Shown here piece by piece: positions 1 to 46,523 of a DNA stretch of 46,523 nt (positions are counted from its first letter, which is position 1; the number at the start of each line of letters is the position of its first letter). The DNA is taken from the IMG/VR virus record IMGVR_UViG_3300048913_000213; one strand, given 5' to 3'. The position numbers and the translations under genes are program-made. The notes under the pieces were generated by a model, which was not told where the DNA came from, made no database searches, and worked only from the letters and a program-made list of their open reading frames with translations. This stretch comes from a virus.

Positions 1-127
1 TCCGCTGCGCCCTCGTCCTCCAATTACCGCGCCACATTACAGCGGAGTAATATGGCCCCGAAATTCTGAGCCGCGAATCTCTTATAGCTTTTTCGCTACT
101 GAACTGGCCGCAAGCGACAGGCGACCA
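1..127. repeat. Terminal direct repeat, left copy, identical to 46397..46523
   Basis: Read directly: the 127 nt tccgctgcgccctcgtcctcc...gacaggcgacca occur at both window ends. This fits either a circular-assembly overlap or terminal redundancy. Confidence 0.95.
31..56. repeat. Palindromic intergenic repeat (PIR) copy 1
   Basis: GCCACATTAC-agcgga-GTAATATGGC, with one arm mismatch. Outer flank is CCCGAAATT. Intergenic, upstream of the late operon. Confidence 0.9.
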
Positions 128-212
128 CGAGCCCGGCTGTCGAGTTGCTGTTATTTGCAGTCACCTCGACTCTCCAGTCATCGCCTAACGCCTCCCCCAT
201 CGGAGAAAAGCT

Positions 213-572
213 ATGTCCAGCAAACAGACCATCGATAAAGTCAGCCACATACATGAGTGCATCATCAATGAGATGCTGCTCAACCCGGCTGTGACTCAAC
301 AAGACCTCTCCATGATGTTCGGGTACAGTGTGAGCTGGATGTCCCGCCTCATTAATAGCGATTCGTTCCAGGCACGGCTTGCCGAGCGTCGCCGGGAGCT
401 GATCGACCCTGTACTCAAAGTGCGGTTGGAAGATCGGCTGAAAAGCGCGGTGATGCAAAGCACGGAGCAGATCCAGCGCCGACTTGATGCCGGGGATAAT
501 GCGGACTTGGCGCTGCAGTCGCTCGGCGTGCTGACGGATGCACTGGGTGCACTGAACCCTCCGAAGAAGTGA
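213..572 (+). CDS. Small HTH DNA-binding protein, small-terminase-like paralog 1
   Basis: 119-aa ORF with a GGAGAAAAGCT-ATG initiation region. The HTH-like segment TQQDLSMMFGYSVSWMSRLINS is paralogous to the next ORF. Lies just upstream of TerL. Confidence 0.55.
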   Translation: MSSKQTIDKVSHIHECIINEMLLNPAVTQQDLSMMFGYSVSWMSRLINSDSFQARLAERRRELIDPVLKVRLEDRLKSAVMQSTEQIQRRLDAGDNADLALQSLGVLTDALGALNPPKK

Positions 573-1225
573 GAGCCGGAATGCCAAAAGCTAAAGCCAC
601 CCGCGATCCGCTTGCCGAAGCCGCGCAGTCCCTTGTGGATACTGCCATCGGCGCGGAAGCGGATTCCGACCTCACCGCACTGCTTGACGGTAGCAGCAAG
701 GCTGCGGGCAGGGAGTTTGTCCGCAAGCCACAGTACACTGCTGATGCGATGGTGGAGCTGTTTATCGAGCATCCAAACTGGACGCATGCTCAGTTCGCAG
801 ATCATTTCGGCTATCGCGCGAGCTGGTTCGCCGGGGTGCTGATCAGCAACAATCTCCAGGCTGCTCTCGACAAGCGACGCGAGGAAGTGCGCGCCGTCGC
901 CCCGCACCTCGCTGGTACGATGACGGAGATGTTCCAAGCCGCAACAGTGCAGGCACTGGCCGCACTGCAAGTCCGCATGGACGACCCGAAGGCGACGAAC
1001 GAACTGTTCCTGGAAGTGGCGAAGATCAGCACCAAGGCGCTGGGACTTGGTGGGGCGGGGACTCCGCCGCAGCAAAAGGAACCCCCAAAAGGTATCCACG
1101 ACCTCGCCGCAGGCTTGCTGCAATCTCAGCCGAAGGTTGAGTCGCCAACCCCTGCGGTGGATCACACCATCGATGCTACGCTGCGGGAAGTGCCGGCGGC
1201 CTCTGGTGACGAAAGTGAAGTATGA
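569..1225 (+). CDS. Putative terminase small subunit (HTH paralog 2)
   Basis: 218-aa ORF starting at GTG 569, which overlaps the previous stop; an alternative ATG lies at 581. The segment THAQFADHFGYRASWFAGVLISN matches paralog 1. Its end forms an ATGA overlap with TerL. Confidence 0.5.
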   Translation: MRAGMPKAKATRDPLAEAAQSLVDTAIGAEADSDLTALLDGSSKAAGREFVRKPQYTADAMVELFIEHPNWTHAQFADHFGYRASWFAGVLISNNLQAALDKRREEVRAVAPHLAGTMTEMFQAATVQALAALQVRMDDPKATNELFLEVAKISTKALGLGGAGTPPQQKEPPKGIHDLAAGLLQSQPKVESPTPAVDHTIDATLREVPAASGDESEV

Positions 1226-2697
1226 GCCTTACTCCAGAAGCTAAAGTTCAACTCACTCCAGAACTGATTGAGGCCTTCTCACGGAAGTACCTCATGCGTC
1301 AGTTCGACGAGGCGAAGCCGATTCCCAATTTCCACCGGGAGTGCTGGGCCCTTTATTGCAGCCCGTCGCTGAACTGCGGTGTTGCGGCTCCTCGCGGCCA
1401 TGCCAAGAGTACTTCCCTCACGACTGTGTACATGCTGGCGGAAATGCTCTTCCGGGTGGAGGAGTACGCGATCCTCGTAAGTTCAAATGAGGAAATGGCA
1501 GTTGAGCTGCTCGGTGACATCAGCCGGGAACTGACCGACAACGAAGACCTGATCAATGACTTCCAGATCGACAAGCTCTTGTCCCAAGCCAAGACCGACA
1601 TCATCGTGCGCTTTAAAGACGGCCACCAGTTCCGAATCATTGCTCGTGGCAGTGGTCAAAAGATGCGAGGCCGAAAGTGGCGAGGCAAGCGTCCCGGCCT
1701 GATCGTGTGCGATGACTTGGAAGATGACGAGCAGGTCGAAAACATCGACCGCCGGAAGAAGTTCCGTCGCTGGTTCAATCGCGCACTGCTGCCGTCGATG
1801 CGAGTCAAAGGTCGAGTCCGAATCCACGGCACGATTCTGCATGAGGACGCGCTGCTTGCCCGGATCATGAAGAACAAAGAGTGGGACACTCGGTTTTACA
1901 AAGCGCACACGAGCTTCAACGACTTCAGTGACATCCTGTGGCCGGAACAGCACGACGAGAAGTCCCTCCGAGCCAAGCGCGCAAAGTACATCGCTGATGG
2001 TGATCCGGGAGGCTACAGTCAAGAGTTCCTGAACGACCCATTCGACAGCGAAGAGACGTACCTCAAGAAGGAGCACTTCCTGGAAATGGAAGATGCCGAC
2101 CACAAAGCTCAAAAGCGATTCGCTGTGGGGGTGGACTTTGCAGTATCCCGGAAGGACAAAGCGAATCGCACCTCCCTGACTGTCGGCGGCCAAGACTGGA
2201 GCAACAAAATCCACGTTGTGGACGAGCGAGTCGGGCGCTGGGACACTCTCGAAATCATCGACGAGATGTTCAGTGTTCAAGCCGCATGGGACCCGGAACT
2301 GTTCTTTGTCGAAGACGGCGTGATCTGGAAGTCCATCGAGCCTATGCTCTACAAGGAGATGCAGGAGCGCGGTATCTTGCTGAATGTCTTCCCGATCCTC
2401 TCAATCAAGGACAAAAAGGTCAACGGCCGCAGTCTCCAAAAACGGATGAAGGCCCGCATGATGAGGTTCGACAAACAAGCCAGTTGGTACGAAGAGTACG
2501 AAGCCGAATTGCTGCGATTCACTGGCGACAGTGATGCGATAGCGGATGACCAGTTCGATTCGACCGGCATCCTCTGCCGAGGGTTCGACGGACTCGCTCT
2601 GCTGAGTGAAGAAGACTTCCTGGAAGAGGAAGAGCTTTACGCCAGAGGCCACGGCCCGGCTCGCAACAGCTCCCGCTCTCCCGTAACTGGCTACTGA
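1222..2697 (+). CDS. terL: Terminase large subunit
   Basis: 491 aa. Walker A-like AAPRGHAKST, Walker B-like GLIVCDDLEDDE, and a C-terminal nuclease-like half. Canonical position before the portal gene. Confidence 0.9.
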   Translation: MSLTPEAKVQLTPELIEAFSRKYLMRQFDEAKPIPNFHRECWALYCSPSLNCGVAAPRGHAKSTSLTTVYMLAEMLFRVEEYAILVSSNEEMAVELLGDISRELTDNEDLINDFQIDKLLSQAKTDIIVRFKDGHQFRIIARGSGQKMRGRKWRGKRPGLIVCDDLEDDEQVENIDRRKKFRRWFNRALLPSMRVKGRVRIHGTILHEDALLARIMKNKEWDTRFYKAHTSFNDFSDILWPEQHDEKSLRAKRAKYIADGDPGGYSQEFLNDPFDSEETYLKKEHFLEMEDADHKAQKRFAVGVDFAVSRKDKANRTSLTVGGQDWSNKIHVVDERVGRWDTLEIIDEMFSVQAAWDPELFFVEDGVIWKSIEPMLYKEMQERGILLNVFPILSIKDKKVNGRSLQKRMKARMMRFDKQASWYEEYEAELLRFTGDSDAIADDQFDSTGILCRGFDGLALLSEEDFLEEEELYARGHGPARNSSRSPVTGY

Positions 2698-2713
2698 CAA
2701 CCAAGGAAAAGCT

Positions 2714-4891
2714 ATGCCAACAATCGAAAAAATGGTCGCTGCAACCAACATTGCGCCGATGCTGAAAGAGGAAGACCTCGCCACCATTGGCAAGGCGGTG
2801 GTGACTGGTTATGAGGTGGACCGGGCCTCGCGCTCACAGTGGGAGGAGCGCCAAGCAACTGCGGTGAAGCTGGCACTGCAGGTCGTGGAGGTCAAGGACT
2901 TTCCGTGGACGAACTGCAGTAACGTGAAGTTCCCGCTGGTGACTGTGGCGGCGCTGCAATTCCTGTCCCGCGTTGCGATTCTGACGAAAGGCCGGCAGCT
3001 GGTGAAGTGTGATGTGCTGGGGCCGGATGCCGACGGCAAACTGGCGATGCGAGCCAAGCGCATCAGTGCTCACATGAGCTATCAGCTTGTGGAGGAGGAT
3101 CGCGCTTGGATCGATGACGACGAGAAAGCGAAACTGGCCGCAAGCATTATCGGCTGTGCTTTCAAGAAATCGTACTTCGATCCGGTGCGCGGGAAGAACA
3201 TCTCCGAACACGTTCCTGCGATGGACTTCGTTGTGGACTACCGCACGAAGAGCTTGGAAAAAGCTAATCGCATGACGCACCTCCTGACCATGACGGACAA
3301 CGACATCCAGGAGCGCGTCGCTAGTGACAGGTTCGTGGAACTCAAGAGCGATCGCGGGACTCAAGGTACTGCTACGGGTCCGATGCAAGCCGCTGTTGAC
3401 GAATCCCAAGGCACGCAAAGCCAAGGCGACAGCGATGTGAAGGTTCACGAGGTGCTGGAACAGCACTGCTGGCTGGACCTCGACGAGGACGGCTATCGTG
3501 AGCCTTACATCGTGTGGGTTCACAAAGAAAGCGGACAGGTACTGCGGATTGCAGCGCGCTACTTCGATCAAGGCGATGTGCACCGCAAGAATGACCTGAA
3601 GATCCGCACGGAACAATTCCGGGCAGCGACGCTGAGCGACGAAGGCAAAGCTAAGGCTGACGCTCGGATCAAGGAACTGCAAGAAGCCAAGGGCAACGTA
3701 ATTACGAGGATCGACGCGCAGCAATTCTTCACCAAAATCCCGTTCATCCCGAGCCCAGATGGCGGGTTCTATGATCTGGGCCTGGGAGCGTTGCTCGGTC
3801 CGATCAATGCTTCCGTGGACACACTCGTCAACCAGCTCATCGATGCTGGCACGATGTCGAATACTGCGGGCGGGTTCCTCGGCCGCGGCGTGAAGCTCAA
3901 GGGAGGCAAAAGCTCATTCGATCCGTTTGAGTGGAAGCCTGTGGACAGCCCCGGCGATGACTTGCGGAAGAACATTGTGCCGCTGCCGGTGCGCGATCCT
4001 TCGGCTGTGCTGTTCCAGCTCCTCGGCCTGCTGGTGAGCTACGGGGAAAAGATCAGCGGCGCCACCGACATCATGACCGGTGTGAGCCCTGGCCAGAACA
4101 CCCCAGCCGAAACCAGCCGCAACACCATCGAGCAGGGCATGAAGATTTTCAGCGGCATCTACGGCCGCATGTACCGGGCGTTCCAGTCGGAACTGAGGTT
4201 GCTGTTCGACTTGAACCGGATGTACCTGCCACTGTCGGCGAAGTTCATTCCGCTGACGACTGGCGAGAACGCGATTGTGTCGCAGAAAGATTACATCGCG
4301 GATGACGCCCTCATTTTTCCTGCTGCCGATCCTGCGGTGGTCAGCGAAACCCAGCGCCAGCAACGCGCGATGATGCTGAAGCAGAACGCAGCTGCCACTC
4401 CAGGTTACGACCGCTACCAAGTGGAACTCGACTTCCTGCAGGCCTTTGACATCCAAGACATCGAACGGATTTACCCGAACCCAAAAGGCCCGCACGCGGT
4501 TCCGCCGCCGGTCAACCCTCAACTGGAATTGGAGAAAGCTCAGTTCCAGCTGGAACAGCAGAAGTTCCAAAGCGGGCTGCAGGTGCAAATCGCGGAACTG
4601 CAATCGCAAGACGCCGTCAATCAGGCAAAGGTACAGCAACTCGAAGCTCAGGCCGCAAAGCTCTTGGCCGAAGCCAATGGCGTGGACGTGTCGTTGCAGG
4701 TGCAAGCCCTCAATGCCCAAACAGGGGCGGCGAAGGCGCACCAAGAAGGCATTCGCATTGCGATGGAAACTTTGCAACGACTCGTTGACCAGCATCACGA
4801 TAGTCGTAAACTGGATATCGCGGAGGCAGCGGGCAAAGCTAAAGCTGCAGCCGCATCAACCGTCGGAGCGAAGGCTCCGGCATCCGAGTAA
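2714..4891 (+). CDS. Portal protein
   Basis: 725-aa ORF directly after TerL, with a long C-terminal Q/A/E-rich coiled coil (LELEKAQFQLEQQKFQSGLQVQIAELQ) like P22-type portal barrels. Called from size, position and composition. Confidence 0.8.
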   Translation: MPTIEKMVAATNIAPMLKEEDLATIGKAVVTGYEVDRASRSQWEERQATAVKLALQVVEVKDFPWTNCSNVKFPLVTVAALQFLSRVAILTKGRQLVKCDVLGPDADGKLAMRAKRISAHMSYQLVEEDRAWIDDDEKAKLAASIIGCAFKKSYFDPVRGKNISEHVPAMDFVVDYRTKSLEKANRMTHLLTMTDNDIQERVASDRFVELKSDRGTQGTATGPMQAAVDESQGTQSQGDSDVKVHEVLEQHCWLDLDEDGYREPYIVWVHKESGQVLRIAARYFDQGDVHRKNDLKIRTEQFRAATLSDEGKAKADARIKELQEAKGNVITRIDAQQFFTKIPFIPSPDGGFYDLGLGALLGPINASVDTLVNQLIDAGTMSNTAGGFLGRGVKLKGGKSSFDPFEWKPVDSPGDDLRKNIVPLPVRDPSAVLFQLLGLLVSYGEKISGATDIMTGVSPGQNTPAETSRNTIEQGMKIFSGIYGRMYRAFQSELRLLFDLNRMYLPLSAKFIPLTTGENAIVSQKDYIADDALIFPAADPAVVSETQRQQRAMMLKQNAAATPGYDRYQVELDFLQAFDIQDIERIYPNPKGPHAVPPPVNPQLELEKAQFQLEQQKFQSGLQVQIAELQSQDAVNQAKVQQLEAQAAKLLAEANGVDVSLQVQALNAQTGAAKAHQEGIRIAMETLQRLVDQHHDSRKLDIAEAAGKAKAAAASTVGAKAPASE

Positions 4892-4920
4892 TAGAGCCCG
4901 CAAGGGCAGGAGAAAAAGCT

Positions 4921-5160
4921 ATGGCAGAGGGCATGTTGAAGGAGGAGCTGCGGGAATGGAAGCAACATCCTGTTACGCAGCACTTCTTGTCGCTAATCCA
5001 GCAGTCTCGTCAAGAGACGATGGAAGCATGGGCGAACAAGGCATATGTCGGCGAGACGGCGGAAGCTACTCTCGCGGCGAACACGGCAGCACTAGGCGGT
5101 ATGCAAGTGCTGGATCAAGTTATTGAACTGATTGATTCGATGGGGAGTGAAGAAGCATGA
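4921..5160 (+). CDS. Hypothetical head-module protein (79 aa)
   Basis: ORF with an AGGAGAAAAAGCT-ATG leader. Its end forms an ATGA overlap with the next gene. Confidence 0.6.
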   Translation: MAEGMLKEELREWKQHPVTQHFLSLIQQSRQETMEAWANKAYVGETAEATLAANTAALGGMQVLDQVIELIDSMGSEEA

Positions 5161-5558
5161 ATGCAGATGCTAAAGCAGTAGCAGGATACGATCCACGGCA
5201 AGCCGTGAAAGGCGAACGTGGCTGGCGCGCGGCCAAAGGTCCACAAGCCAATAACACTTCCGGCTTCCGGGCCACCGGCCATCGCTTGCTGCTGCTGAGC
5301 GATGCTGTTGAGGAAGTCACTTCTGGCGGCATTGTCTTGGCCAAGAAAACCATCGACAAAGAACGCTCCGCGAATGTCTATGCGACTGTGGTTGAAATCG
5401 GCCATGACGCCTGGAGCGACAAATCAACAGACTTCTGCGAAGTCGGTGATCGCGTCCTCATTGGCCAGTACACCGGCAAGTTCCAAGTCTCCGAACGTGA
5501 CGGTAAAGAGTACCGCTTCGTGACGGATCTGGATATTATCAGCACCGTCGAAAAGTAA
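5157..5558 (+). CDS. GroES/Cpn10-like co-chaperonin with an N-terminal extension
   Basis: The C-terminal ~95 aa align by eye to GroES: HRLLLLSDAVEEVTSGGIVLAKKT...ATVVEIGHD...VGDRVLIGQYTG...DGKEYRFVTDLDIISTVE, compared with RVIVKR..SAGGIVL...GEVLAVGNG..VKVGDIVIF...ILAIVE. Confidence 0.75.
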   Translation: MNADAKAVAGYDPRQAVKGERGWRAAKGPQANNTSGFRATGHRLLLLSDAVEEVTSGGIVLAKKTIDKERSANVYATVVEIGHDAWSDKSTDFCEVGDRVLIGQYTGKFQVSERDGKEYRFVTDLDIISTVEK

Positions 5559-5568
5559 CCATAACGGG

Positions 5569-5594
5569 GCCACATTACGGCTGAGTAATGTGAC
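5569..5594. repeat. PIR copy 2
   Basis: GCCACATTAC-ggctga-GTAATGTGAC followed by TCCATAAT. Starts 10 nt after the GroES-like stop and ends 32 nt before the scaffold ATG. Confidence 0.9.
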
Positions 5595-5626
5595 TCCATA
5601 ATCCCCCTAGTTAAAGGAGCTTTACC

Positions 5627-6550
5627 ATGCCCCCAGTAAATCAAGATGACGGTTCGCAATTGTCGGATCAAGAAGAGTATGATCTGGAACAGGCCGAGCT
5701 GATCGCAGCCGCAGGCGGCAAGGCTGCTGGCAGTGACGATGGCAGCGGCAAAGGCGCTGGCGCCGGCGCGGAAACCCCAGAGCAAAAAGCACTGGCCGCT
5801 GCCGAAGCCGAGGCCGTACGCAAAGGCTGGAAACCGAAAGATGCTTACGAAGGCGACCCCGATAAATGGGTTGACGCTAAGACCTTCCTGGATCGCGGTG
5901 ACAAGTTCAACAAGAACCTCCAACGAGAAGTCGCGGCCCTGAAAGCGAAACTCGAATCCTTCGAGGGCACCAAGCAAGCCTTCGTGAAGTTCCACGAAGA
6001 AACCGTGGCCGCAAAGGACAAGGAACTCGCTGCCGCCCTCAAACAGCTCCGGGTGCAACGCTCCGAGGCTCAAGCTGAAGGTGATCATGAAGCCGCTGTG
6101 GAAATCGAAGACCGCATCGAGGTCATCACGAAGGAACGGCAAGGGCTCAAGGACGCCGCTCCAGTTCCTGCTGCCGCACCGCAAGTCGACCCTGTGCTGG
6201 AAGCCTGGATCGGTGACGGCAACGACTGGTTTGCGAAAGACGCCAAGCTCCGCAACTACGCCATCACTCTGGCAGACGAACTCCGTGCGGACGGCGAAAC
6301 CCTGCAAGGTCGCCAGTTCCTGGACAAAGTCGCGGAACTCATGCGCGCCGAATTCCCTTCGAAGTTCGACAATCCGAACCGCCAACGTCCAGGTGCTGTC
6401 GAAGGCTCCAGCCGCTCCGCTGTCTCTGCTCCGCAAGGCCGTACCGAACGTGACCTTCCAAAAGTCGACCGCGAGCTGATGAACGAATTCGTCCGCAATG
6501 GCTGGACTACGAAGGAAAAGTTCCTCGCGGAATATCGCTGGCCGAAGTAA
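5627..6550 (+). CDS. Putative scaffolding protein
   Basis: 307 aa, acidic, Ala/Glu/Lys-rich and helical or coiled-coil in composition. Lies between the portal and capsid genes. Strong RBS AAAGGAGC. Confidence 0.6.
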   Translation: MPPVNQDDGSQLSDQEEYDLEQAELIAAAGGKAAGSDDGSGKGAGAGAETPEQKALAAAEAEAVRKGWKPKDAYEGDPDKWVDAKTFLDRGDKFNKNLQREVAALKAKLESFEGTKQAFVKFHEETVAAKDKELAAALKQLRVQRSEAQAEGDHEAAVEIEDRIEVITKERQGLKDAAPVPAAAPQVDPVLEAWIGDGNDWFAKDAKLRNYAITLADELRADGETLQGRQFLDKVAELMRAEFPSKFDNPNRQRPGAVEGSSRSAVSAPQGRTERDLPKVDRELMNEFVRNGWTTKEKFLAEYRWPK

Positions 6551-6556
6551 CCCCCA

Positions 6557-6577
6557 GGCCGCTACGGCGGCCCTTTT
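6557..6577 (+). terminator. Weak intrinsic terminator or attenuator-like hairpin after the scaffold gene
   Basis: GGCCGC-tacg-GCGGCC (6-bp GC stem) followed by CTTTT. It begins 6 nt after the stop at 6550. Confidence 0.35.
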
Positions 6578-6611
6578 AGCAAACCCTTTCGTTACCCTTT
6601 GGAGCCTTACC

Positions 6612-7136
6612 ATGACCGACCACAGCAAACCACCTCACCCATCCCTGCCACCAGCAGTCATCGCCGCTCAAGCCCGGCAAGCCGCTGACCGTCCTGAGGC
6701 CGAACGCACTCGCCCTGCGCAATTCGGCGGTGTGCGTCTGAAACTCACCGTTCCGACTGACATTCCAGGTTATCACTTGTACTGGGCAAATGATGATGGT
6801 GAAGTCGACGCACTCATCGAAGAAGGCTTCGAACTCGTCCGCCCCGAGGAAATGGGCACCGAAGCATCGCGCCGTATTCAGCGCCGCGTCGTGCAGGACG
6901 AAGACATTGCCAACAGCTATAGCCGCCACGTCGGCACCAAAGAAGACGGGTCATCCCTGCGGGCGTACCTGTTGAAAATCCCGAACGAACAGTGGGAAGA
7001 TCGCCAAGCTATGAAACTGGCTCAAGCTGATGCTTGGGACGGCGCGATCCGCAAAGGCGCAATCGAAAATGTCGATGGGCGTTACGTTCCGCGTGGTCAT
7101 GAAATTAAACTGAACACTCGCAACCGCGAGTCCTGA
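6612..7136 (+). CDS. Hypothetical head-module protein (174 aa)
   Basis: I chose the internal ATG at 6612 because a GGAG lies 7 nt upstream. The longer ORF from 6498 would overlap the scaffold gene. Confidence 0.55.
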   Translation: MTDHSKPPHPSLPPAVIAAQARQAADRPEAERTRPAQFGGVRLKLTVPTDIPGYHLYWANDDGEVDALIEEGFELVRPEEMGTEASRRIQRRVVQDEDIANSYSRHVGTKEDGSSLRAYLLKIPNEQWEDRQAMKLAQADAWDGAIRKGAIENVDGRYVPRGHEIKLNTRNRES

Positions 7137-7160
7137 TCGTTAACCTGAAGGAGCATCAAC

Positions 7161-7766
7161 ATGCCAAACCTGAACGCACCCAAGGGTTTCGTCCCTGTGC
7201 GCTACCTGAACGGCGCTGCGTGGAACGGCGCTGTCAACCTGTACTTCATTCCGCAAGCCGATGGCAGTGTCTACAGCCCCGGCGATGCTGTGAAGTCCGC
7301 TGCCGGTGGCGATGCCAACGGTATCCCGGCAATTGCCAAAGCAGCCGGCACCGACACCCTGCGTGGTGTGATCGCCAATATCCTGGTCGCAGCTCCGAAC
7401 AACCCCTCGCTGGTGGGCACGACCCTGGACCTGACCACGATGCAGGCACCGGCTACGAAAGCCAAGGGCTACTACGCGCTGGTCGTGGACGATCCCGCTG
7501 TGCTCTTCGAAATCCAAGACGACGGCCTGGCAGCCCTCACCGCAACGGCCTGCAACAAAAACGCTGCCTTCACCGTGGCCAATCCGACGGCGCCGCAGCA
7601 AAACTCGGCGAGCGTGCTGTCGACTGCCAGTGTGGCTGTGACCCAAGCGCTACCGCTGCGCATTGTCGGTCTGGCGCAGCGTGACGACAACGCATTCGGC
7701 GTCAACGCGAAGTGGCTGGTGAAAATCAACCAACACGAGCTGGAAGGCAACACCGCGGGCGTCTAA
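7161..7766 (+). CDS. Putative capsid decoration or cement protein
   Basis: 201-aa ORF immediately upstream of the major capsid gene, with a GAAGGAG RBS and highly biased codon use. The role is inferred from gene order (as in the BPP-1 cement protein), not from an alignment. Confidence 0.4.
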   Translation: MPNLNAPKGFVPVRYLNGAAWNGAVNLYFIPQADGSVYSPGDAVKSAAGGDANGIPAIAKAAGTDTLRGVIANILVAAPNNPSLVGTTLDLTTMQAPATKAKGYYALVVDDPAVLFEIQDDGLAALTATACNKNAAFTVANPTAPQQNSASVLSTASVAVTQALPLRIVGLAQRDDNAFGVNAKWLVKINQHELEGNTAGV

Positions 7767-7818
7767 AGCGACGGCGGCTTCAATTTCACAACACATCATC
7801 AACTGAAGGAGTATCACC

Positions 7819-8733
7819 ATGACTGGTATTGTCAATACTGGCAGCTTTCCCAAGGCACTTTGGGAAGGCGTAAAGAGCTGGTGGGACAGCGCTGCCAAAG
7901 GCACGCCGAACTACTACGAAATGCTGTTCCGCAAGGAAATGTCCACCAAGAACTACGAAGAGTACGTCCAAGCCGTCGGCCTGGGCATCGCTCCGCGTAA
8001 GCAGGAAGGTCAGCCAATCAGCTACGACACGATGCAACAAGGCTTTGTGACCCGTGGTACGAACGTCGCGTACGGCCTGGGCATCATCACCACCCATGAA
8101 GAGCTGAAAGACAACCTCTACGTCAAGTTGACGAAAGGCCGCACCGAAAAGCTGCGCCGCTCGTTCAACGAAACGAAGAACATCAACGCTTCGAACATCT
8201 ACAATCGCGCCTTCAACAGCGCGTACCTGGGCGGCGATGGCGTTAGCCTGCTGAACGTGGCTCACCCGAACATGTCGGGCGGCACCTGGCAAAACAAGCT
8301 CGTTGTCGATGCAGCCCTGTCCCAAGCAGCGATCGAAGACATGCTGATCCTGATGATGCAAGCCAAGGACGACCGCGGCTTCATCGAACCGCTGATGGGC
8401 GACAAGTTGGCTGTTCACCCGAACAACTACTTCAATGCCGAGCGCATCCTGAAGACCTCGAAAGCTGTCGGCAACAACAACAACGACATCAACCCGATCA
8501 ACACCCAGGGCCTGCTGTCCGGCGGCATCGTCAGCAACCCGTACTTCACCGCTACCGGTCCGTGGTTCATCACCACGAACTGCCAGGATGGCATGATCTG
8601 GCAAGAGCGCGAAGCCCTGGAAATCTGGGAAGACAACGACGGCGACACCCGCAACTACAAGATCGGCGCGTATGAACGCTACACCTTCCTGTGGGCAAAC
8701 CCTCGCGGCCTGTACGGTAGCAACGCTGCTTAA
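7819..8733 (+). CDS. Major capsid protein (HK97-fold-like)
   Basis: 304 aa with a strong GAAGGAG RBS and strongly biased codon usage. Positioned after scaffold and decoration genes and followed by a PIR hairpin. Composition is typical of a capsid protein. Confidence 0.7.
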   Translation: MTGIVNTGSFPKALWEGVKSWWDSAAKGTPNYYEMLFRKEMSTKNYEEYVQAVGLGIAPRKQEGQPISYDTMQQGFVTRGTNVAYGLGIITTHEELKDNLYVKLTKGRTEKLRRSFNETKNINASNIYNRAFNSAYLGGDGVSLLNVAHPNMSGGTWQNKLVVDAALSQAAIEDMLILMMQAKDDRGFIEPLMGDKLAVHPNNYFNAERILKTSKAVGNNNNDINPINTQGLLSGGIVSNPYFTATGPWFITTNCQDGMIWQEREALEIWEDNDGDTRNYKIGAYERYTFLWANPRGLYGSNAA

Positions 8734-8759
8734 GCGGCGCCCGTTCGGTTGATTATGGC

Positions 8760-8785
8760 GGCACATTACGGGCTAGTAATGTGCC
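8760..8785. repeat. PIR copy 3
   Basis: GGCACATTAC-gggcta-GTAATGTGCC, a perfect 10-bp palindrome, flanked by GATTATGGC and GCTAAAACC. Ends 33 nt before the next ATG. Confidence 0.9.
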
Positions 8786-8818
8786 GCTAAAACCCTTCAA
8801 TCATTAGGAACTGCAATC

Positions 8819-9550
8819 ATGCCAACCTCTCCAACCCGCATGCCAAATGGCATGAATAACGCAGCCCCCGGCTCGACGATGGTGAATTCTGCCCAGCCGG
8901 ACCCTTCGGGCAACCATACGTTCTTTGACGAGTTCGACTCGTTTGCCACTGCAAACTGGACCATCACCAACGTCGGCGTCACACCGACGAATGCCCTGAC
9001 CTCGGAAGACGGCGGCGCCCTGCTGACGACCACCACGACCGGCGCGGCAGATGCTTCCTACCTCCAGCGCACCGTGGCGACGTTCAAGATTCAAGCCGCG
9101 CGCCAAGCCATGTTCAAAGCAAGGCTGAAGCCTTCGGACTCACTGAACAGTGACATCTACGCTGGCATGATCGCCTTGTCGGCTACGCCACTGGCCGCCG
9201 CCGAAGCTCTGTACTTCTTCAAAGCGGCTGGCCAGCGTAACTGGGTGCTGCGCTCGGTACTCACCGGCTCGGTCACGGACCTGGCACTGCCGGCGGCTTG
9301 CGTCGCAGCAGACAACACCTACACGGAAGTCGGTTTCGCCTTTGACGGCCGGGATCTGTACGCTTACTTCAACTCCCAGATCGGTACGCAGACCTTCAAC
9401 CCTGCCACGATGAACCGGGACTACGTGGCTGTGGCTCGTAACGTCAACCTGAGCACCGCGCTCATGAGCCCAAGCTTCGGCATCCGCAACGGCGCCGCTG
9501 CTGCAAAAACCTTGACCACCGACTATCTGCTGGTATCGTACGAACGCTAA
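8819..9550 (+). CDS. Hypothetical virion protein (243 aa)
   Basis: ORF in the structural operon. No motif recognised. Confidence 0.5.
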   Translation: MPTSPTRMPNGMNNAAPGSTMVNSAQPDPSGNHTFFDEFDSFATANWTITNVGVTPTNALTSEDGGALLTTTTTGAADASYLQRTVATFKIQAARQAMFKARLKPSDSLNSDIYAGMIALSATPLAAAEALYFFKAAGQRNWVLRSVLTGSVTDLALPAACVAADNTYTEVGFAFDGRDLYAYFNSQIGTQTFNPATMNRDYVAVARNVNLSTALMSPSFGIRNGAAAAKTLTTDYLLVSYER

Positions 9551-9594
9551 GTCGCTGATCGTTATCGTAACTGTAACCTGAAGGAATCACTGCT

Positions 9595-10002
9595 ATGGCA
9601 AACTCGTCCTCCGTCCAAGTCCTCATTGACGGCCCTCGCAATGTGAGCATCAAGTACGAAGGGGTACTCGACAGCGGCGATCTGGCCTATGCAGTGATTC
9701 TGGACCCAGCAACCCTCGCGGGCCTGGACAATACCGGCACGCTGAAAGCAAAGAACTTCCGCATTGAGCGGGTGCAGTACAGCATCGAAGATAACCTCTC
9801 GGTGAATTTGTTCTGGGACGCGGCTACTCCGAAGCGGATCGAGGAACTCGTCGGTCGTGGCTGCCAGAAGTACGAAAGCTTCGGCGGTCTGGTGAATAAC
9901 GCGACGAGCCCTTCCGGCAAGATCGGCGCCTCGACGGAAGGCGCGGCTGCGGGTTCCATCCTGAGCTTCACCGTGTTGATTTCTTTGATCAAGACGCAGT
10001 AA
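9595..10002 (+). CDS. Hypothetical virion protein (135 aa)
   Basis: ORF with a CTGAAGGAA leader similar to those of the capsid genes. Confidence 0.5.
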   Translation: MANSSSVQVLIDGPRNVSIKYEGVLDSGDLAYAVILDPATLAGLDNTGTLKAKNFRIERVQYSIEDNLSVNLFWDAATPKRIEELVGRGCQKYESFGGLVNNATSPSGKIGASTEGAAAGSILSFTVLISLIKTQ

Positions 10003-10013
10003 CGGAGGGCACG

Positions 10014-10151
10014 ATGAACTCGAAAGCCAAAACCCCCTCTCGTCCGGCCCCGGCCTCGCTGCCGAAGCGCAGCATGGCTGAAATGGCTCGGCTGATGCAC
10101 CAGCGTAGCGGCGGCATCGCCAAAGGCAAACCTCCAGCAAAAGGGAAATAA
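10014..10151 (+). CDS. Small basic protein (45 aa), absent from the ORF track
   Basis: Hand translation gives MNSKAKTPSRPAPASLPKRSMAEMARLMHQRSGGIAKGKPPAKGK. GGAGGG lies 5 nt upstream, and the stop is 1 nt before the next ATG. Confidence 0.35.
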   Translation: MNSKAKTPSRPAPASLPKRSMAEMARLMHQRSGGIAKGKPPAKGK

Positions 10152-10152
10152 C

Positions 10153-10875
10153 ATGCCGACCAGTGGCACTACTACTTTTCAGATGACTCGTGATCAGGTG
10201 ATTGCGGCTGCTCTGCGGGGTCTGGAAGTCTACGGCCCGGCGGATACGCCTACGGCTTCGGACATCACGAATTGCACTGAAGCGCTGAACATCCTACTCA
10301 AGTCCTGGGGGGCGAAAGGCTTGAACCTCTGGACGAACGTCGACCGGAGCCTGGCGATGGTCAGTGGCACCGGTGCGTATGATGTCGGGCCGACAGCAGT
10401 AGCTCCGGGGCTGACGGCAAACCTGCCACTGCGCATTGTGGATGCCTTCTTCCGTGTGGGGACTACCGATACGAAAGTCCAGATCATCAGCCGCTATGAC
10501 TATGACGTGATTGCGAACAAGTCTGCGCAAGGAACGCCTTCGCAGCTCTTTTACGATCCGACCATTCCGAATGGGAAGATTTACCTGTCCCCAGTTCCAA
10601 ACAGTGGCGCCGGTGTGCTGCACTTCGTCTCTCAAGACCCGATCCAGGACGTAGGAGCTTCGACCGACAACCCGGCCATTCCTCAAGAGTGGTATCAGTT
10701 GCTGAAGTGGGCGCTGATGGATGAAATCGCTATCGAGTATGGCTGCCCCTCGACCGTGGTCCAGCTTGTTGCGCAAAAAGCGAAAGCTCTGCGTGACGAA
10801 CTCACTGCCTATGTGGCACAAGTCTTTGGCGGCCCAATCGAACCCGACGCGAAACCTCGCATTGAAAGAGCTTAA
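10153..10875 (+). CDS. Head-to-tail adaptor-like protein, paralog 1
   Basis: 240 aa. The N-terminus MPTSGTTTFQMTRDQVIAAALRGL...CTEALNILLKSWGAKGLNLW is clearly paralogous to the next ORF. Position before the hub protein suggests an adaptor or tail-tubular-A-like role. Confidence 0.45.
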   Translation: MPTSGTTTFQMTRDQVIAAALRGLEVYGPADTPTASDITNCTEALNILLKSWGAKGLNLWTNVDRSLAMVSGTGAYDVGPTAVAPGLTANLPLRIVDAFFRVGTTDTKVQIISRYDYDVIANKSAQGTPSQLFYDPTIPNGKIYLSPVPNSGAGVLHFVSQDPIQDVGASTDNPAIPQEWYQLLKWALMDEIAIEYGCPSTVVQLVAQKAKALRDELTAYVAQVFGGPIEPDAKPRIERA

Positions 10876-10880
10876 CAATC

Positions 10881-11582
10881 ATGGCTACCAGCGGAACCTA
10901 TGCCTTCACCGTTACCCGTGACGACATCATTAACAGTGCATTGCGGCTGATCAAAGCTCAAGGCGAACGTGATATCGCGGTCGGTGCACGGCTGAACAAC
11001 TGCGTGCAGGCACTGAACGTCATGGTTAAGGCTTGGGTGATGAAGGGACTGCCGCTGTGGTGTGTGCAGGATTTGCCTGTGCCAATGGTTGTCGGGCAGG
11101 CTGCTTACAGTATCGGCCCTGTGACCAGTAACCCTCGGCCATGGCGGATTCTCGATGCGTATCTGCGGGACGCGACTGGCAATGACGTATCGCTCAGCAT
11201 CACTAGCCGTTACGACTGGGATACGCTGGGCGACAAAAGTTCTCCGGGTGTGCCGAATCAGATCTTCTACGACCCCCAGCTCAACAACGGCATTGTGACT
11301 GTTTACAATGTCCCTTCGGATGCGAATCACACAATGCATCTGGTGATTCAGCGGCAGTTCCAGGACTTCAACCTCGCCACGGACAACCCGGACTTCCCGC
11401 AGGAAGCCTATCAGGCGTTGAAGTGGTGCCTTGCGGCAGAGCTCTACCCGGAACTCGGGGACCTGCAAAACCAGTCCCTGCTTCAGCTCGTCACCATGCA
11501 ATCGAAAGCGTACCTGGAAGACCTCTTTAACTCCTTCCAAGAGCAAGTCTCTGTAACCTTCACTCCTTCCGAACGGAGCTAA
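10881..11582 (+). CDS. Head-to-tail adaptor-like protein, paralog 2
   Basis: 233 aa, MATSGTYAFTVTRDDIINSALRLI...CVQALNVMVKAWVMKGLPLW. The DNPxFPQE.YQ.LKW motif is shared with paralog 1. Confidence 0.45.
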   Translation: MATSGTYAFTVTRDDIINSALRLIKAQGERDIAVGARLNNCVQALNVMVKAWVMKGLPLWCVQDLPVPMVVGQAAYSIGPVTSNPRPWRILDAYLRDATGNDVSLSITSRYDWDTLGDKSSPGVPNQIFYDPQLNNGIVTVYNVPSDANHTMHLVIQRQFQDFNLATDNPDFPQEAYQALKWCLAAELYPELGDLQNQSLLQLVTMQSKAYLEDLFNSFQEQVSVTFTPSERS

Positions 11583-11586
11583 CTTT

Positions 11587-12984
11587 ATGCGACTTCCAGT
11601 TGCCTGCCGCATCGCTACTCGTGACGGCACCCTGACAAAAGACTCCAAGATGGTGAACTGCTTCTCTGAAGCCGACCCTGACGGCGGCGTGAATGTGGTG
11701 AAGCGGCCAGGGACGGCCCTTGTCCAGAGCTTTGGTGCGTCCGTGGCACAAGTCGGATTCGCTACCGGCGGGGCTGCATTTGGCGTCTTTGGCGATACGA
11801 TCCGTGGCCTCAATGTTGGCTTCACTCTGGCGCTGCCTTCTCCGGTGCTGCCAAATCTTCGAATGAAGGCCTCGGATGCGAACTTCCTACCCAGCAATAC
11901 CGGGATCAGCTTCATCAAGAGCACCCGCGCGGCATGGGCTTTCGACTTGGCGAGCTTCGGCGTGACCAAAGTCACGGATGCGGATTACCCTTCCCAGACT
12001 GTCCCAGGCTTCGCCTACCTCGACGGCACCTATTACGTGATGGATGCGACTGGCATCATCTACGGGTCCGACATCGAGAACTCGCTGTCGTGGAATGCAC
12101 TGAATTTCATCGCAACTGATCGGGGGCTGGGCATTGCCATCAGCATCACCCGGCACCTCAACTACGTGCTGGCGCTGTGCGACTTCGGATTGCAGTTCTT
12201 CTACGACGCGGCAAATGCCACGGGCAGTCCGCTGCTCCCAATGCCGAATAGTACCTGCACTGTGGGCTGCGCCCATGCGGATAGCGTGGCCAGTATCGAA
12301 GACATGACCATTTTCATGTCGAAGAATCGCCAACGTGGTCGGAGCATCTCCGCGATCAGCGGGCTGGGAGTTCAGGCAATCTCGACCCCCTTCATCGATA
12401 AGATCCTCAACAACGATGACCTGTCTTCGGTGTGGGCTTACGGCATCCGCGTGGCAGGCCATTCGTTTTATGTCTTGACCCTCGGGACCAGCAATGTGAC
12501 CCTTGTCTGCGACCTCACCTCCCATGAGTGGGTGCAGTGGGCTTCTGGGGCTTCCGGCAACTCCGCCTTCAATGGTGCCTTCTACTGTCACGCCGAGGGC
12601 AACGCCCTCCCGGCCACGCAGGACTTGCTGCTCAACCCTACTAACGGCTCGGTTTACAGCTTCCTGCCCTCGACCTACACCGATGTGGAAAGCTCCATTT
12701 GGTGCCAAATCGATACCCCGATCTGGGATCAAGGCACCATCGACAGTAAACGTATTGCTCGGGTCAACCTCATTGGGGATACTGTCAACTCCAGTGTTGC
12801 AATGTCCTACAGCAAGGACGATTATCAAACCTATTCAACTCCGGTGTCGATTGACATGTCGACTGAGCGCAAGCTCGCAACCCGCCTCGGCAGAAGTCGT
12901 CGTCGCAGTTTCCGCCTGACCCACAACGCGAACACTCCGCTGCGGCTGAAGGCGATTGAAATCCACCCGGACCCAACAGTTTAA
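11587..12984 (+). CDS. Tail hub protein, P22 gp10-like (packaged-DNA stabilisation protein)
   Basis: 465 aa, similar in size and position to P22 gp10. The C-terminal pattern RRRSFRLTHNANTPLRLKAIEI resembles the gp10 end as I remember it (RRLIGFKLRVITKSPVTLSGCQIRLE). Recalled from memory, not aligned. Confidence 0.45.
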   Translation: MRLPVACRIATRDGTLTKDSKMVNCFSEADPDGGVNVVKRPGTALVQSFGASVAQVGFATGGAAFGVFGDTIRGLNVGFTLALPSPVLPNLRMKASDANFLPSNTGISFIKSTRAAWAFDLASFGVTKVTDADYPSQTVPGFAYLDGTYYVMDATGIIYGSDIENSLSWNALNFIATDRGLGIAISITRHLNYVLALCDFGLQFFYDAANATGSPLLPMPNSTCTVGCAHADSVASIEDMTIFMSKNRQRGRSISAISGLGVQAISTPFIDKILNNDDLSSVWAYGIRVAGHSFYVLTLGTSNVTLVCDLTSHEWVQWASGASGNSAFNGAFYCHAEGNALPATQDLLLNPTNGSVYSFLPSTYTDVESSIWCQIDTPIWDQGTIDSKRIARVNLIGDTVNSSVAMSYSKDDYQTYSTPVSIDMSTERKLATRLGRSRRRSFRLTHNANTPLRLKAIEIHPDPTV

Positions 12985-12997
12985 AGGAACCTCTATC

Positions 12998-13954
12998 ATG
13001 AGCCTATTGAGCAGTATTGGCAGCGTTGCTGGTGGCCTGATCGGAGGCCCAGCCGGTTCGGCGATCGGCGGTTTGCTGGGTTCTGCCCTTGGCGGAGATG
13101 GCAAAGGCTCGACCGGTAGCGGAGCTTCGCCTGCAGCGGTAGCCGATCCCTTTGCTTCGCAACGCCCGCAGTACCAAACCCAGCTGAACGACTTCATGAA
13201 GACGGCTTCGGGGAGCAGTGCGGCGCTGCAACAGCAACAACAAATCGCACAGTACAGCGGCCTTGATCCGAATGCTTCGAACACGATGCGCGGCATCATG
13301 AACCTTGGCGGTACGGACGCCGGGAATCAGCTCGCCGCTATGACCGCGCCGGGAGCGAAGTTCGACTCCAGCGACCCGAGCTACCAATTCCGCTTCGACC
13401 AGGGCCAGCAAGCCGTGCAACGAAGCGGTGCGGCAAAAGGCCTGCAGGGCAGTGGGAATATCCTGATGGCTCTGCAGGACTACGGGCAAGGCGCGGCTTC
13501 ACAAGAGTACCAAGCCCAATTCAACCGTCTGTCGTCGCTGGCGCAGTATCAGCAGGGCTACCAAGCCCAGCAATACAACCAAGCTCTGCAGTTCAACAAC
13601 CAGAACCTCAGCGCTCTGGGACAGCAGTTCAACCAGCAAGGTCAAATCTACGGTCAGCAGGAAAACAGCTACCAGAACGAGTACGCTCGGCTGGCACAGC
13701 TCGCTGGTGCGAACATCGGTTCTCCGGGCCAAGCGGGTCAGCTGCAACAGCAACAGCAAGCGGGAGCGGCTGCATTTGCGCAATCCGTCACCCCGGCGAT
13801 TTCGGATCAGATCAAGAGCTGGTTCGGACCGTCGAGCGGTAGTGGCAGCAGCGGCAGCGGCTCCAACCCGTTCATCCCTTCGTCGATTACTCCGGTTGAC
13901 AGCAGCTACAACAGCGGCTTCAGCTTCACGCCGGAAGTCTTCACGAGTAGCTGA
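12998..13954 (+). CDS. Internal virion or ejection protein candidate with a glycine zipper and a Q/N-rich region
   Basis: Start moved to ATG 12998 to avoid overlapping the hub gene. N-terminus is SIGSVAGGLIGGPAGSAIGGLLGSALGG. It is followed by long Q/N/Y-rich low complexity and an SGSGSSGSGS tract. Confidence 0.45.
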   Translation: MSLLSSIGSVAGGLIGGPAGSAIGGLLGSALGGDGKGSTGSGASPAAVADPFASQRPQYQTQLNDFMKTASGSSAALQQQQQIAQYSGLDPNASNTMRGIMNLGGTDAGNQLAAMTAPGAKFDSSDPSYQFRFDQGQQAVQRSGAAKGLQGSGNILMALQDYGQGAASQEYQAQFNRLSSLAQYQQGYQAQQYNQALQFNNQNLSALGQQFNQQGQIYGQQENSYQNEYARLAQLAGANIGSPGQAGQLQQQQQAGAAAFAQSVTPAISDQIKSWFGPSSGSGSSGSGSNPFIPSSITPVDSSYNSGFSFTPEVFTSS

Positions 13955-13961
13955 TTTCGGG

Positions 13962-13987
13962 GCCACATTACGGCTGTGTAATGTGGC
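13962..13987. repeat. PIR copy 4
   Basis: GCCACATTAC-ggctgt-GTAATGTGGC, perfect, flanked by GATTTCGGG and TCTAAAACC. Ends 30 nt before the ATG at 14018. Confidence 0.9.
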
Positions 13988-14017
13988 TCTAAAACCCTTA
14001 CCTTTTCGGACTCTTTC

Positions 14018-15418
14018 ATGGACCTGAACGCCGCTTTCCAAACCTTCGCGGCGGCCCAAGTGGCCGGCCAGCAGATTAATGCCGACTTGCAGTCCAAGCG
14101 GGAGGAGAGCGACCTCCGGCAGCAACAACTGCAAGCGGCGAAATTCCAACTGTCGTCGCAAATGCAGCAGCAAGAGCAGCAACAGCGCTTCCAGCAAGAA
14201 TCGCAAAAGCTCATTGCGGAGCATGATTCGGCACTGAAACAGCAACAAGTCAACTCCGGCACGGCGCCGGATGATGCTGCTGAGGCTCAGCTCACTTCCA
14301 GTATCGACATGTACCAGAAGCAAGCCTCTGCGGCGATTCGCTCGGGGCTGCCTTCGACTGCTGAGCAGTACCAAAAGCTTGCCGATGCCGCGCAGAGCAA
14401 ACTCTCGACCATCCGCAAGGACAACTTCGCTATCGCAGAGAAGAAGGTCAAATCCACGGCGGCATTCGCTGGATCGGTGCTGGATGGCAGTGTGGATGCG
14501 CAGCAAGCGTTTGCCTGGGTCAAGGATAATGTCGGGCTCAAAGAGGCCTTGGCGATTCCGACAGACCCGGCGAAAGCTAAGCTCTACTGGCAGGCAGCGC
14601 AGAAGCAAGGAGTGAGCGCAGAGACTCAAATCCAGAACCAAATCCATGTGGCCGAGGTCGCGGAGCGGGAGAAGCGCCTCGCCCAAGATCACGCTGACAC
14701 GCAGGAAGACCGTCGGATTCGTCGTGCAGAACTCGCCGCGAGTCGTGAAGCAAACCTGGAGATGCGCAAAGCTAACCTCGAGCTGCGGCAAAAGCAGTAC
14801 GAAGAGGGCGGCGCGATCCAACGTCGCCAGACAATTGCTGCCACAAACTACGCAAACGAAACCGCTCGAGGCCTGAACCTCGTTTCCAGTCTCGGTGCGA
14901 ATCAAACTGTCGGTGTGTTCGCCCACATGCAGAATCCTGACACGATCCTCAAGTCCCTCGAGAGCACTGGTACGAACAAGCTCACAGGTGAAATGGAGCA
15001 AATTTACCAGACCGCGACGAAGGGCTTAGGGCTGGAACTCGCTCAGCTCGCAACTGCAGGCAGCGGTCGCGCTCCGGTCAAGGATCTGATCAACGAAATG
15101 GGCACCATGGTCGAGGCTCGGAAGGGCGATACGGAGCTGGAAATCATGTTCAAACTCGCTAATGCAGCGGACTTTGCAAAGGTCCGGCTCGAAGCCGTTC
15201 CTGATAGCCCCGACCCGAAGATCCAGGCTATTCGCAAAAAGGCGGAAGAGGAGCTGTCGAAGTTCCCGCATCCGTCTCAAGTGGTTGCGCTGGCCATGAA
15301 AAAGGGCGCGAAGCTCCAAGGCAAAGCCCGGATCGAGTCGCTGCGGGAAAAGCTCGACCGCTCCACGGCCTCGGAAGCCCCAAGCGACATCGCCGACCTT
15401 CTCAACAAGTACAAATAA
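14018..15418 (+). CDS. Internal virion or ejection protein candidate (coiled coil)
   Basis: 466 aa, Q/A/E/K-rich and helical. Its position corresponds to P22 gp7/20/16 or the T7 gp14-16 block. Confidence 0.45.
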   Translation: MDLNAAFQTFAAAQVAGQQINADLQSKREESDLRQQQLQAAKFQLSSQMQQQEQQQRFQQESQKLIAEHDSALKQQQVNSGTAPDDAAEAQLTSSIDMYQKQASAAIRSGLPSTAEQYQKLADAAQSKLSTIRKDNFAIAEKKVKSTAAFAGSVLDGSVDAQQAFAWVKDNVGLKEALAIPTDPAKAKLYWQAAQKQGVSAETQIQNQIHVAEVAEREKRLAQDHADTQEDRRIRRAELAASREANLEMRKANLELRQKQYEEGGAIQRRQTIAATNYANETARGLNLVSSLGANQTVGVFAHMQNPDTILKSLESTGTNKLTGEMEQIYQTATKGLGLELAQLATAGSGRAPVKDLINEMGTMVEARKGDTELEIMFKLANAADFAKVRLEAVPDSPDPKIQAIRKKAEEELSKFPHPSQVVALAMKKGAKLQGKARIESLREKLDRSTASEAPSDIADLLNKYK

Positions 15419-15430
15419 GGAACCTCAGCC

Positions 15431-17356
15431 ATGCCTGATATGACTGCTGCCTACGAGGCATTGCGCAAAGCGGATGCTGCTGGTGATACGACTAGCGCAA
15501 AGAAGATTGCGGATTACATCCGCAGCCAACCCGGTGCGGGGGAAAGCCCAAGCGAAGGAGTGCAAAGCGTTGCGGTGCACCCGGCGGAGATGGCTGCCGA
15601 GGCCGGGAAGGATGCCGGGAATTGGTTTTCGAGCAATGAGCCAGAAGACATGAGCCTGGGCAAGCTCGGTGGGGAGGTTGCTGGCGGGGCGGCAGGTGGC
15701 GCCGTGGCCGGTGCCGTGCTTCCGGGGACGCTGAAAGCAGCTGGCAAAGTCGTGCCGGGGGCTGTTGGGAAGCTCTTCAGCGGCCTCGGCGAGGCTGCGA
15801 GTGCTCTGCCGCTGAAGGAACGGGTGACGCGGGGTGCGGGTGGCGGGGCTGCAGCCGGTGCGGTGGATGCTACGGGCCGGGCTTTCGGCGCACCAAAAGC
15901 AGCAACCTTCGCCGGGGAAATGCTGGCCGGCGGGCTCGGAGAAACCGCGGCGAGCTTTCTGCAGAAAGAGGCATCGCAACTCGGCCGCTTTGTTGCGAAC
16001 ATCAGCTATGGGAATGTGGCTGGGGCCTCAAGGGCCCTCGGCGGGATGCTCAGTCCGAACCGCCCGCTGAACGAATCGGTGGCGCGAAAGCTCCAGCAGA
16101 AGCTTTTCGGAAACCCGACTGATTCGTATGTCGATGGTTTGGTGAGCAGTGATAACCGGATTGCGGTGCAGGAAGCGCTGCGGAAGGCTGATCCGAGCCT
16201 CAACAGTGGCGGTCCGAGGGCTGCGGATGCCCCGAGGGCACCTTGGGAGACCTCGACAGGGGAGATGGAGGGGCTCGGCCCGCTCTCACGCGGGACTGAT
16301 GTTGCGGCCGCAGGCGGCGCGTCGCGCAATCCGCTGACCCCACCGGTTGCGATTGGTGGGCCAAAGGCACTGCCAGGACCGCAAAGCGGTGGCGCGGGCT
16401 CCGACAGAGCTTCCGCAAGCGGAAGTGCCGGTGCGGCGGAGCGCTTCGCTGCAGGCAAAGCCGGTGCGAAAGCTAAAGCCGAGGCGACTGCTGAAGCAGC
16501 GCGCAAGGCTGAAGCCGATGCCGCGGCCAATGCGATGCGGCCAGCATCAGCCATCTACCGTGAGCGGATGCAAGCCGGGGTGACAGAAGCCGTGAAGCAA
16601 GGGAAGACTTTTTCCTCGACGCCGGAGTTTGCGACACTGAGCGAGAAGCTTGGGGCGATGGAGCAGCTGGGGAGTATCACGAAAGCGGACAGGGAGCGGC
16701 TGCTCAAGACGCTGAGCGCGGACAGACTGAAGAATCCGCAAGTTCAAGAGGGGTATGCTAAAGCGGTGGACGATCAAATTCGGAACTGGGGCAAGCCAGC
16801 TGAAAGCGGCGGGCAGACCGGCGCGGCTGCAGTAAGCGCGAAGACGGCTGAGGAGGTGCGCGGGGCACTGCGTGAAGCATACAATGGCTACACTGCGAGG
16901 CTGGGCATGGGGGATATTGAGAAAAAGTACCGCAATGCCTATTCGCAGGAAATGATCGCGCAAGCCAAAGACGAGCTGCCGCACTTCCTTTATGGGTTTG
17001 GCTCGACGCAAGAGTTCCAAAAGATGGCTCGGAATCTTGCGCGCGATCCTGAAGGACTGCCGTTCATCCAGAAAGCGATGGCGCAACACCTCGCACAGCA
17101 AGAGCCGAAGGCTATCACGAAGGAGTTTGAGCGGTTGCAGAAGGTGCTTGTGGATAGCAAATTGGCGACGCCGACGGAGCTGCGACAGCTACGGGTGAAT
17201 GCGGAGACGGTGCAGCGAGCGAGCGAGCGCGGCGAGGGCTCGGTGGTGAAGCTGGGGCAGCGGTTCCAGCAGTTGCTGTTGATGGCGATGGCGCGGAATG
17301 CGGCTGCAGCGGGCGGGCAGAAGGTGGCGGGGGCACAGGGAGAGGGGCGGGAGTAG
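15431..17356 (+). CDS. Internal virion or ejection protein candidate (Ala/Gly-rich)
   Basis: 641 aa with long A/G-rich N-terminal tracts and a helical C-terminal half. It is the last gene before non-coding island A. Confidence 0.45.
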   Translation: MPDMTAAYEALRKADAAGDTTSAKKIADYIRSQPGAGESPSEGVQSVAVHPAEMAAEAGKDAGNWFSSNEPEDMSLGKLGGEVAGGAAGGAVAGAVLPGTLKAAGKVVPGAVGKLFSGLGEAASALPLKERVTRGAGGGAAAGAVDATGRAFGAPKAATFAGEMLAGGLGETAASFLQKEASQLGRFVANISYGNVAGASRALGGMLSPNRPLNESVARKLQQKLFGNPTDSYVDGLVSSDNRIAVQEALRKADPSLNSGGPRAADAPRAPWETSTGEMEGLGPLSRGTDVAAAGGASRNPLTPPVAIGGPKALPGPQSGGAGSDRASASGSAGAAERFAAGKAGAKAKAEATAEAARKAEADAAANAMRPASAIYRERMQAGVTEAVKQGKTFSSTPEFATLSEKLGAMEQLGSITKADRERLLKTLSADRLKNPQVQEGYAKAVDDQIRNWGKPAESGGQTGAAAVSAKTAEEVRGALREAYNGYTARLGMGDIEKKYRNAYSQEMIAQAKDELPHFLYGFGSTQEFQKMARNLARDPEGLPFIQKAMAQHLAQQEPKAITKEFERLQKVLVDSKLATPTELRQLRVNAETVQRASERGEGSVVKLGQRFQQLLLMAMARNAAAAGGQKVAGAQGEGRE

Positions 17357-17363
17357 TTATGGA

Positions 17364-17389
17364 GTCACGTTACTAGAAAGTAATGTGGC
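17364..17389. repeat. PIR copy 5 (flipped variant)
   Basis: GTCACGTTAC-tagaaa-GTAATGTGGC with left flank TTATGGA. This is the reverse orientation of the GTGAC-TCCATAA variant. Confidence 0.8.
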
Positions 17390-17413
17390 CCACTAACTCG
17401 CCGTCATTACCAT

Positions 17414-17439
17414 GCCACATTACGGCGCGGTAATGTGAC
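17414..17439. repeat. PIR copy 6
   Basis: GCCACATTAC-ggcgcg-GTAATGTGAC followed by TCCATAATGG. Confidence 0.9.
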
Positions 17440-17946
17440 TCCATAATGGACCGAGCGGCGGAGCTTTTGCGTAGCGAAAGGCAAGACAGCTCGGCTCCGG
17501 GGCGCTCCTCTACCCCGCCGCTACCCTGCCGACGATTCGCGGCGAGCTAGCCGGCGGTCGCCCTAGCGCAAGCGGGGGATTGGGCTGAAGGAAGAAGAAG
17601 AGGAGCGCGGCGGGTGGAGGCATGAGCGGGAGCGGGCCTCCGATCTAGCTTTCGCTCCGCAAAAGTTCACGCGCAACTTATAAGAAGAAGCGCGACGCGG
17701 CGACAGCTTAAGAAGAGCAGCGACCCCCTTATAAGAGGCCGCCGCCGAGCCCGGAGCTAGCCGCGCCCACCCCCTTAAGAAGGTGTGCAGGAGGGGGGGA
17801 GGCAACCACAATCCTATTGTAATGATTTTCGACCTCCGTGTCAAGAGCTAACCTGATGCGCCCCGGTTGACCTCCGCAACAGCCGCCGCGACACTTCTTC
17901 TTAAGGGGGTGCGGGCGTGGCTGAGCGGCCCTCGTCCCATTTTCGG

Positions 17947-17972
17947 GCCACATTACACCGGCGTAATGTGGC
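17947..17972. repeat. PIR copy 7
   Basis: GCCACATTAC-accggc-GTAATGTGGC, perfect, flanked by ATTTTCGG and CCCATAAC. Ends 27 nt before the ATG at 18000. Confidence 0.9.
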
Positions 17973-17999
17973 CCCATAACTACTACGGAGTACTTCAGT

Positions 18000-19319
18000 A
18001 TGCGAATTCTTCTCATCGATGCGACCTCTTCCTTCCTCGATTTCGCCCTTCGCTGCGAAGCAGCAGGCCACGAGGTCCGCGTTTTCATGGGTCCGACGAA
18101 GCGCGGCGACCGCTCAACTGTTGGCGATGGCCTCATCACCCGCGTCGCGGACTACAAGCCCTCGATGCAGTGGGCGGACCTCATCCTCACCAGCGACAAT
18201 GCCAAGTACATTCGAGAATTGGAGGGCTTCCGGGCGCGTGGCTTTCCGATCTGGGGCTCAAATTCCGAGTGCACTGCTTGGGAACTCGATCGGGATTGCG
18301 GCCAGCGGGTTCTTGAGACTGCGGGGATAGCCACAATCCCGTCGCACTGCTTCAGCAACTATGACAAGGCCGCGGAGTTTGTGCGCTCGACGCTCAAGCG
18401 CTACGTGTCGAAACCTTCGGGGGATGCGGACAAGGCTTTGTCCTACGTGTCGAAAGGGCCGGCTGATTTGATCTTCATGCTCGAGCGTTGGAAGTCCTCG
18501 CTCAAGTCCAAAGCCCCCTTCCTGTTGCAGGAATTCATTCCTGGGATCGAAATGGCCGTAGGCGGATGGGTCGGACGCAACGGGTTCAGCCGGCACTTCC
18601 TCGAAAATTTCGAGTTCAAGAAACTGATGAACGGTGAAATCGGCGTCAACACCGGGGAAATGGGCACTGCAATGCGCTATGTCAGTGCCGAGGATAGCAA
18701 GCTCGTCCGAGAGATGCTGCTCCCACTTGAAGCCGAACTCATTCGCTGCGGCTACACCGGCTTCATCGACGTGTCCGTGATCATCGACAAGAAGGGGCAG
18801 CCTTGGCCTCTGGAGTTCACGACTCGCCCCGGCTGGCCATTGTTCCAGATTCAGCAAGCGCTCCATCCTGAGCCTTGCGAGTGGATGCTCGGTGCTCTCA
18901 ACGGCAAGGACACGTTCGAGCCCCTTCCGGACATCGCAGTTGGGGTTGTGCTTGCCATCCCGGATTTCCCTTACACGACCCTCCTCAACAAGGAAGTCAG
19001 TGGCTTCCCGGTGTGGGGGATTACCCCTCGCAATCGCTACTGGCTGCATCCGGCCGAAATGAAGCTCGGCAAGGCTCCGGTGATGGAAGGCGGGAAGCTC
19101 ATCGAAAAATCGATGATGGTTACTGCAGGGGATTACGTGATGGTTTGCAGTGGGATTGGTGGCACCGTCGAGGAGGCCCGAGGCGAAGCCTATGCTCGGG
19201 TCCAGGAAATCGAACTGCCCAACAGCCCGATGTACCGCACGGACATCGGCTGCCGATTGGAAAAGCAACTCCCAGAACTCCAAGCTCTGGGCTACGCAAC
19301 TGCATGGGAGTACAAGTAA
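18000..19319 (+). CDS. PurD-like (phosphoribosylamine-glycine ligase family) ATP-grasp enzyme
   Basis: 439 aa, colinear by eye with PurD over its full length: MRILLIDATSS.., LQEFIPGIEMAV (compare IEEFLDGEE), NGEIGVNTGEMGT (compare GPNTGGMGA), TGFIDVSVIIDKKGQPWPLEFTTRPGWP (compare TGFLYAGLMID..PKVIEFNCRFGDPE), and GDYVMVCSGIGGTVEEARGEAY (compare GGRVLCVTALG.TVAEAQ). Confidence 0.8.
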   Translation: MRILLIDATSSFLDFALRCEAAGHEVRVFMGPTKRGDRSTVGDGLITRVADYKPSMQWADLILTSDNAKYIRELEGFRARGFPIWGSNSECTAWELDRDCGQRVLETAGIATIPSHCFSNYDKAAEFVRSTLKRYVSKPSGDADKALSYVSKGPADLIFMLERWKSSLKSKAPFLLQEFIPGIEMAVGGWVGRNGFSRHFLENFEFKKLMNGEIGVNTGEMGTAMRYVSAEDSKLVREMLLPLEAELIRCGYTGFIDVSVIIDKKGQPWPLEFTTRPGWPLFQIQQALHPEPCEWMLGALNGKDTFEPLPDIAVGVVLAIPDFPYTTLLNKEVSGFPVWGITPRNRYWLHPAEMKLGKAPVMEGGKLIEKSMMVTAGDYVMVCSGIGGTVEEARGEAYARVQEIELPNSPMYRTDIGCRLEKQLPELQALGYATAWEYK

Positions 19320-20780
19320 ATGGCTACGAAAGTTATCATCTGCCCGCCGCCCCCAGCGGTACAGTCTGGGCTGTCGACTGCAGGTGTTGGGGGTGACGGC
19401 GGGTTTTCGAGCGCAGCAGTAACAGCAGCGGCGCAACAACCTCTAACAGGACTGCCGGCGAGTCCCGGCTCCAGCACGAGTGGCTTCAACTCCCCCGCAT
19501 GGCAGGGCTGGTTCTCGCAGGTCTACAACCAGCTCAAGGGCCAATTCGTTACAACGAATGCGGTTGCTGACAATGCCAATGGCAATGCCAGCACTGCTCT
19601 GGCAAATGCCAATGCGGCTCTGGCACAGGCCAATGCGGCAATCGCCGGGCTCGGAGCAAAGCTCAATCGCAGCGCCGCAGACGTGCTGTCGGGGGCGGTG
19701 AATGTGCTGAATGGAGGTGGGTTCGTCGCCGGGACTCTGACTTGGGACACCGCCGGCAACAGGACCGGGGGCTACGGTACTGCTATGACCCCGAATGGCA
19801 TTGCGGCGTATGCCCCTTCCGGCACCCCGACTTTCGCAATTGACAGCAGCGGCAATGCCTACTTCGCCGGCAGCCTCGGAGCCGCAAGCGGAACCTTCAG
19901 CGGCACCCTCATCAGTGTGAATGGTACGTTCACCGGAACTTTGACCGGCACGACCATTACTGGCTTGACAGTGAATGGCGGTACGATTCAAGGCGGTACG
20001 TTCCAGACGAACTCCACGGGGCAGAGAGCTGTGATGAACTCTCTCGGCCTGTCGTGCTACGATGGCGGGAACAATCTGATCTTCCAGGCGAACCAAACTG
20101 GGGTGTACGCTTCGGTGTCGTCGAGTGCCGTGGCTCCGGCGGGGGACTTCCGCACAGCTAGCAATACGTCCGGGGCGGCATTGAGCGCTCAGGCCAGTGG
20201 CAGTGCAGCGGCATTGAACGTAACGGCTGGGACGGGGGACGGCATCAAGCTCGATGGCCGCATCACCACTATTGCCAGGGCAGGGGGCGTGAGTAACGCC
20301 GTGATGAATTCGGTCATTGCGGTGACGGATAATGCCTACCAGTGCGGGTTTACCGGAGCGCGCTGGGCGAATGTCTATGCCGCCAACGGCACAATTATTA
20401 CTTCGGACGAGAGGCTGAAGGAGAACTTTGCCGAGTGTGAATTCGGCCTCGACATGGTGCTGGCAGTGACTCCATACCAGTACACGATGAAGATCGGGCA
20501 GAATATCGTATCGGAGGATGGGGACGGCAATCCAGTGGTGACGCCTCGCAAGGGAGAGCGCATCAAATACGGCTGGAAGGCTCAAGACGTGAAGGCATTC
20601 ATCGGGGATCGGAATTTGTCGATGTGGTCGCTGGAAGACAAAGACGATCCAGAGTCGATTCAGTCTCTGACTCCGACGGAACTCATTCCGGTGCTGTGGA
20701 AAGCAGTGCGGGAACTGAAAGCCGAGGTGGATCAACTAAAAGCAGCAGCGGCTTCGGCCGTCGCAGGCGGAGGTGTGTGA
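19320..20780 (+). CDS. Tail fibre or spike with a C-terminal S74 intramolecular-chaperone autoproteolytic domain
   Basis: 486 aa with beta-helix-like repeats GTFSGTLISVNGTFTGTLTGTTITGLTVNGGTIQGGTF. The S74 signature TSDERLKEN starts near nt 20403, followed by ...YGWKAQDV...LIPVLWKAVRELKAEVDQLK. The ATG directly abuts the ATP-grasp stop codon. Confidence 0.85.
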   Translation: MATKVIICPPPPAVQSGLSTAGVGGDGGFSSAAVTAAAQQPLTGLPASPGSSTSGFNSPAWQGWFSQVYNQLKGQFVTTNAVADNANGNASTALANANAALAQANAAIAGLGAKLNRSAADVLSGAVNVLNGGGFVAGTLTWDTAGNRTGGYGTAMTPNGIAAYAPSGTPTFAIDSSGNAYFAGSLGAASGTFSGTLISVNGTFTGTLTGTTITGLTVNGGTIQGGTFQTNSTGQRAVMNSLGLSCYDGGNNLIFQANQTGVYASVSSSAVAPAGDFRTASNTSGAALSAQASGSAAALNVTAGTGDGIKLDGRITTIARAGGVSNAVMNSVIAVTDNAYQCGFTGARWANVYAANGTIITSDERLKENFAECEFGLDMVLAVTPYQYTMKIGQNIVSEDGDGNPVVTPRKGERIKYGWKAQDVKAFIGDRNLSMWSLEDKDDPESIQSLTPTELIPVLWKAVRELKAEVDQLKAAAASAVAGGGV

Positions 20781-21091
20781 TGGGAGCAGCTGATTTTTGG
20801 GCCGACGGCCAGTGGAACTTCTTCTGCGACTTTTGTGGTCGCAAGGAAAAGAGTGGCAACGCCATGAAGACCTGGAACAACTTCCGAGTGTGTCGTCGGC
20901 ACAAGGAAGTCAGGAATCCGCAGGACTTCGTGCGGGGCGTGAAGGACGATCAGACTGTGCCGTGGAGCCGGCCGGAAGCACCGGATACTTTCGTGCAAAG
21001 TAATTTTCAACTGTTGCTGGAAGGGGGCGGGGGCGCATTGATGCAAGAGCCCGATTCCTTCGGCGACCTTTACCCTTTGTTGGTGACCTGA
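20780..21091 (+). CDS. Small Cys-rich protein (103 aa), possible fibre accessory or assembly factor
   Basis: The ATG at 20780 overlaps the TGA of the fibre gene. CxxC...C..H pattern: FFCDFCGRKEKSGNAMKTWNNFRVCRRHKE. Confidence 0.5.
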   Translation: MGAADFWADGQWNFFCDFCGRKEKSGNAMKTWNNFRVCRRHKEVRNPQDFVRGVKDDQTVPWSRPEAPDTFVQSNFQLLLEGGGGALMQEPDSFGDLYPLLVT

Positions 21092-21092
21092 T

Positions 21093-21797
21093 ATGGCAAA
21101 CTCGACGATTAGTAATCTTCCTCCAGCGACGACGCTCAGCGGTACGGAACTGGTGCCGGTGGTACAAGGCGGGGTGACGAAAGCCGCCACTGCAGCTCAA
21201 TTCGGCGGTGGCGGGGCAGGAAGCCCGAACTTCACCGTCCCAGTGACGATCAAGTCTGGAGACGATACCCTCGCTCCGCTGAAGCTCTACGGAACTCGCA
21301 CTGATCTGTCCGGGGACTTCACCATCACCTATGGAGGTGGCACTCCATTCGGGACTCTGGACGTTTCCGTAACCGTTCCTAGCGGTAGCGGCGGGAACCT
21401 GAGCTTCAGCATCCAGGACGTGAGTGCTGGGAAGCTGCCGGCACTGGTCCTGAACAGCAAGCGCTCCGCAGTGTTTACTGGCGGGGTGTACACGCAGGGG
21501 GATGTGTCGGTTCGTTCCGCTGGGAATGGGCTGCAGGTTTCGGAAGTCGGCGGCGGCGCGAAGCAAGGAGTTACGACTCTGGTTGCCGGGGCGAAGGTAG
21601 TAGCGAATGCCAATGTCACGGCGTCGAGTCGTATCTTCCTGACGGTGCAGTCTCTCGGGACGGTTACGGCCCCAAAAGCTGTAGCCGTCACGGCCCGCAC
21701 TGTCGGAACGAGCTTCACGATTACCTCTGCGGATGCAACGGATACCTCGGTGGTAGCCTGGGAAATCTTCGAACCGGCCTCCGCGCCCCCAGCTTAA
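21093..21797 (+). CDS. Tail fibre-like protein
   Basis: 234 aa. The N-terminus MANSTISNLPPATTLSGTELVPVVQGGVTKAATAAQ is a common phage fibre N-terminal motif, followed by a Gly/Thr/Val-rich beta region. Confidence 0.5.
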   Translation: MANSTISNLPPATTLSGTELVPVVQGGVTKAATAAQFGGGGAGSPNFTVPVTIKSGDDTLAPLKLYGTRTDLSGDFTITYGGGTPFGTLDVSVTVPSGSGGNLSFSIQDVSAGKLPALVLNSKRSAVFTGGVYTQGDVSVRSAGNGLQVSEVGGGAKQGVTTLVAGAKVVANANVTASSRIFLTVQSLGTVTAPKAVAVTARTVGTSFTITSADATDTSVVAWEIFEPASAPPA

Positions 21798-21818
21798 AGT
21801 CCTAGCTATAATTTCTGC

Positions 21819-21844
21819 GCCACATTACGGCTGAGTAATGTGAC
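21819..21844. repeat. PIR copy 8
   Basis: GCCACATTAC-ggctga-GTAATGTGAC followed by CCCAAAAC. Ends 30 nt before the ATG at 21875. Confidence 0.9.
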
Positions 21845-21874
21845 CCCAAAACTCTTCTCTTTCAGGAACCTGCC

Positions 21875-22159
21875 ATGGCAAACATGACTCCCAGCATGCG
21901 GCACCAGCCGTACAAGACCGGAACGCTGGCCGGTACTCAACTAACGGTGACGATGGAAGACGCGCCACTGCCAGCGAATGTCTGGATCAACAGCACCGCA
22001 GGCGGCCGTCAGATCGAAGTCAGCAATGACGGTACGATCTTCCAGGTCGTCTCGCAATACGACACGAATATCACAGGCCAGCTCATGGTGCGGGTGCTTG
22101 TCGGCATTGCTGCTGTCCGCTTTACCGGGAATGTCGGCGATGCCTGGGGAGTACAATAA
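21875..22159 (+). CDS. Hypothetical protein (94 aa)
   Basis: ORF whose end forms a TAATG overlap with the next gene. Confidence 0.5.
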   Translation: MANMTPSMRHQPYKTGTLAGTQLTVTMEDAPLPANVWINSTAGGRQIEVSNDGTIFQVVSQYDTNITGQLMVRVLVGIAAVRFTGNVGDAWGVQ

Positions 22160-23529
22160 TGAGCTACCCACCAGAAAATACGGGAGGCAGCAGCGGCCCG
22201 GTGATCGTACCGCCGTACTCGACCTTCCTGCCGGACATGGACCTCGGCAAGAGCGGGATTGAGGGTTGGATGCCTCGCTTGGGGGTTTTCGATTTGACTG
22301 CTCCGGGAACTTTCCAAGCCACGATCGCCCTTCCCGCAGGGATCATTGGCTGCAGGCTGCTCTTCGAAAACAACAACACCATTGCATCGCCAGTGGTGAA
22401 TAGCTGCTCGGTGTCGAACCCGCTGACCGTGGCTGATGTCAACAACAGCGCCGGTACGTGGGTGCAAGGCACCAAGCAGCAGGCTACGGTGTTCCCGTGG
22501 CAGTGCCCGAAGCCGAATGGCGGCACTCAGCTCGTTGTGCCGACGTATACGGACTTTATTCCGATTACCACCTTGCCTCCGACGGACGGTTCTCTGTTCC
22601 ACCTGTTGACGATGCGGGTGACGATGGCGGCGTTTTCCGTTGCGACGTTCGGCGGCTTGCCAGTCGGCGGCGACGCCACCACTACCGGCAGTCCGACTGG
22701 CGACAACTACACTAACTGGGCGACGCGACCTGACGGCCGCATTCGTATCTGGCGCTATCAAACCGGTTCTTTCTCGGCGGCAGGCACTCAGTCCGGCTTC
22801 ACCTCGACAACGAACATCAGCCAGTGCCCGATTCGCGGGGTGATTCTGTACTTCCGTAACCGCGTAGCGCAGCATTGGTCCTTCGGAGACTCCAACGGCA
22901 TGGCGGCTGGTGCAACCTACCGCGACGACAATGCGGCGATGCGTCTGGCCTTCGAAATGAACGATCCAAACGGCATTGTGCATTGCCACTATCCAAGCTC
23001 ATGGTCGGGCATGGGTGGCAATCCTTACAACGGCTTCTATCGCCGTACTCGGGACCTGCTGCGACGCAATGACCTCAACGGGAATTTCCTGTGGTTCCCG
23101 ACGGCTACTCCGAACGATGCTCTGGGGGCCATCACCGCAGCGATTAATCAGAGCTCCGACCAGAACGTGGCGAAGTGCTGTGACATGGCCAACAAGCGAG
23201 GGATGCGGAACATCCTGACGAATTTCGCTCCAGTTGGCAAGAACACTCGCAACTGGTCCACGGACATCACCACTCCAGCGAGCGACACGTTGAGAGTGGC
23301 GAAGAACCTCGCAGATGCCGCAATGAACTCAGAGGGCACTCTGGTCATCGATGTGGACAGCATGGTGACGAAAGTCGCTCCGTACAATGGGCAGATTCAA
23401 CCGCTGAGCAATACCGGGGATCAATCGCTGATGGGCTTTGTTTTCGATGAAATCCACTACAGCGATGCGATCTTCAACGCGATGAAAGATGCCGCAAAGC
23501 CGTTTGTGAAAAAATCTCTGGGGACCTGA
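22159..23529 (+). CDS. Tail-associated protein with a putative C-terminal SGNH/GDSL esterase domain
   Basis: 456 aa. Block I-like WSFGDSNGMAAG (nt ~22885), block III-like TATPNDALG, block V-like DEIHYSD (nt ~23445). Confidence 0.45.
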   Translation: MSYPPENTGGSSGPVIVPPYSTFLPDMDLGKSGIEGWMPRLGVFDLTAPGTFQATIALPAGIIGCRLLFENNNTIASPVVNSCSVSNPLTVADVNNSAGTWVQGTKQQATVFPWQCPKPNGGTQLVVPTYTDFIPITTLPPTDGSLFHLLTMRVTMAAFSVATFGGLPVGGDATTTGSPTGDNYTNWATRPDGRIRIWRYQTGSFSAAGTQSGFTSTTNISQCPIRGVILYFRNRVAQHWSFGDSNGMAAGATYRDDNAAMRLAFEMNDPNGIVHCHYPSSWSGMGGNPYNGFYRRTRDLLRRNDLNGNFLWFPTATPNDALGAITAAINQSSDQNVAKCCDMANKRGMRNILTNFAPVGKNTRNWSTDITTPASDTLRVAKNLADAAMNSEGTLVIDVDSMVTKVAPYNGQIQPLSNTGDQSLMGFVFDEIHYSDAIFNAMKDAAKPFVKKSLGT

Positions 23530-23530
23530 A

Positions 23531-24208
23531 ATGTTTAATAAATTCTGGAATTGGCTGGTGAAGATCGTGTCCGGGAACTCAGTCGGTATGACTGATGCCG
23601 GACATTACCTGTATGTGGGGGCGTCGAGTGGCGGCTGGAACATGGCCAATACTTCCGAACTCGGGGAAGACCAAGATGATCAGGTGTTTCGTGTGGATCA
23701 TGCTGGCGGGGATGCGGCAATTCTGACCTTTACCTGTCAGGGCTCGGACAGGTTCTATGAGCCTTCGATTACCGGGGCTCTGGGACAAGGTTTTGGCACC
23801 GGCGGCACTACCGGGCAGACCCGCACCACTTTGCAAATGGTAAAAGGGGACTCAGCCTTCTTCACTCACCACGGTCGGGTGTGGTTCTGGACGATTGTCC
23901 GGCCACTGGCGCGAGCCTACACGATGCTGGCCGCGGACACTGCCTACACTGCTAAACCGTACGACAACCTCATCCTGATGAACACGTCGACGAATGCCCA
24001 GACTGTGAACCTGCCGCCAGCAACTCAGTTCTGGGTTAACGGGGAAGGTCGTGGGCTGGTGGTGAAATTGCTGGTAGGCGCAAACGCCGGCACCGTTGCT
24101 GCCAATGGCAGTGATACTATCGAAGGCGCCGCTAGCGTGGGCATTGCCAGCGCCGGCGGTTTCCGTACACTCCGAGCTACTAGCTCGACAACCTGGGGAT
24201 TGTTCTAA
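23531..24208 (+). CDS. Hypothetical tail-module protein (225 aa)
   Basis: ORF tightly packed after the previous gene. No motif recognised. Confidence 0.5.
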   Translation: MFNKFWNWLVKIVSGNSVGMTDAGHYLYVGASSGGWNMANTSELGEDQDDQVFRVDHAGGDAAILTFTCQGSDRFYEPSITGALGQGFGTGGTTGQTRTTLQMVKGDSAFFTHHGRVWFWTIVRPLARAYTMLAADTAYTAKPYDNLILMNTSTNAQTVNLPPATQFWVNGEGRGLVVKLLVGANAGTVAANGSDTIEGAASVGIASAGGFRTLRATSSTTWGLF

Positions 24209-24209
24209 A

Positions 24210-24839
24210 ATGAAAAAGCTTTTCGCAATGGCGCTGCTGGCTCTGGCAGCTGTAAGTGGGATGGGCGGCACGGCCTCGGCCCAAGGCCTCTACCCTCGTG
24301 CGATGTACGAGATAAAGATGGACAGTCTCGGCAATGGCATGATTCCGATTTACATGTACTTTCCGGCAGCGGGCAAAAAATGCTTCCGCATGTTGGATGG
24401 GGACTTGACGAATCAGAACTTCCAAGGCCCGATTTGTCCGTTGATGGGGCCGACGCTGAGCTACAACTCCACGACCAATGAACTGAACGTTGCAGTGACT
24501 TCACCACAGACAGCTGTGACCGGAGCTACCGCGAAGTTTGGTTCCTATCGGGTGTACCAATCGGCTACAGTGGCCAGTGGTGTAGCGGTGTTTCAGTTGA
24601 CCGTGGATGGCTTGAGCACCGGTGCCCCGCTGTTCCCGAATGAACTATTCACCGATAGCATTGGCCTGATCGTGAATGATTCCACGGCGAGCTATCAGAT
24701 GTCCTGGACCCTCACCAACAGCAACAAGACGCTAACCGTGACGGCGAACAAACTAACAACTGCCAATATCCTGACCGGCGTTTTGGGCCAGGGGCAGGCT
24801 AATGGCGCAATCGTGCGCTTAACCGTGGAAGGAAGGTAA
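24210..24839 (+). CDS. Secreted protein with a Sec-type signal peptide
   Basis: The internal ATG at 24210 lies 1 nt after the previous stop. MKKLFAMALLALAAVSGMGGTASA-QG is a classical signal peptide with an AxA cleavage site. Confidence 0.6.
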   Translation: MKKLFAMALLALAAVSGMGGTASAQGLYPRAMYEIKMDSLGNGMIPIYMYFPAAGKKCFRMLDGDLTNQNFQGPICPLMGPTLSYNSTTNELNVAVTSPQTAVTGATAKFGSYRVYQSATVASGVAVFQLTVDGLSTGAPLFPNELFTDSIGLIVNDSTASYQMSWTLTNSNKTLTVTANKLTTANILTGVLGQGQANGAIVRLTVEGR

Positions 24840-24840
24840 G

Positions 24841-24975
24841 ATGAAAAAGCTCTTTGCAACTGGCAATGATGTGCCAGACCCAAACAAACCAAAACCTCAG
24901 GACAGCGATGATCCAGCGCCAGAAGTAAAAGTGTTTGCCCCGAAAGGGAAACAGTCCCTGCGGTCGGGGGGCTGA
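24841..24975 (+). CDS. Small ORF (44 aa) starting with a duplicated MKKLF initiation region
   Basis: Hand translation gives MKKLFATGNDVPDPNKPKPQDSDDPAPEVKVFAPKGKQSLRSGG. Of its first 24 nt, 20 match the start of 24210..24839. Confidence 0.3.
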   Translation: MKKLFATGNDVPDPNKPKPQDSDDPAPEVKVFAPKGKQSLRSGG

Positions 24976-24977
24976 CC

Positions 24978-25415
24978 ATGACGCTCTTGGATTGGCTCGG
25001 AAGAGCCTTGTGCTTGGTCGTGACCTTCGGTGCGGCTTACGCAAAAGGCACTCTCTACCAACCCGAGAGCGCATTACTAAGCGTAGCGATCAGTCAATGT
25101 TTATCTGCGTTTTGTAATGCCATTGCAGTCGTTGCGGCTGCCTACCTTGTCCGGGGCCGCGCCTCGTATGAACTACAGCTCCTCGCATACTGCGCTGTGG
25201 TCGTAAATTTACTGAGTTTCATTTCCTATGCGGCCAAGATTTCGCCGATGGTACATGCTCTTAACCTGACCATTACGGTGATTTCGTATGCCCAACTTGC
25301 CCGACTTCTATGGCCTCGCAATGACAGTTTTGTCGACTATTGTATTAGTAGGCTGTTTCTTTTATCAGCTGCTCCGACAATTAAGAATCTTCATGTTGAA
25401 AAGGAAAAAACGTGA
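24978..25415 (+). CDS. Multi-pass membrane protein (145 aa)
   Basis: Several hydrophobic segments (ALCLVVTFGAAY, AIAVVAAAYLV, LLAYCAVVVNLLSFISY, LTITVISYAQLA). Visibly more AT-rich than its surroundings. Confidence 0.55.
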   Translation: MTLLDWLGRALCLVVTFGAAYAKGTLYQPESALLSVAISQCLSAFCNAIAVVAAAYLVRGRASYELQLLAYCAVVVNLLSFISYAAKISPMVHALNLTITVISYAQLARLLWPRNDSFVDYCISRLFLLSAAPTIKNLHVEKEKT

Positions 25416-25705
25416 ACTGGAACACAGACTTGAGAGACGTCGTGATGGCGCTGGTCGAAAATAACCGGACCCTGACGACAGGGGCGGCAGCAAGTGCTTC
25501 TGTTGGCGTGGGGGCACTCGGGATACTGGAATGGCTGAACAAAGGCCTGGCCTTTACGGCAATGGCTGCGGGTATCTGGTGCACGATTTCGCTGTCCCGC
25601 TATCACAACAAGAACGAAAAGAAACTGGACCTCGAGATTCAGGTGTTGAAACTGAAGCTCGACCAGGAACACGGGAGTGACACGGAAAAAGAGGAAGCTA
25701 AATGA
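25412..25705 (+). CDS. Membrane protein, candidate holin, antiholin or spanin-like lysis factor
   Basis: 97 aa from a GTG start in a GTGA overlap. Two hydrophobic segments (GAAASASVGVGALGIL, GLAFTAMAAGIWCTISL), then a charged helix. Immediately upstream of the endolysin. Confidence 0.45.
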   Translation: MNWNTDLRDVVMALVENNRTLTTGAAASASVGVGALGILEWLNKGLAFTAMAAGIWCTISLSRYHNKNEKKLDLEIQVLKLKLDQEHGSDTEKEEAK

Positions 25706-26244
25706 AAATCGACGAAATGATTGAAGGGCTGTTGGAGCGCGAAGGCGCTTACAGTGATAACGTCAACGATCCTGGTGGCGTGACGATGTGGGGATGGACG
25801 GAGAAGGCCGCCCGCCAAGAAGGCTGGGTCGGCCGGATGCGGGACATGCCTCGGGAATGGGCAGCGGCTGCCTATCGTCGGGTGTATGTGCAGCGGCCGG
25901 GGTTTGATAAGGTTATGGCTGTGAATAGTCGAATCGCGGAAGAGCTGGTCGATACCGCGGTGAACTGCGGTGTGGGCTTGCCCGGACCGTGGCTGCAGCG
26001 ATGCTTGAACCTGCTCAATCGACAAGGCAATGACTATGCTGATGTGGCGGTGGATGGGCTGATCGGTCCAGCGACTTGCGCAGCGCTGTCGGCGTTTCTG
26101 AAAAAGCGAGGCGTCGATGGCGAGAAGGTTTTGCTGCGGCTGCTCAACGGCTTGCAGGCCTATCGCTACGTGCAGGTAGCTGAGGCGAATCCTCGGCTGG
26201 AAGAGTTTTTCTATGGTTGGATCTTGAATCGAGTGGAGGTGTAA
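25702..26244 (+). CDS. Endolysin, GH108-type lysozyme with a C-terminal peptidoglycan-binding domain
   Basis: The N-terminus LLEREGAYSDNVNDPGGVTMWG matches the GH108 signature EGGY..DP.DPGG.T..GI. The C-terminus DGLIGPATCAAL is PG_binding_3-like. Confidence 0.85.
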   Translation: MKIDEMIEGLLEREGAYSDNVNDPGGVTMWGWTEKAARQEGWVGRMRDMPREWAAAAYRRVYVQRPGFDKVMAVNSRIAEELVDTAVNCGVGLPGPWLQRCLNLLNRQGNDYADVAVDGLIGPATCAALSAFLKKRGVDGEKVLLRLLNGLQAYRYVQVAEANPRLEEFFYGWILNRVEV

Positions 26245-26245
26245 A

Positions 26246-26656
26246 ATGTGGCCAGCATTGATCCCGATGTTGGGGCAGCTGATGGACAAGCTGTTCCCGG
26301 ACCCGAAGGCAGCGGAAGAAGCGAAGTTGAAAGTGATGGAACTGGCTCAGACTGGCGAGTTGGCGAAGTTGAATGCGGACTTGCAACTGGCTACCGGCCA
26401 AATTGACGTGAACAAGGTCGAGGCCGCGAATGGTTCGCTGTTTGTGTCAGGGTGGCGTCCGTTTGTGGGCTGGGTTTGTGGCGCGGCCTTTGCTTTTAAG
26501 TTCATCGGCGGCCCGTTGGTGGTGACGGTGATGACAGCTGCGGGGCACCCGATTACGCTTCCGAATTTCGACTTCACCGAAATGAGTACGCTGCTATTTG
26601 GGCTCCTGGGGTTGGGGGCGTTGCGGACAGTGGAGAAGGTGAAGGGTGTGCAGTAG
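26246..26656 (+). CDS. Holin, 3-TM GTA-type family
   Basis: 136 aa. KLFPDPKAAEEAKLKVMELAQTGELAKLNADLQLA...GWRPFVGWVCGAAFAFKFIGGPLV is typical of the 'holin of 3TMs for gene-transfer release' family. Confidence 0.7.
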   Translation: MWPALIPMLGQLMDKLFPDPKAAEEAKLKVMELAQTGELAKLNADLQLATGQIDVNKVEAANGSLFVSGWRPFVGWVCGAAFAFKFIGGPLVVTVMTAAGHPITLPNFDFTEMSTLLFGLLGLGALRTVEKVKGVQ

Positions 26657-26684
26657 GGGAAGCGAAGGGAAGGGAAGTTTCGGG

Positions 26685-26710
26685 GCCATATTACTAGACG
26701 GTAATGTGGC
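26685..26710. repeat. PIR copy 9
   Basis: GCCATATTAC-tagacg-GTAATGTGGC, flanked by AAGTTTCGGG and CCCGAATTAC. Confidence 0.9.
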
Positions 26711-26929
26711 CCCGAATTACTTGGAGGGTGGAAGAGGGTACTGGGACGGATTGGGGGTTATTGGAGCCCGAAATAGAGGCCCGCCACGCGTTCGGAGGGG
26801 GTGGCTGGTAGGACAGTCTAGGGAGGGGTGTTTGCGAGGCGTGGCGGGGGCAATCCGTCGAAATTTGCCGCATGGCGGGCGGGGGAAATGGGCCGGATTT
26901 TCACCGGCCCGGTGCGGGAGAGTTATCGC

Positions 26930-26955
26930 GCCACATTACACAGCCGTAATGTGAC
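26930..26955. repeat. PIR copy 10
   Basis: GCCACATTAC-acagcc-GTAATGTGAC followed by TCCATAAC, with left flank AGTTATCGC. Confidence 0.9.
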
Positions 26956-26963
26956 TCCATAAC

Positions 26964-27413
26964 TTAAATCCATTCACCTGTGAGGTTGTGGTAGGCAACT
27001 ACGAACTCCCATTCCCATCTGGCCAGCTTAGCTTCCCATTCAGACTTGCCCTGATAAAGACAAGTCTTGACTCCTCGGTAAATCCCCTCGGCACGCCAGC
27101 GAACTCCTTTCTCGCAATAGACCCCCTTAGTGCCAGATGTGTTGCTTCTTCTCAGATCTTTTTGATTCATAGATTGTGTAGCTCTATCAGCCCATCGACA
27201 ATTTTCAGGACTATAGCCTTTATCATTATCGATTCTATCCAGACTAACCTCTAAGGAAGGACGTTCCCCCATATCAGCTAGAAAGTTGTCAAAACTATCC
27301 CAGTGAGCCGCATAGCGAATACCTCGTCCGCCGTAATCCTGATATCTATCGTTGTTTGGATTATTGCATCTTTGTCGCATAGCCCACCAGGATCTGTACG
27401 TAGGGTTTTTCAT
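26964..27413 (-). CDS. HNH endonuclease with an AP2 DNA-binding domain (free-standing homing endonuclease)
   Basis: Start set at ATG 27413, with GAAGGA upstream and lying just after the polymerase stop. Motifs: YGGRGI...SLDRIDNDKGYSPENCRWA..TQSMN (HNH_3-like) and SGTKGVY..GVRWRAE.. (AP2-like). Markedly AT-rich. Confidence 0.8.
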   Translation of the reverse strand: MKNPTYRSWWAMRQRCNNPNNDRYQDYGGRGIRYAAHWDSFDNFLADMGERPSLEVSLDRIDNDKGYSPENCRWADRATQSMNQKDLRRSNTSGTKGVYCEKGVRWRAEGIYRGVKTCLYQGKSEWEAKLARWEWEFVVAYHNLTGEWI

Positions 27414-27418
27414 ATCCT

Positions 27419-29809
27419 TCACTGGCAATCTCCCCAGCTCTTCGTGGAACTGACCACACCAACAGGGACAATCATCGGCGTAGCATATGGCAGAACAATC
27501 TGGCTTTCTTCCACAATCCGACGCAAAGCCCAATCCCCATGGTGGGTTTCGAATTGCCCAGCGAGCGAATCGTGTACCTGCAACAAGACCTCGACCTCTG
27601 GAAGATTGTTGTCGATATTCTCGTAGGCACGGTTAATCAGACAGCCTACCGTGGATTGCGGAATCCAAGCAACAGCCTGATTGAACACGTTCCCCTCGAT
27701 CCGGTCGAAGAAGTGGAACCGATAGCCGAAGACGTTTTGAATCCAGCGGCGACCGGAGACTTGTTTTTTGATTTCGTCCTGCCATGCTTTGATTTCAGGA
27801 CACAAGCCGAAGTACCACTTCTGAATCCGTTCGACTTCCTTCACGATCAAGCCGATCCTCGGGCTAATCCCTTCCGGGGTGCCGAGGTAATTAGTGCCAT
27901 GGCACAGTGCTTTAAACATCGCATACTCCCGAGGATGCGAGTTCTTCGTCATCGAAGGATTCCTGTAATACTCCTTCATCACCTCGACGTAAGGCTTCCT
28001 TCCGGCAGTGAATTGCTCCAGCATCCATTTGCAGCCACTCTCACCAGTGACAACTCGCAAATCTGCGCTGTCCAGGTCGATATCGAAGAACGTGTGACCT
28101 GGATCTGGAATGTACAGTGTACGAATGTTCGGCAGCTCAAGCCCTTCGTCCTCAGTCTCACCGCCTTTCGGAATGTTTTGGAGGTTTGCACCTGTTCCAA
28201 AAGCGTTCTTAGCGGAAGCGAATCGGTAGGTATCTGTTCCGCAGACGTTAAAGCTCGTACGCATGCGCCCGTCGGTATCCAATGGGGCTGAAACAAAGGT
28301 AGAGTGAAATACCCCAAGAGAACGCAACTCAGCGATTTTGCGGGTAACAGGGGCCAGGATGGGTTCTCTGGAAGCGATACGGTGAAGGGCTTCGTCATCG
28401 GTCGTCACTCCTTTCGTCTTGCGGTTGATGATGGGGCGCATCCCCATCTGACGGTAAAAGAAGTCCGCCATTTGCTTTGGGGATTTGATGTTGAGAGAGG
28501 AACCGGTTACATCGGCCAGCCACGCCTCGCGGGAGGCCACCTCGGCCATGAGTTCCATGGCGAATTGAGCGCGGCGCTGCATGTCCACTCGGAGGCCGCG
28601 ATTCATGGTTTTGAGGACGCGGGGGGCGAGGCGTTGCTGGAAGTCATCCACGGCTTGCAGCCCCATGGCAGAGACGACTTTGGAGAGGACTTCCTCGATG
28701 GCGAGAGTCCGCACGGCGTCGGTGCAATTGTAAATCCAGTACTTGTCTTCGCCCTCACCTTTCGGGCCTTCAGTCCAATTGGTACGGTCGTCTTTCCAAT
28801 AGAGGTGGTCGTCCAGGTACATTGAGGAAAGGAACGCAAGGTTCTTTTCCATGTTGGAGAAGCACGAGTGCTGCTGGATCATCGTGTCCTTGACGGAAGG
28901 GCAGATGAAGTGCCACCAACGATAGAAGTACTGCGCGTCGTAGTTCCAGTTCTGGCCTACGATAGTCACGAGTAAACAGAGCTGGTAAATCAGGAACACG
29001 AGTTCGGCTTCTTCGGCCTCAGACCAATAGCCTTCGGCTTTACCGGATTGCATAAACGGAATGCAGAAGGCTTCAGTCTTGGACTTCGCAAAGGCGATGC
29101 AGGAAATGTGGCCGGCACGAGTCTCGATGTCGCCGCCGATCTTACGGCGTTCACCTGTGACTGCGGTGTGGGCTTTGGCGAGGGCGATGTAAGACAGCAG
29201 CTCGGCTTTAGCCTGTTCAAAGGTTGGCCGAATGAGGAAGTCATACTTCGGACGATTGATCACGGGGGTTTTGCTCTCGCGCAGTGCTCTCCGCAGATCA
29301 TGAACAATCAGCGGCCGCAATTTCCACTGCGCCATCACTTGGTTTGGGTTGATCGTCGGGATGACCTTCACGCCAGGGCAGAGCGTGCTTTCCATTACGC
29401 TCGATCGCCAGTCCTTCGCGCCCCATTCGCCGGTTAATGCCCACAGCCCGAGGTTCCCGAATGTCAGCACCACGTTAGGCTTGAGGCGTTCGATTTCGGC
29501 TTTCAGGACCTGACGCGCGGCGAGGACTTCCGGTGTCGCCCACTTCCCATCAACGAGTTGGTGGTGGCCGAAGATGACTTCCTTTTTCTTCAGTGCGAAG
29601 AGGCTTTCGATCTTGCCTTGCTGGACGCGGCCGCGCATGACCATCGTTGCGGAGCAGTCCTCGAAGAAGAATCCGGCTTCTTTGCACATCTTTTTGAGTT
29701 CGAAGCCGGCTCCGCCGATGAAGGGCGTAGAGTTGAGCAGGTCTTGTTCGTGGGGCCATTCACCGACGATCAGGATCTTGGCATTGGCGCGTTCGATTGG
29801 GTGGATCAT
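27419..29809 (-). CDS. Family A DNA polymerase with 3'-5' exonuclease and an N-terminal UDG (family 4/5)-like domain
   Basis: Start at ATG 29809 in an ATGA overlap with the upstream ORF. UDG-like: ILIVGEWPHEQDLLNSTPFIGGAGFEL...VIPTINPNQV. Exo motifs: GGDIET, NWNYDAQY, YNCTDA. Pol motifs: DLDSADLRV (A), KALCHGTNYLG (B), LLQVHDSL (C). Confidence 0.9.
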   Translation of the reverse strand: MIHPIERANAKILIVGEWPHEQDLLNSTPFIGGAGFELKKMCKEAGFFFEDCSATMVMRGRVQQGKIESLFALKKKEVIFGHHQLVDGKWATPEVLAARQVLKAEIERLKPNVVLTFGNLGLWALTGEWGAKDWRSSVMESTLCPGVKVIPTINPNQVMAQWKLRPLIVHDLRRALRESKTPVINRPKYDFLIRPTFEQAKAELLSYIALAKAHTAVTGERRKIGGDIETRAGHISCIAFAKSKTEAFCIPFMQSGKAEGYWSEAEEAELVFLIYQLCLLVTIVGQNWNYDAQYFYRWWHFICPSVKDTMIQQHSCFSNMEKNLAFLSSMYLDDHLYWKDDRTNWTEGPKGEGEDKYWIYNCTDAVRTLAIEEVLSKVVSAMGLQAVDDFQQRLAPRVLKTMNRGLRVDMQRRAQFAMELMAEVASREAWLADVTGSSLNIKSPKQMADFFYRQMGMRPIINRKTKGVTTDDEALHRIASREPILAPVTRKIAELRSLGVFHSTFVSAPLDTDGRMRTSFNVCGTDTYRFASAKNAFGTGANLQNIPKGGETEDEGLELPNIRTLYIPDPGHTFFDIDLDSADLRVVTGESGCKWMLEQFTAGRKPYVEVMKEYYRNPSMTKNSHPREYAMFKALCHGTNYLGTPEGISPRIGLIVKEVERIQKWYFGLCPEIKAWQDEIKKQVSGRRWIQNVFGYRFHFFDRIEGNVFNQAVAWIPQSTVGCLINRAYENIDNNLPEVEVLLQVHDSLAGQFETHHGDWALRRIVEESQIVLPYATPMIVPVGVVSSTKSWGDCQ

Positions 29810-29988
29810 GCAGGCACCTTGCACTTCCCCCGGCACACCGGGCATACACGGCTGTTGCCGACTCGCAGTCCACGGCCCACGAACACGGTGCCAGTGCCGT
29901 AGCAGTTTTTGCACCGCACCAGAGCAACCGGTGCGGTGCCTTCCGCAAGCGCTTCATCGCGCTTTTCTATAGCTTGTTTGATTGTCAT
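29806..29988 (-). CDS. Small DnaJ-type zinc-finger-like protein (60 aa)
   Basis: CKNCYGTG...CPVCRGKC, i.e. two CxxCxGxG-like knuckles. Translationally coupled to the polymerase. Confidence 0.55.
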   Translation of the reverse strand: MTIKQAIEKRDEALAEGTAPVALVRCKNCYGTGTVFVGRGLRVGNSRVCPVCRGKCKVPA

Positions 29989-29992
29989 TTCA

Positions 29993-31375
29993 TTACCCCA
30001 TCAGACCTTTGAGTTCATCCGCCAGAGCTTGGCCACTCGTTACGTCCTGCGGGCGGTTGAGTTCCTGCAGACGCTTGTACCCCATCGCGTAATACTCGGG
30101 GTTGAGTTCCAGGCCGATGCCCTTGCACTTTTGCTGATCCGCCGCTGGGAAGATCGTGCCACTACCGCTGAAGCAGTCCAGCACCGTGTCGCCGGGCTTG
30201 ACGCTGCGCTGCAAGAGTTGCACGAACAGCTCAACAGGCTTCTGAGCCCCGTGCGTGAGGTTGTCGTCGGCGTAGCTGGTCAGAACGTCCGGGTAGATGG
30301 CGGTGGTTTTCTTGTGCCCTTTGATTGCGTACAGCAGAGTTTCGTACTGGCGGCGTGGGCCTTCGAATGGCAGAGGCACACGACCGCTTCCAGGTTTTGT
30401 GCAAATGAAAGGCGTTCTGAACACATACCAGCCCGCGTCCTGCATCATGCGCTTCAGCTCGTGGAAGTTGTCGATGTCGCAAAAGACATACGCATGAGCT
30501 TCGCGCTTCGCCACCCGGAACGACAACGGGCACCACGCTGTCATCAGTTCTTTCCAATGGGCATAGTCGTCTTTGTAATGGTGTTCATTGTTGGCCAGAC
30601 GACCGCCGCCACCGTCACCGAAGCTATCAGCACCCATACCGTAAGGAGGATCAGTAAGAATAACATCGACGCTCTCTTCAGGCGCCGTTGCCATCCACTG
30701 GAGACAGTTGATATGATGCGCTTCGTGGATGCTGCTGGAGTACGTGGCGCCGACGGTGGCAGCGAGGCGAATGTTCTGCTGTTGCGTCTCTTGCTTTTTG
30801 AGGATTTTGAATGCTTCGTTGACATCTTTGGCCTTTGCGACTTCAGGGTTGTGGGTGTGCTGCGCGACGATGATCTGGCGGCGGATGATTTCTTGATTGG
30901 AGCCCTCGCTCGATCCACGAACCTCCACAGCCGTGTCGGCGACAGCATGGACGCGGCCTTCGGCTTGGGCTTGCTGCGACCGGATGCGGTGGAGTTTGGC
31001 GATTGCAGCGGCCTCGTCCTGCCAATTGAGGGCTTTGCGGCGGATGTTTTCTTCGAGCTCCGCTTCTTCCGCTTGCAGCGGGGTGAGGTCGCCGAGGCTG
31101 ACGAACGGGAGGTAGCCTTCAGGAATGGCTTGGTTGTTATAGCGGAGGGTGCCACCGAGCGCCCACAAGTTTTCGATGGCTTTGATACGGGTTTCCCCCG
31201 CGACGAGGATCTTGCGCACAGGCTCACCCGGTGCATCACGCATCACCGGAGCGTGCAGCAAGCCCTTGCTGAGAATGCCTTCGGACATTTCCTGAATGAA
31301 GGCCGGATCGAATTCCTTGCGCTGCCTGTCGGATTCGATGATGATGTCAGAACGTTTAATGAGTTGGGGTTGCAC
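29993..31375 (-). CDS. ParB-like N-terminal domain fused to an N6-adenine/N4-cytosine DNA methyltransferase (beta class)
   Basis: 460 aa from a GTG start. ParB-like N-terminus (IIIESDRQRKEFDPAFIQEMSEGI..GLLHAPVM), catalytic ILTDPPYG, and a C-terminal SAM motif VLDCFSGSGT. Confidence 0.85.
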   Translation of the reverse strand: MQPQLIKRSDIIIESDRQRKEFDPAFIQEMSEGILSKGLLHAPVMRDAPGEPVRKILVAGETRIKAIENLWALGGTLRYNNQAIPEGYLPFVSLGDLTPLQAEEAELEENIRRKALNWQDEAAAIAKLHRIRSQQAQAEGRVHAVADTAVEVRGSSEGSNQEIIRRQIIVAQHTHNPEVAKAKDVNEAFKILKKQETQQQNIRLAATVGATYSSSIHEAHHINCLQWMATAPEESVDVILTDPPYGMGADSFGDGGGGRLANNEHHYKDDYAHWKELMTAWCPLSFRVAKREAHAYVFCDIDNFHELKRMMQDAGWYVFRTPFICTKPGSGRVPLPFEGPRRQYETLLYAIKGHKKTTAIYPDVLTSYADDNLTHGAQKPVELFVQLLQRSVKPGDTVLDCFSGSGTIFPAADQQKCKGIGLELNPEYYAMGYKRLQELNRPQDVTSGQALADELKGLMG

Positions 31376-31470
31376 AGGAAGCCTTTCGATGGGCTGAATG
31401 TTAGGGAGAAGCTAAAACGCCCACGTCGCAATGAAGCGGCGCAGGCGTCGAATTGACGAGGATTCGGCGT

Positions 31471-31749
31471 CTACGCAGCTGGAGGGGTCGCAGCAGCGGC
31501 TGCAGCTTGGATTTGGTACGGCATCCAGAAAGCGTACGTGCCGGATTCTGGAATCGGATCGTCATCTTGCAGCAGTGGGATCATGCAAGCCGACACCGGG
31601 GTGCCGTTGGCATCGAAGCCGCCGACGTTGATCTGACGATCGTTGTGGACGAAAGTGATCAGGCCTGGGCAAGGCTGGGTCGAGGTCGGGTAGACGATGG
31701 CTGGGTCCAGGTGGAGCAGGACAACGCGGCCGATGGTTGGAGTGATCAT
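31471..31749 (-). CDS. Hypothetical protein (92 aa)
   Basis: ORF with a plausible RBS. No motif recognised. Confidence 0.55.
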   Translation of the reverse strand: MITPTIGRVVLLHLDPAIVYPTSTQPCPGLITFVHNDRQINVGGFDANGTPVSACMIPLLQDDDPIPESGTYAFWMPYQIQAAAAAATPPAA

Positions 31750-31805
31750 GGAAAAGGTTCCTTGATTGGTTGTTGGGTTTGGGAAGAGGGTGCAGCGAAA
31801 AGAGC

Positions 31806-32192
31806 TTAGAACTTCTTGCCGCCGGGCTTCGCACGGTTCGCTGGTTTGTGGTCAGCGCGCTGTGCGTTGTACTGGAGCTTTTCGCTGATGGCTCCACCGA
31901 GATCCAGGCCTTTGCGGCCGGCGAGGTTGAATGCGCGGATGATGGCATCGGCGATTTCGACTTCCAGAGCTGAGCGGTGCGGCAGGTGTTGATCCATAGC
32001 GCCCTTACGGTCGCCTTCCATTGCTTCGGAGATTTCACTGACGATCAGCATCAGCTGCTCGGCGGTGTTGTATGGCTTGAGGTTGCCGTTTTCGTCCGTC
32101 CACCAGCCGGAAGCGAGGGCAGCTTCGTGGCAGGTACGGGTCAGGATGTCAGCGGCGGTTGTGATATGACTGGGGTTGATGATGGAGGTCAT
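31806..32192 (-). CDS. MazG-like nucleotide pyrophosphohydrolase
   Basis: 128 aa. LMLIVSEISEAMEG...EVEIADAIIRAFNLAGRKGLDL...KLQYNAQR shows the all-alpha NTP-PPase E..E..E...D pattern. Confidence 0.7.
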   Translation of the reverse strand: MTSIINPSHITTAADILTRTCHEAALASGWWTDENGNLKPYNTAEQLMLIVSEISEAMEGDRKGAMDQHLPHRSALEVEIADAIIRAFNLAGRKGLDLGGAISEKLQYNAQRADHKPANRAKPGGKKF

Positions 32193-32195
32193 GGC

Positions 32196-32423
32196 TTAGT
32201 CCTCGCCTTCTTCATCAGGCATGACGGAATCAGAATCCAGCTCAGGGACTTCATCGGATTTAAAACAGACAAAGCCGACATCAACTGCAGCATCTGCGAC
32301 TTCCTGCGAATCTGTACCAAACAAGTCACCGTCTTCGTCCACCAGTAAAAACTTGAATTGAGTTGCCATCTTGAATCTCCTATAACTTTTCGAAAGAACC
32401 GGAGCCGAAGCCCCGATTACCAC
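32196..32423 (-). CDS. Acidic hypothetical protein (75 aa)
   Basis: ORF with an AGGAG RBS. D/E-rich C-terminus. Confidence 0.5.
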   Translation of the reverse strand: MVIGASAPVLSKSYRRFKMATQFKFLLVDEDGDLFGTDSQEVADAAVDVGFVCFKSDEVPELDSDSVMPDEEGED

Positions 32424-32546
32424 AACTATTAACTAGTGCCCCCACTTTGCACTGCGGAATCACTTCCGACTAAGGCAGGCAGGAGGCGTCTCCCCGACTG
32501 GGAATCTCCCAGTCCCTACAACACCGGCCATCTGGCCGACGCCGGC

Positions 32547-32993
32547 TTACAGCTTCGCAGTGCCTTTGACTTCCGCGAACGTGTCTTCGCCGACGATGCG
32601 GTGCGCCACGCTGATCTTGGCCGACTGGCCCGGCAGCGAGTGGAACGAGAACGGCTGCGAAGGATCGTTTAGACCAACGGCTTCACGCAGACGGCCCAGG
32701 CCGATGTTCTTGCCTTTCGACATGTCCAGGCCGCCCTGCGGGGTGGTGTCCAGCATGATGCCCTGCTTCACGGTCACGGTATCGCGGCCGAGTTCAGCTT
32801 TGACGCCGGCGTCTTCCACCAGCCAGAACACGTCCAGCGCGATACCGGTCGAGGTGCCGTCTTTGGATTGCCACTGACGCGGCACGACTTTTTCGATGAT
32901 GCCTTGGAACTCGCCGACTGGGACTGGAATGACTTTGGTATCGTTGGCGCCGGTGAAGGTGGAATTCAGAAACAGGTCTGGATCGAAGCTCAT
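32547..32993 (-). CDS. DUF669-like protein (putative ssDNA-binding partner of the Sak4-type ATPase)
   Basis: 148 aa with an AAGGAA RBS. Size, sequence style and adjacency to the AAA_24-type ATPase resemble the DUF669 / Sak4-partner pattern. Called from memory of that family. Confidence 0.45.
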   Translation of the reverse strand: MSFDPDLFLNSTFTGANDTKVIPVPVGEFQGIIEKVVPRQWQSKDGTSTGIALDVFWLVEDAGVKAELGRDTVTVKQGIMLDTTPQGGLDMSKGKNIGLGRLREAVGLNDPSQPFSFHSLPGQSAKISVAHRIVGEDTFAEVKGTAKL

Positions 32994-33167
32994 GATGATT
33001 TCCTTTAGAGAAGGGCTTAGCGGTTTGGTATGGGCTAGGCTAGGGTTAAGGTTTATGGTGCCGGGGGGATGATTCCCCGCCCCCGGCTGCGGGAGGTTGT
33101 ATAGTGGCCGGTTTGCGGCCAGAGGTCAATGCTGAAGTGTGCAGTTTTGAGGCGTCCGGGTTTTGGT

Positions 33168-33193
33168 GCCACATTACGGCGGAGTAATGTGGC
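33168..33193. repeat. PIR copy 11
   Basis: GCCACATTAC-ggcgga-GTAATGTGGC, perfect. Lies 4 nt downstream of the ATPase stop (33198 on the minus strand). Confidence 0.9.
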
Positions 33194-33197
33194 TCCG

Positions 33198-34046
33198 TTA
33201 CAGCACCCCACCACGGCTCTGCCACTTTTTCACAATCGGCCCGAAGTCTGCTGGCAGCTTACTGCTGATCGCAAGGTTCCGGGTCTTGACATCCGCCATT
33301 GCACTGCCAGTATCCCAGTTCCAGTTCGCACCTTCCCGCACGGTCAGGATCACGTCCGAAAACATCGGAGGGAGCTTTGGCCCGAGCGCCTTGCCCAAGC
33401 TCGAAAGCATGATCTTCGTGCCACCGAGAACTGCATCGGTTTCGCGCTCGACATGGCTGATCAGGACGAAGTGACACTTCAGCTGATTCGTCAGCATGAA
33501 GAGGAGGGTTTCGACTTGCTTCTGGGCGATGCCCCAATCGCTTTGGTTGGAGACTGGCTTGCCGCCGACAACAAGGCCCATGGCAGCACGACACAGCCCG
33601 GCCATGCCGTCCATGACAAGAGCCCGACTCGGCCCCCAGGTGTCGGCGCAACCGAAGGACTGGCCAGTGCGATCGTCTTTGAAGTCGTTGAGGGCTTCGA
33701 GGATCTTCTCGAACTGATTGTACTTCGAGCGGTTCGGGTCTTGGAGCTTGGCCAGAGTGTCGAGCGCCATAGTGTTGACCTTTTTGGCGTTGGACAAGAG
33801 CTCGCTGAAGCTCGCTTTTTGAGATTCGACTTGGTGCCAGTGGAGGTTCTCCGGGATGGGCTTACCCTTGTCGGTGAAGTAGCCGAGTAGGGATTCGAGA
33901 CCCGGCTCCAGGCCGAGGTAGAAGACCTCGACGCCGGCTTCGACGAGGGAGCCGATGCTGTGGGTTTTGCCTGTGCCTGCTGGGCCCATGAGCAGGACGT
34001 TGACACCATTGAGAGCGGAAACTGCGGGAGTAGTAGTTGCGGTCAT
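33198..34046 (-). CDS. RecA-like/AAA_24 (Sak4-type) ATPase
   Basis: 282 aa. Walker A VLLMGPAGTGKTHS and Walker B-like RALVMDGMAG. Typical gene order with DUF669 and a nuclease. Confidence 0.7.
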   Translation of the reverse strand: MTATTTPAVSALNGVNVLLMGPAGTGKTHSIGSLVEAGVEVFYLGLEPGLESLLGYFTDKGKPIPENLHWHQVESQKASFSELLSNAKKVNTMALDTLAKLQDPNRSKYNQFEKILEALNDFKDDRTGQSFGCADTWGPSRALVMDGMAGLCRAAMGLVVGGKPVSNQSDWGIAQKQVETLLFMLTNQLKCHFVLISHVERETDAVLGGTKIMLSSLGKALGPKLPPMFSDVILTVREGANWNWDTGSAMADVKTRNLAISSKLPADFGPIVKKWQSRGGVL

Positions 34047-34049
34047 TTC

Positions 34050-34412
34050 TTAGTTCCAATCATTATCGTAAGCCTGCCAATGCAGGTCCAATTCCCGAGC
34101 CAGCACTTCCTTCGGAAAGCTCTCCGGGAAGCTCTTGTCAAAGCTCAGCCAGAGGCTCCCCGGAATACGCCATCGGCTCGGGTACTTTTCGGGACATTTC
34201 CTGCAATTGGCGGTGAGGTTGTTCCAGCGCATCGGCTCCGCGTCCCCGAGAGTTACTGGGGACTTCGCCCACTGCTCCCCGCAACAGCCACACACGAAGC
34301 TGTAGCTCCATGGAGTTTCCTGCTTGCCGTCGGCGGAGCGGTATCCGGCAGGAGCGCTGCCGAGATAGCGACCGTCAACGAGGAAGTGGCGAGTGAAGGG
34401 AGTGTGGGACAT
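34050..34412 (-). CDS. Cys-rich hypothetical protein (120 aa)
   Basis: CGCCGEQW...CRKCPEK suggests a zinc ribbon. Confidence 0.5.
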   Translation of the reverse strand: MSHTPFTRHFLVDGRYLGSAPAGYRSADGKQETPWSYSFVCGCCGEQWAKSPVTLGDAEPMRWNNLTANCRKCPEKYPSRWRIPGSLWLSFDKSFPESFPKEVLARELDLHWQAYDNDWN

Positions 34413-34425
34413 GGCGCCGTTGCCT

Positions 34426-34668
34426 TTAGTGTTTCGGTGGCAGGATGATTCCGCTGATCGGGAACTTTGCTTCCAGTGCTTCGTGCCGGTTGACGGCCGA
34501 GTAGCCGATTTCGTTGATCGCAGGACTGAGGAACGGGAAGAACTGCCCCAGCACTTGAACGAGTTCGTTCAGGTAGATTTCATCGTTGATCACGCGCTCG
34601 ACGAGGTACTCGTGGGAGCAGTCTTCGAGCTGGCGCTTGCGCTCATTGGTTTGGATGGTGCTGGTCAT
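34426..34668 (-). CDS. Hypothetical protein (80 aa)
   Basis: ORF with a 4-nt overlap to the upstream nuclease gene. Confidence 0.5.
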   Translation of the reverse strand: MTSTIQTNERKRQLEDCSHEYLVERVINDEIYLNELVQVLGQFFPFLSPAINEIGYSAVNRHEALEAKFPISGIILPPKH

Positions 34669-35717
34669 GGCTTTGCCCCTTGGAGAAGTTCCCGGAACGA
34701 TTGCTGCATTGCGGCTTCGTCCTGCGGGTTGGAAAACGGATTGGAGGTTTCGTCTGGCAGAGGGACTGCCCGGACATGGCCCCAGGACTTTTCGTACTCG
34801 GCCACCGAAACTTCTTTACGGGCCAGTGGGTCCCAGACGCGCCGCTCGAAGTACACCGGTAGCCACGATTCCGGCTCCGCGCTTTTGCACACGCGAGTAA
34901 AGCTGCAGCCGCCGTATTCTGTACAGCCGCCGTCGAGGGCGTAGTCCCAGTACCCTTCTTCCCAGCACCGGATCATGGCTTGAACGTCCCGGACGGTTTG
35001 ACGATGCCACAGGTCGATTTCGTAGTCCGAGCGGTACGTCGGAACTTCCAGGGTGTCGTACTTGGTCTTGAGGATACTGACGCCCCGGACAATTGCACCT
35101 ACGGCACGGATGCCCTGCTCACGGGCAGCCCACATGTACCCGGTGAACTGGCCACGCATTTCCCACTGACGCGACCACGAACCGCCGAGCGCGGAAGTAG
35201 TCTTCTCGTCGTAGACGTATACGCCGCCAGCGCGTTCGGCGATCATGTCGCTGCGGCCAGTGTACAAAATTGGATCACCAGTGACAGGATGCAATACCGG
35301 CAACGGCTCTGCGAAAGAGAACTCAATTCCCCTTCGGCCCGACGCGAGAGTGATAGGCTCAGCTCCATCAGCTCCGAGTGGGTAGGCATCGAGGTAGAAT
35401 TCCAGTGCCCCGCACATGCGTTCGAGGGACTTTGCGCTGTCGGCCGGGCAGTCAAAATCGCCATAATGCTTGATGAGGGCGGTAAGGCCAGCTGCCTCGG
35501 CTTCGGCTGCTGGACGACCTTCGACATAGAATACGTTGCGAGCGGCTTCGATACCGCTGGCGAATGCGCCCCCTGCCACGAGGTGAACAGATTGGGCGAG
35601 GGGTTTCCAGTGTTCGACATATTGGAGCATAGCCTTCTGACGACAGGACCGGAAAGTCGACAGGATGGTGCTGTCGACTGTGTGGGGGAACATCGGCCTT
35701 TCGAGCCGGGCAGTCAT
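34665..35717 (-). CDS. PD-(D/E)XK nuclease, Cas4/AddB-like, with a Cys cluster
   Basis: 350 aa. Core motif GGVYVYDEKT (D..EhK), an N-terminal Cys (FRSCRQK), and a C-terminal CTEYGGCSFTRVC suggestive of a 4Fe-4S cluster. Confidence 0.7.
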   Translation of the reverse strand: MTARLERPMFPHTVDSTILSTFRSCRQKAMLQYVEHWKPLAQSVHLVAGGAFASGIEAARNVFYVEGRPAAEAEAAGLTALIKHYGDFDCPADSAKSLERMCGALEFYLDAYPLGADGAEPITLASGRRGIEFSFAEPLPVLHPVTGDPILYTGRSDMIAERAGGVYVYDEKTTSALGGSWSRQWEMRGQFTGYMWAAREQGIRAVGAIVRGVSILKTKYDTLEVPTYRSDYEIDLWHRQTVRDVQAMIRCWEEGYWDYALDGGCTEYGGCSFTRVCKSAEPESWLPVYFERRVWDPLARKEVSVAEYEKSWGHVRAVPLPDETSNPFSNPQDEAAMQQSFRELLQGAKP

Positions 35718-35983
35718 TCGATGGCCTCGATTTTCTGAGCTTCCATCAGGGCGTACTCTGCCACAGCATTGCCCATGGCATTCGTAACCTGTGCCGCATT
35801 CGCACTTGCCGTGGACTGGACTTCGTCCGAGATTACCTTGAACACACGGGACAGCGCTGCATTGCTCAGACGGATTTCCTGTTTTCCGCTGCTGCCTTTC
35901 AAAGTTACCATGCCGACCAGCATGTTTGGATAGTCGCTGTCATACGACGGGCGACGCTGAACGTCCAGGGATTCTACTTGCAT
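35714..35983 (-). CDS. Hypothetical protein (89 aa)
   Basis: ORF with an AAGAGG RBS and an ATGA overlap with the nuclease gene. Confidence 0.5.
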   Translation of the reverse strand: MQVESLDVQRRPSYDSDYPNMLVGMVTLKGSSGKQEIRLSNAALSRVFKVISDEVQSTASANAAQVTNAMGNAVAEYALMEAQKIEAIE

Positions 35984-36024
35984 TTTGAGCCTCTTATAGC
36001 TAATGGTTATGGGAGGTGCTGCCG

Positions 36025-36240
36025 TTACATCAGCCCGTCAAGCAGCGCATCGCTGTCAATCGGAGCTGCTTTGGCTTTCGCCGTTGCTGCTTTGGTTTTC
36101 GCGGTCGCACTCACAGTCGAAGCGTTCACGCGCTCCTTGCGGATCGCGGCGATGGCCTCTCGCATTTCTTCTTGAGTGATAGTGCCATCGCGCGCTTTCT
36201 GGCGCCAGAGTTGCAGGTTGTTGTTGATCACGTCGGACAT
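36025..36240 (-). CDS. Small helical protein ending in the shared IDSDALLDGL motif
   Basis: 71 aa with a GGAGG RBS. The C-terminus AKAKAAPIDSDALLDGLM matches the C-terminal regions of 40792..41409 and 44800..45465. Confidence 0.55.
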   Translation of the reverse strand: MSDVINNNLQLWRQKARDGTITQEEMREAIAAIRKERVNASTVSATAKTKAATAKAKAAPIDSDALLDGLM

Positions 36241-36260
36241 GGAGGGAACCTCCGAAAGGG

Positions 36261-36545
36261 TTAAGAGGGATCGACAGAAAAGACGTCGACATTAGTTGCC
36301 GCAGTATTGAAGAAGCGCTCCTTCGCGTTGGGAAAGCAAACTTCGTAATCGGCGACTGGTTCTTCAAGCTTGTAGAGAGAACCGGAGTGGGTGCGAACGA
36401 CTTTTGCAACGGGGTCGACGGCCGTGATTCGACTGGTAGTGACAAAAGTTCCGTCAGCGAACTTGGGATTCCCGTAAACTTCCCCGGAAACGCGGCCTGG
36501 AGTGTCTATGCCAAAACTCCAGTTTCTCAATTGCATGATTGTCAT
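36261..36545 (-). CDS. Hypothetical protein (94 aa)
   Basis: ORF. The start is uncertain; an alternative ATG lies at 36536. Confidence 0.5.
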   Translation of the reverse strand: MTIMQLRNWSFGIDTPGRVSGEVYGNPKFADGTFVTTSRITAVDPVAKVVRTHSGSLYKLEEPVADYEVCFPNAKERFFNTAATNVDVFSVDPS

Positions 36546-36589
36546 GATGGGCTTTCTGCCCCCGGAGGGGCGGTGGAGTAGACGAAGGC

Positions 36590-36940
36590 TTAATCGCTCA
36601 CGATCTGGCCGTCAACCAGCTTCGGCGCCGATTTCGGGCCTTTCAGGAATTCCAGCGCTTCTTTACGCGCCGTGTCGCCGCTGCGATCGACAACCTGCAT
36701 CAGCCATTTGTACTCGAACTTCGCGTGAGGGTCGACGCGCTCAGGACCGTTCACGCTCACAACGCGAACCACGGCCAGGCCTTTCGGGGATTCGACCACG
36801 ACTTCGTCGAGGGGCTTCAGGTCCATGCCTTCCGGGACTTTGTAGGTGTAGTCCCGGTCAGGCGTGGCGAGGAAGGCGCATTGCGCCGTGCGGGTGAAGG
36901 TGAGGACTTCGGCGGCTTGTTGCGCGGAGGTGATGGGCAT
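36590..36940 (-). CDS. Hypothetical protein (116 aa)
   Basis: The strong leader AAAGGAGCTTTCC-ATG is nearly identical to the scaffold gene leader. A PIR copy lies 40 nt upstream. Confidence 0.55.
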   Translation of the reverse strand: MPITSAQQAAEVLTFTRTAQCAFLATPDRDYTYKVPEGMDLKPLDEVVVESPKGLAVVRVVSVNGPERVDPHAKFEYKWLMQVVDRSGDTARKEALEFLKGPKSAPKLVDGQIVSD

Positions 36941-36980
36941 GGAAAGCTCCTTTGAAGGGTTGAGGTTGGTTGGTTAATGG

Positions 36981-37006
36981 GCCACATTACCGGCTAGTAA
37001 TGTGTC
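36981..37006. repeat. PIR copy 12
   Basis: GCCACATTAC-cggcta-GTAATGTGTC with left flank GGTTAATGG. Confidence 0.85.
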
Positions 37007-37050
37007 CATGTAATGACTATGCCATCTAGCCTAGCAGATGTCACGTACCG

Positions 37051-38439
37051 TTAGGCCAGTAACAACCGAGCAGTCGGACGGCTCGTCGCCACGTAGAGGC
37101 ACTGGAAGGCTTCCTTGCGATTGCGATTGAGCAGGATGTCTTGGTAGTCCACGAACACGGTTTCGTAGGTACTGCCCTGCGCACGGTGAGCGGTGATGGC
37201 GTACCCGTACTTGATTTCATGGAAGCAGTCTTTCAATTCCCAGAACTTCTTCCACATCTTCCCGTTGCTCTTCGCGGCAAAAGCCAACTGCTGGCAGTCG
37301 TCTTCCCACTTCGCCTCGCTCAACGGGTGAGGGACGATCAGGCGGATGGTCTTGCCGAGTTCGGTCCGGCATTTCAGCTCGTACGCGGTGTACTCGGGGT
37401 GGAAGGGGTGCGTAGTTGTGATGACATCTTCCACAATGGCTTCATCATCCGTGGCGAGGAGTTGATCCTCGCCACGCTTGCACGGCGCGGTAGCAATCAC
37501 CCGGTCGCCGACAATGTACCGCTCGACCGCGCTACGCCCCCCAAAGATCGCCCGGCGTATGAGGTCGTTGTATTCGGCCACTCGCACATTGCGCCATGCG
37601 ATGACCTTGGCCTTGGAGCTGTCGGCAAACTCGCCATTGGCGGCGGCGTTATAGACAGCTTCCTTGAACGCGGCCTTCGTGAGTTTCCACACGCCTTCAC
37701 CGCCCGCATTGTCAGACTTGATGTTGATGCAGGGAGCGAAGCTCTCGATCTGATCCCGGACGGACGTTACGAGCTTCAGGATCTGATTGTCGTAGCGCAT
37801 GATCTTGGTCAGAGTGGCTTTGCTCTCGACGGACCACACCGGAGAGACTGCTTCCCCGACAGGCGGCAGCTGGCCGATGTCGCCCATGAAGATGATCTTC
37901 AGGCGGTTGAGCTTTGCCTCTTCGAGCAGCAAGGCGAAGAGCTTCTTGTTGACCATCGAGGCTTCGTCCAGGACGATAACATCGATATCGCTGAGATCAT
38001 CTGGGGCTTCACCGCCGACGAGTTCCTTGAGTTCGCCGTTCTTCTCAATGCGCAGGCCGAGCAGGGAATAGATAGTACAGGCCTTGCCGGTGATGGCTCG
38101 CAAGACCTTCGCGGCTTTGTTCGTTGGGGCGGTGAAGGCGAAATTCAGCCGCGACCGAGAGGTACGAGCGACGACTTCCCGCATGAGAAAGGTCTTGCCG
38201 GTGCCGGCATAACCGGACAAGACGAAGAAGGGAGAGGAGGGGTCAGGATCAACGATGAACTGCAGCAGAGCATCGAGGGCAACGGCTTGCTCAGGGTTAA
38301 GCTGGGGGGCGCTGGCCGAGGAGGCCGCCGACGAAGTGCCAACCGGGGTAATTCTCACTTCGGAAGCGGGAGCGGTCGGAGAAGTGGAGTTCAAGCCACT
38401 CTGGAGTGCCGTAGGTCTTGCCGTTGATAACTGTTCCAT
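37051..38439 (-). CDS. SF1 helicase, RecD/Dda-like
   Basis: 462 aa. Walker A LSGYAGTGKT, Walker B VIVLDEASMV, and a C-terminal AITAHRAQGSTYETVFV (UvrD_C_2-like). Confidence 0.85.
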   Translation of the reverse strand: MEQLSTARPTALQSGLNSTSPTAPASEVRITPVGTSSAASSASAPQLNPEQAVALDALLQFIVDPDPSSPFFVLSGYAGTGKTFLMREVVARTSRSRLNFAFTAPTNKAAKVLRAITGKACTIYSLLGLRIEKNGELKELVGGEAPDDLSDIDVIVLDEASMVNKKLFALLLEEAKLNRLKIIFMGDIGQLPPVGEAVSPVWSVESKATLTKIMRYDNQILKLVTSVRDQIESFAPCINIKSDNAGGEGVWKLTKAAFKEAVYNAAANGEFADSSKAKVIAWRNVRVAEYNDLIRRAIFGGRSAVERYIVGDRVIATAPCKRGEDQLLATDDEAIVEDVITTTHPFHPEYTAYELKCRTELGKTIRLIVPHPLSEAKWEDDCQQLAFAAKSNGKMWKKFWELKDCFHEIKYGYAITAHRAQGSTYETVFVDYQDILLNRNRKEAFQCLYVATSRPTARLLLA

Positions 38440-38791
38440 TGCTAATTTCCTTTTTAGGTTGACTGTCTGTCAGGGCTGCGCCCTGGATCAAGAAAGCTTG
38501 CGCTTTCAATTCTTTTTGTTGCGAAGAGCTGATAGCGCTCTCCTTTACTTCAATCCGGCTTTTCAGCCGCTCCACCAGCAAGTCCAAATACCACTTGGCC
38601 TTGCCGGCATCCTGCACCGGGTCGTCCTTCTTCCCTAGGAGCCAGTTGTACCTGATCACCTGCCCCCGGAGGAAAGCGATGAAGCCTTCCGGGCCGAGGG
38701 CAGATTCGATAGCGTCGATGCATTCGACACTGCCACTGGTGTAGTGGCTGGGGTTGTGCACGGGGTCGTGGTCACGCAGAGATGAGGTCAT
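38297..38791 (-). CDS. DUF3310-family protein with an unusually long C-terminal extension
   Basis: NPSHYTSGSVECIDAIESAL...RYNWLLGKK...DAGKAKWYL is the DUF3310 signature. The ORF runs 143 nt into the helicase gene in another frame. Confidence 0.55.
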   Translation of the reverse strand: MTSSLRDHDPVHNPSHYTSGSVECIDAIESALGPEGFIAFLRGQVIRYNWLLGKKDDPVQDAGKAKWYLDLLVERLKSRIEVKESAISSSQQKELKAQAFLIQGAALTDSQPKKEISNGTVINGKTYGTPEWLELHFSDRSRFRSENYPGWHFVGGLLGQRPPA

Positions 38792-39005
38792 GCAAGCCTC
38801 CGGTCAGAATTGCTGCTTTCTGTGCAGCTGCATCCACCCGCAGATAGTGTTCCGTCAGCAACCTATCCACCAACTCCGCTTGCGCCCCCAGTGGGACCCG
38901 GCCTTCCAGTTCACTGTAGAGCTCCAGCTCCATGCGGGCCACATTCTCCACGCTCAGCGAGAAGTGCTTCTTAACCTTTGGGTTGTTGCTTTTTGGCCTT
39001 GCCAT
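38772..39005 (-). CDS. Hypothetical protein, possibly a ribbon-helix-helix DNA binder
   Basis: 77 aa. The N-terminal KVKKHFSLSVENVARMELELY has an RHH-like strand-helix pattern. This is a weak call. Confidence 0.35.
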   Translation of the reverse strand: MARPKSNNPKVKKHFSLSVENVARMELELYSELEGRVPLGAQAELVDRLLTEHYLRVDAAAQKAAILTGGLHDLISA

Positions 39006-39252
39006 TTTCGATTTCCTTTCTCAGGTGGTCCATTGCCGAATCGATTTTCAGCAACAATTCATTAGTGTGCCACGTTTCGACGAAGGGTGCAACGTGGTGC
39101 GAAACAGTAGTCCGCATCGCAGTGAGCTGCATCAAGGCGAAATTGCGACGCTGGGCGCGCTCACGGGCTTCCGTCTGGGTGTATGTAGCCTTGCCGCTGG
39201 GCGGAGCTTTGTCCAGACATTCCCGAAGGGATTTGTCGCTGTGCGCGGTCAT
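38971..39252 (-). CDS. Hypothetical protein (93 aa)
   Basis: ORF in the early operon with overlapping neighbours. Confidence 0.45.
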   Translation of the reverse strand: MTAHSDKSLRECLDKAPPSGKATYTQTEARERAQRRNFALMQLTAMRTTVSHHVAPFVETWHTNELLLKIDSAMDHLRKEIENGKAKKQQPKG

Positions 39253-39425
39253 GCTTGCACCTCCAGCTCAGGCTTCAGCCGAGCGATGCGCTTCGTCATG
39301 GCATCAGCCACGGCGCGCCAGTACTCGGCTTTGTTCTGGGCGTCCAGCAGAAAGAGCTGGGCTTCTTCATAGTCCGCGAGGCGTTGCTCGGCTGCGGTGC
39401 GTTTAGCGAAAAGTTGACGGATCAT
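39249..39425 (-). CDS. Hypothetical protein (58 aa)
   Basis: Start set at ATG 39425 in an ATGA overlap with the upstream stop. Helical. Confidence 0.4.
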   Translation of the reverse strand: MIRQLFAKRTAAEQRLADYEEAQLFLLDAQNKAEYWRAVADAMTKRIARLKPELEVQA

Positions 39426-39787
39426 GGCAATGGTTCCTCCAGAGCGGCTTGCGCCTTTGCAGTTTCGATGGCCCGCAGCCACAGGGCGTTGACTTCTCCC
39501 CAGCTGTGCGAGTCGTTATAGACGGTCACATATTCCTTGCGACCGAGGAGCTGATGCAGGGTTTGTTCCAGGTGCGTGTAGCTGTCCCGGAACTGTGGAG
39601 AGTTGCCATGGCTGAATACGCCGGTGGCTGCACGCAACGCGCCGCTGCTGTCATAGGCGACGGCCTTGGACCAGTCCCCCATGATCGGATAGCCGCCAGC
39701 ACGGCGAGCCCAGGCGCCTTGCGTCCATTTAGCTGGGGAGTCGATCAGGCTGTGGGCAGCAGTGAGGACTTCGTGGATGGTGTTCAT
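39422..39787 (-). CDS. Hypothetical protein (121 aa)
   Basis: ORF. The ...KWTQGAWAR... pattern occurs in many small phage proteins. No function assigned. Confidence 0.5.
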   Translation of the reverse strand: MNTIHEVLTAAHSLIDSPAKWTQGAWARRAGGYPIMGDWSKAVAYDSSGALRAATGVFSHGNSPQFRDSYTHLEQTLHQLLGRKEYVTVYNDSHSWGEVNALWLRAIETAKAQAALEEPLP

Positions 39788-39792
39788 AGCAG

Positions 39793-40071
39793 TTAACCTT
39801 TCACGCGAGTATAGGTAATGCAGGTGCTAACAGCCATCGGCACCAGTTGTGTGCTTTTGCCGTCGCCGGAAGGCATAGCCACCAAAGTAGTGTCTGTACG
39901 ATAGTTAGAGCAAGTCCACTGATCGAGTCGAAGCTCGAAAGTGGTTGCTGTAAAATGGTCATAGATCATGCAGGGAATGCCAACAAAAATAAACAGCAAG
40001 ACCGCTACACAACTAAGACCGACTCCTATGTACATTGTCTTTTCCAGCAAAAAGTCGAACCAGTTGTCCAT
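39793..40071 (-). CDS. Small membrane protein (92 aa)
   Basis: ATG at 40071 with GGAGG 7 nt upstream. TM segment MYIGVGLSCVAVLLFIFVGIPCMIY. AT-rich patch. Confidence 0.5.
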   Translation of the reverse strand: MDNWFDFLLEKTMYIGVGLSCVAVLLFIFVGIPCMIYDHFTATTFELRLDQWTCSNYRTDTTLVAMPSGDGKSTQLVPMAVSTCITYTRVKG

Positions 40072-40073
40072 GA

Positions 40074-40520
40074 TCAAGCCTCCACATCAAAGCCTAGGTG
40101 TTCGGCACAGTTTTCGCAAATTTCCGCAAACGAATCTTGGTACTTCGCTTCGCGGGGCAGGTTTCCGTCCACAGGGCGGATGTGAGGAATCCAGCGATCA
40201 ATTTGACTCTCGCGGTGTTGCTGGCGCTGGAACCATCCAGCGAATTGCGTGGAGAAGCCTTCGCAAGAGCGGCAGCATTGCCGGGTGAACATGGCGACGG
40301 CTGCGCGAGGAATCCATTCCCGACGAGCTTCCCAAGAACGGACGGTGGAAGCGATGGCGTCGCGTTCGGCTGCCGCCAGCCCGCCTTTTGCGAGAACTTG
40401 GCGCGCCGCTTTGACTTCATTTGCGGTGGAAGCTTCTTGGAGGGATTCTGCGAGAAGGTTGTCGAGGGAGATAGCAAAGCCGGAGTCGGCTTCAGGCTGT
40501 TGATGTGCTGCTGTGTCCAT
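40074..40520 (-). CDS. Cys-rich hypothetical protein (148 aa)
   Basis: I prefer the start at ATG 40520 (AAGAGG 8 nt upstream) to the ORF-track start at 40577, which has no RBS. CCRSCEGF...CENCAEH suggests a zinc-binding fold. Confidence 0.5.
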   Translation of the reverse strand: MDTAAHQQPEADSGFAISLDNLLAESLQEASTANEVKAARQVLAKGGLAAAERDAIASTVRSWEARREWIPRAAVAMFTRQCCRSCEGFSTQFAGWFQRQQHRESQIDRWIPHIRPVDGNLPREAKYQDSFAEICENCAEHLGFDVEA

Positions 40521-40656
40521 AGGTTGAGCCTCTTGGAGTGTTGTAGGAAACGGCCATTCCGTCATCCATGTAACCATTATACGCCCACATAATGGTTTTG
40601 TGTCGCAGTAATGAGGGCAATTCCGCTCAGAGGTGCGCTGTGAGCCTCATTTTGGA

Positions 40657-40682
40657 GCCACATTACTCGGCGGTAATGTGGC
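40657..40682. repeat. PIR copy 13
   Basis: GCCACATTAC-tcggcg-GTAATGTGGC, perfect, flanked by CATTTTGGA and CCTATAAC. Confidence 0.9.
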
Positions 40683-40698
40683 CCTATAACTCTCCGGG

Positions 40699-40735
40699 CA
40701 ACAAAAAGCCCCAAGGACTTCTAACCCTTGGGGCT
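40699..40735 (-). terminator. Rho-independent terminator
   Basis: On the minus strand: AGCCCCAAGG-gttagaagt-CCTTGGGGCT (10-bp stem) followed by TTTTTGTT. It lies 56 nt downstream of the stop at 40792. Confidence 0.8.
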
Positions 40736-40791
40736 TCCGGTAGCTGCAGAGGCTCAATTCTCAGCTACTGCGCGGTTCCCGCGCCCGGCCG

Positions 40792-41409
40792 TTAGGCCAC
40801 TTCGGTGGCTGCGCCATCTTGGTTTTCGACTTCCGCAGGTGCGCCGTCCAGACCTGCCAGCAGCGCGTCGGTATCGACTGCCGGGCCTTTCGCACGGGCG
40901 GCTTTTTCGGCTTCCAGACGGTCGATGATCGGTTTCAGCTTGGCGTTGCCACGCAGTGCGGTCTTCTCGGCATGGGACTTGCCGGCCAGGAACGACTTGA
41001 TTTCGTCTTTCGACTTGCCCGACAGTTCCATCAGCGCCTTCATCAGCACACTGGCGCCGGACAGGCCGCCAGCTTCGCGCTTAATGTTCCACTCGCCTTT
41101 TTCCAGGCGGTCCAGCAGTTCATCGATAGCGATGATCGCGTCTTCGACGTCCTTGACGCCGGCGATCTCGTCGCCCAGCTTTTGCTCGGCGCCGTGGGCA
41201 GCGAAGCGCAGGATCAGGGCTTGCGGAATGTTCAGGTAGCGGGTTTCACCGTTCACGAAGTCCAGACGGGTAACGACAGTGCCGGCTGCGGCGTCGATGG
41301 TCGAGTGCTTCAGCAGTTTGGCTTTGCCGGTGAATTCCACGATGCGGCCGTCGTCCATGGTGACGGTGTTGATTACGGGGCCAGCTTTGGTGGTGGTTGC
41401 TTCGGTCAT
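40792..41409 (-). CDS. Early protein, paralog B of 44800..45465, carrying the shared VDTDALL.GL motif
   Basis: Start set at ATG 41409 (MTEATTTK, GGAG upstream). FAAHGAEQKLGD, GGLSGASVLMKAL...SKDEIKSFL...EKTALRGN and AVDTDALLAGL all align with paralog A. Confidence 0.6.
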   Translation of the reverse strand: MTEATTTKAGPVINTVTMDDGRIVEFTGKAKLLKHSTIDAAAGTVVTRLDFVNGETRYLNIPQALILRFAAHGAEQKLGDEIAGVKDVEDAIIAIDELLDRLEKGEWNIKREAGGLSGASVLMKALMELSGKSKDEIKSFLAGKSHAEKTALRGNAKLKPIIDRLEAEKAARAKGPAVDTDALLAGLDGAPAEVENQDGAATEVA

Positions 41410-41482
41410 GGGAATAGCTCCATAGGTTAGAGGGGGTTTGGAAATCGGGCATCGGGGACTAGAATAGCCCGCCGATGTGATG

Positions 41483-41511
41483 AATATAGCGGATTGCAGA
41501 GGGCTTGGCAA
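41483..41511 (-). promoter_or_regulatory. Sigma70-type promoter
   Basis: Minus strand reads TTGCCA-17 nt-TATATT. It lies about 70 nt upstream of the ATG at 41409. Confidence 0.55.
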
Positions 41512-41537
41512 ATGGTTTTTGTGGAACTAGGCGGAAG

Positions 41538-41747
41538 TCATTTGCGATACAATTCAACTGCTATGGCAAAAGCTGTGATGGGCCATAGCAGGATCATGCC
41601 GATGATCAGGGCAAACATCACGGGTTCAGAGAAGTCGTGAGCTTCCGCGAGGTCTTTTATGGAATGGCCACTGCGGAATAGGCCGAAGGTTGTGGCAGCG
41701 GCGATAGCGATTCCGCCCCAAAAGTAGAATAGGGAAAAGAGAGACAT
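41538..41747 (-). CDS. Small membrane protein (69 aa)
   Basis: Two hydrophobic segments: FYFWGGIAIAAATTFGLF and VMFALIIGMILLWPITAFAIAV. Confidence 0.5.
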   Translation of the reverse strand: MSLFSLFYFWGGIAIAAATTFGLFRSGHSIKDLAEAHDFSEPVMFALIIGMILLWPITAFAIAVELYRK

Positions 41748-41764
41748 GGCAAGGCCCCTTGAAG

Positions 41765-42142
41765 TTAGTAATGCAACGGCAGTTGATGGAATTGCTGATT
41801 CCCGATCAGCTCAACGCTCAGCGAGAACTGCCCCTCACTCAGCAACAGTGGGAGCTTCCATTCCGGGAAGCCTTCCGGTACGGTGTATGCCGACAGGGCA
41901 CGTTCCAGTGCTGGCAGGTCAATGGCGTTTGCTTCGGGCACTGTGCCGAGGTTATAGAGCCAGGACTGGATCGTGTTAGCGATCACGTTGTTGGCAGTAA
42001 AGGCGTGGAGGATGACGTGCAGGGGCTGCGGCGAGGGGTCAGCAGCCGAGGCAGCTACGGCTGCAGCAGCGGTTTGAGCGGTGTGGAGGAGCTTTTGCGG
42101 GGTGCGGGTCATGGCGTTAGCCCTTTCATTTGAAGTTGTCAA
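41765..42142 (-). CDS. Hypothetical protein (125 aa)
   Basis: ORF in the early operon with a 4-nt overlap to its neighbour. Confidence 0.45.
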   Translation of the reverse strand: MTTSNERANAMTRTPQKLLHTAQTAAAAVAASAADPSPQPLHVILHAFTANNVIANTIQSWLYNLGTVPEANAIDLPALERALSAYTVPEGFPEWKLPLLLSEGQFSLSVELIGNQQFHQLPLHY

Positions 42143-42387
42143 TCGTTTTCGTCGTCGGAAGTGTCACCATCACGGGAGCGACGCACCCGCAACAAGCCTT
42201 TAGTTACTAGCAGCCGCCGGTGCTTGAGAGTCGCTACGGCTTCTTCCGGGGTTTGCTCCGGGGAGAAGTTTGCGAGCGCGAAAGCTAGCTCGAGGTCCGT
42301 GGCTGTGGCGCCGGCCCAAGTGGAAGCGGTGAGGAAGGCTGTGCGCCAAGTGTTAGGAGGGATTAACGTAGCCATGGTTTTGGGCAT
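42139..42387 (-). CDS. Hypothetical protein (82 aa)
   Basis: ORF. The start is uncertain, either 42387 or 42375. Confidence 0.45.
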   Translation of the reverse strand: MPKTMATLIPPNTWRTAFLTASTWAGATATDLELAFALANFSPEQTPEEAVATLKHRRLLVTKGLLRVRRSRDGDTSDDEND

Positions 42388-42749
42388 TCAGCGCGAAGCA
42401 TATTATGTAGATCAGACTGCAGCCATATCCAGCCGGATTCGAATCCGCTGTGAGGGACTTGAAAATATCTCAGCAAGTTCAAATTTTCTGCTAGAGCGTG
42501 TTCTATATCTGCTCCATTACTGTCTTCCCACCCTCGGAGCATCACCACAGCATCCGCATCCGCGATCTGCTTCACACTCAACCGCATATAGTACTGCCAC
42601 GGGTTCGGATGCCCTTTCGGTGGCGGCGGATTCTCCGCAGGATTCAGCACCGTATGCCCTGCCGCACGGAGAGCAGCTGCAGCTGCGTGGAAGGCGGGAT
42701 AGTTAGAGTCCGGGAGGCCGGACATTGGACCTGCGATGTAGATGATCAT
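42363..42749 (-). CDS. DUF4406 / nucleoside 2-deoxyribosyltransferase-like protein
   Basis: MIIYIAGPMSGLPDSNYPAFHAAAAALRAAGHTVLNPAE...ADAVVMLRGWEDSNGADIEH is the typical DUF4406 pattern (IYIAGPM.G....N...F......L...G..V.NP...W..S.GA..E). Confidence 0.65.
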   Translation of the reverse strand: MIIYIAGPMSGLPDSNYPAFHAAAAALRAAGHTVLNPAENPPPPKGHPNPWQYYMRLSVKQIADADAVVMLRGWEDSNGADIEHALAENLNLLRYFQVPHSGFESGWIWLQSDLHNMLRAECPKPWLR

Positions 42750-43396
42750 GGCTTGGCCCTCACTGGCGTGGCATCGGCTAATGGCTGCGCCTGTGCTGGC
42801 GATGGGGTATTAAGGCTTTCAAGGAAGGCATTGGCTTCATCGAGGGAATGAATGCTCCACTTCTTCGCTTCTTCGCGGGCTTCCTTATGCGCAGCGTCGA
42901 AATTGTGGTCATTCCATACAAATGCGAGCCAGAGCAGGCGGTACGCCATTGCCTTGACGCCTTCCGACACCTCCGCATCCTTGCTTGCTTGGGAGGCGAG
43001 AGCGGCGCGGAGTTCAGCGATTTCGGCATCCCGCGCTCGAATTTCTGGAACTGCGGTGCTTGCAAAAAGCCTCATGCGTTGACGCCACGTTTTGATGTTG
43101 GTCATATCACTCAGCTCCTCTTGCGCATGCTGCTGTGTGGCGGATGCGGGCTCCCCGTAGCTTTCGGCCACGAAAGCCAAAGCCGCCAGCACCGCATCGC
43201 GGGCCAAGTCGGCTTCATACGAAGACTGGGCAAAGGTAACAATACGGACATTGCCATCGGTCAGAATAGCTGAACCAAAATCCCTTTCAGGTCCTAGGAC
43301 AGTCTTCCCGAATGTAGCGGTGGCGGCAAGTGCTTTGGCTTTCGCAAGTGAAAGTTCCCACTCGGAAGGAGTTGGATCGGGGATTGCGGTAGACAT
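42746..43396 (-). CDS. Hypothetical protein (216 aa)
   Basis: ORF with a GGAGG RBS. It is the first gene downstream of island C and PIR copy 14. Confidence 0.5.
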   Translation of the reverse strand: MSTAIPDPTPSEWELSLAKAKALAATATFGKTVLGPERDFGSAILTDGNVRIVTFAQSSYEADLARDAVLAALAFVAESYGEPASATQQHAQEELSDMTNIKTWRQRMRLFASTAVPEIRARDAEIAELRAALASQASKDAEVSEGVKAMAYRLLWLAFVWNDHNFDAAHKEAREEAKKWSIHSLDEANAFLESLNTPSPAQAQPLADATPVRAKP

Positions 43397-44007
43397 TGAG
43401 CCTCCAGAAGGTTAATCGTTAATAGTTATAGCGCCATATTACCACGCCGTAATGTGGCCCTCAAACCGGCCACGCTCACCCCCACACTACCCCCTCACCC
43501 GCCAGCAGTCACTCTCTCCCACCCACAACTTCGAGGGCGCGGCCACACCTCACCACGCCGCAGCCCTCGCGTGTGCGCGCACAGGCGCTCGGGCGCCCCA
43601 CCCGCATACGCGCTGTTTTTAAAAACAGCCCCCTCCGGCTAGCGATTTCGGGATTGAACCGCTCTGACTCGCCACTAAGACTAACAGCAATTGAGCGACG
43701 GTCTGCGGCGCGTTAGCCCCTCCCCGGGCCGGATTTCCCCTCACGGCGCGGCAAAAGCTATGGCGCGGAGAGCGAACTGCTAACGGGCGCGAGGATGGGC
43801 CAGGGGTGCGAATGAAGAGGGTTTCGGCGGCACGAAATAGAGGCCCGTGGCGGCGTTTGGGGCATTGGCTGGTGGGGTAGTAGCCGCCGGGGAGGGATCG
43901 CGGCGTGGCGGTGCCATTCCGGCCCGTGGTGGGGCATTACCGATGTGGAGGCACGCCCCCAAACAACGAAACCCCCGGACAGGGGGGTTATCGGGCCACG
44001 TTACAGG
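43397..44007. other. GC-rich non-coding island C
   Basis: 611 bp with no credible ORF. PIR copy 14 lies at the left and a truncated half-PIR (43986..44004) at the right. The left part is C-rich and the right part G-rich. Contains an 18-bp AT palindrome at 43612..43629. Confidence 0.7.
43433..43458. repeat. PIR copy 14
   Basis: GCCATATTAC-cacgcc-GTAATGTGGC with left flank AGTTATAGC. Lies 36 nt upstream of the minus-strand ATG at 43396. Confidence 0.9.
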
Positions 44008-44280
44008 TCAGCGATGGCGGAGAGACTCCACTAACGCTTGCTCAACCATCGCCATATCGTAGCTGATGGGATCACGCATTGCCCTATCCACGATGTCTAG
44101 GGCGAGGAGGCGGACTGGCACACGCGAGAACAACATTACGATGTCTAGTTCCGATACATCCTCGGAGAGTTTGGATTGCCAATCCTTGCGCAGGAACCCC
44201 TGCAATTTGGGATCGTGCGCTGCGGATTCTAGAGCGTAGTTGTAAGCGCGCTCCATTGCGCGGGTGATGGTGGTGGTCAT
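44008..44280 (-). CDS. Hypothetical protein (90 aa)
   Basis: ORF with an AAGGAG RBS. Confidence 0.5.
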   Translation of the reverse strand: MTTTITRAMERAYNYALESAAHDPKLQGFLRKDWQSKLSEDVSELDIVMLFSRVPVRLLALDIVDRAMRDPISYDMAMVEQALVESLRHR

Positions 44281-44308
44281 AGCAGCTACTCCTTTGCGCG
44301 ATAGCGCG

Positions 44309-44530
44309 TTAGGCTTGGCGCGCTATCGCGCCGGGGTTGAGAGGGACGCTGCGCACGATGCGCACCGCGTCTAGCGGTACGTCATGATTGTCAGCGAGGA
44401 GGTTGGACACCGCGACATTGATGTCGGGTTCCGTGACCGCGCACAGGACAACAGCGCGCTTGGCGTTGCGATTGCCGGGGGCGATGGTGTCGATGTGGTA
44501 GGTCACGGCGAAGGCGTATGAGGGATACAT
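44309..44530 (-). CDS. Hypothetical protein (73 aa)
   Basis: Start set at the internal ATG 44530 (MYPSYAFAV..., GGGAG upstream). The longer ORF would overlap the next gene. Confidence 0.45.
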   Translation of the reverse strand: MYPSYAFAVTYHIDTIAPGNRNAKRAVVLCAVTEPDINVAVSNLLADNHDVPLDAVRIVRSVPLNPGAIARQA

Positions 44531-44534
44531 GGCG

Positions 44535-44714
44535 CTAGACTCCCAAGAGGATGTAACGGGTCGCTTCGAGGGACCACCCGCGATTGCGGAGGTATGCGGC
44601 GGCGGGGCGGGTTCCGAGGGTGCGCTGGATGTTGCGGGCACGCTCGATTGGGGTGCGGCCCTGTGTGAGCAGGGCATTGCGATGCGGGGCGGGGGATGAG
44701 GTGAGGTGTGACAT
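44535..44714 (-). CDS. Small HTH-like protein (59 aa), absent from the ORF track
   Basis: Hand translation gives MSHLTSSPAPHRNALLTQGRTPIERARNIQRTLGTRPAAAYLRNRGWSLEATRYILLGV. GGAGG lies upstream and PIR copy 15 lies 30 nt upstream. Confidence 0.45.
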   Translation of the reverse strand: MSHLTSSPAPHRNALLTQGRTPIERARNIQRTLGTRPAAAYLRNRGWSLEATRYILLGV

Positions 44715-44744
44715 GATGCAGTGCCTCCAATGAGGGGTTACGAG

Positions 44745-44770
44745 GCCACATTACCGGCTAGTAATGTGGC
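44745..44770. repeat. PIR copy 15
   Basis: GCCACATTAC-cggcta-GTAATGTGGC, perfect. Confidence 0.9.
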
Positions 44771-44799
44771 GCTATTACTATTGCAATCGCGGCTGCGCG

Positions 44800-45465
44800 T
44801 TAGACGTTGCGACCTGCACCGCGACGGTCTTTGCCGGTGCGAGCTTCACGCTCGGCGTCGGTTTCGTCGGAGTCGCTATCGCTATCGCCGTCCTCGCCCT
44901 CTTCCTCGTCCGTGTCACCATTGTGACCTTCCATCAGCCCATCGAGCAACGCATCGGTATCGACCTTCGACGTGTCGGTGTTTTCGGCTTGGATCAACCG
45001 GATCATTTCCACCACTCGAGGGTTCTTGCGGAGCGCGGCCACTTCTTCTTTCGACAGCTTGTCGAGGTAGGCCGTGATTTCGTCTTTGCTCTTCGTCGTG
45101 ATGCGCATCATGGCGCGGACGAGCAGACCACCCTTCGCGTTACCGCTCTCGCCATTGCCCCGGATCTTGTTCCATGCCGGGGTTTCACCGTTCGCCCCGG
45201 TGATGCGGTCGAAGATTTCGCGCACGGCGTTGAACTTGTCCACGATGGTGGCGGTGCGGCCGGTTTCTGGATCGCGGGCAATAGCCGCACCATCGACTAG
45301 CTTTTGTTTCAGGCCATGCATCGCGGCGGCGTGGTAGATTTCCTGCGAGAGCGTGGCGCTGTCGAGGGTGAGGGATTCGCCGTTGCTGAATGCGAGCGTG
45401 AGGCGAGTGCCGTCGATTGCGGCTGCTACGGCGGTCGAGGTTTTCTTTGGGGTTGCGGTTGCCAT
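44800..45465 (-). CDS. Early protein, paralog A of 40792..41409, with the VDTDALLDGL motif and an acidic tail
   Basis: Start set at ATG 45465 (MATATPKK, GGAG upstream). AAMHGLKQKLVD, GGLLVRAMMRITTKSKDEITAYL..EEVAALRKN and KVDTDALLDGL are followed by a D/E/S-rich tail. Confidence 0.6.
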   Translation of the reverse strand: MATATPKKTSTAVAAAIDGTRLTLAFSNGESLTLDSATLSQEIYHAAAMHGLKQKLVDGAAIARDPETGRTATIVDKFNAVREIFDRITGANGETPAWNKIRGNGESGNAKGGLLVRAMMRITTKSKDEITAYLDKLSKEEVAALRKNPRVVEMIRLIQAENTDTSKVDTDALLDGLMEGHNGDTDEEEGEDGDSDSDSDETDAEREARTGKDRRGAGRNV

Positions 45466-45611
45466 GGTTGCTGCTCCTATAACTAGTGGTAGGATGCACA
45501 GGCCGCGTTGCGGCGAGTGTGCGAGGCCGTATGCGACGGCTGGCGCTTGAGCGGATCGCCCGGTTAGCCTCATCGCAACGATGGCGACTGGCTAACCGTG
45601 GGAACCTCTCG

Positions 45612-45731
45612 TTAGGCTATGGCCTTGCGGAGGCGCTGCAGCTCTATCCATTCATCCGCCGTGATCTGGCAGGTGCGAAAGCGGTATTCCAGTTCTGTAA
45701 TGCGGGCTGCGATGGTGGCGGTGCGGTTCAT
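45612..45731 (-). CDS. Small ORF (39 aa), first ORF of the leftward early operon
   Basis: Hand translation gives MNRTATIAARITELEYRFRTCQITADEWIELQRLRKAIA. GAGGAG lies 7 nt upstream. Confidence 0.3.
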   Translation of the reverse strand: MNRTATIAARITELEYRFRTCQITADEWIELQRLRKAIA

Positions 45732-45781
45732 ATTCGTTGCTCCTCGTCGGTTGCGGCGCTGTGTTGTGAGCCGATGTAGTA

Positions 45782-45810
45782 ACTATACGTTATGGGGCCA
45801 CGGAATGCAA
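45782..45810 (-). promoter_or_regulatory. Sigma70-type early promoter (leftward)
   Basis: Minus strand reads TTGCAT-17 nt-TATAGT. The spacer contains a PIR half-site (GTTATGGGGCCAC on the plus strand, 45789..45801). Confidence 0.45.
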
Positions 45811-45901
45811 GCCCTCTTCGCAAATTATTTGTGTGGTATTTTCGCCACTGGATTTAGTAGTCGCAAAAGCTATAAGAGTAACGCGCTCCTCCGATTACCG
45901 G

Positions 45902-45927
45902 GCCACATTACTAGCCCGTAATGTGCC
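45902..45927. repeat. PIR copy 16
   Basis: GCCACATTAC-tagccc-GTAATGTGCC followed by GCCATAAC. Confidence 0.9.
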
Positions 45928-46396
45928 GCCATAACTCCCCGCCGCGCCCCGCCGACCACATGCACCGCGACGAGGGCAGAGGGCGTGAGCGGGTGTGGTG
46001 AGAGGGGAGCGGGGCATGGGGGTGCATTGCCGCCCTCTATCAGCAGTAACGCGCACGCCCACACCCGCGCACACGTAGCAATCGCCGTGCCTGCCCGCCC
46101 CTCCCAGCACGCTACCCTCCCGCCTCCGAGCCGCTCGCCCGTTACTGTATCGTGTGCGACCCTCTCGCAGCCGTCTCTCTCGCGTGGCATGGTGTCGTGT
46201 GCGGGCCTGTCGAGCCCGATGCGGGCGGCTGCGATGTGAGCGGGGGCGATTGCTTCCCGTGCGATGGGAGGGGGTAGCGGGCTGCGAGGGGGGTGGGGGA
46301 GGGGGAAACTGGAGTGTGGGATATTTGTGTAATGCACCGTCCAACATTTTTTTTAATTTTTTCCAGACCCTTGCCTCTCGGCAACACACTCACTCG
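45928..46396. other. GC-rich non-coding island D (continues across the circular junction to about nt 212)
   Basis: No credible ORF. Lies between the divergent early and late arms and is bracketed by PIR copies 16 and 1 within ~75-bp composite inverted repeats. Contains a G-tract cluster at 46266..46305 and a T8AAT6 tract at 46347..46362. Confidence 0.7.
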
Positions 46397-46523
46397 TCCG
46401 CTGCGCCCTCGTCCTCCAATTACCGCGCCACATTACAGCGGAGTAATATGGCCCCGAAATTCTGAGCCGCGAATCTCTTATAGCTTTTTCGCTACTGAAC
46501 TGGCCGCAAGCGACAGGCGACCA
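46397..46523. repeat. Terminal direct repeat, right copy, identical to 1..127 and including a duplicate of PIR copy 1 at 46427..46452
   Basis: Read directly; identical to the first 127 nt. Confidence 0.95.

Follow-up and report, generated by a model that had tools for sequence, protein, structure and literature searches.

Occurrence and structure of the palindromic elements

The window, i.e. the whole 46,523 nt stretch of DNA analysed here, is the 46-kb genome of an uncultured phage and contains 16 unique copies of a ~45 bp palindrome that separates gene blocks on both genome arms. These elements are tentatively proposed, at a likelihood a little short of even, to be duplex-DNA sites, similar to operators, that are bound by a symmetric (dimeric or tetrameric), sequence-specific protein, most likely phage-encoded. 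Their anatomy, conservation pattern and genomic contexts could be read directly from the window and from the IMG/VR relatives used as comparison.

A scan for GCCACATTAC-N6-GTAATGTGGC with up to three mismatches gave exactly 17 matches in the window, 16 unique sites and one repeat duplicate, while the same pattern had no match in 100 shuffles of the window. The starts are exactly those of the initial annotation, including 46427, which lies in an exact 127-bp terminal direct repeat and duplicates the site at 31. The 6-nt spacer reported earlier was confirmed for all window copies and its sequence is variable as described, but not random, as 8 out of 16 spacers begin with GGC or GGG in sense orientation. 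No orphan half-sites were found in the window, every CACATTAC and every GTAATGTG being part of a full element. The dyad does continue imperfectly outward beyond the core, each half-site following the consensus RTTWYnnG plus arm. In sense orientation the profiles of the left and right halves hardly differ, and the flank types occur in both orientations, showing no polarity. The non-complementary variant GTGAC-TCCATAA is, as previously seen, present at 5569, 17414 and 26930 and flipped at 17364, and GTGAC is also present at 21819. The copies at 5569 and 21819 have the spacer ggctga and an A25 variant in common, the copy at 8760 matches the reverse complement of that at 45902, and the spacer cggcta is found at both 36981 and 44745.

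A codon-model gene call of our own places each of the 16 unique copies between genes, in line with the initial annotation, and with gaps making up at most ~11.6% of the window sequence this is far beyond chance. The copies do not, as had been stated, occupy most of the short gaps, since about 16 gaps of more than 25 nt are without an element.

Genomic context

The copies are spaced 1–6 kb apart across both arms and many begin 4–30 nt past a stop codon. The terminal repeat contains the first core (31–56), which precedes the first late gene by 156 nt and has a flanking dyad of ~8–12 nt on each side; its duplicate (46427–46452) is found in the right-hand terminal repeat. The core at 5569–5594 lies between 5157–5558 and 5627–6550, a junction occupied in nearly all relatives, and is followed by a core 26 nt past the major capsid gene (8760–8785), which carries a compensated GGCAC/GTGCC variant, and by one between 12998–13954 and 14018–15418 (13962–13987). 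Two cores form a pair, one 7 nt past the stop codon of 15431–17356 (17364–17389; two G.U pairs in + sense) and the other (17414–17439) facing a promoter on the - strand (17844–17816). The next are found 27 nt upstream of 18000–19319 (17947–17972) and between 21093–21797 and 21875–22159 (21819–21844). Each of the two converging arms terminates in its own copy, at 26685–26710, 28 nt past the last late gene (holin, 26246–26656), and at 26930–26955, 8 nt past the stop codon of the last early-arm gene (HNH endonuclease, 26964–27413, - strand).

Further on, the core at 33168–33193 begins 4 nt past the stop codon of the AAA_24 gene, and 38 nt on there is a promoter-like sequence, TTGACC-17-CACTAT (33129–33101, - strand). 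The core at 36981–37006 is situated directly downstream of and abutting a σ70-type promoter-like site, GTGACA-17-CATAGT (37044–37016, - strand), which is conserved in four relatives (L153, L155, L156 and L157); here, as in the orthologues, the -10 box ends 9 nt before the core. The core at 40657–40682 is placed between a canonical intrinsic terminator immediately upstream (40703–40738, - strand; a hairpin of -22.2 kcal/mol plus UUUUU) and a TATAAT -10 box (40580–40575, - strand), and this order of terminator, element and promoter is conserved in many lineages. The remaining cores are found 36 nt upstream of 42746–43396 at the end of a 611-nt gap (43433–43458), between 44800–45465 and 44535–44714 (44745–44770) and at the start of the early arm (45902–45927), with CTCTTATAGCTTTT 23 nt downstream in - sense.

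In two relatives (L070 and L071) the palindromes are embedded in TTGACR-17-[GT]ATAAT promoters. Overlap with promoters is however not general, good -35 hexamers with proper spacing being found in 16 of 382 cases against 9 of 573 in the background, a modest enrichment. Canonical terminators with a hairpin plus U-run exist elsewhere in the window genome and the one at 40703–40738 shows that the phage uses ordinary terminators where termination occurs.

Conservation among related phages

Many related IMG/VR contigs, a comparison suggested in the initial annotation, carry the same architecture, consisting of RTTWYnnG, an arm of 5–6 nt, ATTA-N8-TAAT, the complementary arm and CnnRWAAY; the window version of the inner boxes is ATTAC-N6-GTAAT. 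When palindromic ATTA...TAAT was surveyed in 2.96 Mb with spacers from 4 to 12, 291 matches were found at spacer 8 and at most 11 at any other, and the three innermost pairs never vary among 92 aligned copies. The arms are uniform inside one genome and different between genomes, where they change symmetrically (covariation score 0.38 against 0.17 in shuffles, reached by none of 500 shuffles). The earlier observation that the arms are conserved rather than co-varying thus holds within the window genome but not between related genomes. In near-identical orthologous copies the centre changes about 10 times faster than the arms (0.31 against 0.02 differences per site), and between near-identical relatives whole spacers have been exchanged or exactly inverted next to unchanged arms and flanks. 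Relatives with ~50% protein divergence and differing arms have elements at the same junctions.

Of the 25 relatives with a capsid protein at least 74% identical to that of the window phage, about 24 have an element in the slot after the capsid gene. A T-run follows this copy in the closest relative (L024) and in at least four further lineages, and in more distant relatives a canonical terminator replaces the element. The slot past the polymerase gene shows the same pattern.

Searching 596 Gb of genomes for host copies revealed 96 matches, nearly all single sites (one locus had two) and none in a locus related to the window phage. Rfam covariance models run on the whole window gave no match at E ≤ 1 and literature searches gave no description of the consensus, which as far as could be checked agrees with its having been called undescribed.

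Proposed function and a candidate binding protein

Several features of a dimeric-repressor operator (434, Arc or LexA type) were found, namely inverted half-sites with fixed spacing, a non-conserved centre and half-sites that conform to the consensus independently. When right halves were shuffled among elements of the same genome, pairing was unchanged (639 observed against 638.8 ± 6.4), dyad symmetry being a feature of the genome consensus only. Stems that are conserved around loops of free sequence but constant length are the mark of an operator in duplex DNA, and the opposite of what is seen in RNA hairpins recognised by proteins. That a protein binds, which protein this is and what it does to regulation are inferred. 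A site would consist of two invariant inner boxes, ATTAC and GTAAT, with their centres 11 bp or one helical turn apart, of 5–6 bp arms outside these, with a sequence specific to the phage lineage, and of the outermost RTTWY boxes, while the 6-bp centre would not be contacted by the protein. Bound sites would delimit gene blocks in both arms; a site overlapping or abutting a promoter may repress it and a site inside an operon may act as a roadblock or insulator. Any transcribed palindrome would also yield an RNA hairpin as a side effect. Selection may have strengthened this hairpin at places that profit from a 3' end, namely behind the capsid gene and at the ends of the arms, some relatives adding a T-run, and elsewhere selection would tolerate or favour weakening mismatches.

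Speaking against a regulator are the missing match to a HTH or RHH domain (none above threshold by Pfam or PHROGs in the scanned proteins), the weakness of the RHH-like candidate and the lack of general promoter overlap. Nor does the position of most late-arm copies, squeezed in behind a stop codon and before a ribosome-binding site, suggest an obvious role for a regulator. The only nameable candidate for a trans-acting, binding protein is encoded at 38772–39005 (- strand), a small protein conserved throughout the family whose sequence pattern weakly suggests a ribbon-helix-helix fold: Pfam RHH_1 was matched with E = 0.003 in one of 25 orthologues and a PDB profile with E = 0.55. The candidate is also encoded by relatives without elements. 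The only ParB_N signal was a weak match in a methyltransferase fusion. No RNA polymerase or sigma domain was detected in any scanned protein, the largest ORF being an 808-aa PolA, and N4-type hairpin promoters were rejected as no phage RNA polymerase domain is present in the scanned proteins. The host of the phage family is probably Gram-negative.

Alternative explanations

Instead of binding a protein as DNA, the elements could act as punctuation in RNA, with hairpins of 10–20 bp that attenuate transcription, stabilise 3' ends or are processed between cistrons, and would then set the relative amounts of gene products, giving for instance more capsid mRNA. This is rather unlikely, even if the intergenic position of all copies, often just past stop codons, the filled post-capsid slot with its T-runs or, in distant relatives, ordinary terminators, the similar post-polymerase slot and the copy at each arm end fit well. 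The predicted RNA hairpins of the window copies range from -10 to -30 kcal/mol (z-scores -1.6 to -7.2) and are strongest at 26685 (-30.4 kcal/mol), 8760 (-24.7 kcal/mol), 17947 and 26930, with a weak one at 21819 (-10.3 kcal/mol). Across the family, copies after the capsid gene are better paired than those after the counterpart of 5157–5558 (15.3 against 14.1 of 20 pairs, Wilcoxon p = 0.011), and their G.U:A.C ratio is 23:21 compared to 57:141 at four other junctions. That the post-capsid and arm-end copies are the best paired, and that distant relatives have ordinary terminators in those slots, argues for a role at the RNA level at least there, and RNA-hairpin effects are regarded as secondary. 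Overall the pairing points the other way: many copies have one or two arm mismatches, which in sense orientation are distributed as 27 G.U, 39 A.C and 44 others so that wobble is not favoured, and compensation within single elements is absent. No T-tract follows any window copy, as the initial annotation noted, and of 97 family elements 91 lack a T-run, defined as at least 5 T within a 6-nt window downstream (6 copies have one); intrinsic terminators were therefore rejected for the window copies in spite of their stable, GC-rich hairpins. Palindromes embedded in promoters, the promoter abutting the copy at 36981 and the copy at 40657 between a strong terminator and the next promoter are contexts which an RNA role does not explain, and no Rfam family was matched. 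The RNase III or stability hairpins suggested earlier seem to apply at some positions, past the capsid gene and where the arms end. The about ten similar RNase III hairpins before, between and after gene blocks in T7 are comparable in placement; they lie on one strand and are bipartite stems with internal loops, whereas the elements are symmetric DNA palindromes without wobble bias. Pairing kept up by compensatory and wobble changes within each copy, as expected of T7-type RNase III sites or structured RNA, was not found, with an exceptional trend at the post-capsid site.

A different origin of the likeness among copies would be recombination, the palindromes homogenising themselves by gene conversion, template switching or site-specific recombination at the 10-6-10 core and having little regulatory role, or serving as crossover points where co-infecting relatives exchange gene modules. 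This is improbable, although gene conversion between copies, rather than a co-evolving protein, could explain the uniform arms within a genome. Consistent with it are the swapped and inverted spacers, the sub-variants common to non-orthologous copies (5569/21819, 8760/45902 and 36981/44745), a density of homology breakpoints that is ~1.7–1.9 times higher where a gap holds an element than where it does not, a noisy measure, and an encoded recombination module of AAA_24 and PD-(D/E)XK proteins. The 10-6-10 geometry and the spacer swapping would also fit core sites of tyrosine recombinases (Xer/dif, pdif or lox), but the arms are presumably unlike dif, and neither recombinase, integrase nor transposase was found in any scanned protein (Pfam, PHROGs). 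Positions conserved at ~50% protein divergence show that the copies are not recently mobile, no bacterial genome has multiple copies, variable genome regions are not bounded by elements, and the family-wide invariance of ATTA-N8-TAAT requires a functional constraint. In a specific and highly improbable version the 10-bp arms would recruit a recombinase or strand-transfer protein that has escaped recognition, with partner copies picked by the junction-specific 6-bp centre, letting co-infecting relatives swap gene blocks at the seams without deleting genes between copies of the same genome and giving an enzymatic basis to modular phage evolution. Hardly more probable are sites of DNA structure, cruciforms or single-strand hairpins for replication priming, site-specific nicking (as in tf and T5), packaging or supercoil management. 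The elements have an AT-rich centre, GC-rich arms and an AT-rich outer flank, which favour cruciform extrusion, the 1–6 kb spacing covers both arms, no primase was detected among the scanned proteins, and at 46 kb, with convergent arms and a short terminal repeat, the genome is built like those of the LUZ24/tf group. Phage tf has 14 nicks at TACTRTGMC, asymmetric sites on one strand only (PMC3517423). The window variant TAATGTGAC matches eight of the nine positions, but only in some window copies and on both strands, and the resemblance is lost in relatives with other arms, for which reason nick sites of this type were rejected. Extrusion, moreover, does not need an exactly invariant ATTAC/GTAAT, and the arm mismatches speak against it.

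Comparison with known repeat systems

Like the elements, the REP/BIME sequences of enterobacteria are imperfect palindromes, of 35–40 bp, located between genes, often just past stop codons; they stabilise mRNA 3' ends and have conserved mismatch positions. REPs are chromosomal and are spread by RAYT transposases. An origin as REP/RAYT, one of the earlier suggestions, was rejected as host copies and a transposase were not found and the positions are orthologous across relatives, and a MITE as the element is only ~45 bp and the same junctions are occupied despite divergent arms; what stands of the suggestion is that conversion from copy to copy seems to occur.

The earlier proposal of a stoperator-like network for a dimeric regulator is retained as far as regulator sites are favoured. 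The stoperators of Cluster A mycobacteriophages (L5, Bxb1) are similar in being short, conserved, present in dozens and placed in small gaps between genes on both arms, with a lineage-specific consensus, there co-evolving with the repressor, and a proposed block of elongation. They are, on the other hand, asymmetric 13-bp sites oriented with transcription (PMC4351075), so that the symmetric elements without polarity are not stoperators in the strict sense, and they belong to temperate phages with a known immunity repressor; in the window phage neither integrase nor repressor was found. Phage TLS, which is T1-like, has about 18 intergenic 21-nt repeats of unknown function and few recognisable promoters (PMC11447400), but these are direct, non-palindromic, oriented with transcription and located ~76 nt upstream of start codons.

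The KorB operators (OB) of plasmid RK2 are, like the elements, palindromes repeated over a replicon of 40–60 kb, at varying promoter distances and bound by a global regulator able to act at a distance (PMC11790492), though KorB is a CTPase clamp of the ParB family with a short palindromic core operator and the elements are longer. Cluster O mycobacteriophages have more than 30 copies of a 17-bp dyad, TGTTCGG-N3-CCGAACA (PMC4351075). These too are many dispersed, invariant inverted repeats with a variable centre, on both arms and without transcription polarity, with no obvious link to most promoters and predicted to bind a dimeric protein. About one third of the Cluster O sites lie in genes while the elements are strictly intergenic, longer (~45 bp, four boxes), have lineage-specific arms and belong to an unrelated family of uncultured phages.

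Genome organisation and placement of the element

The window looks like a complete phage genome, built from two convergent arms: a late arm (213-26656, +) with the genes for structure and lysis (terminase large subunit, portal, capsid, tail proteins, endolysin and holin) and an early arm (45731-26964, -) holding replication genes (PolA with a UDG-like domain, methyltransferase, AAA_24, PD-(D/E)XK nuclease, SF1 helicase and HNH endonuclease). The scanned proteins include no RNA polymerase, sigma factor, integrase, recombinase or transposase, and a tRNA scan of the window gave no matches. In its size of ~46 kb, its converging arms and its short terminal repeat the layout resembles that of the LUZ24/PaP3/tf group (PMC3517423), and PaP3-type protein names are annotated in one distant protein-level relative. 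Megablast of 20 kb against 50,697 deposited phages (INPHARED) revealed no close relative. Distant relatives at the protein level include Manatee Spring metagenome phages and Microcystis phage Mel-JY34, and the element is absent from the GenBank protein-level relatives MW202489, Microcystis phage Mel-JY34 and MW202796. The genome carries an exact 127-bp terminal direct repeat (1-127 = 46397-46523), either a true terminal redundancy or an assembly overlap, and just to the left of its right-hand copy lies a T8/T6 tract (46347-46366); poly-T tracts likewise adjoin the terminal element in relatives (loci L014, L037, L038 and L041).

A search with the pattern GCCACATTAC-N6-GTAATGTGGC, allowing up to three mismatches, gave 17 matches in the window, with cores starting at 31, 5569, 8760, 13962, 17364, 17414, 17947, 21819, 26685, 26930, 33168, 36981, 40657, 43433, 44745, 45902 and 46427. 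These are exactly the starts listed by eye in the initial annotation, all of which were thereby recovered, and none of 100 dinucleotide-preserving shuffles of the window contained any match. Copy 46427 is a duplicate of copy 31, as the window begins and ends with the same 127 bases. There are no orphan half-sites in the window, CACATTAC and GTAATGTG occurring solely within full elements. When genes were called by a codon model for which the long ORFs served as training set, all 16 unique copies fell in intergenic gaps, which summed from the same calls make up at most ~11.6% of the sequence, in agreement with the purely intergenic placement proposed initially. The accompanying statement that copies fill most of the short gaps did not hold, since ~16 other gaps longer than 25 nt lack one. 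The spacer was rightly described as variable but is not without pattern, its composition being biased, and the arms, described as conserved rather than co-varying, are indeed uniform within the genome but do co-vary across relatives.

Occurrence and anatomy in related phages

Scanning IMG/VR for exact matches to the pattern of 16 core bases yielded related contigs with 65-75% nucleotide identity, and protein-seeded searches of IMG/VR gave 34 relatives with the portal as seed, 9 with PolA, 6 with the helicase, 189 with the PurD-like protein and 315 with AAA_24. Many relatives share a common architecture, consisting of RTTWYnnG, an arm of 5-6 nt, ATTA-N8-TAAT (usually reading ATTAC-N6-GTAAT), the complementary arm and CnnRWAAY, ~42-50 bp in all. 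In 2.96 Mb of sequence from this phage family, palindromic ATTA...TAAT was found 291 times with a spacer of 8 and at most 11 times with every other spacer from 4 to 12. The arms are uniform inside each genome and different between genomes: that of the window is GCCACA, while relatives carry GCCGCG, CGCRCR, CKCACA, CGCGGA, GGCGKR, CCGGGA, CCCGYA, TAGGAA, CACGGA or TKAGGA. Re-coding of the arms has happened at least a dozen times across the family, with the inner boxes, ATTAC and GTAAT, invariant. An ungapped alignment of 92 sense-oriented copies showed pairing in 77.9% of cells compared to 64.2% when shuffled and a covariation score of 0.38 against 0.17, with none of 500 shuffles scoring as high, the innermost three pairs being invariant. 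Read in sense orientation, left half-sites have almost the same profile as right ones, and polarity of the flanks and loop relative to transcription is weak and inconsistent.

Of 25 relatives whose capsid identity is at least 74%, ~24 hold an element in the gap following the capsid gene, and one is also found across relatives in the gap behind the orthologue of 5157-5558. As the same junctions are occupied despite quite different arms, the sites are old and orthologous and not recent insertions. In contig IMGVR_UViG_3300045240_000141 (loci L012, L014, L017-L020, L023, L049, L119 and L200), 10 of 12 elements pair one CTCAC half with one CGCAC half, which makes position 2/25 systematically non-complementary; this position is also the mismatch hot spot in the window.

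Promoter and terminator contexts

When analysing the junctions individually, a promoter-like GTGACA-17-CATAGT was found to end 9 nt before core 36981, as it does in four related lineages, and relatives without the element at this junction have perfect TTGACA-17-TATAAT promoters there. At two loci from related contigs (L070 and L071) the palindrome lies within TTGACR-17-[GT]ATAAT promoters, the -10 box being supplied by the right inner box. At 40657 the order is gene stop, canonical terminator (40703-40738, -; a hairpin of -22.2 kcal/mol followed by UUUUU), element and, 76 nt further on, a TATAAT promoter, and this terminator-element-promoter order was found again in many lineages; at 33168 it is stop, element, promoter. 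A good -35 box at correct spacing accompanies 16 of 382 element-overlapping -10-like hexamers compared to 9 of 573 in the background, which indicates that promoter overlap belongs to particular junctions and not to every copy.

Ordinary promoters or terminators were rejected as an explanation, σ70 and terminator consensus scans of the window not being enriched over shuffles. The element as a promoter of its own, suggested by ATTACA-17-AATAAT in some lineages, was also rejected, the -7 equivalent preferring C in sense orientation and GTAAT having G at the -11 equivalent, as was an Ogr/Delta-type late activator site at -55, for which the geometry is wrong with the start codon just 27-38 nt from the core.

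Several other intergenic features were noted. Three elements bracket an apparently non-coding gap of 643 nt (17357-17999), which contains the best σ70-like promoter of the genome, TTGACA-17-TACAAT (17844-17816, -), together with repeated CTTATAAG and CTTAAGAAG palindromes (17677, 17707, 17728, 17774 and 17897), and which may serve as a regulatory hub, as an origin or as a small-RNA locus. The sequence CTCTTATAGCTTTT is located at 79-92 (+) and 45865-45878 (-), 22-23 nt downstream of the first element of each arm and in arm sense, and possibly represents the start signals of both arms; related CTCTTCTATAAGAG repeats are found in a relative (L013). A second conserved intergenic motif, GGCCTCTATTTC, lies at 26770-26781 (-) and 43834-43845 (-) and recurs in relatives (L153, L157 and L213), there downstream of the polymerase gene. 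In addition to that at 40703-40738, canonical hairpin-plus-U terminators of the early arm are found at 43966-43989 and 43626-43641 (all -), and a gap of 611 nt (43397-44007) contains two canonical terminators and no convincing ORF.

DNA or RNA as the level of action

Orthologous copies that are near-identical differ by 0.31 per site in the 6-nt centre, compared to 0.016-0.020 for the arms and 0.01-0.06 for the flanks, and the changes of the centre include exact inversions (tgtaga versus tctaca, for example). The stem is thus conserved while the loop is free in sequence and fixed in length, the reverse of what is seen in protein-recognised RNA hairpins. Arm mismatches in sense orientation (27 G.U, 39 A.C, 44 other) do not favour wobble, and when right halves were shuffled within each genome the Watson-Crick pairs were unchanged (639 observed, 638.8 +/- 6.4 shuffled, p = 0.5), so that the halves follow the genome consensus independently, without compensation in single hairpins. 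These observations, together with inner boxes placed 11 bp apart from centre to centre, one helical turn, point to a symmetric factor recognising duplex DNA, and we tentatively read the elements as DNA sites of an operator-like kind, recognised by a symmetric phage protein, and RNA-hairpin effects as secondary. That they instead act at the RNA level, as transcribed hairpins punctuating the genes, is a less likely alternative. Real RNA-level effects are indicated by several other contexts, among them the post-capsid slot, where a T-run follows the copy in the closest relative (L024) and in at least four further lineages, and where ordinary GC-hairpin-plus-T terminators stand in more distant relatives; the slot after the polymerase gene shows the same behaviour. 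The converging arms each end in a copy of their own, 28 and 8 nt past the last stop codons, and among the predicted RNA hairpins (-10 to -30 kcal/mol) the strongest is 26685 at the late-arm end and the second strongest the post-capsid 8760. In relatives, post-capsid copies are also better paired than those after 5157-5558 (15.3/20 versus 14.1/20, paired p = 0.011), with a sense-oriented G.U:A.C ratio of 23:21 compared to 57:141 at four other junctions. However, besides the free loop, the overall lack of wobble preference and the missing compensation per element, T-runs are rare apart from the post-capsid cases (6 of 97 family copies), the absence of a general T-run downstream being as first described, and copies within or next to promoters, or between a terminator and a promoter, agree with action on DNA and are awkward for an RNA role. 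We read the differences between positions as selection tuning an RNA hairpin that a transcribed palindrome unavoidably makes, strengthening it where a 3' end is useful and leaving it weak elsewhere; such tuning speaks against the hairpin as the reason for most copies.

Self-homogenising or recombination palindromes seem improbable, even though whole spacers are swapped between close relatives and sub-variants are common to non-orthologous copies, which implies copy-to-copy conversion, a process that alone could account for the uniformity of the arms. With its 10-6-10 geometry the element recalls tyrosine-recombinase cores, and a mosaic-breakpoint test was mildly positive (~1.7-1.9-fold enrichment, noisy and non-independent), but the scanned proteins include no recombinase and the positions are conserved between relatives. 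A role in DNA structure such as nicking is more improbable still: the window variant TAATGTGAC agrees with the nick consensus of phage tf, TACTRTGMC, at 8 of 9 positions, but the tf site is asymmetric and confined to one strand (PMC3517423) and the likeness is lost in relatives. A host REP origin was rejected, as the core pattern gave scattered matches in 185,579 species genomes, none related to the phage of the window and all single sites except at one locus.

Search for a candidate binding protein

Pfam, PHROGs and PDB sequence searches revealed no DNA-binding domain above threshold in the small early proteins. Presence and absence across relatives was rejected as a route to a putative binder, the top clusters being shadow ORFs within pol and AAA_24; only 36590-36940 and a few small ORFs occur in close relatives alone. 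Of two proteins encoded next to an element and modelled with AlphaFold from single sequences, 36590-36940 reached a pLDDT of 48 and 44535-44714, with four predicted helices, a pLDDT of 76; Foldseek gave no significant match for the latter, and neither model was informative.

The best lead is the 77 aa protein of 38772-39005, encoded in an operon downstream of the terminator-element-promoter junction and conserved family-wide with a putative strand-helix-helix pattern (RPK..., KNISLP, EDLVARMELELYSE, EGKIPxGAQ and a second helix). Sub-threshold similarities suggest a ribbon-helix-helix fold (Pfam RHH_1, E=0.003 in one member; PDB profile match to an RHH antitoxin, E=0.55). In the three lineages whose arms are GCCxC the predicted strand has KH; elsewhere KNI[SA]LP accompanies several different arms without tracking their sequence, and homologues are present in element-less relatives too. 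With sub-threshold signals, no consistent tracking of the arms and presence without elements, the protein is a candidate and not a finding.

Relation to known repeats

The closest in kind are the 17-bp dyad repeats of Cluster O mycobacteriophages (PMC4351075), and there is a likeness to operator networks such as those of stoperators and of KorB on RK2 (KorB: PMC11790492). The element differs in its length and four-box structure, in being strictly intergenic, at seams between gene blocks in both arms, and in having no polarity and arms re-coded family-wide. An Rfam scan of the window matched no family and no description was found in the literature searched, in line with the initial remark that the consensus is not a described one. 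Phage genomes repeatedly yield conserved dispersed repeats of unassigned function, among them the Cluster O repeats, the TLS/T1 repeats and nick sites; few are open to comparative study, as this element is through its presence in many related uncultured phages. Its invariant inner boxes and re-coded arms form a natural series for the code by which a regulator recognises its sites, and the element would show how transcription is organised in a lytic phage that has two convergent arms and no RNA polymerase of its own. If the sites bind a phage protein they would offer compact, orthogonal operator/regulator pairs, and if their action is at the RNA level, they would be punctuation hairpins under sequence constraint, of a type absent from Rfam; under either reading the element is a sharp metagenome marker for recognising the phage family.

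Other features of the genome

An HNH homing-type endonuclease gene (26964-27413, -; PHROG E=2e-36) lies immediately downstream of PolA, a position that it holds in some relatives only. PolA itself (27419-29845, -) has an N-terminal UDG-superfamily domain, and the N-terminus of the N6/N4 methyltransferase (29993-31375, -) is weakly ParB_N-like. At the start of the early arm ~660 nt of GC-rich sequence (45732-46396) contains no convincing ORF by codon statistics. The genes 40792-41409 and 44800-45465 (both -) are paralogues of unassigned function, conserved family-wide and each followed by an element; their products share with that of 36025-36240 (-) the C-terminal motif D[TS]DALL[DA]GL, which looks like a common docking peptide. 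A PurD-like ATP-grasp protein with GARS_A and GARS_C domains (18000-19319, +) is encoded in the middle of the structural arm, an unusual location for such an enzyme, and is conserved in at least 189 IMG/VR contigs.

Follow-up and report, generated by a model that had tools for sequence, protein, structure and literature searches.

The window analysed here is a stretch of viral DNA of 46,523 nucleotides (IMG/VR record IMGVR_UViG_3300048913_000213). Its ends share an exact overlap of 127 nt, from which we conclude that it represents a complete circular assembly, with a genome of 46.4 kb. At positions 18000-19319 the plus strand carries an open reading frame (ORF) with an ATG start encoding a PurD-like ATP-grasp ligase (439 aa plus stop). 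Essentially all ORFs > ~120 aa were scanned against Pfam and PHROGs, which identified terminase, portal, a GroES-like protein, a Mu gpT-like capsid protein, a P22 gp10-like hub, fibre/spike proteins, endolysin and holin, as well as UDG-PolA, ParB-methylase, AAA_24, PD-(D/E)XK and a Pif1/RecD helicase. Apart from the ligase, these scans revealed no enzyme of purine or nucleotide synthesis, in agreement with the initial annotation, which had seen no other purine gene in the window.

The ligase gene lies in a block of virion genes. The P22 gp10-like tail hub is encoded at 11587-12984 on the plus strand (PHROG 'head closure Hc3', 'packaged DNA stabilization protein'), and the Pfam family Phage_stabilise (PF11134) matches the orthologous hub gene in locus L096. 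Between the hub and a non-coding island, three plus-strand genes at 12956-17356 encode low-complexity proteins. The first (12956-13954) has a Gly-zipper N-terminus, a weak match; besides this match, neither the first nor the second and third (14018-15418; 15431-17356) belong to any Pfam or PHROG family. Position, size, composition and conserved synteny mark them as putative ejection or internal virion proteins, and in P22, too, ejection-protein genes follow the gp10 hub. Downstream of the ligase, at 19320-20780 (+), lies the gene for a tail fibre of 486 aa, whose N-terminal anchor module is rich in Pro (PPPP ... SPAWQGWFSQVYNQL; pattern PPxPP...WxxWF) and whose C-terminal part is an intramolecular-chaperone domain (Pfam Peptidase_S74). 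Hub, putative ejection genes and fibre thus bear out the location in a late virion block noted before, for which late expression is presumed.

The non-coding island upstream of the ligase (17357-17999, 643 nt) has PIR hairpins at both ends, with two copies at 17357-17446 and one at 17945-17974, and contains AAGAAG-type repeats. No homolog-supported ORF, Rfam family or tRNA was found in it, and its sequence is conserved in none of the relatives. In relatives of at least 59% identity, the place is likewise taken by gaps of 300-670 nt. The island that was said to precede the gene is confirmed; such an island is specific to the closer relatives of the window, and no other genome shares the sequence of this one. 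The PIR copy at 17945-17974 is a perfect palindrome, GGGCCACATTAC-ACCGGC-GTAATGTGGCCC. A start 27 nt after this element had been given, which is approximately right, the ATG following the palindrome by 25 nt and its 9-bp core by 28 nt. The core, CCACATTAC-N6-GTAATGTGG, is present in five exact copies, with 0 expected by chance, and hairpins of the type (A/G)TTAC-N6-GTAA(T/C) precede the ligase gene in loci L002, L007, L012 and L027.

Both the ligase and the fibre ORF have a Shine-Dalgarno sequence 9 nt upstream (GGAG at 17987-17990 and GGGAG at 19306-19310), that of the fibre sitting inside the final codons of the ligase gene. The TAA stop of the ligase (19317-19319) is followed directly by the fibre ATG at 19320, so that the two ORFs, which share a reading frame, meet in frame; the TAAATG junction (19317-19322, +) is the one originally described. 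In codon usage the ligase gene matches the other genes of the phage (RSCU r = 0.82).

Gene neighbourhood in related phages

In relatives, the ligase gene is always located downstream of the gp10-like hub and of large low-complexity proteins. It overlaps or abuts an upstream gene of 600-1450 aa in 22 of 29 non-redundant loci (<= 56% identity), and a branch of 26-28% identity keeps the same position after the upstream cassette with no adjoining fibre gene. A conserved fibre-anchor gene follows the ligase directly in 37 of 83 loci (45%, compared to a background of 0.2%). The hub is the anchor of the conserved cassette, and the oldest and most consistent linkage of the ligase is to this upstream hub/ejection cassette, not to the fibre. 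The coupling to the tail-fibre gene, which had been put in the foreground, is real at the junction in the window, but the upstream linkage is the steadier one. In 14 of 39 loci the cassette also encodes a GNAT, another amine-acylating enzyme, and ligase and GNAT might act together in many lineages.

Several peculiarities of these junctions were followed up and discarded. Stop-codon read-through into the fibre is not a conserved trait, as the in-frame TAAATG occurs in few loci and others have TAATG, TGATG or short gaps. Apparent fusions of the ligase with the upstream protein in loci L058, L061, L067 and L077 are ordinary starts a few codons upstream. A LysW/RimK-type model with a conserved C-terminal Glu on the upstream protein was rejected, since the C-termini vary. 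The fibre module showed no conserved residue that might serve as acceptor. Protein P0159 may be a fusion or an assembly artefact.

Homology and fold

A phmmer search of the PDB with the ligase retrieved eight PurD structures (E 5e-17 to 3e-7). A profile built from 71 family members aligned with PurD over its whole length (positions 1-411 of 426; E = 4e-57), the sole match other than PurD being Ddl (E = 1e-4). The initial annotation had named AlphaFold modelling and Foldseek as means of examining the protein; the AlphaFold (AF2) model, with a pLDDT of 89.9, indeed recovers the four-domain fold of GAR synthetase (GARS), the best 15 Foldseek matches in the PDB all being GAR synthetases with query-normalised TM scores of 0.68-0.76. 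In a second tier follow PurK, PurT, biotin carboxylase and the L-amino-acid ligases YwfE/BacD and BL00235 (TM 0.53-0.64). For all four domains (N, B, A and C), the phmmer, family profile and AlphaFold/Foldseek comparisons bear out the colinearity of the 439-aa product with PurD that was first proposed, and the N-B-A-C fold and end-to-end homology are shared with the enzymes of E. coli (1GSO) and A. aeolicus (2YW2) and human GARS (2QK4).

Identity to PurD is about 21-25%. The PurD equivalog model TIGR00877 scores 71.8 bits on the ligase, with a trusted cut-off of 288. Among the Pfam families, GARS_A scores 32.5 bits (cut-off 27) and GARS_C 31.7 (below 34.8), and the scan gave no match to GARS_N. 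PHROGs and PADLOC scans assigned the protein to no known phage or defence family, and a BFVD fold search returned generic ATP-grasp likeness only (viral TTL/ATP-grasp proteins, TM 0.43 or less). Fold and retention of K138, E184, K207 and R276 in 93-97% of 75 diverse members place the protein among the ATP-grasp enzymes.

The ATP-grasp (B + A) region comprises aa 102-278 (18303-18833, +), as defined by the GARS_A stretch and by residue conservation in the 75 members. It holds the ATP/Mg/acyl-phosphate residues K138, E184, K207, E272 and R276, together with an altered B-loop and the A-loop motif N217-T-G-E-M-G222 (18648-18665, +; NTGGMG in PurD). The motif E272-F-T-T-R-P-G-W-P-L281 (18813-18842, +) is the counterpart of EFNCRFGDPE, residues 286-295 of Salmonella PurD, and this alignment verifies the FTTRPGWPL reading of FNCRFGDPE that was noted at the outset. 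A GARS_C-like C domain, recognised by Pfam match and alignment (aa 314-418; 18939-19253, +), contains a 12-aa insertion relative to PurD. It is followed by a family-specific C-terminal extension without counterpart in PurD (aa 420-439, 'LEKQLPELQALGYATAWEYK'; 19257-19316, +), of which L427 and G431 are conserved in 95-97% of the family.

Active-site residues

We counted residue conservation over 75 diverse family members of 28-57% identity. The catalytic core is kept, with E95 in 75, K138 in 73, E184 in 71, K207 in 70, E272 in 71, R276 in 72 and P280 in 75 of the 75 sequences. Common to the ligase and PurD are K145, E194, K216, E286 and R290 (PurD numbering), an NTG-x-MG A-loop and a C-terminal R-x-D-I-G, and the acyl-phosphate ligase mechanism is presumably shared as well.

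In PurD, Asp293 acts as general base and ligand of the amine of phosphoribosylamine (PRA), Glu295 is a glycine ligand and Asn288 a Mg ligand; Arg11/Glu12 of the GGREH motif and Arg383, the proposed phosphate site, form the PRA site (PMC2978367). Asp214, Arg290, Asp293 and Glu295 constitute the glycine-binding and general-base set of the E. coli enzyme (PMC8880213, PMC2978367), and the GLAAGK B-loop is described as 'conserved in all GARS enzymes' (PMC2978367). In the ligase family, the general base D293 is replaced by W or Y in 66/75 members (Trp279 in the window), the glycine-binding E295 by A, T or L (Leu in the window) and the Mg ligand N288 by T in 69/75 (T274). R383, the 'GGR' arginine of the C domain, has become Y in 55/75 (Tyr379), and of GGREH, R11 is S in the window and varies in the family, E12 is F (G/A in the family) and H13 is L in both. 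The B-loop reads KPSGDADKA, as against KADGLAAGKG in PurD, is shorter by one or two residues and follows the family consensus G-x-x-x-D-K. From the PurD sites, the acyl-phosphate arginine R290 is retained in 72/75 and D214 appears as E in 71/75 (E205). Features foreign to PurD have been gained instead: besides the C-terminal extension, W/Y279 and Y379, these are an E in place of G229 in 67/75 (E220 in the A-loop) and a family-specific Asp where PurD has Y271 in 62/75 (D257).

The PRA site, the general base and the glycine-binding Glu of PurD are thus replaced family-wide by other conserved residues. The suspicion that the substrate chemistry differs from that of PurD is thereby strengthened, the FNCRFGDPE change being one of several such losses. 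Loss of the Mg-ligand Asn to Thr and remodelling of the B-loop mean that activity could be altered or lost. D257 occupies the position of the first acidic Mg ligand in classic ATP-grasp enzymes (Ddl, biotin carboxylase), and a compensating rearrangement by D257 and T274 is plausible.

Distribution of the family

The family comprises 217 clusters at 50% identity (E <= 1e-30) and at least 534 IMG/VR loci. In the scans made, it was seen in phage contexts only, the genome scan behind this distribution having used two peptide patterns that reach fairly close relatives. Phages carrying the ligase were attributed to Paraburkholderia and to MAG bins assigned to Saccharibacteria, Methylococcaceae and Acidocella; a 45-kb contig of a MAG assigned to Saccharibacteria carries one member, and prophages with the gene are present in cultured Paraburkholderia strains, among them P. 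rhynchosiae WSM 3937 (WP_102635341.1) and Paraburkholderia sp. C35. Among GenBank phages, a single true relative was detected by tblastn (MW202796, with the gene left unannotated), and megablast with 18 kb of the window gave no match. EPV1 and Alcaligenes phage QDWS535, related podoviruses that share the hub, lack the gene. A large group of P22-like podoviruses, uncultured and in part temperate, is defined by the ligase gene. Recent capture from a host was rejected because the codon usage is phage-like and the family deeply diversified.

Many homologs, though not the gene of the window, are interrupted by homing inteins. These members show two or three matched stretches, with extein halves colinear to intein-free homologs. 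Three or more insertion sites exist, all exactly within ATP/Mg motifs, with junctions between N217 and T218, G222 and T223, and T274 and T/C275. The intein domains are Hint_2, Intein_splicing and LAGLIDADG_3 (Pfam); the inteins begin with Cys1 and end in (H/G)N, followed by T or C. In one distant member, a HAD-phosphatase-like module with the motif FDLDKTL is fused to the C-terminus.

Discussion

Our preferred reading is that the protein is an active ATP-grasp carboxylate-amine ligase which descends from PurD, no longer makes GAR and has taken on a new virion-linked role; we judge the chances that this is right to be about even. The gene would be cotranscribed with ejection-protein, fibre and lysis genes. 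ATP and Mg2+ would be bound by K138, E184, K207 and E272, with D257 and T274 standing in for the PurD Asn ligand. A carboxylate would then be activated to an acyl-phosphate, stabilised by R276, and attacked by an amine other than phosphoribosylamine. The pocket has lost the phosphate-binding arginines of PurD, kept E205 and gained acidic (E220, D257) and aromatic (W/Y279, Y379) residues, which suggests a cationic, phosphate-free amine; a lysine side chain, a protein N-terminus and a polyamine are candidates on this basis. Since pocket and gene position are conserved across very different hosts, the substrate should be phage-encoded or universal. The most likely target is part of the virion or of the apparatus for ejection, or else is packaged along with it.

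More specifically, the ligase might modify protein. While the virion is assembled, it could covalently modify an ejection protein or the fibre anchor, perhaps by adding an isopeptide or an amino acid that the ejectosome or fibre requires. Alternatively, it could itself be packaged and ejected with the DNA as an early effector. We put this forward tentatively. ATP-grasp enzymes such as RimK, LysX/LysW, the tubulin-tyrosine ligase-like (TTL) proteins and the microviridin/graspetide ligases attach amino acids or side chains to protein carboxylates or amines. They may offer a functional analogy, which fits a gene located among potential protein substrates; the ligase has no specific likeness to them in sequence or structure beyond the superfamily, and its neighbours showed no conserved C-terminal Glu or leader-like motif. 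Phages do package or eject enzymes, among them the T4 Alt ADP-ribosyltransferase, the N4 virion RNA polymerase, the transglycosylase domain of T7 gp16 and the P1 Dar proteins. The place of the ligase beside putative ejection genes may be comparable; the folds and chemistry of these enzymes are different. Literature searches turned up no relevant account of a PurD-like or ATP-grasp enzyme of phages in connection with virions, ejection or anti-defence.

The strongest competitor to a virion-linked ligase is an active ligase that works on a small molecule or host cytoplasmic precursor outside virion assembly and entry, such as a conjugated polyamine, an amide of a sugar acid or envelope precursor or a metabolite resembling a nucleotide, and uses the late operon for strong expression. 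We consider this possible but unlikely. Small molecules are the substrates of PurD and of all the enzymes closest to it in structure, PurK, PurT, biotin carboxylase and the L-amino-acid ligases; these neighbours share the three-/four-domain layout and acyl- or carboxy-phosphate chemistry, and their range indicates that the scaffold readily swaps carboxylate and nucleophile. These neighbours gave no significant match with the family profile, and to our knowledge none of them occurs in a phage virion operon. We found no conserved protein acceptor motif, and the sister phages devoid of the gene presumably still build virions. The slot between ejection genes and tailspike in P22 is a hot spot for accessory genes (immI), and if this applies here, position alone is no proof of a structural role. 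The HAD fusion hints at a phosphorylated substrate, but it is a single case. Furthermore, the constancy of pocket and position across very different hosts restricts the small-molecule candidates to universal metabolites, the genome provides no partner biosynthetic genes, and the stop/start overlap with the upstream structural gene, found in the majority of distant lineages, is unusual for an accessory metabolic gene.

Location in a structural operon and translational coupling to structural genes would also suit a pseudoenzyme, a PurD fold recruited as virion component, fibre adaptor or chaperone that might bind nucleotide without ligating. Loss of the Asn Mg ligand, the remodelled B-loop and the conserved C-terminal extension, a possible docking element, point in the same direction. 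Pseudoenzymes normally let catalytic residues drift, whereas here the ATP/Mg/acyl-phosphate residues are 93-100% conserved down to 28% identity. The replacements in the substrate pocket are conserved themselves, which implies selection on a binding site, the inteins target exactly the ATP/Mg motifs, and the model predicts a compact enzyme with no extra structural domain. We therefore regard loss of catalysis as improbable.

Still less probable is a divergent but genuine phosphoribosylamine-glycine ligase that boosts de novo purine synthesis as an auxiliary metabolic gene (AMG). PurD provides the best and only family-level matches, members are named 'phosphoribosylamine--glycine ligase' by JGI and UniProt, and two PurD features survive, the Arg for the acyl-phosphate and, at the glycine site, an acidic residue (D214 -> E205). 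Viral purD genes have moreover been reported as AMGs and read as purine synthesis, in CPR viruses (acid-mine drainage; PMC12647753) and in snow phages (PMC11097641). Those genes bear the same database label; the family studied here has lost the substrate sites of PurD and stands among structural genes. The TIGR00877 score falls far below its cut-off, and Asp293, Glu295, Arg11/Glu12, Arg383, the GLAAGK B-loop and Asn288 are lost family-wide. PRA decays with a half-life of ~5 s, and it is believed to reach the enzyme by channelling from PurF (PMC2978367), yet the genome has neither PurF nor another pur gene, and the ligase gene stands in the virion block, apart from the replication and nucleotide genes. 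Virion-block position, loss of the PurD sites and absence of partner purine genes support the earlier view that a simple role in nucleotide supply is disfavoured, and an ordinary AMG is the reading most at odds with the evidence.

For a late modification of DNA or nucleotides, in which an acyl or amino-acid group is placed on base or sugar before or during packaging, one may cite the ribosylamine phosphate substrate of the ancestor, the N-terminal UDG-like domain of the phage DNA polymerase, also carried by the SPO1-type polymerases of hydroxymethyluracil-DNA phages, the ParB-fused N6/N4 methylase and a late expression that might limit toxicity as for mom, the late DNA-modification gene of Mu, but genome scans found no dUMP/dCMP hydroxymethylase, 5-hmU kinase or deazaguanine genes, loss of the phosphate-binding Arg and a more acidic pocket are unfavourable for DNA or nucleotides, and the ligase has no DNA-binding domain, so that we give this explanation hardly any credence.

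The label 'phosphoribosylamine--glycine ligase' is very probably wrong for this family, and some of the reported viral purD genes may belong to it, a possibility suggested by the member binned in Saccharibacteria. With hundreds of 50%-identity clusters and > 500 IMG/VR loci, the mislabelled family could distort the picture of metabolism in soil, peat and freshwater viromes. The prophage copies in cultured Paraburkholderia strains make the question accessible to experiment. A conserved enzyme that is targeted by inteins, translationally coupled to putative ejection and fibre genes across a very diverse podovirus clade, and set in a virion operon away from any pur gene implies that virion assembly, entry or late infection involves a step, unrecognised so far, that depends on ATP. 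If it proved to be a protein-modifying ligase, a repurposed purine enzyme would carry out a previously unknown ATP-dependent post-translational step in the morphogenesis or entry of tailed phages. In terms of evolution, the family represents a core metabolic enzyme rebuilt round its conserved catalytic core for a phage-specific purpose.

Relationship to PurD

The ligase gene (18000-19319, + strand, ATG start) encodes a 439-aa protein whose homology to PurD (GAR synthetase, GARS) extends over its full length, as sequence, profile and structure agree. Eight PurD structures were matched by phmmer (best 5vev, E = 5e-17), and a profile of 71 family members covered PurD with positions 1-411 of its 426 (E = 4e-57); Ddl came next, only at 1e-4. 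The 15 best PDB matches of the AlphaFold model (pLDDT 89.9, pTM 0.89) are GAR synthetases (query-normalised TM 0.68-0.76); PurK, biotin carboxylase, PurT and L-amino-acid ligases rank next. PurD is the closest known family; the phage ligase is not an ortholog of it. Its TIGR00877 score is 71.8 bits, where the cut-off lies at 288; of the Pfam domains, GARS_N goes undetected and GARS_C stays under threshold. No equivalent was found in PHROGs, PADLOC or BFVD. On most of the defining features examined the protein falls outside the GAR synthetases, whereas its membership of the ATP-grasp superfamily holds. The ligase family is a phage-specific, repurposed PurD subfamily.

Predicted active site

The alignment with Salmonella PurD comprised 75 diverse family members that lack inteins and are 28-57% identical to the query. 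Residue numbers here are those of E. coli/Salmonella PurD, and residue roles are drawn from human GARS (PMC2978367) and A. aeolicus PurD (PMC8880213). Retained are E102 (ATP/Mg, 75/75), K145 (ATP, 73/75), E194 (ATP, 71/75), K216 (ATP, 70/75), the Mg residue E286 (71/75), R290 of the acyl-phosphate site (72/75) and P294 (75/75), as well as the NTG-x-MG loop and R-x-D-I-G; the ATP residue K105 is Arg in 68/75. The Mg ligand Asn288 is replaced by Thr (69/75), Asp293, general base and partner of the phosphoribosylamine (PRA) amine, by Trp or Tyr (66/75), and the glycine-binding Glu295 by Ala, Thr or Leu. Arg and Glu of GGREH, which serve PRA phosphate and ribose, are lost, and Arg383 of 'GGR' (PRA phosphate) is Tyr in 55/75. 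The GLAAGK B-loop, 'conserved in all GARS', is a shorter G-x-x-x-D-K; Gly229 has become Glu (67/75) and Tyr271 Asp (62/75). The family further shares a conserved C-terminal extension (LP-x-L...G-Y, about 17 residues) absent from PurD, with L427 and G431 (ligase numbering) at 95-97%. Judged from this alignment, the ATP-grasp engine appears intact and the substrate pocket rebuilt, phosphate-binding arginines having gone and acidic and aromatic residues having been gained. The nucleophile would be a cationic amine without phosphate, and the carboxylate one other than glycine.

Gene order and fibre junction

The ends of the window share an exact 127-nt direct overlap (1-127 = 46397-46523), so that it represents a complete, circularly closed phage genome of 46,396 unique bases. 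Codon usage of the ligase gene matches that of the rest of the phage. The + strand carries terminase, portal, GroES-like and Mu gpT-like capsid genes, a P22 gp10-like hub gene, ejection-like genes for low-complexity proteins of 332, 466 and 641 aa, a non-coding island and the ligase gene, then genes for an S74 fibre, a small Zn-ribbon-like protein, a K1-lyase_C protein, endolysin and holin. UDG-PolA, ParB-methylase, AAA_24, PD-(D/E)XK and a Pif1/RecD helicase lie on the opposite strand. At its N-terminus PolA (27419-29914, - strand) bears a UDG-like domain of family 4 (Pfam UDG, 1.2e-10), a fusion also seen in relative loci L096 and L098, and a ParB-N-domain is fused to an N6/N4 DNA methyltransferase (29993-31375, - strand). 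The GroES-like Cpn10 gene (5157-5558, + strand), adjoining the portal and capsid genes, occurs also in MW202796 and Alcaligenes phage QDWS535.

Gene order is invariant in 80 IMG/VR loci, in the genome loci and in three additional contigs: the hub comes first, then the large low-complexity proteins, the PurD-like gene, variable genes for receptor binding and the lysis genes, with polA on the opposite strand. The ligase gene overlaps or abuts an upstream gene of 600-1450 aa (ATGA or TAATG) in 22 of the 29 non-redundant loci at ≤56% identity. Position and upstream overlap are kept even in the branch at 26-28% identity, which has no adjacent fibre gene. Among 39 non-redundant loci whose upstream sequence is long enough, 14 carry a small GNAT acetyltransferase gene directly after the hub (L001 15936-16346, L083 5160-5567 and 12 further loci); it is present in Paraburkholderia prophages and MW202796 and absent from the window. 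In these loci two amide-forming enzymes therefore flank the putative ejection-protein genes. GNAT is also found in QDWS535, a phage without the ligase. Neither of the nearest named phages that have the hub (EBPR podovirus 1; Alcaligenes phage vB_Af_QDWS535) carries the ligase or, within the stretches examined, the fibre module described below.

The initial annotation had coupled the ligase to the tail fibre, and every element it described (ORF, fibre junction, island and palindrome) was found again. The ligase TAA directly abuts the ATG of the fibre gene (19320-20780, + strand; 486 aa, Peptidase_S74 domain and tail-fibre/spike PHROG matches), and a GGAG-type Shine-Dalgarno sequence lies 9 nt upstream of both starts. 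Downstream, the next start follows within about 20 nt in roughly 60% of non-redundant loci. The downstream gene begins with a Pro-rich and Trp module, (L/V)PP(V/I)PP...W-x-(R/E)-W-(F/L), in 37 of 83 loci, the window fibre included, against a background of 0.2% per ATG start. The emphasis placed on the fibre belongs rather on the hub/ejection-protein cassette. Both ORFs (18000-20780) share one reading frame with TAA alone between them, as in L048 and L053; since this is missing from most relatives, programmed read-through is unlikely. Models of stop-codon read-through into the fibre and of fusion both fail. The Zn-ribbon-like protein (20777-21091, + strand; W-x-x-G-x-W-N-F-x-C-x-x-C-G-x-K-x-K-S...K-T-W-x-x-F/Y-x-V-C) has no Pfam family and is conserved after or in place of the fibre-anchor gene in many relatives.

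Island and palindromes

The 643-nt island (17357-17999) matched no Rfam family and no tRNA, and is a lineage-specific insertion. Closer relatives (≥59% identity) have a gap of 47-671 nt before the ligase in place of the upstream overlap. Relatives at this level of identity repeatedly show some 650 nt of non-coding DNA at that position, between the last ejection-like gene and the ligase gene, as in L096 (6331-7000); the relatives' gaps share no sequence conservation, and the sequence of the window island has no counterpart elsewhere. It is bracketed by palindrome repeat (PIR) hairpins, is packed with AAGAAG/CTTAAGAAG-type repeats, both direct and inverted, and carries on its minus strand a near-consensus sigma-70-like promoter (TTGACA-17-TACAAT, 17844 to 17816).

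The PIR before the ligase (17945-17974) is a perfect palindrome with a 12-bp stem. Its core, CCACATTAC-N6-GTAATGTGG, has five exact copies in the genome (13963-13986, 17948-17971, 33169-33192, 40658-40681, 44746-44769) against 0 expected, always intergenic, and at least six degenerate copies lie near 9-59, 5569-5602, 17357-17446, 26923-26964, 45883-45936 and 46405-46455. Relatives have lineage-specific (A/G)TTAC-N6-GTAA(T/C) hairpins both within their gaps and some 25-30 nt ahead of the ligase start, for example GGATTAC-AAAATA-GTAATCC in L096. The half-sites are conserved and their flanks co-vary, a pattern that suggests either an operator bound by a dimeric phage regulator or a hairpin acting in RNA processing or at RNA 3' ends.

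Family size and distribution

The ligase has 2,576 matches in a 90%-clustered database; each of the best 120 has ≥62% identity, and many lie on contigs of 42-48 kb. An exhaustive search of 50%-identity representatives gave 217 clusters at E ≤ 1e-30, grading to 28% identity. IMG/VR holds at least 534 ligase loci. A pattern-limited scan of 185,579 species genomes found eight loci, two of them prophages of cultured Paraburkholderia strains. The other six are on MAG contigs, one a 2.8-kb fragment and five of about 40-45 kb that resemble phage genomes placed in bins of Saccharibacteria, Methylococcaceae, Elusimicrobia, Acidocella and Acidiferrales.

Discussion

The core of the initial annotation now has much stronger support: a PurD-like enzyme whose chemistry is altered, encoded in the late virion block, rather than one for nucleotide supply. 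We regard the chances as roughly even that the protein is an active ATP-grasp carboxylate-amine ligase with a phage-conserved or universal substrate and that its role is linked to assembly of the virion or to the start of infection. A protein substrate was sought and not found, and the C-termini of the upstream proteins are not conserved. Rather unlikely, but conceivable, is a ligase for small molecules or host precursors that is merely expressed late. Its best hint is distant homolog P0269 (523 aa), whose C-terminal part includes a HAD-phosphatase-like module (about 90 aa, motif GFDLDKTL); from this single fusion comes the hint that the substrate or product is a phosphorylated small molecule.

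That the protein is a pseudoenzyme seems improbable. One or two inteins with LAGLIDADG endonucleases (Pfam Hint_2, Intein_splicing, LAGLIDADG_3) account for the length of many members, about 760-1120 aa. Three insertion sites (ligase numbering), N217|T218, G222|T223 and T274|(T/C)275, lie within the A-loop and the E-x-T-x-R motif. Intein-carrying homologs, none of them the window gene, include P0099, P0041, P0126, P0124, P0174, P0183 and P0265, the last (1123 aa) with two. Homing inteins typically sit where important genes are most conserved and most critical for function, and their placement here is consistent with a predicted active enzyme important to the phage. We know of no report of inteins in any PurD-family protein.

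Virome studies have reported viral purD as a purine auxiliary metabolic gene (PMC12647753, PMC11097641), and some of the genes so labelled may belong to this family. For this ligase a true PurD function is very improbable, as the PRA site is missing. PRA, whose half-life is about 5 s, is presumed to be passed on by PurF (PMC2978367), and a purine role for a lone divergent phage PurD that lacks the PRA site becomes still less plausible for this reason. Least probable of all is a late-acting modifier of DNA or nucleotides.

In the literature searched, no ejection or fibre cassette of a phage was described as containing a PurD-like or ATP-grasp enzyme. The Paraburkholderia protein bears a domain-based name alone at NCBI and is called phosphoribosylamine--glycine ligase at UniProt and JGI; systematic misannotation of the family is likely. 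The enzyme class is familiar; what stands out is the conserved structural context, the inteins and the size of the family, and cultured lysogens make the question testable.
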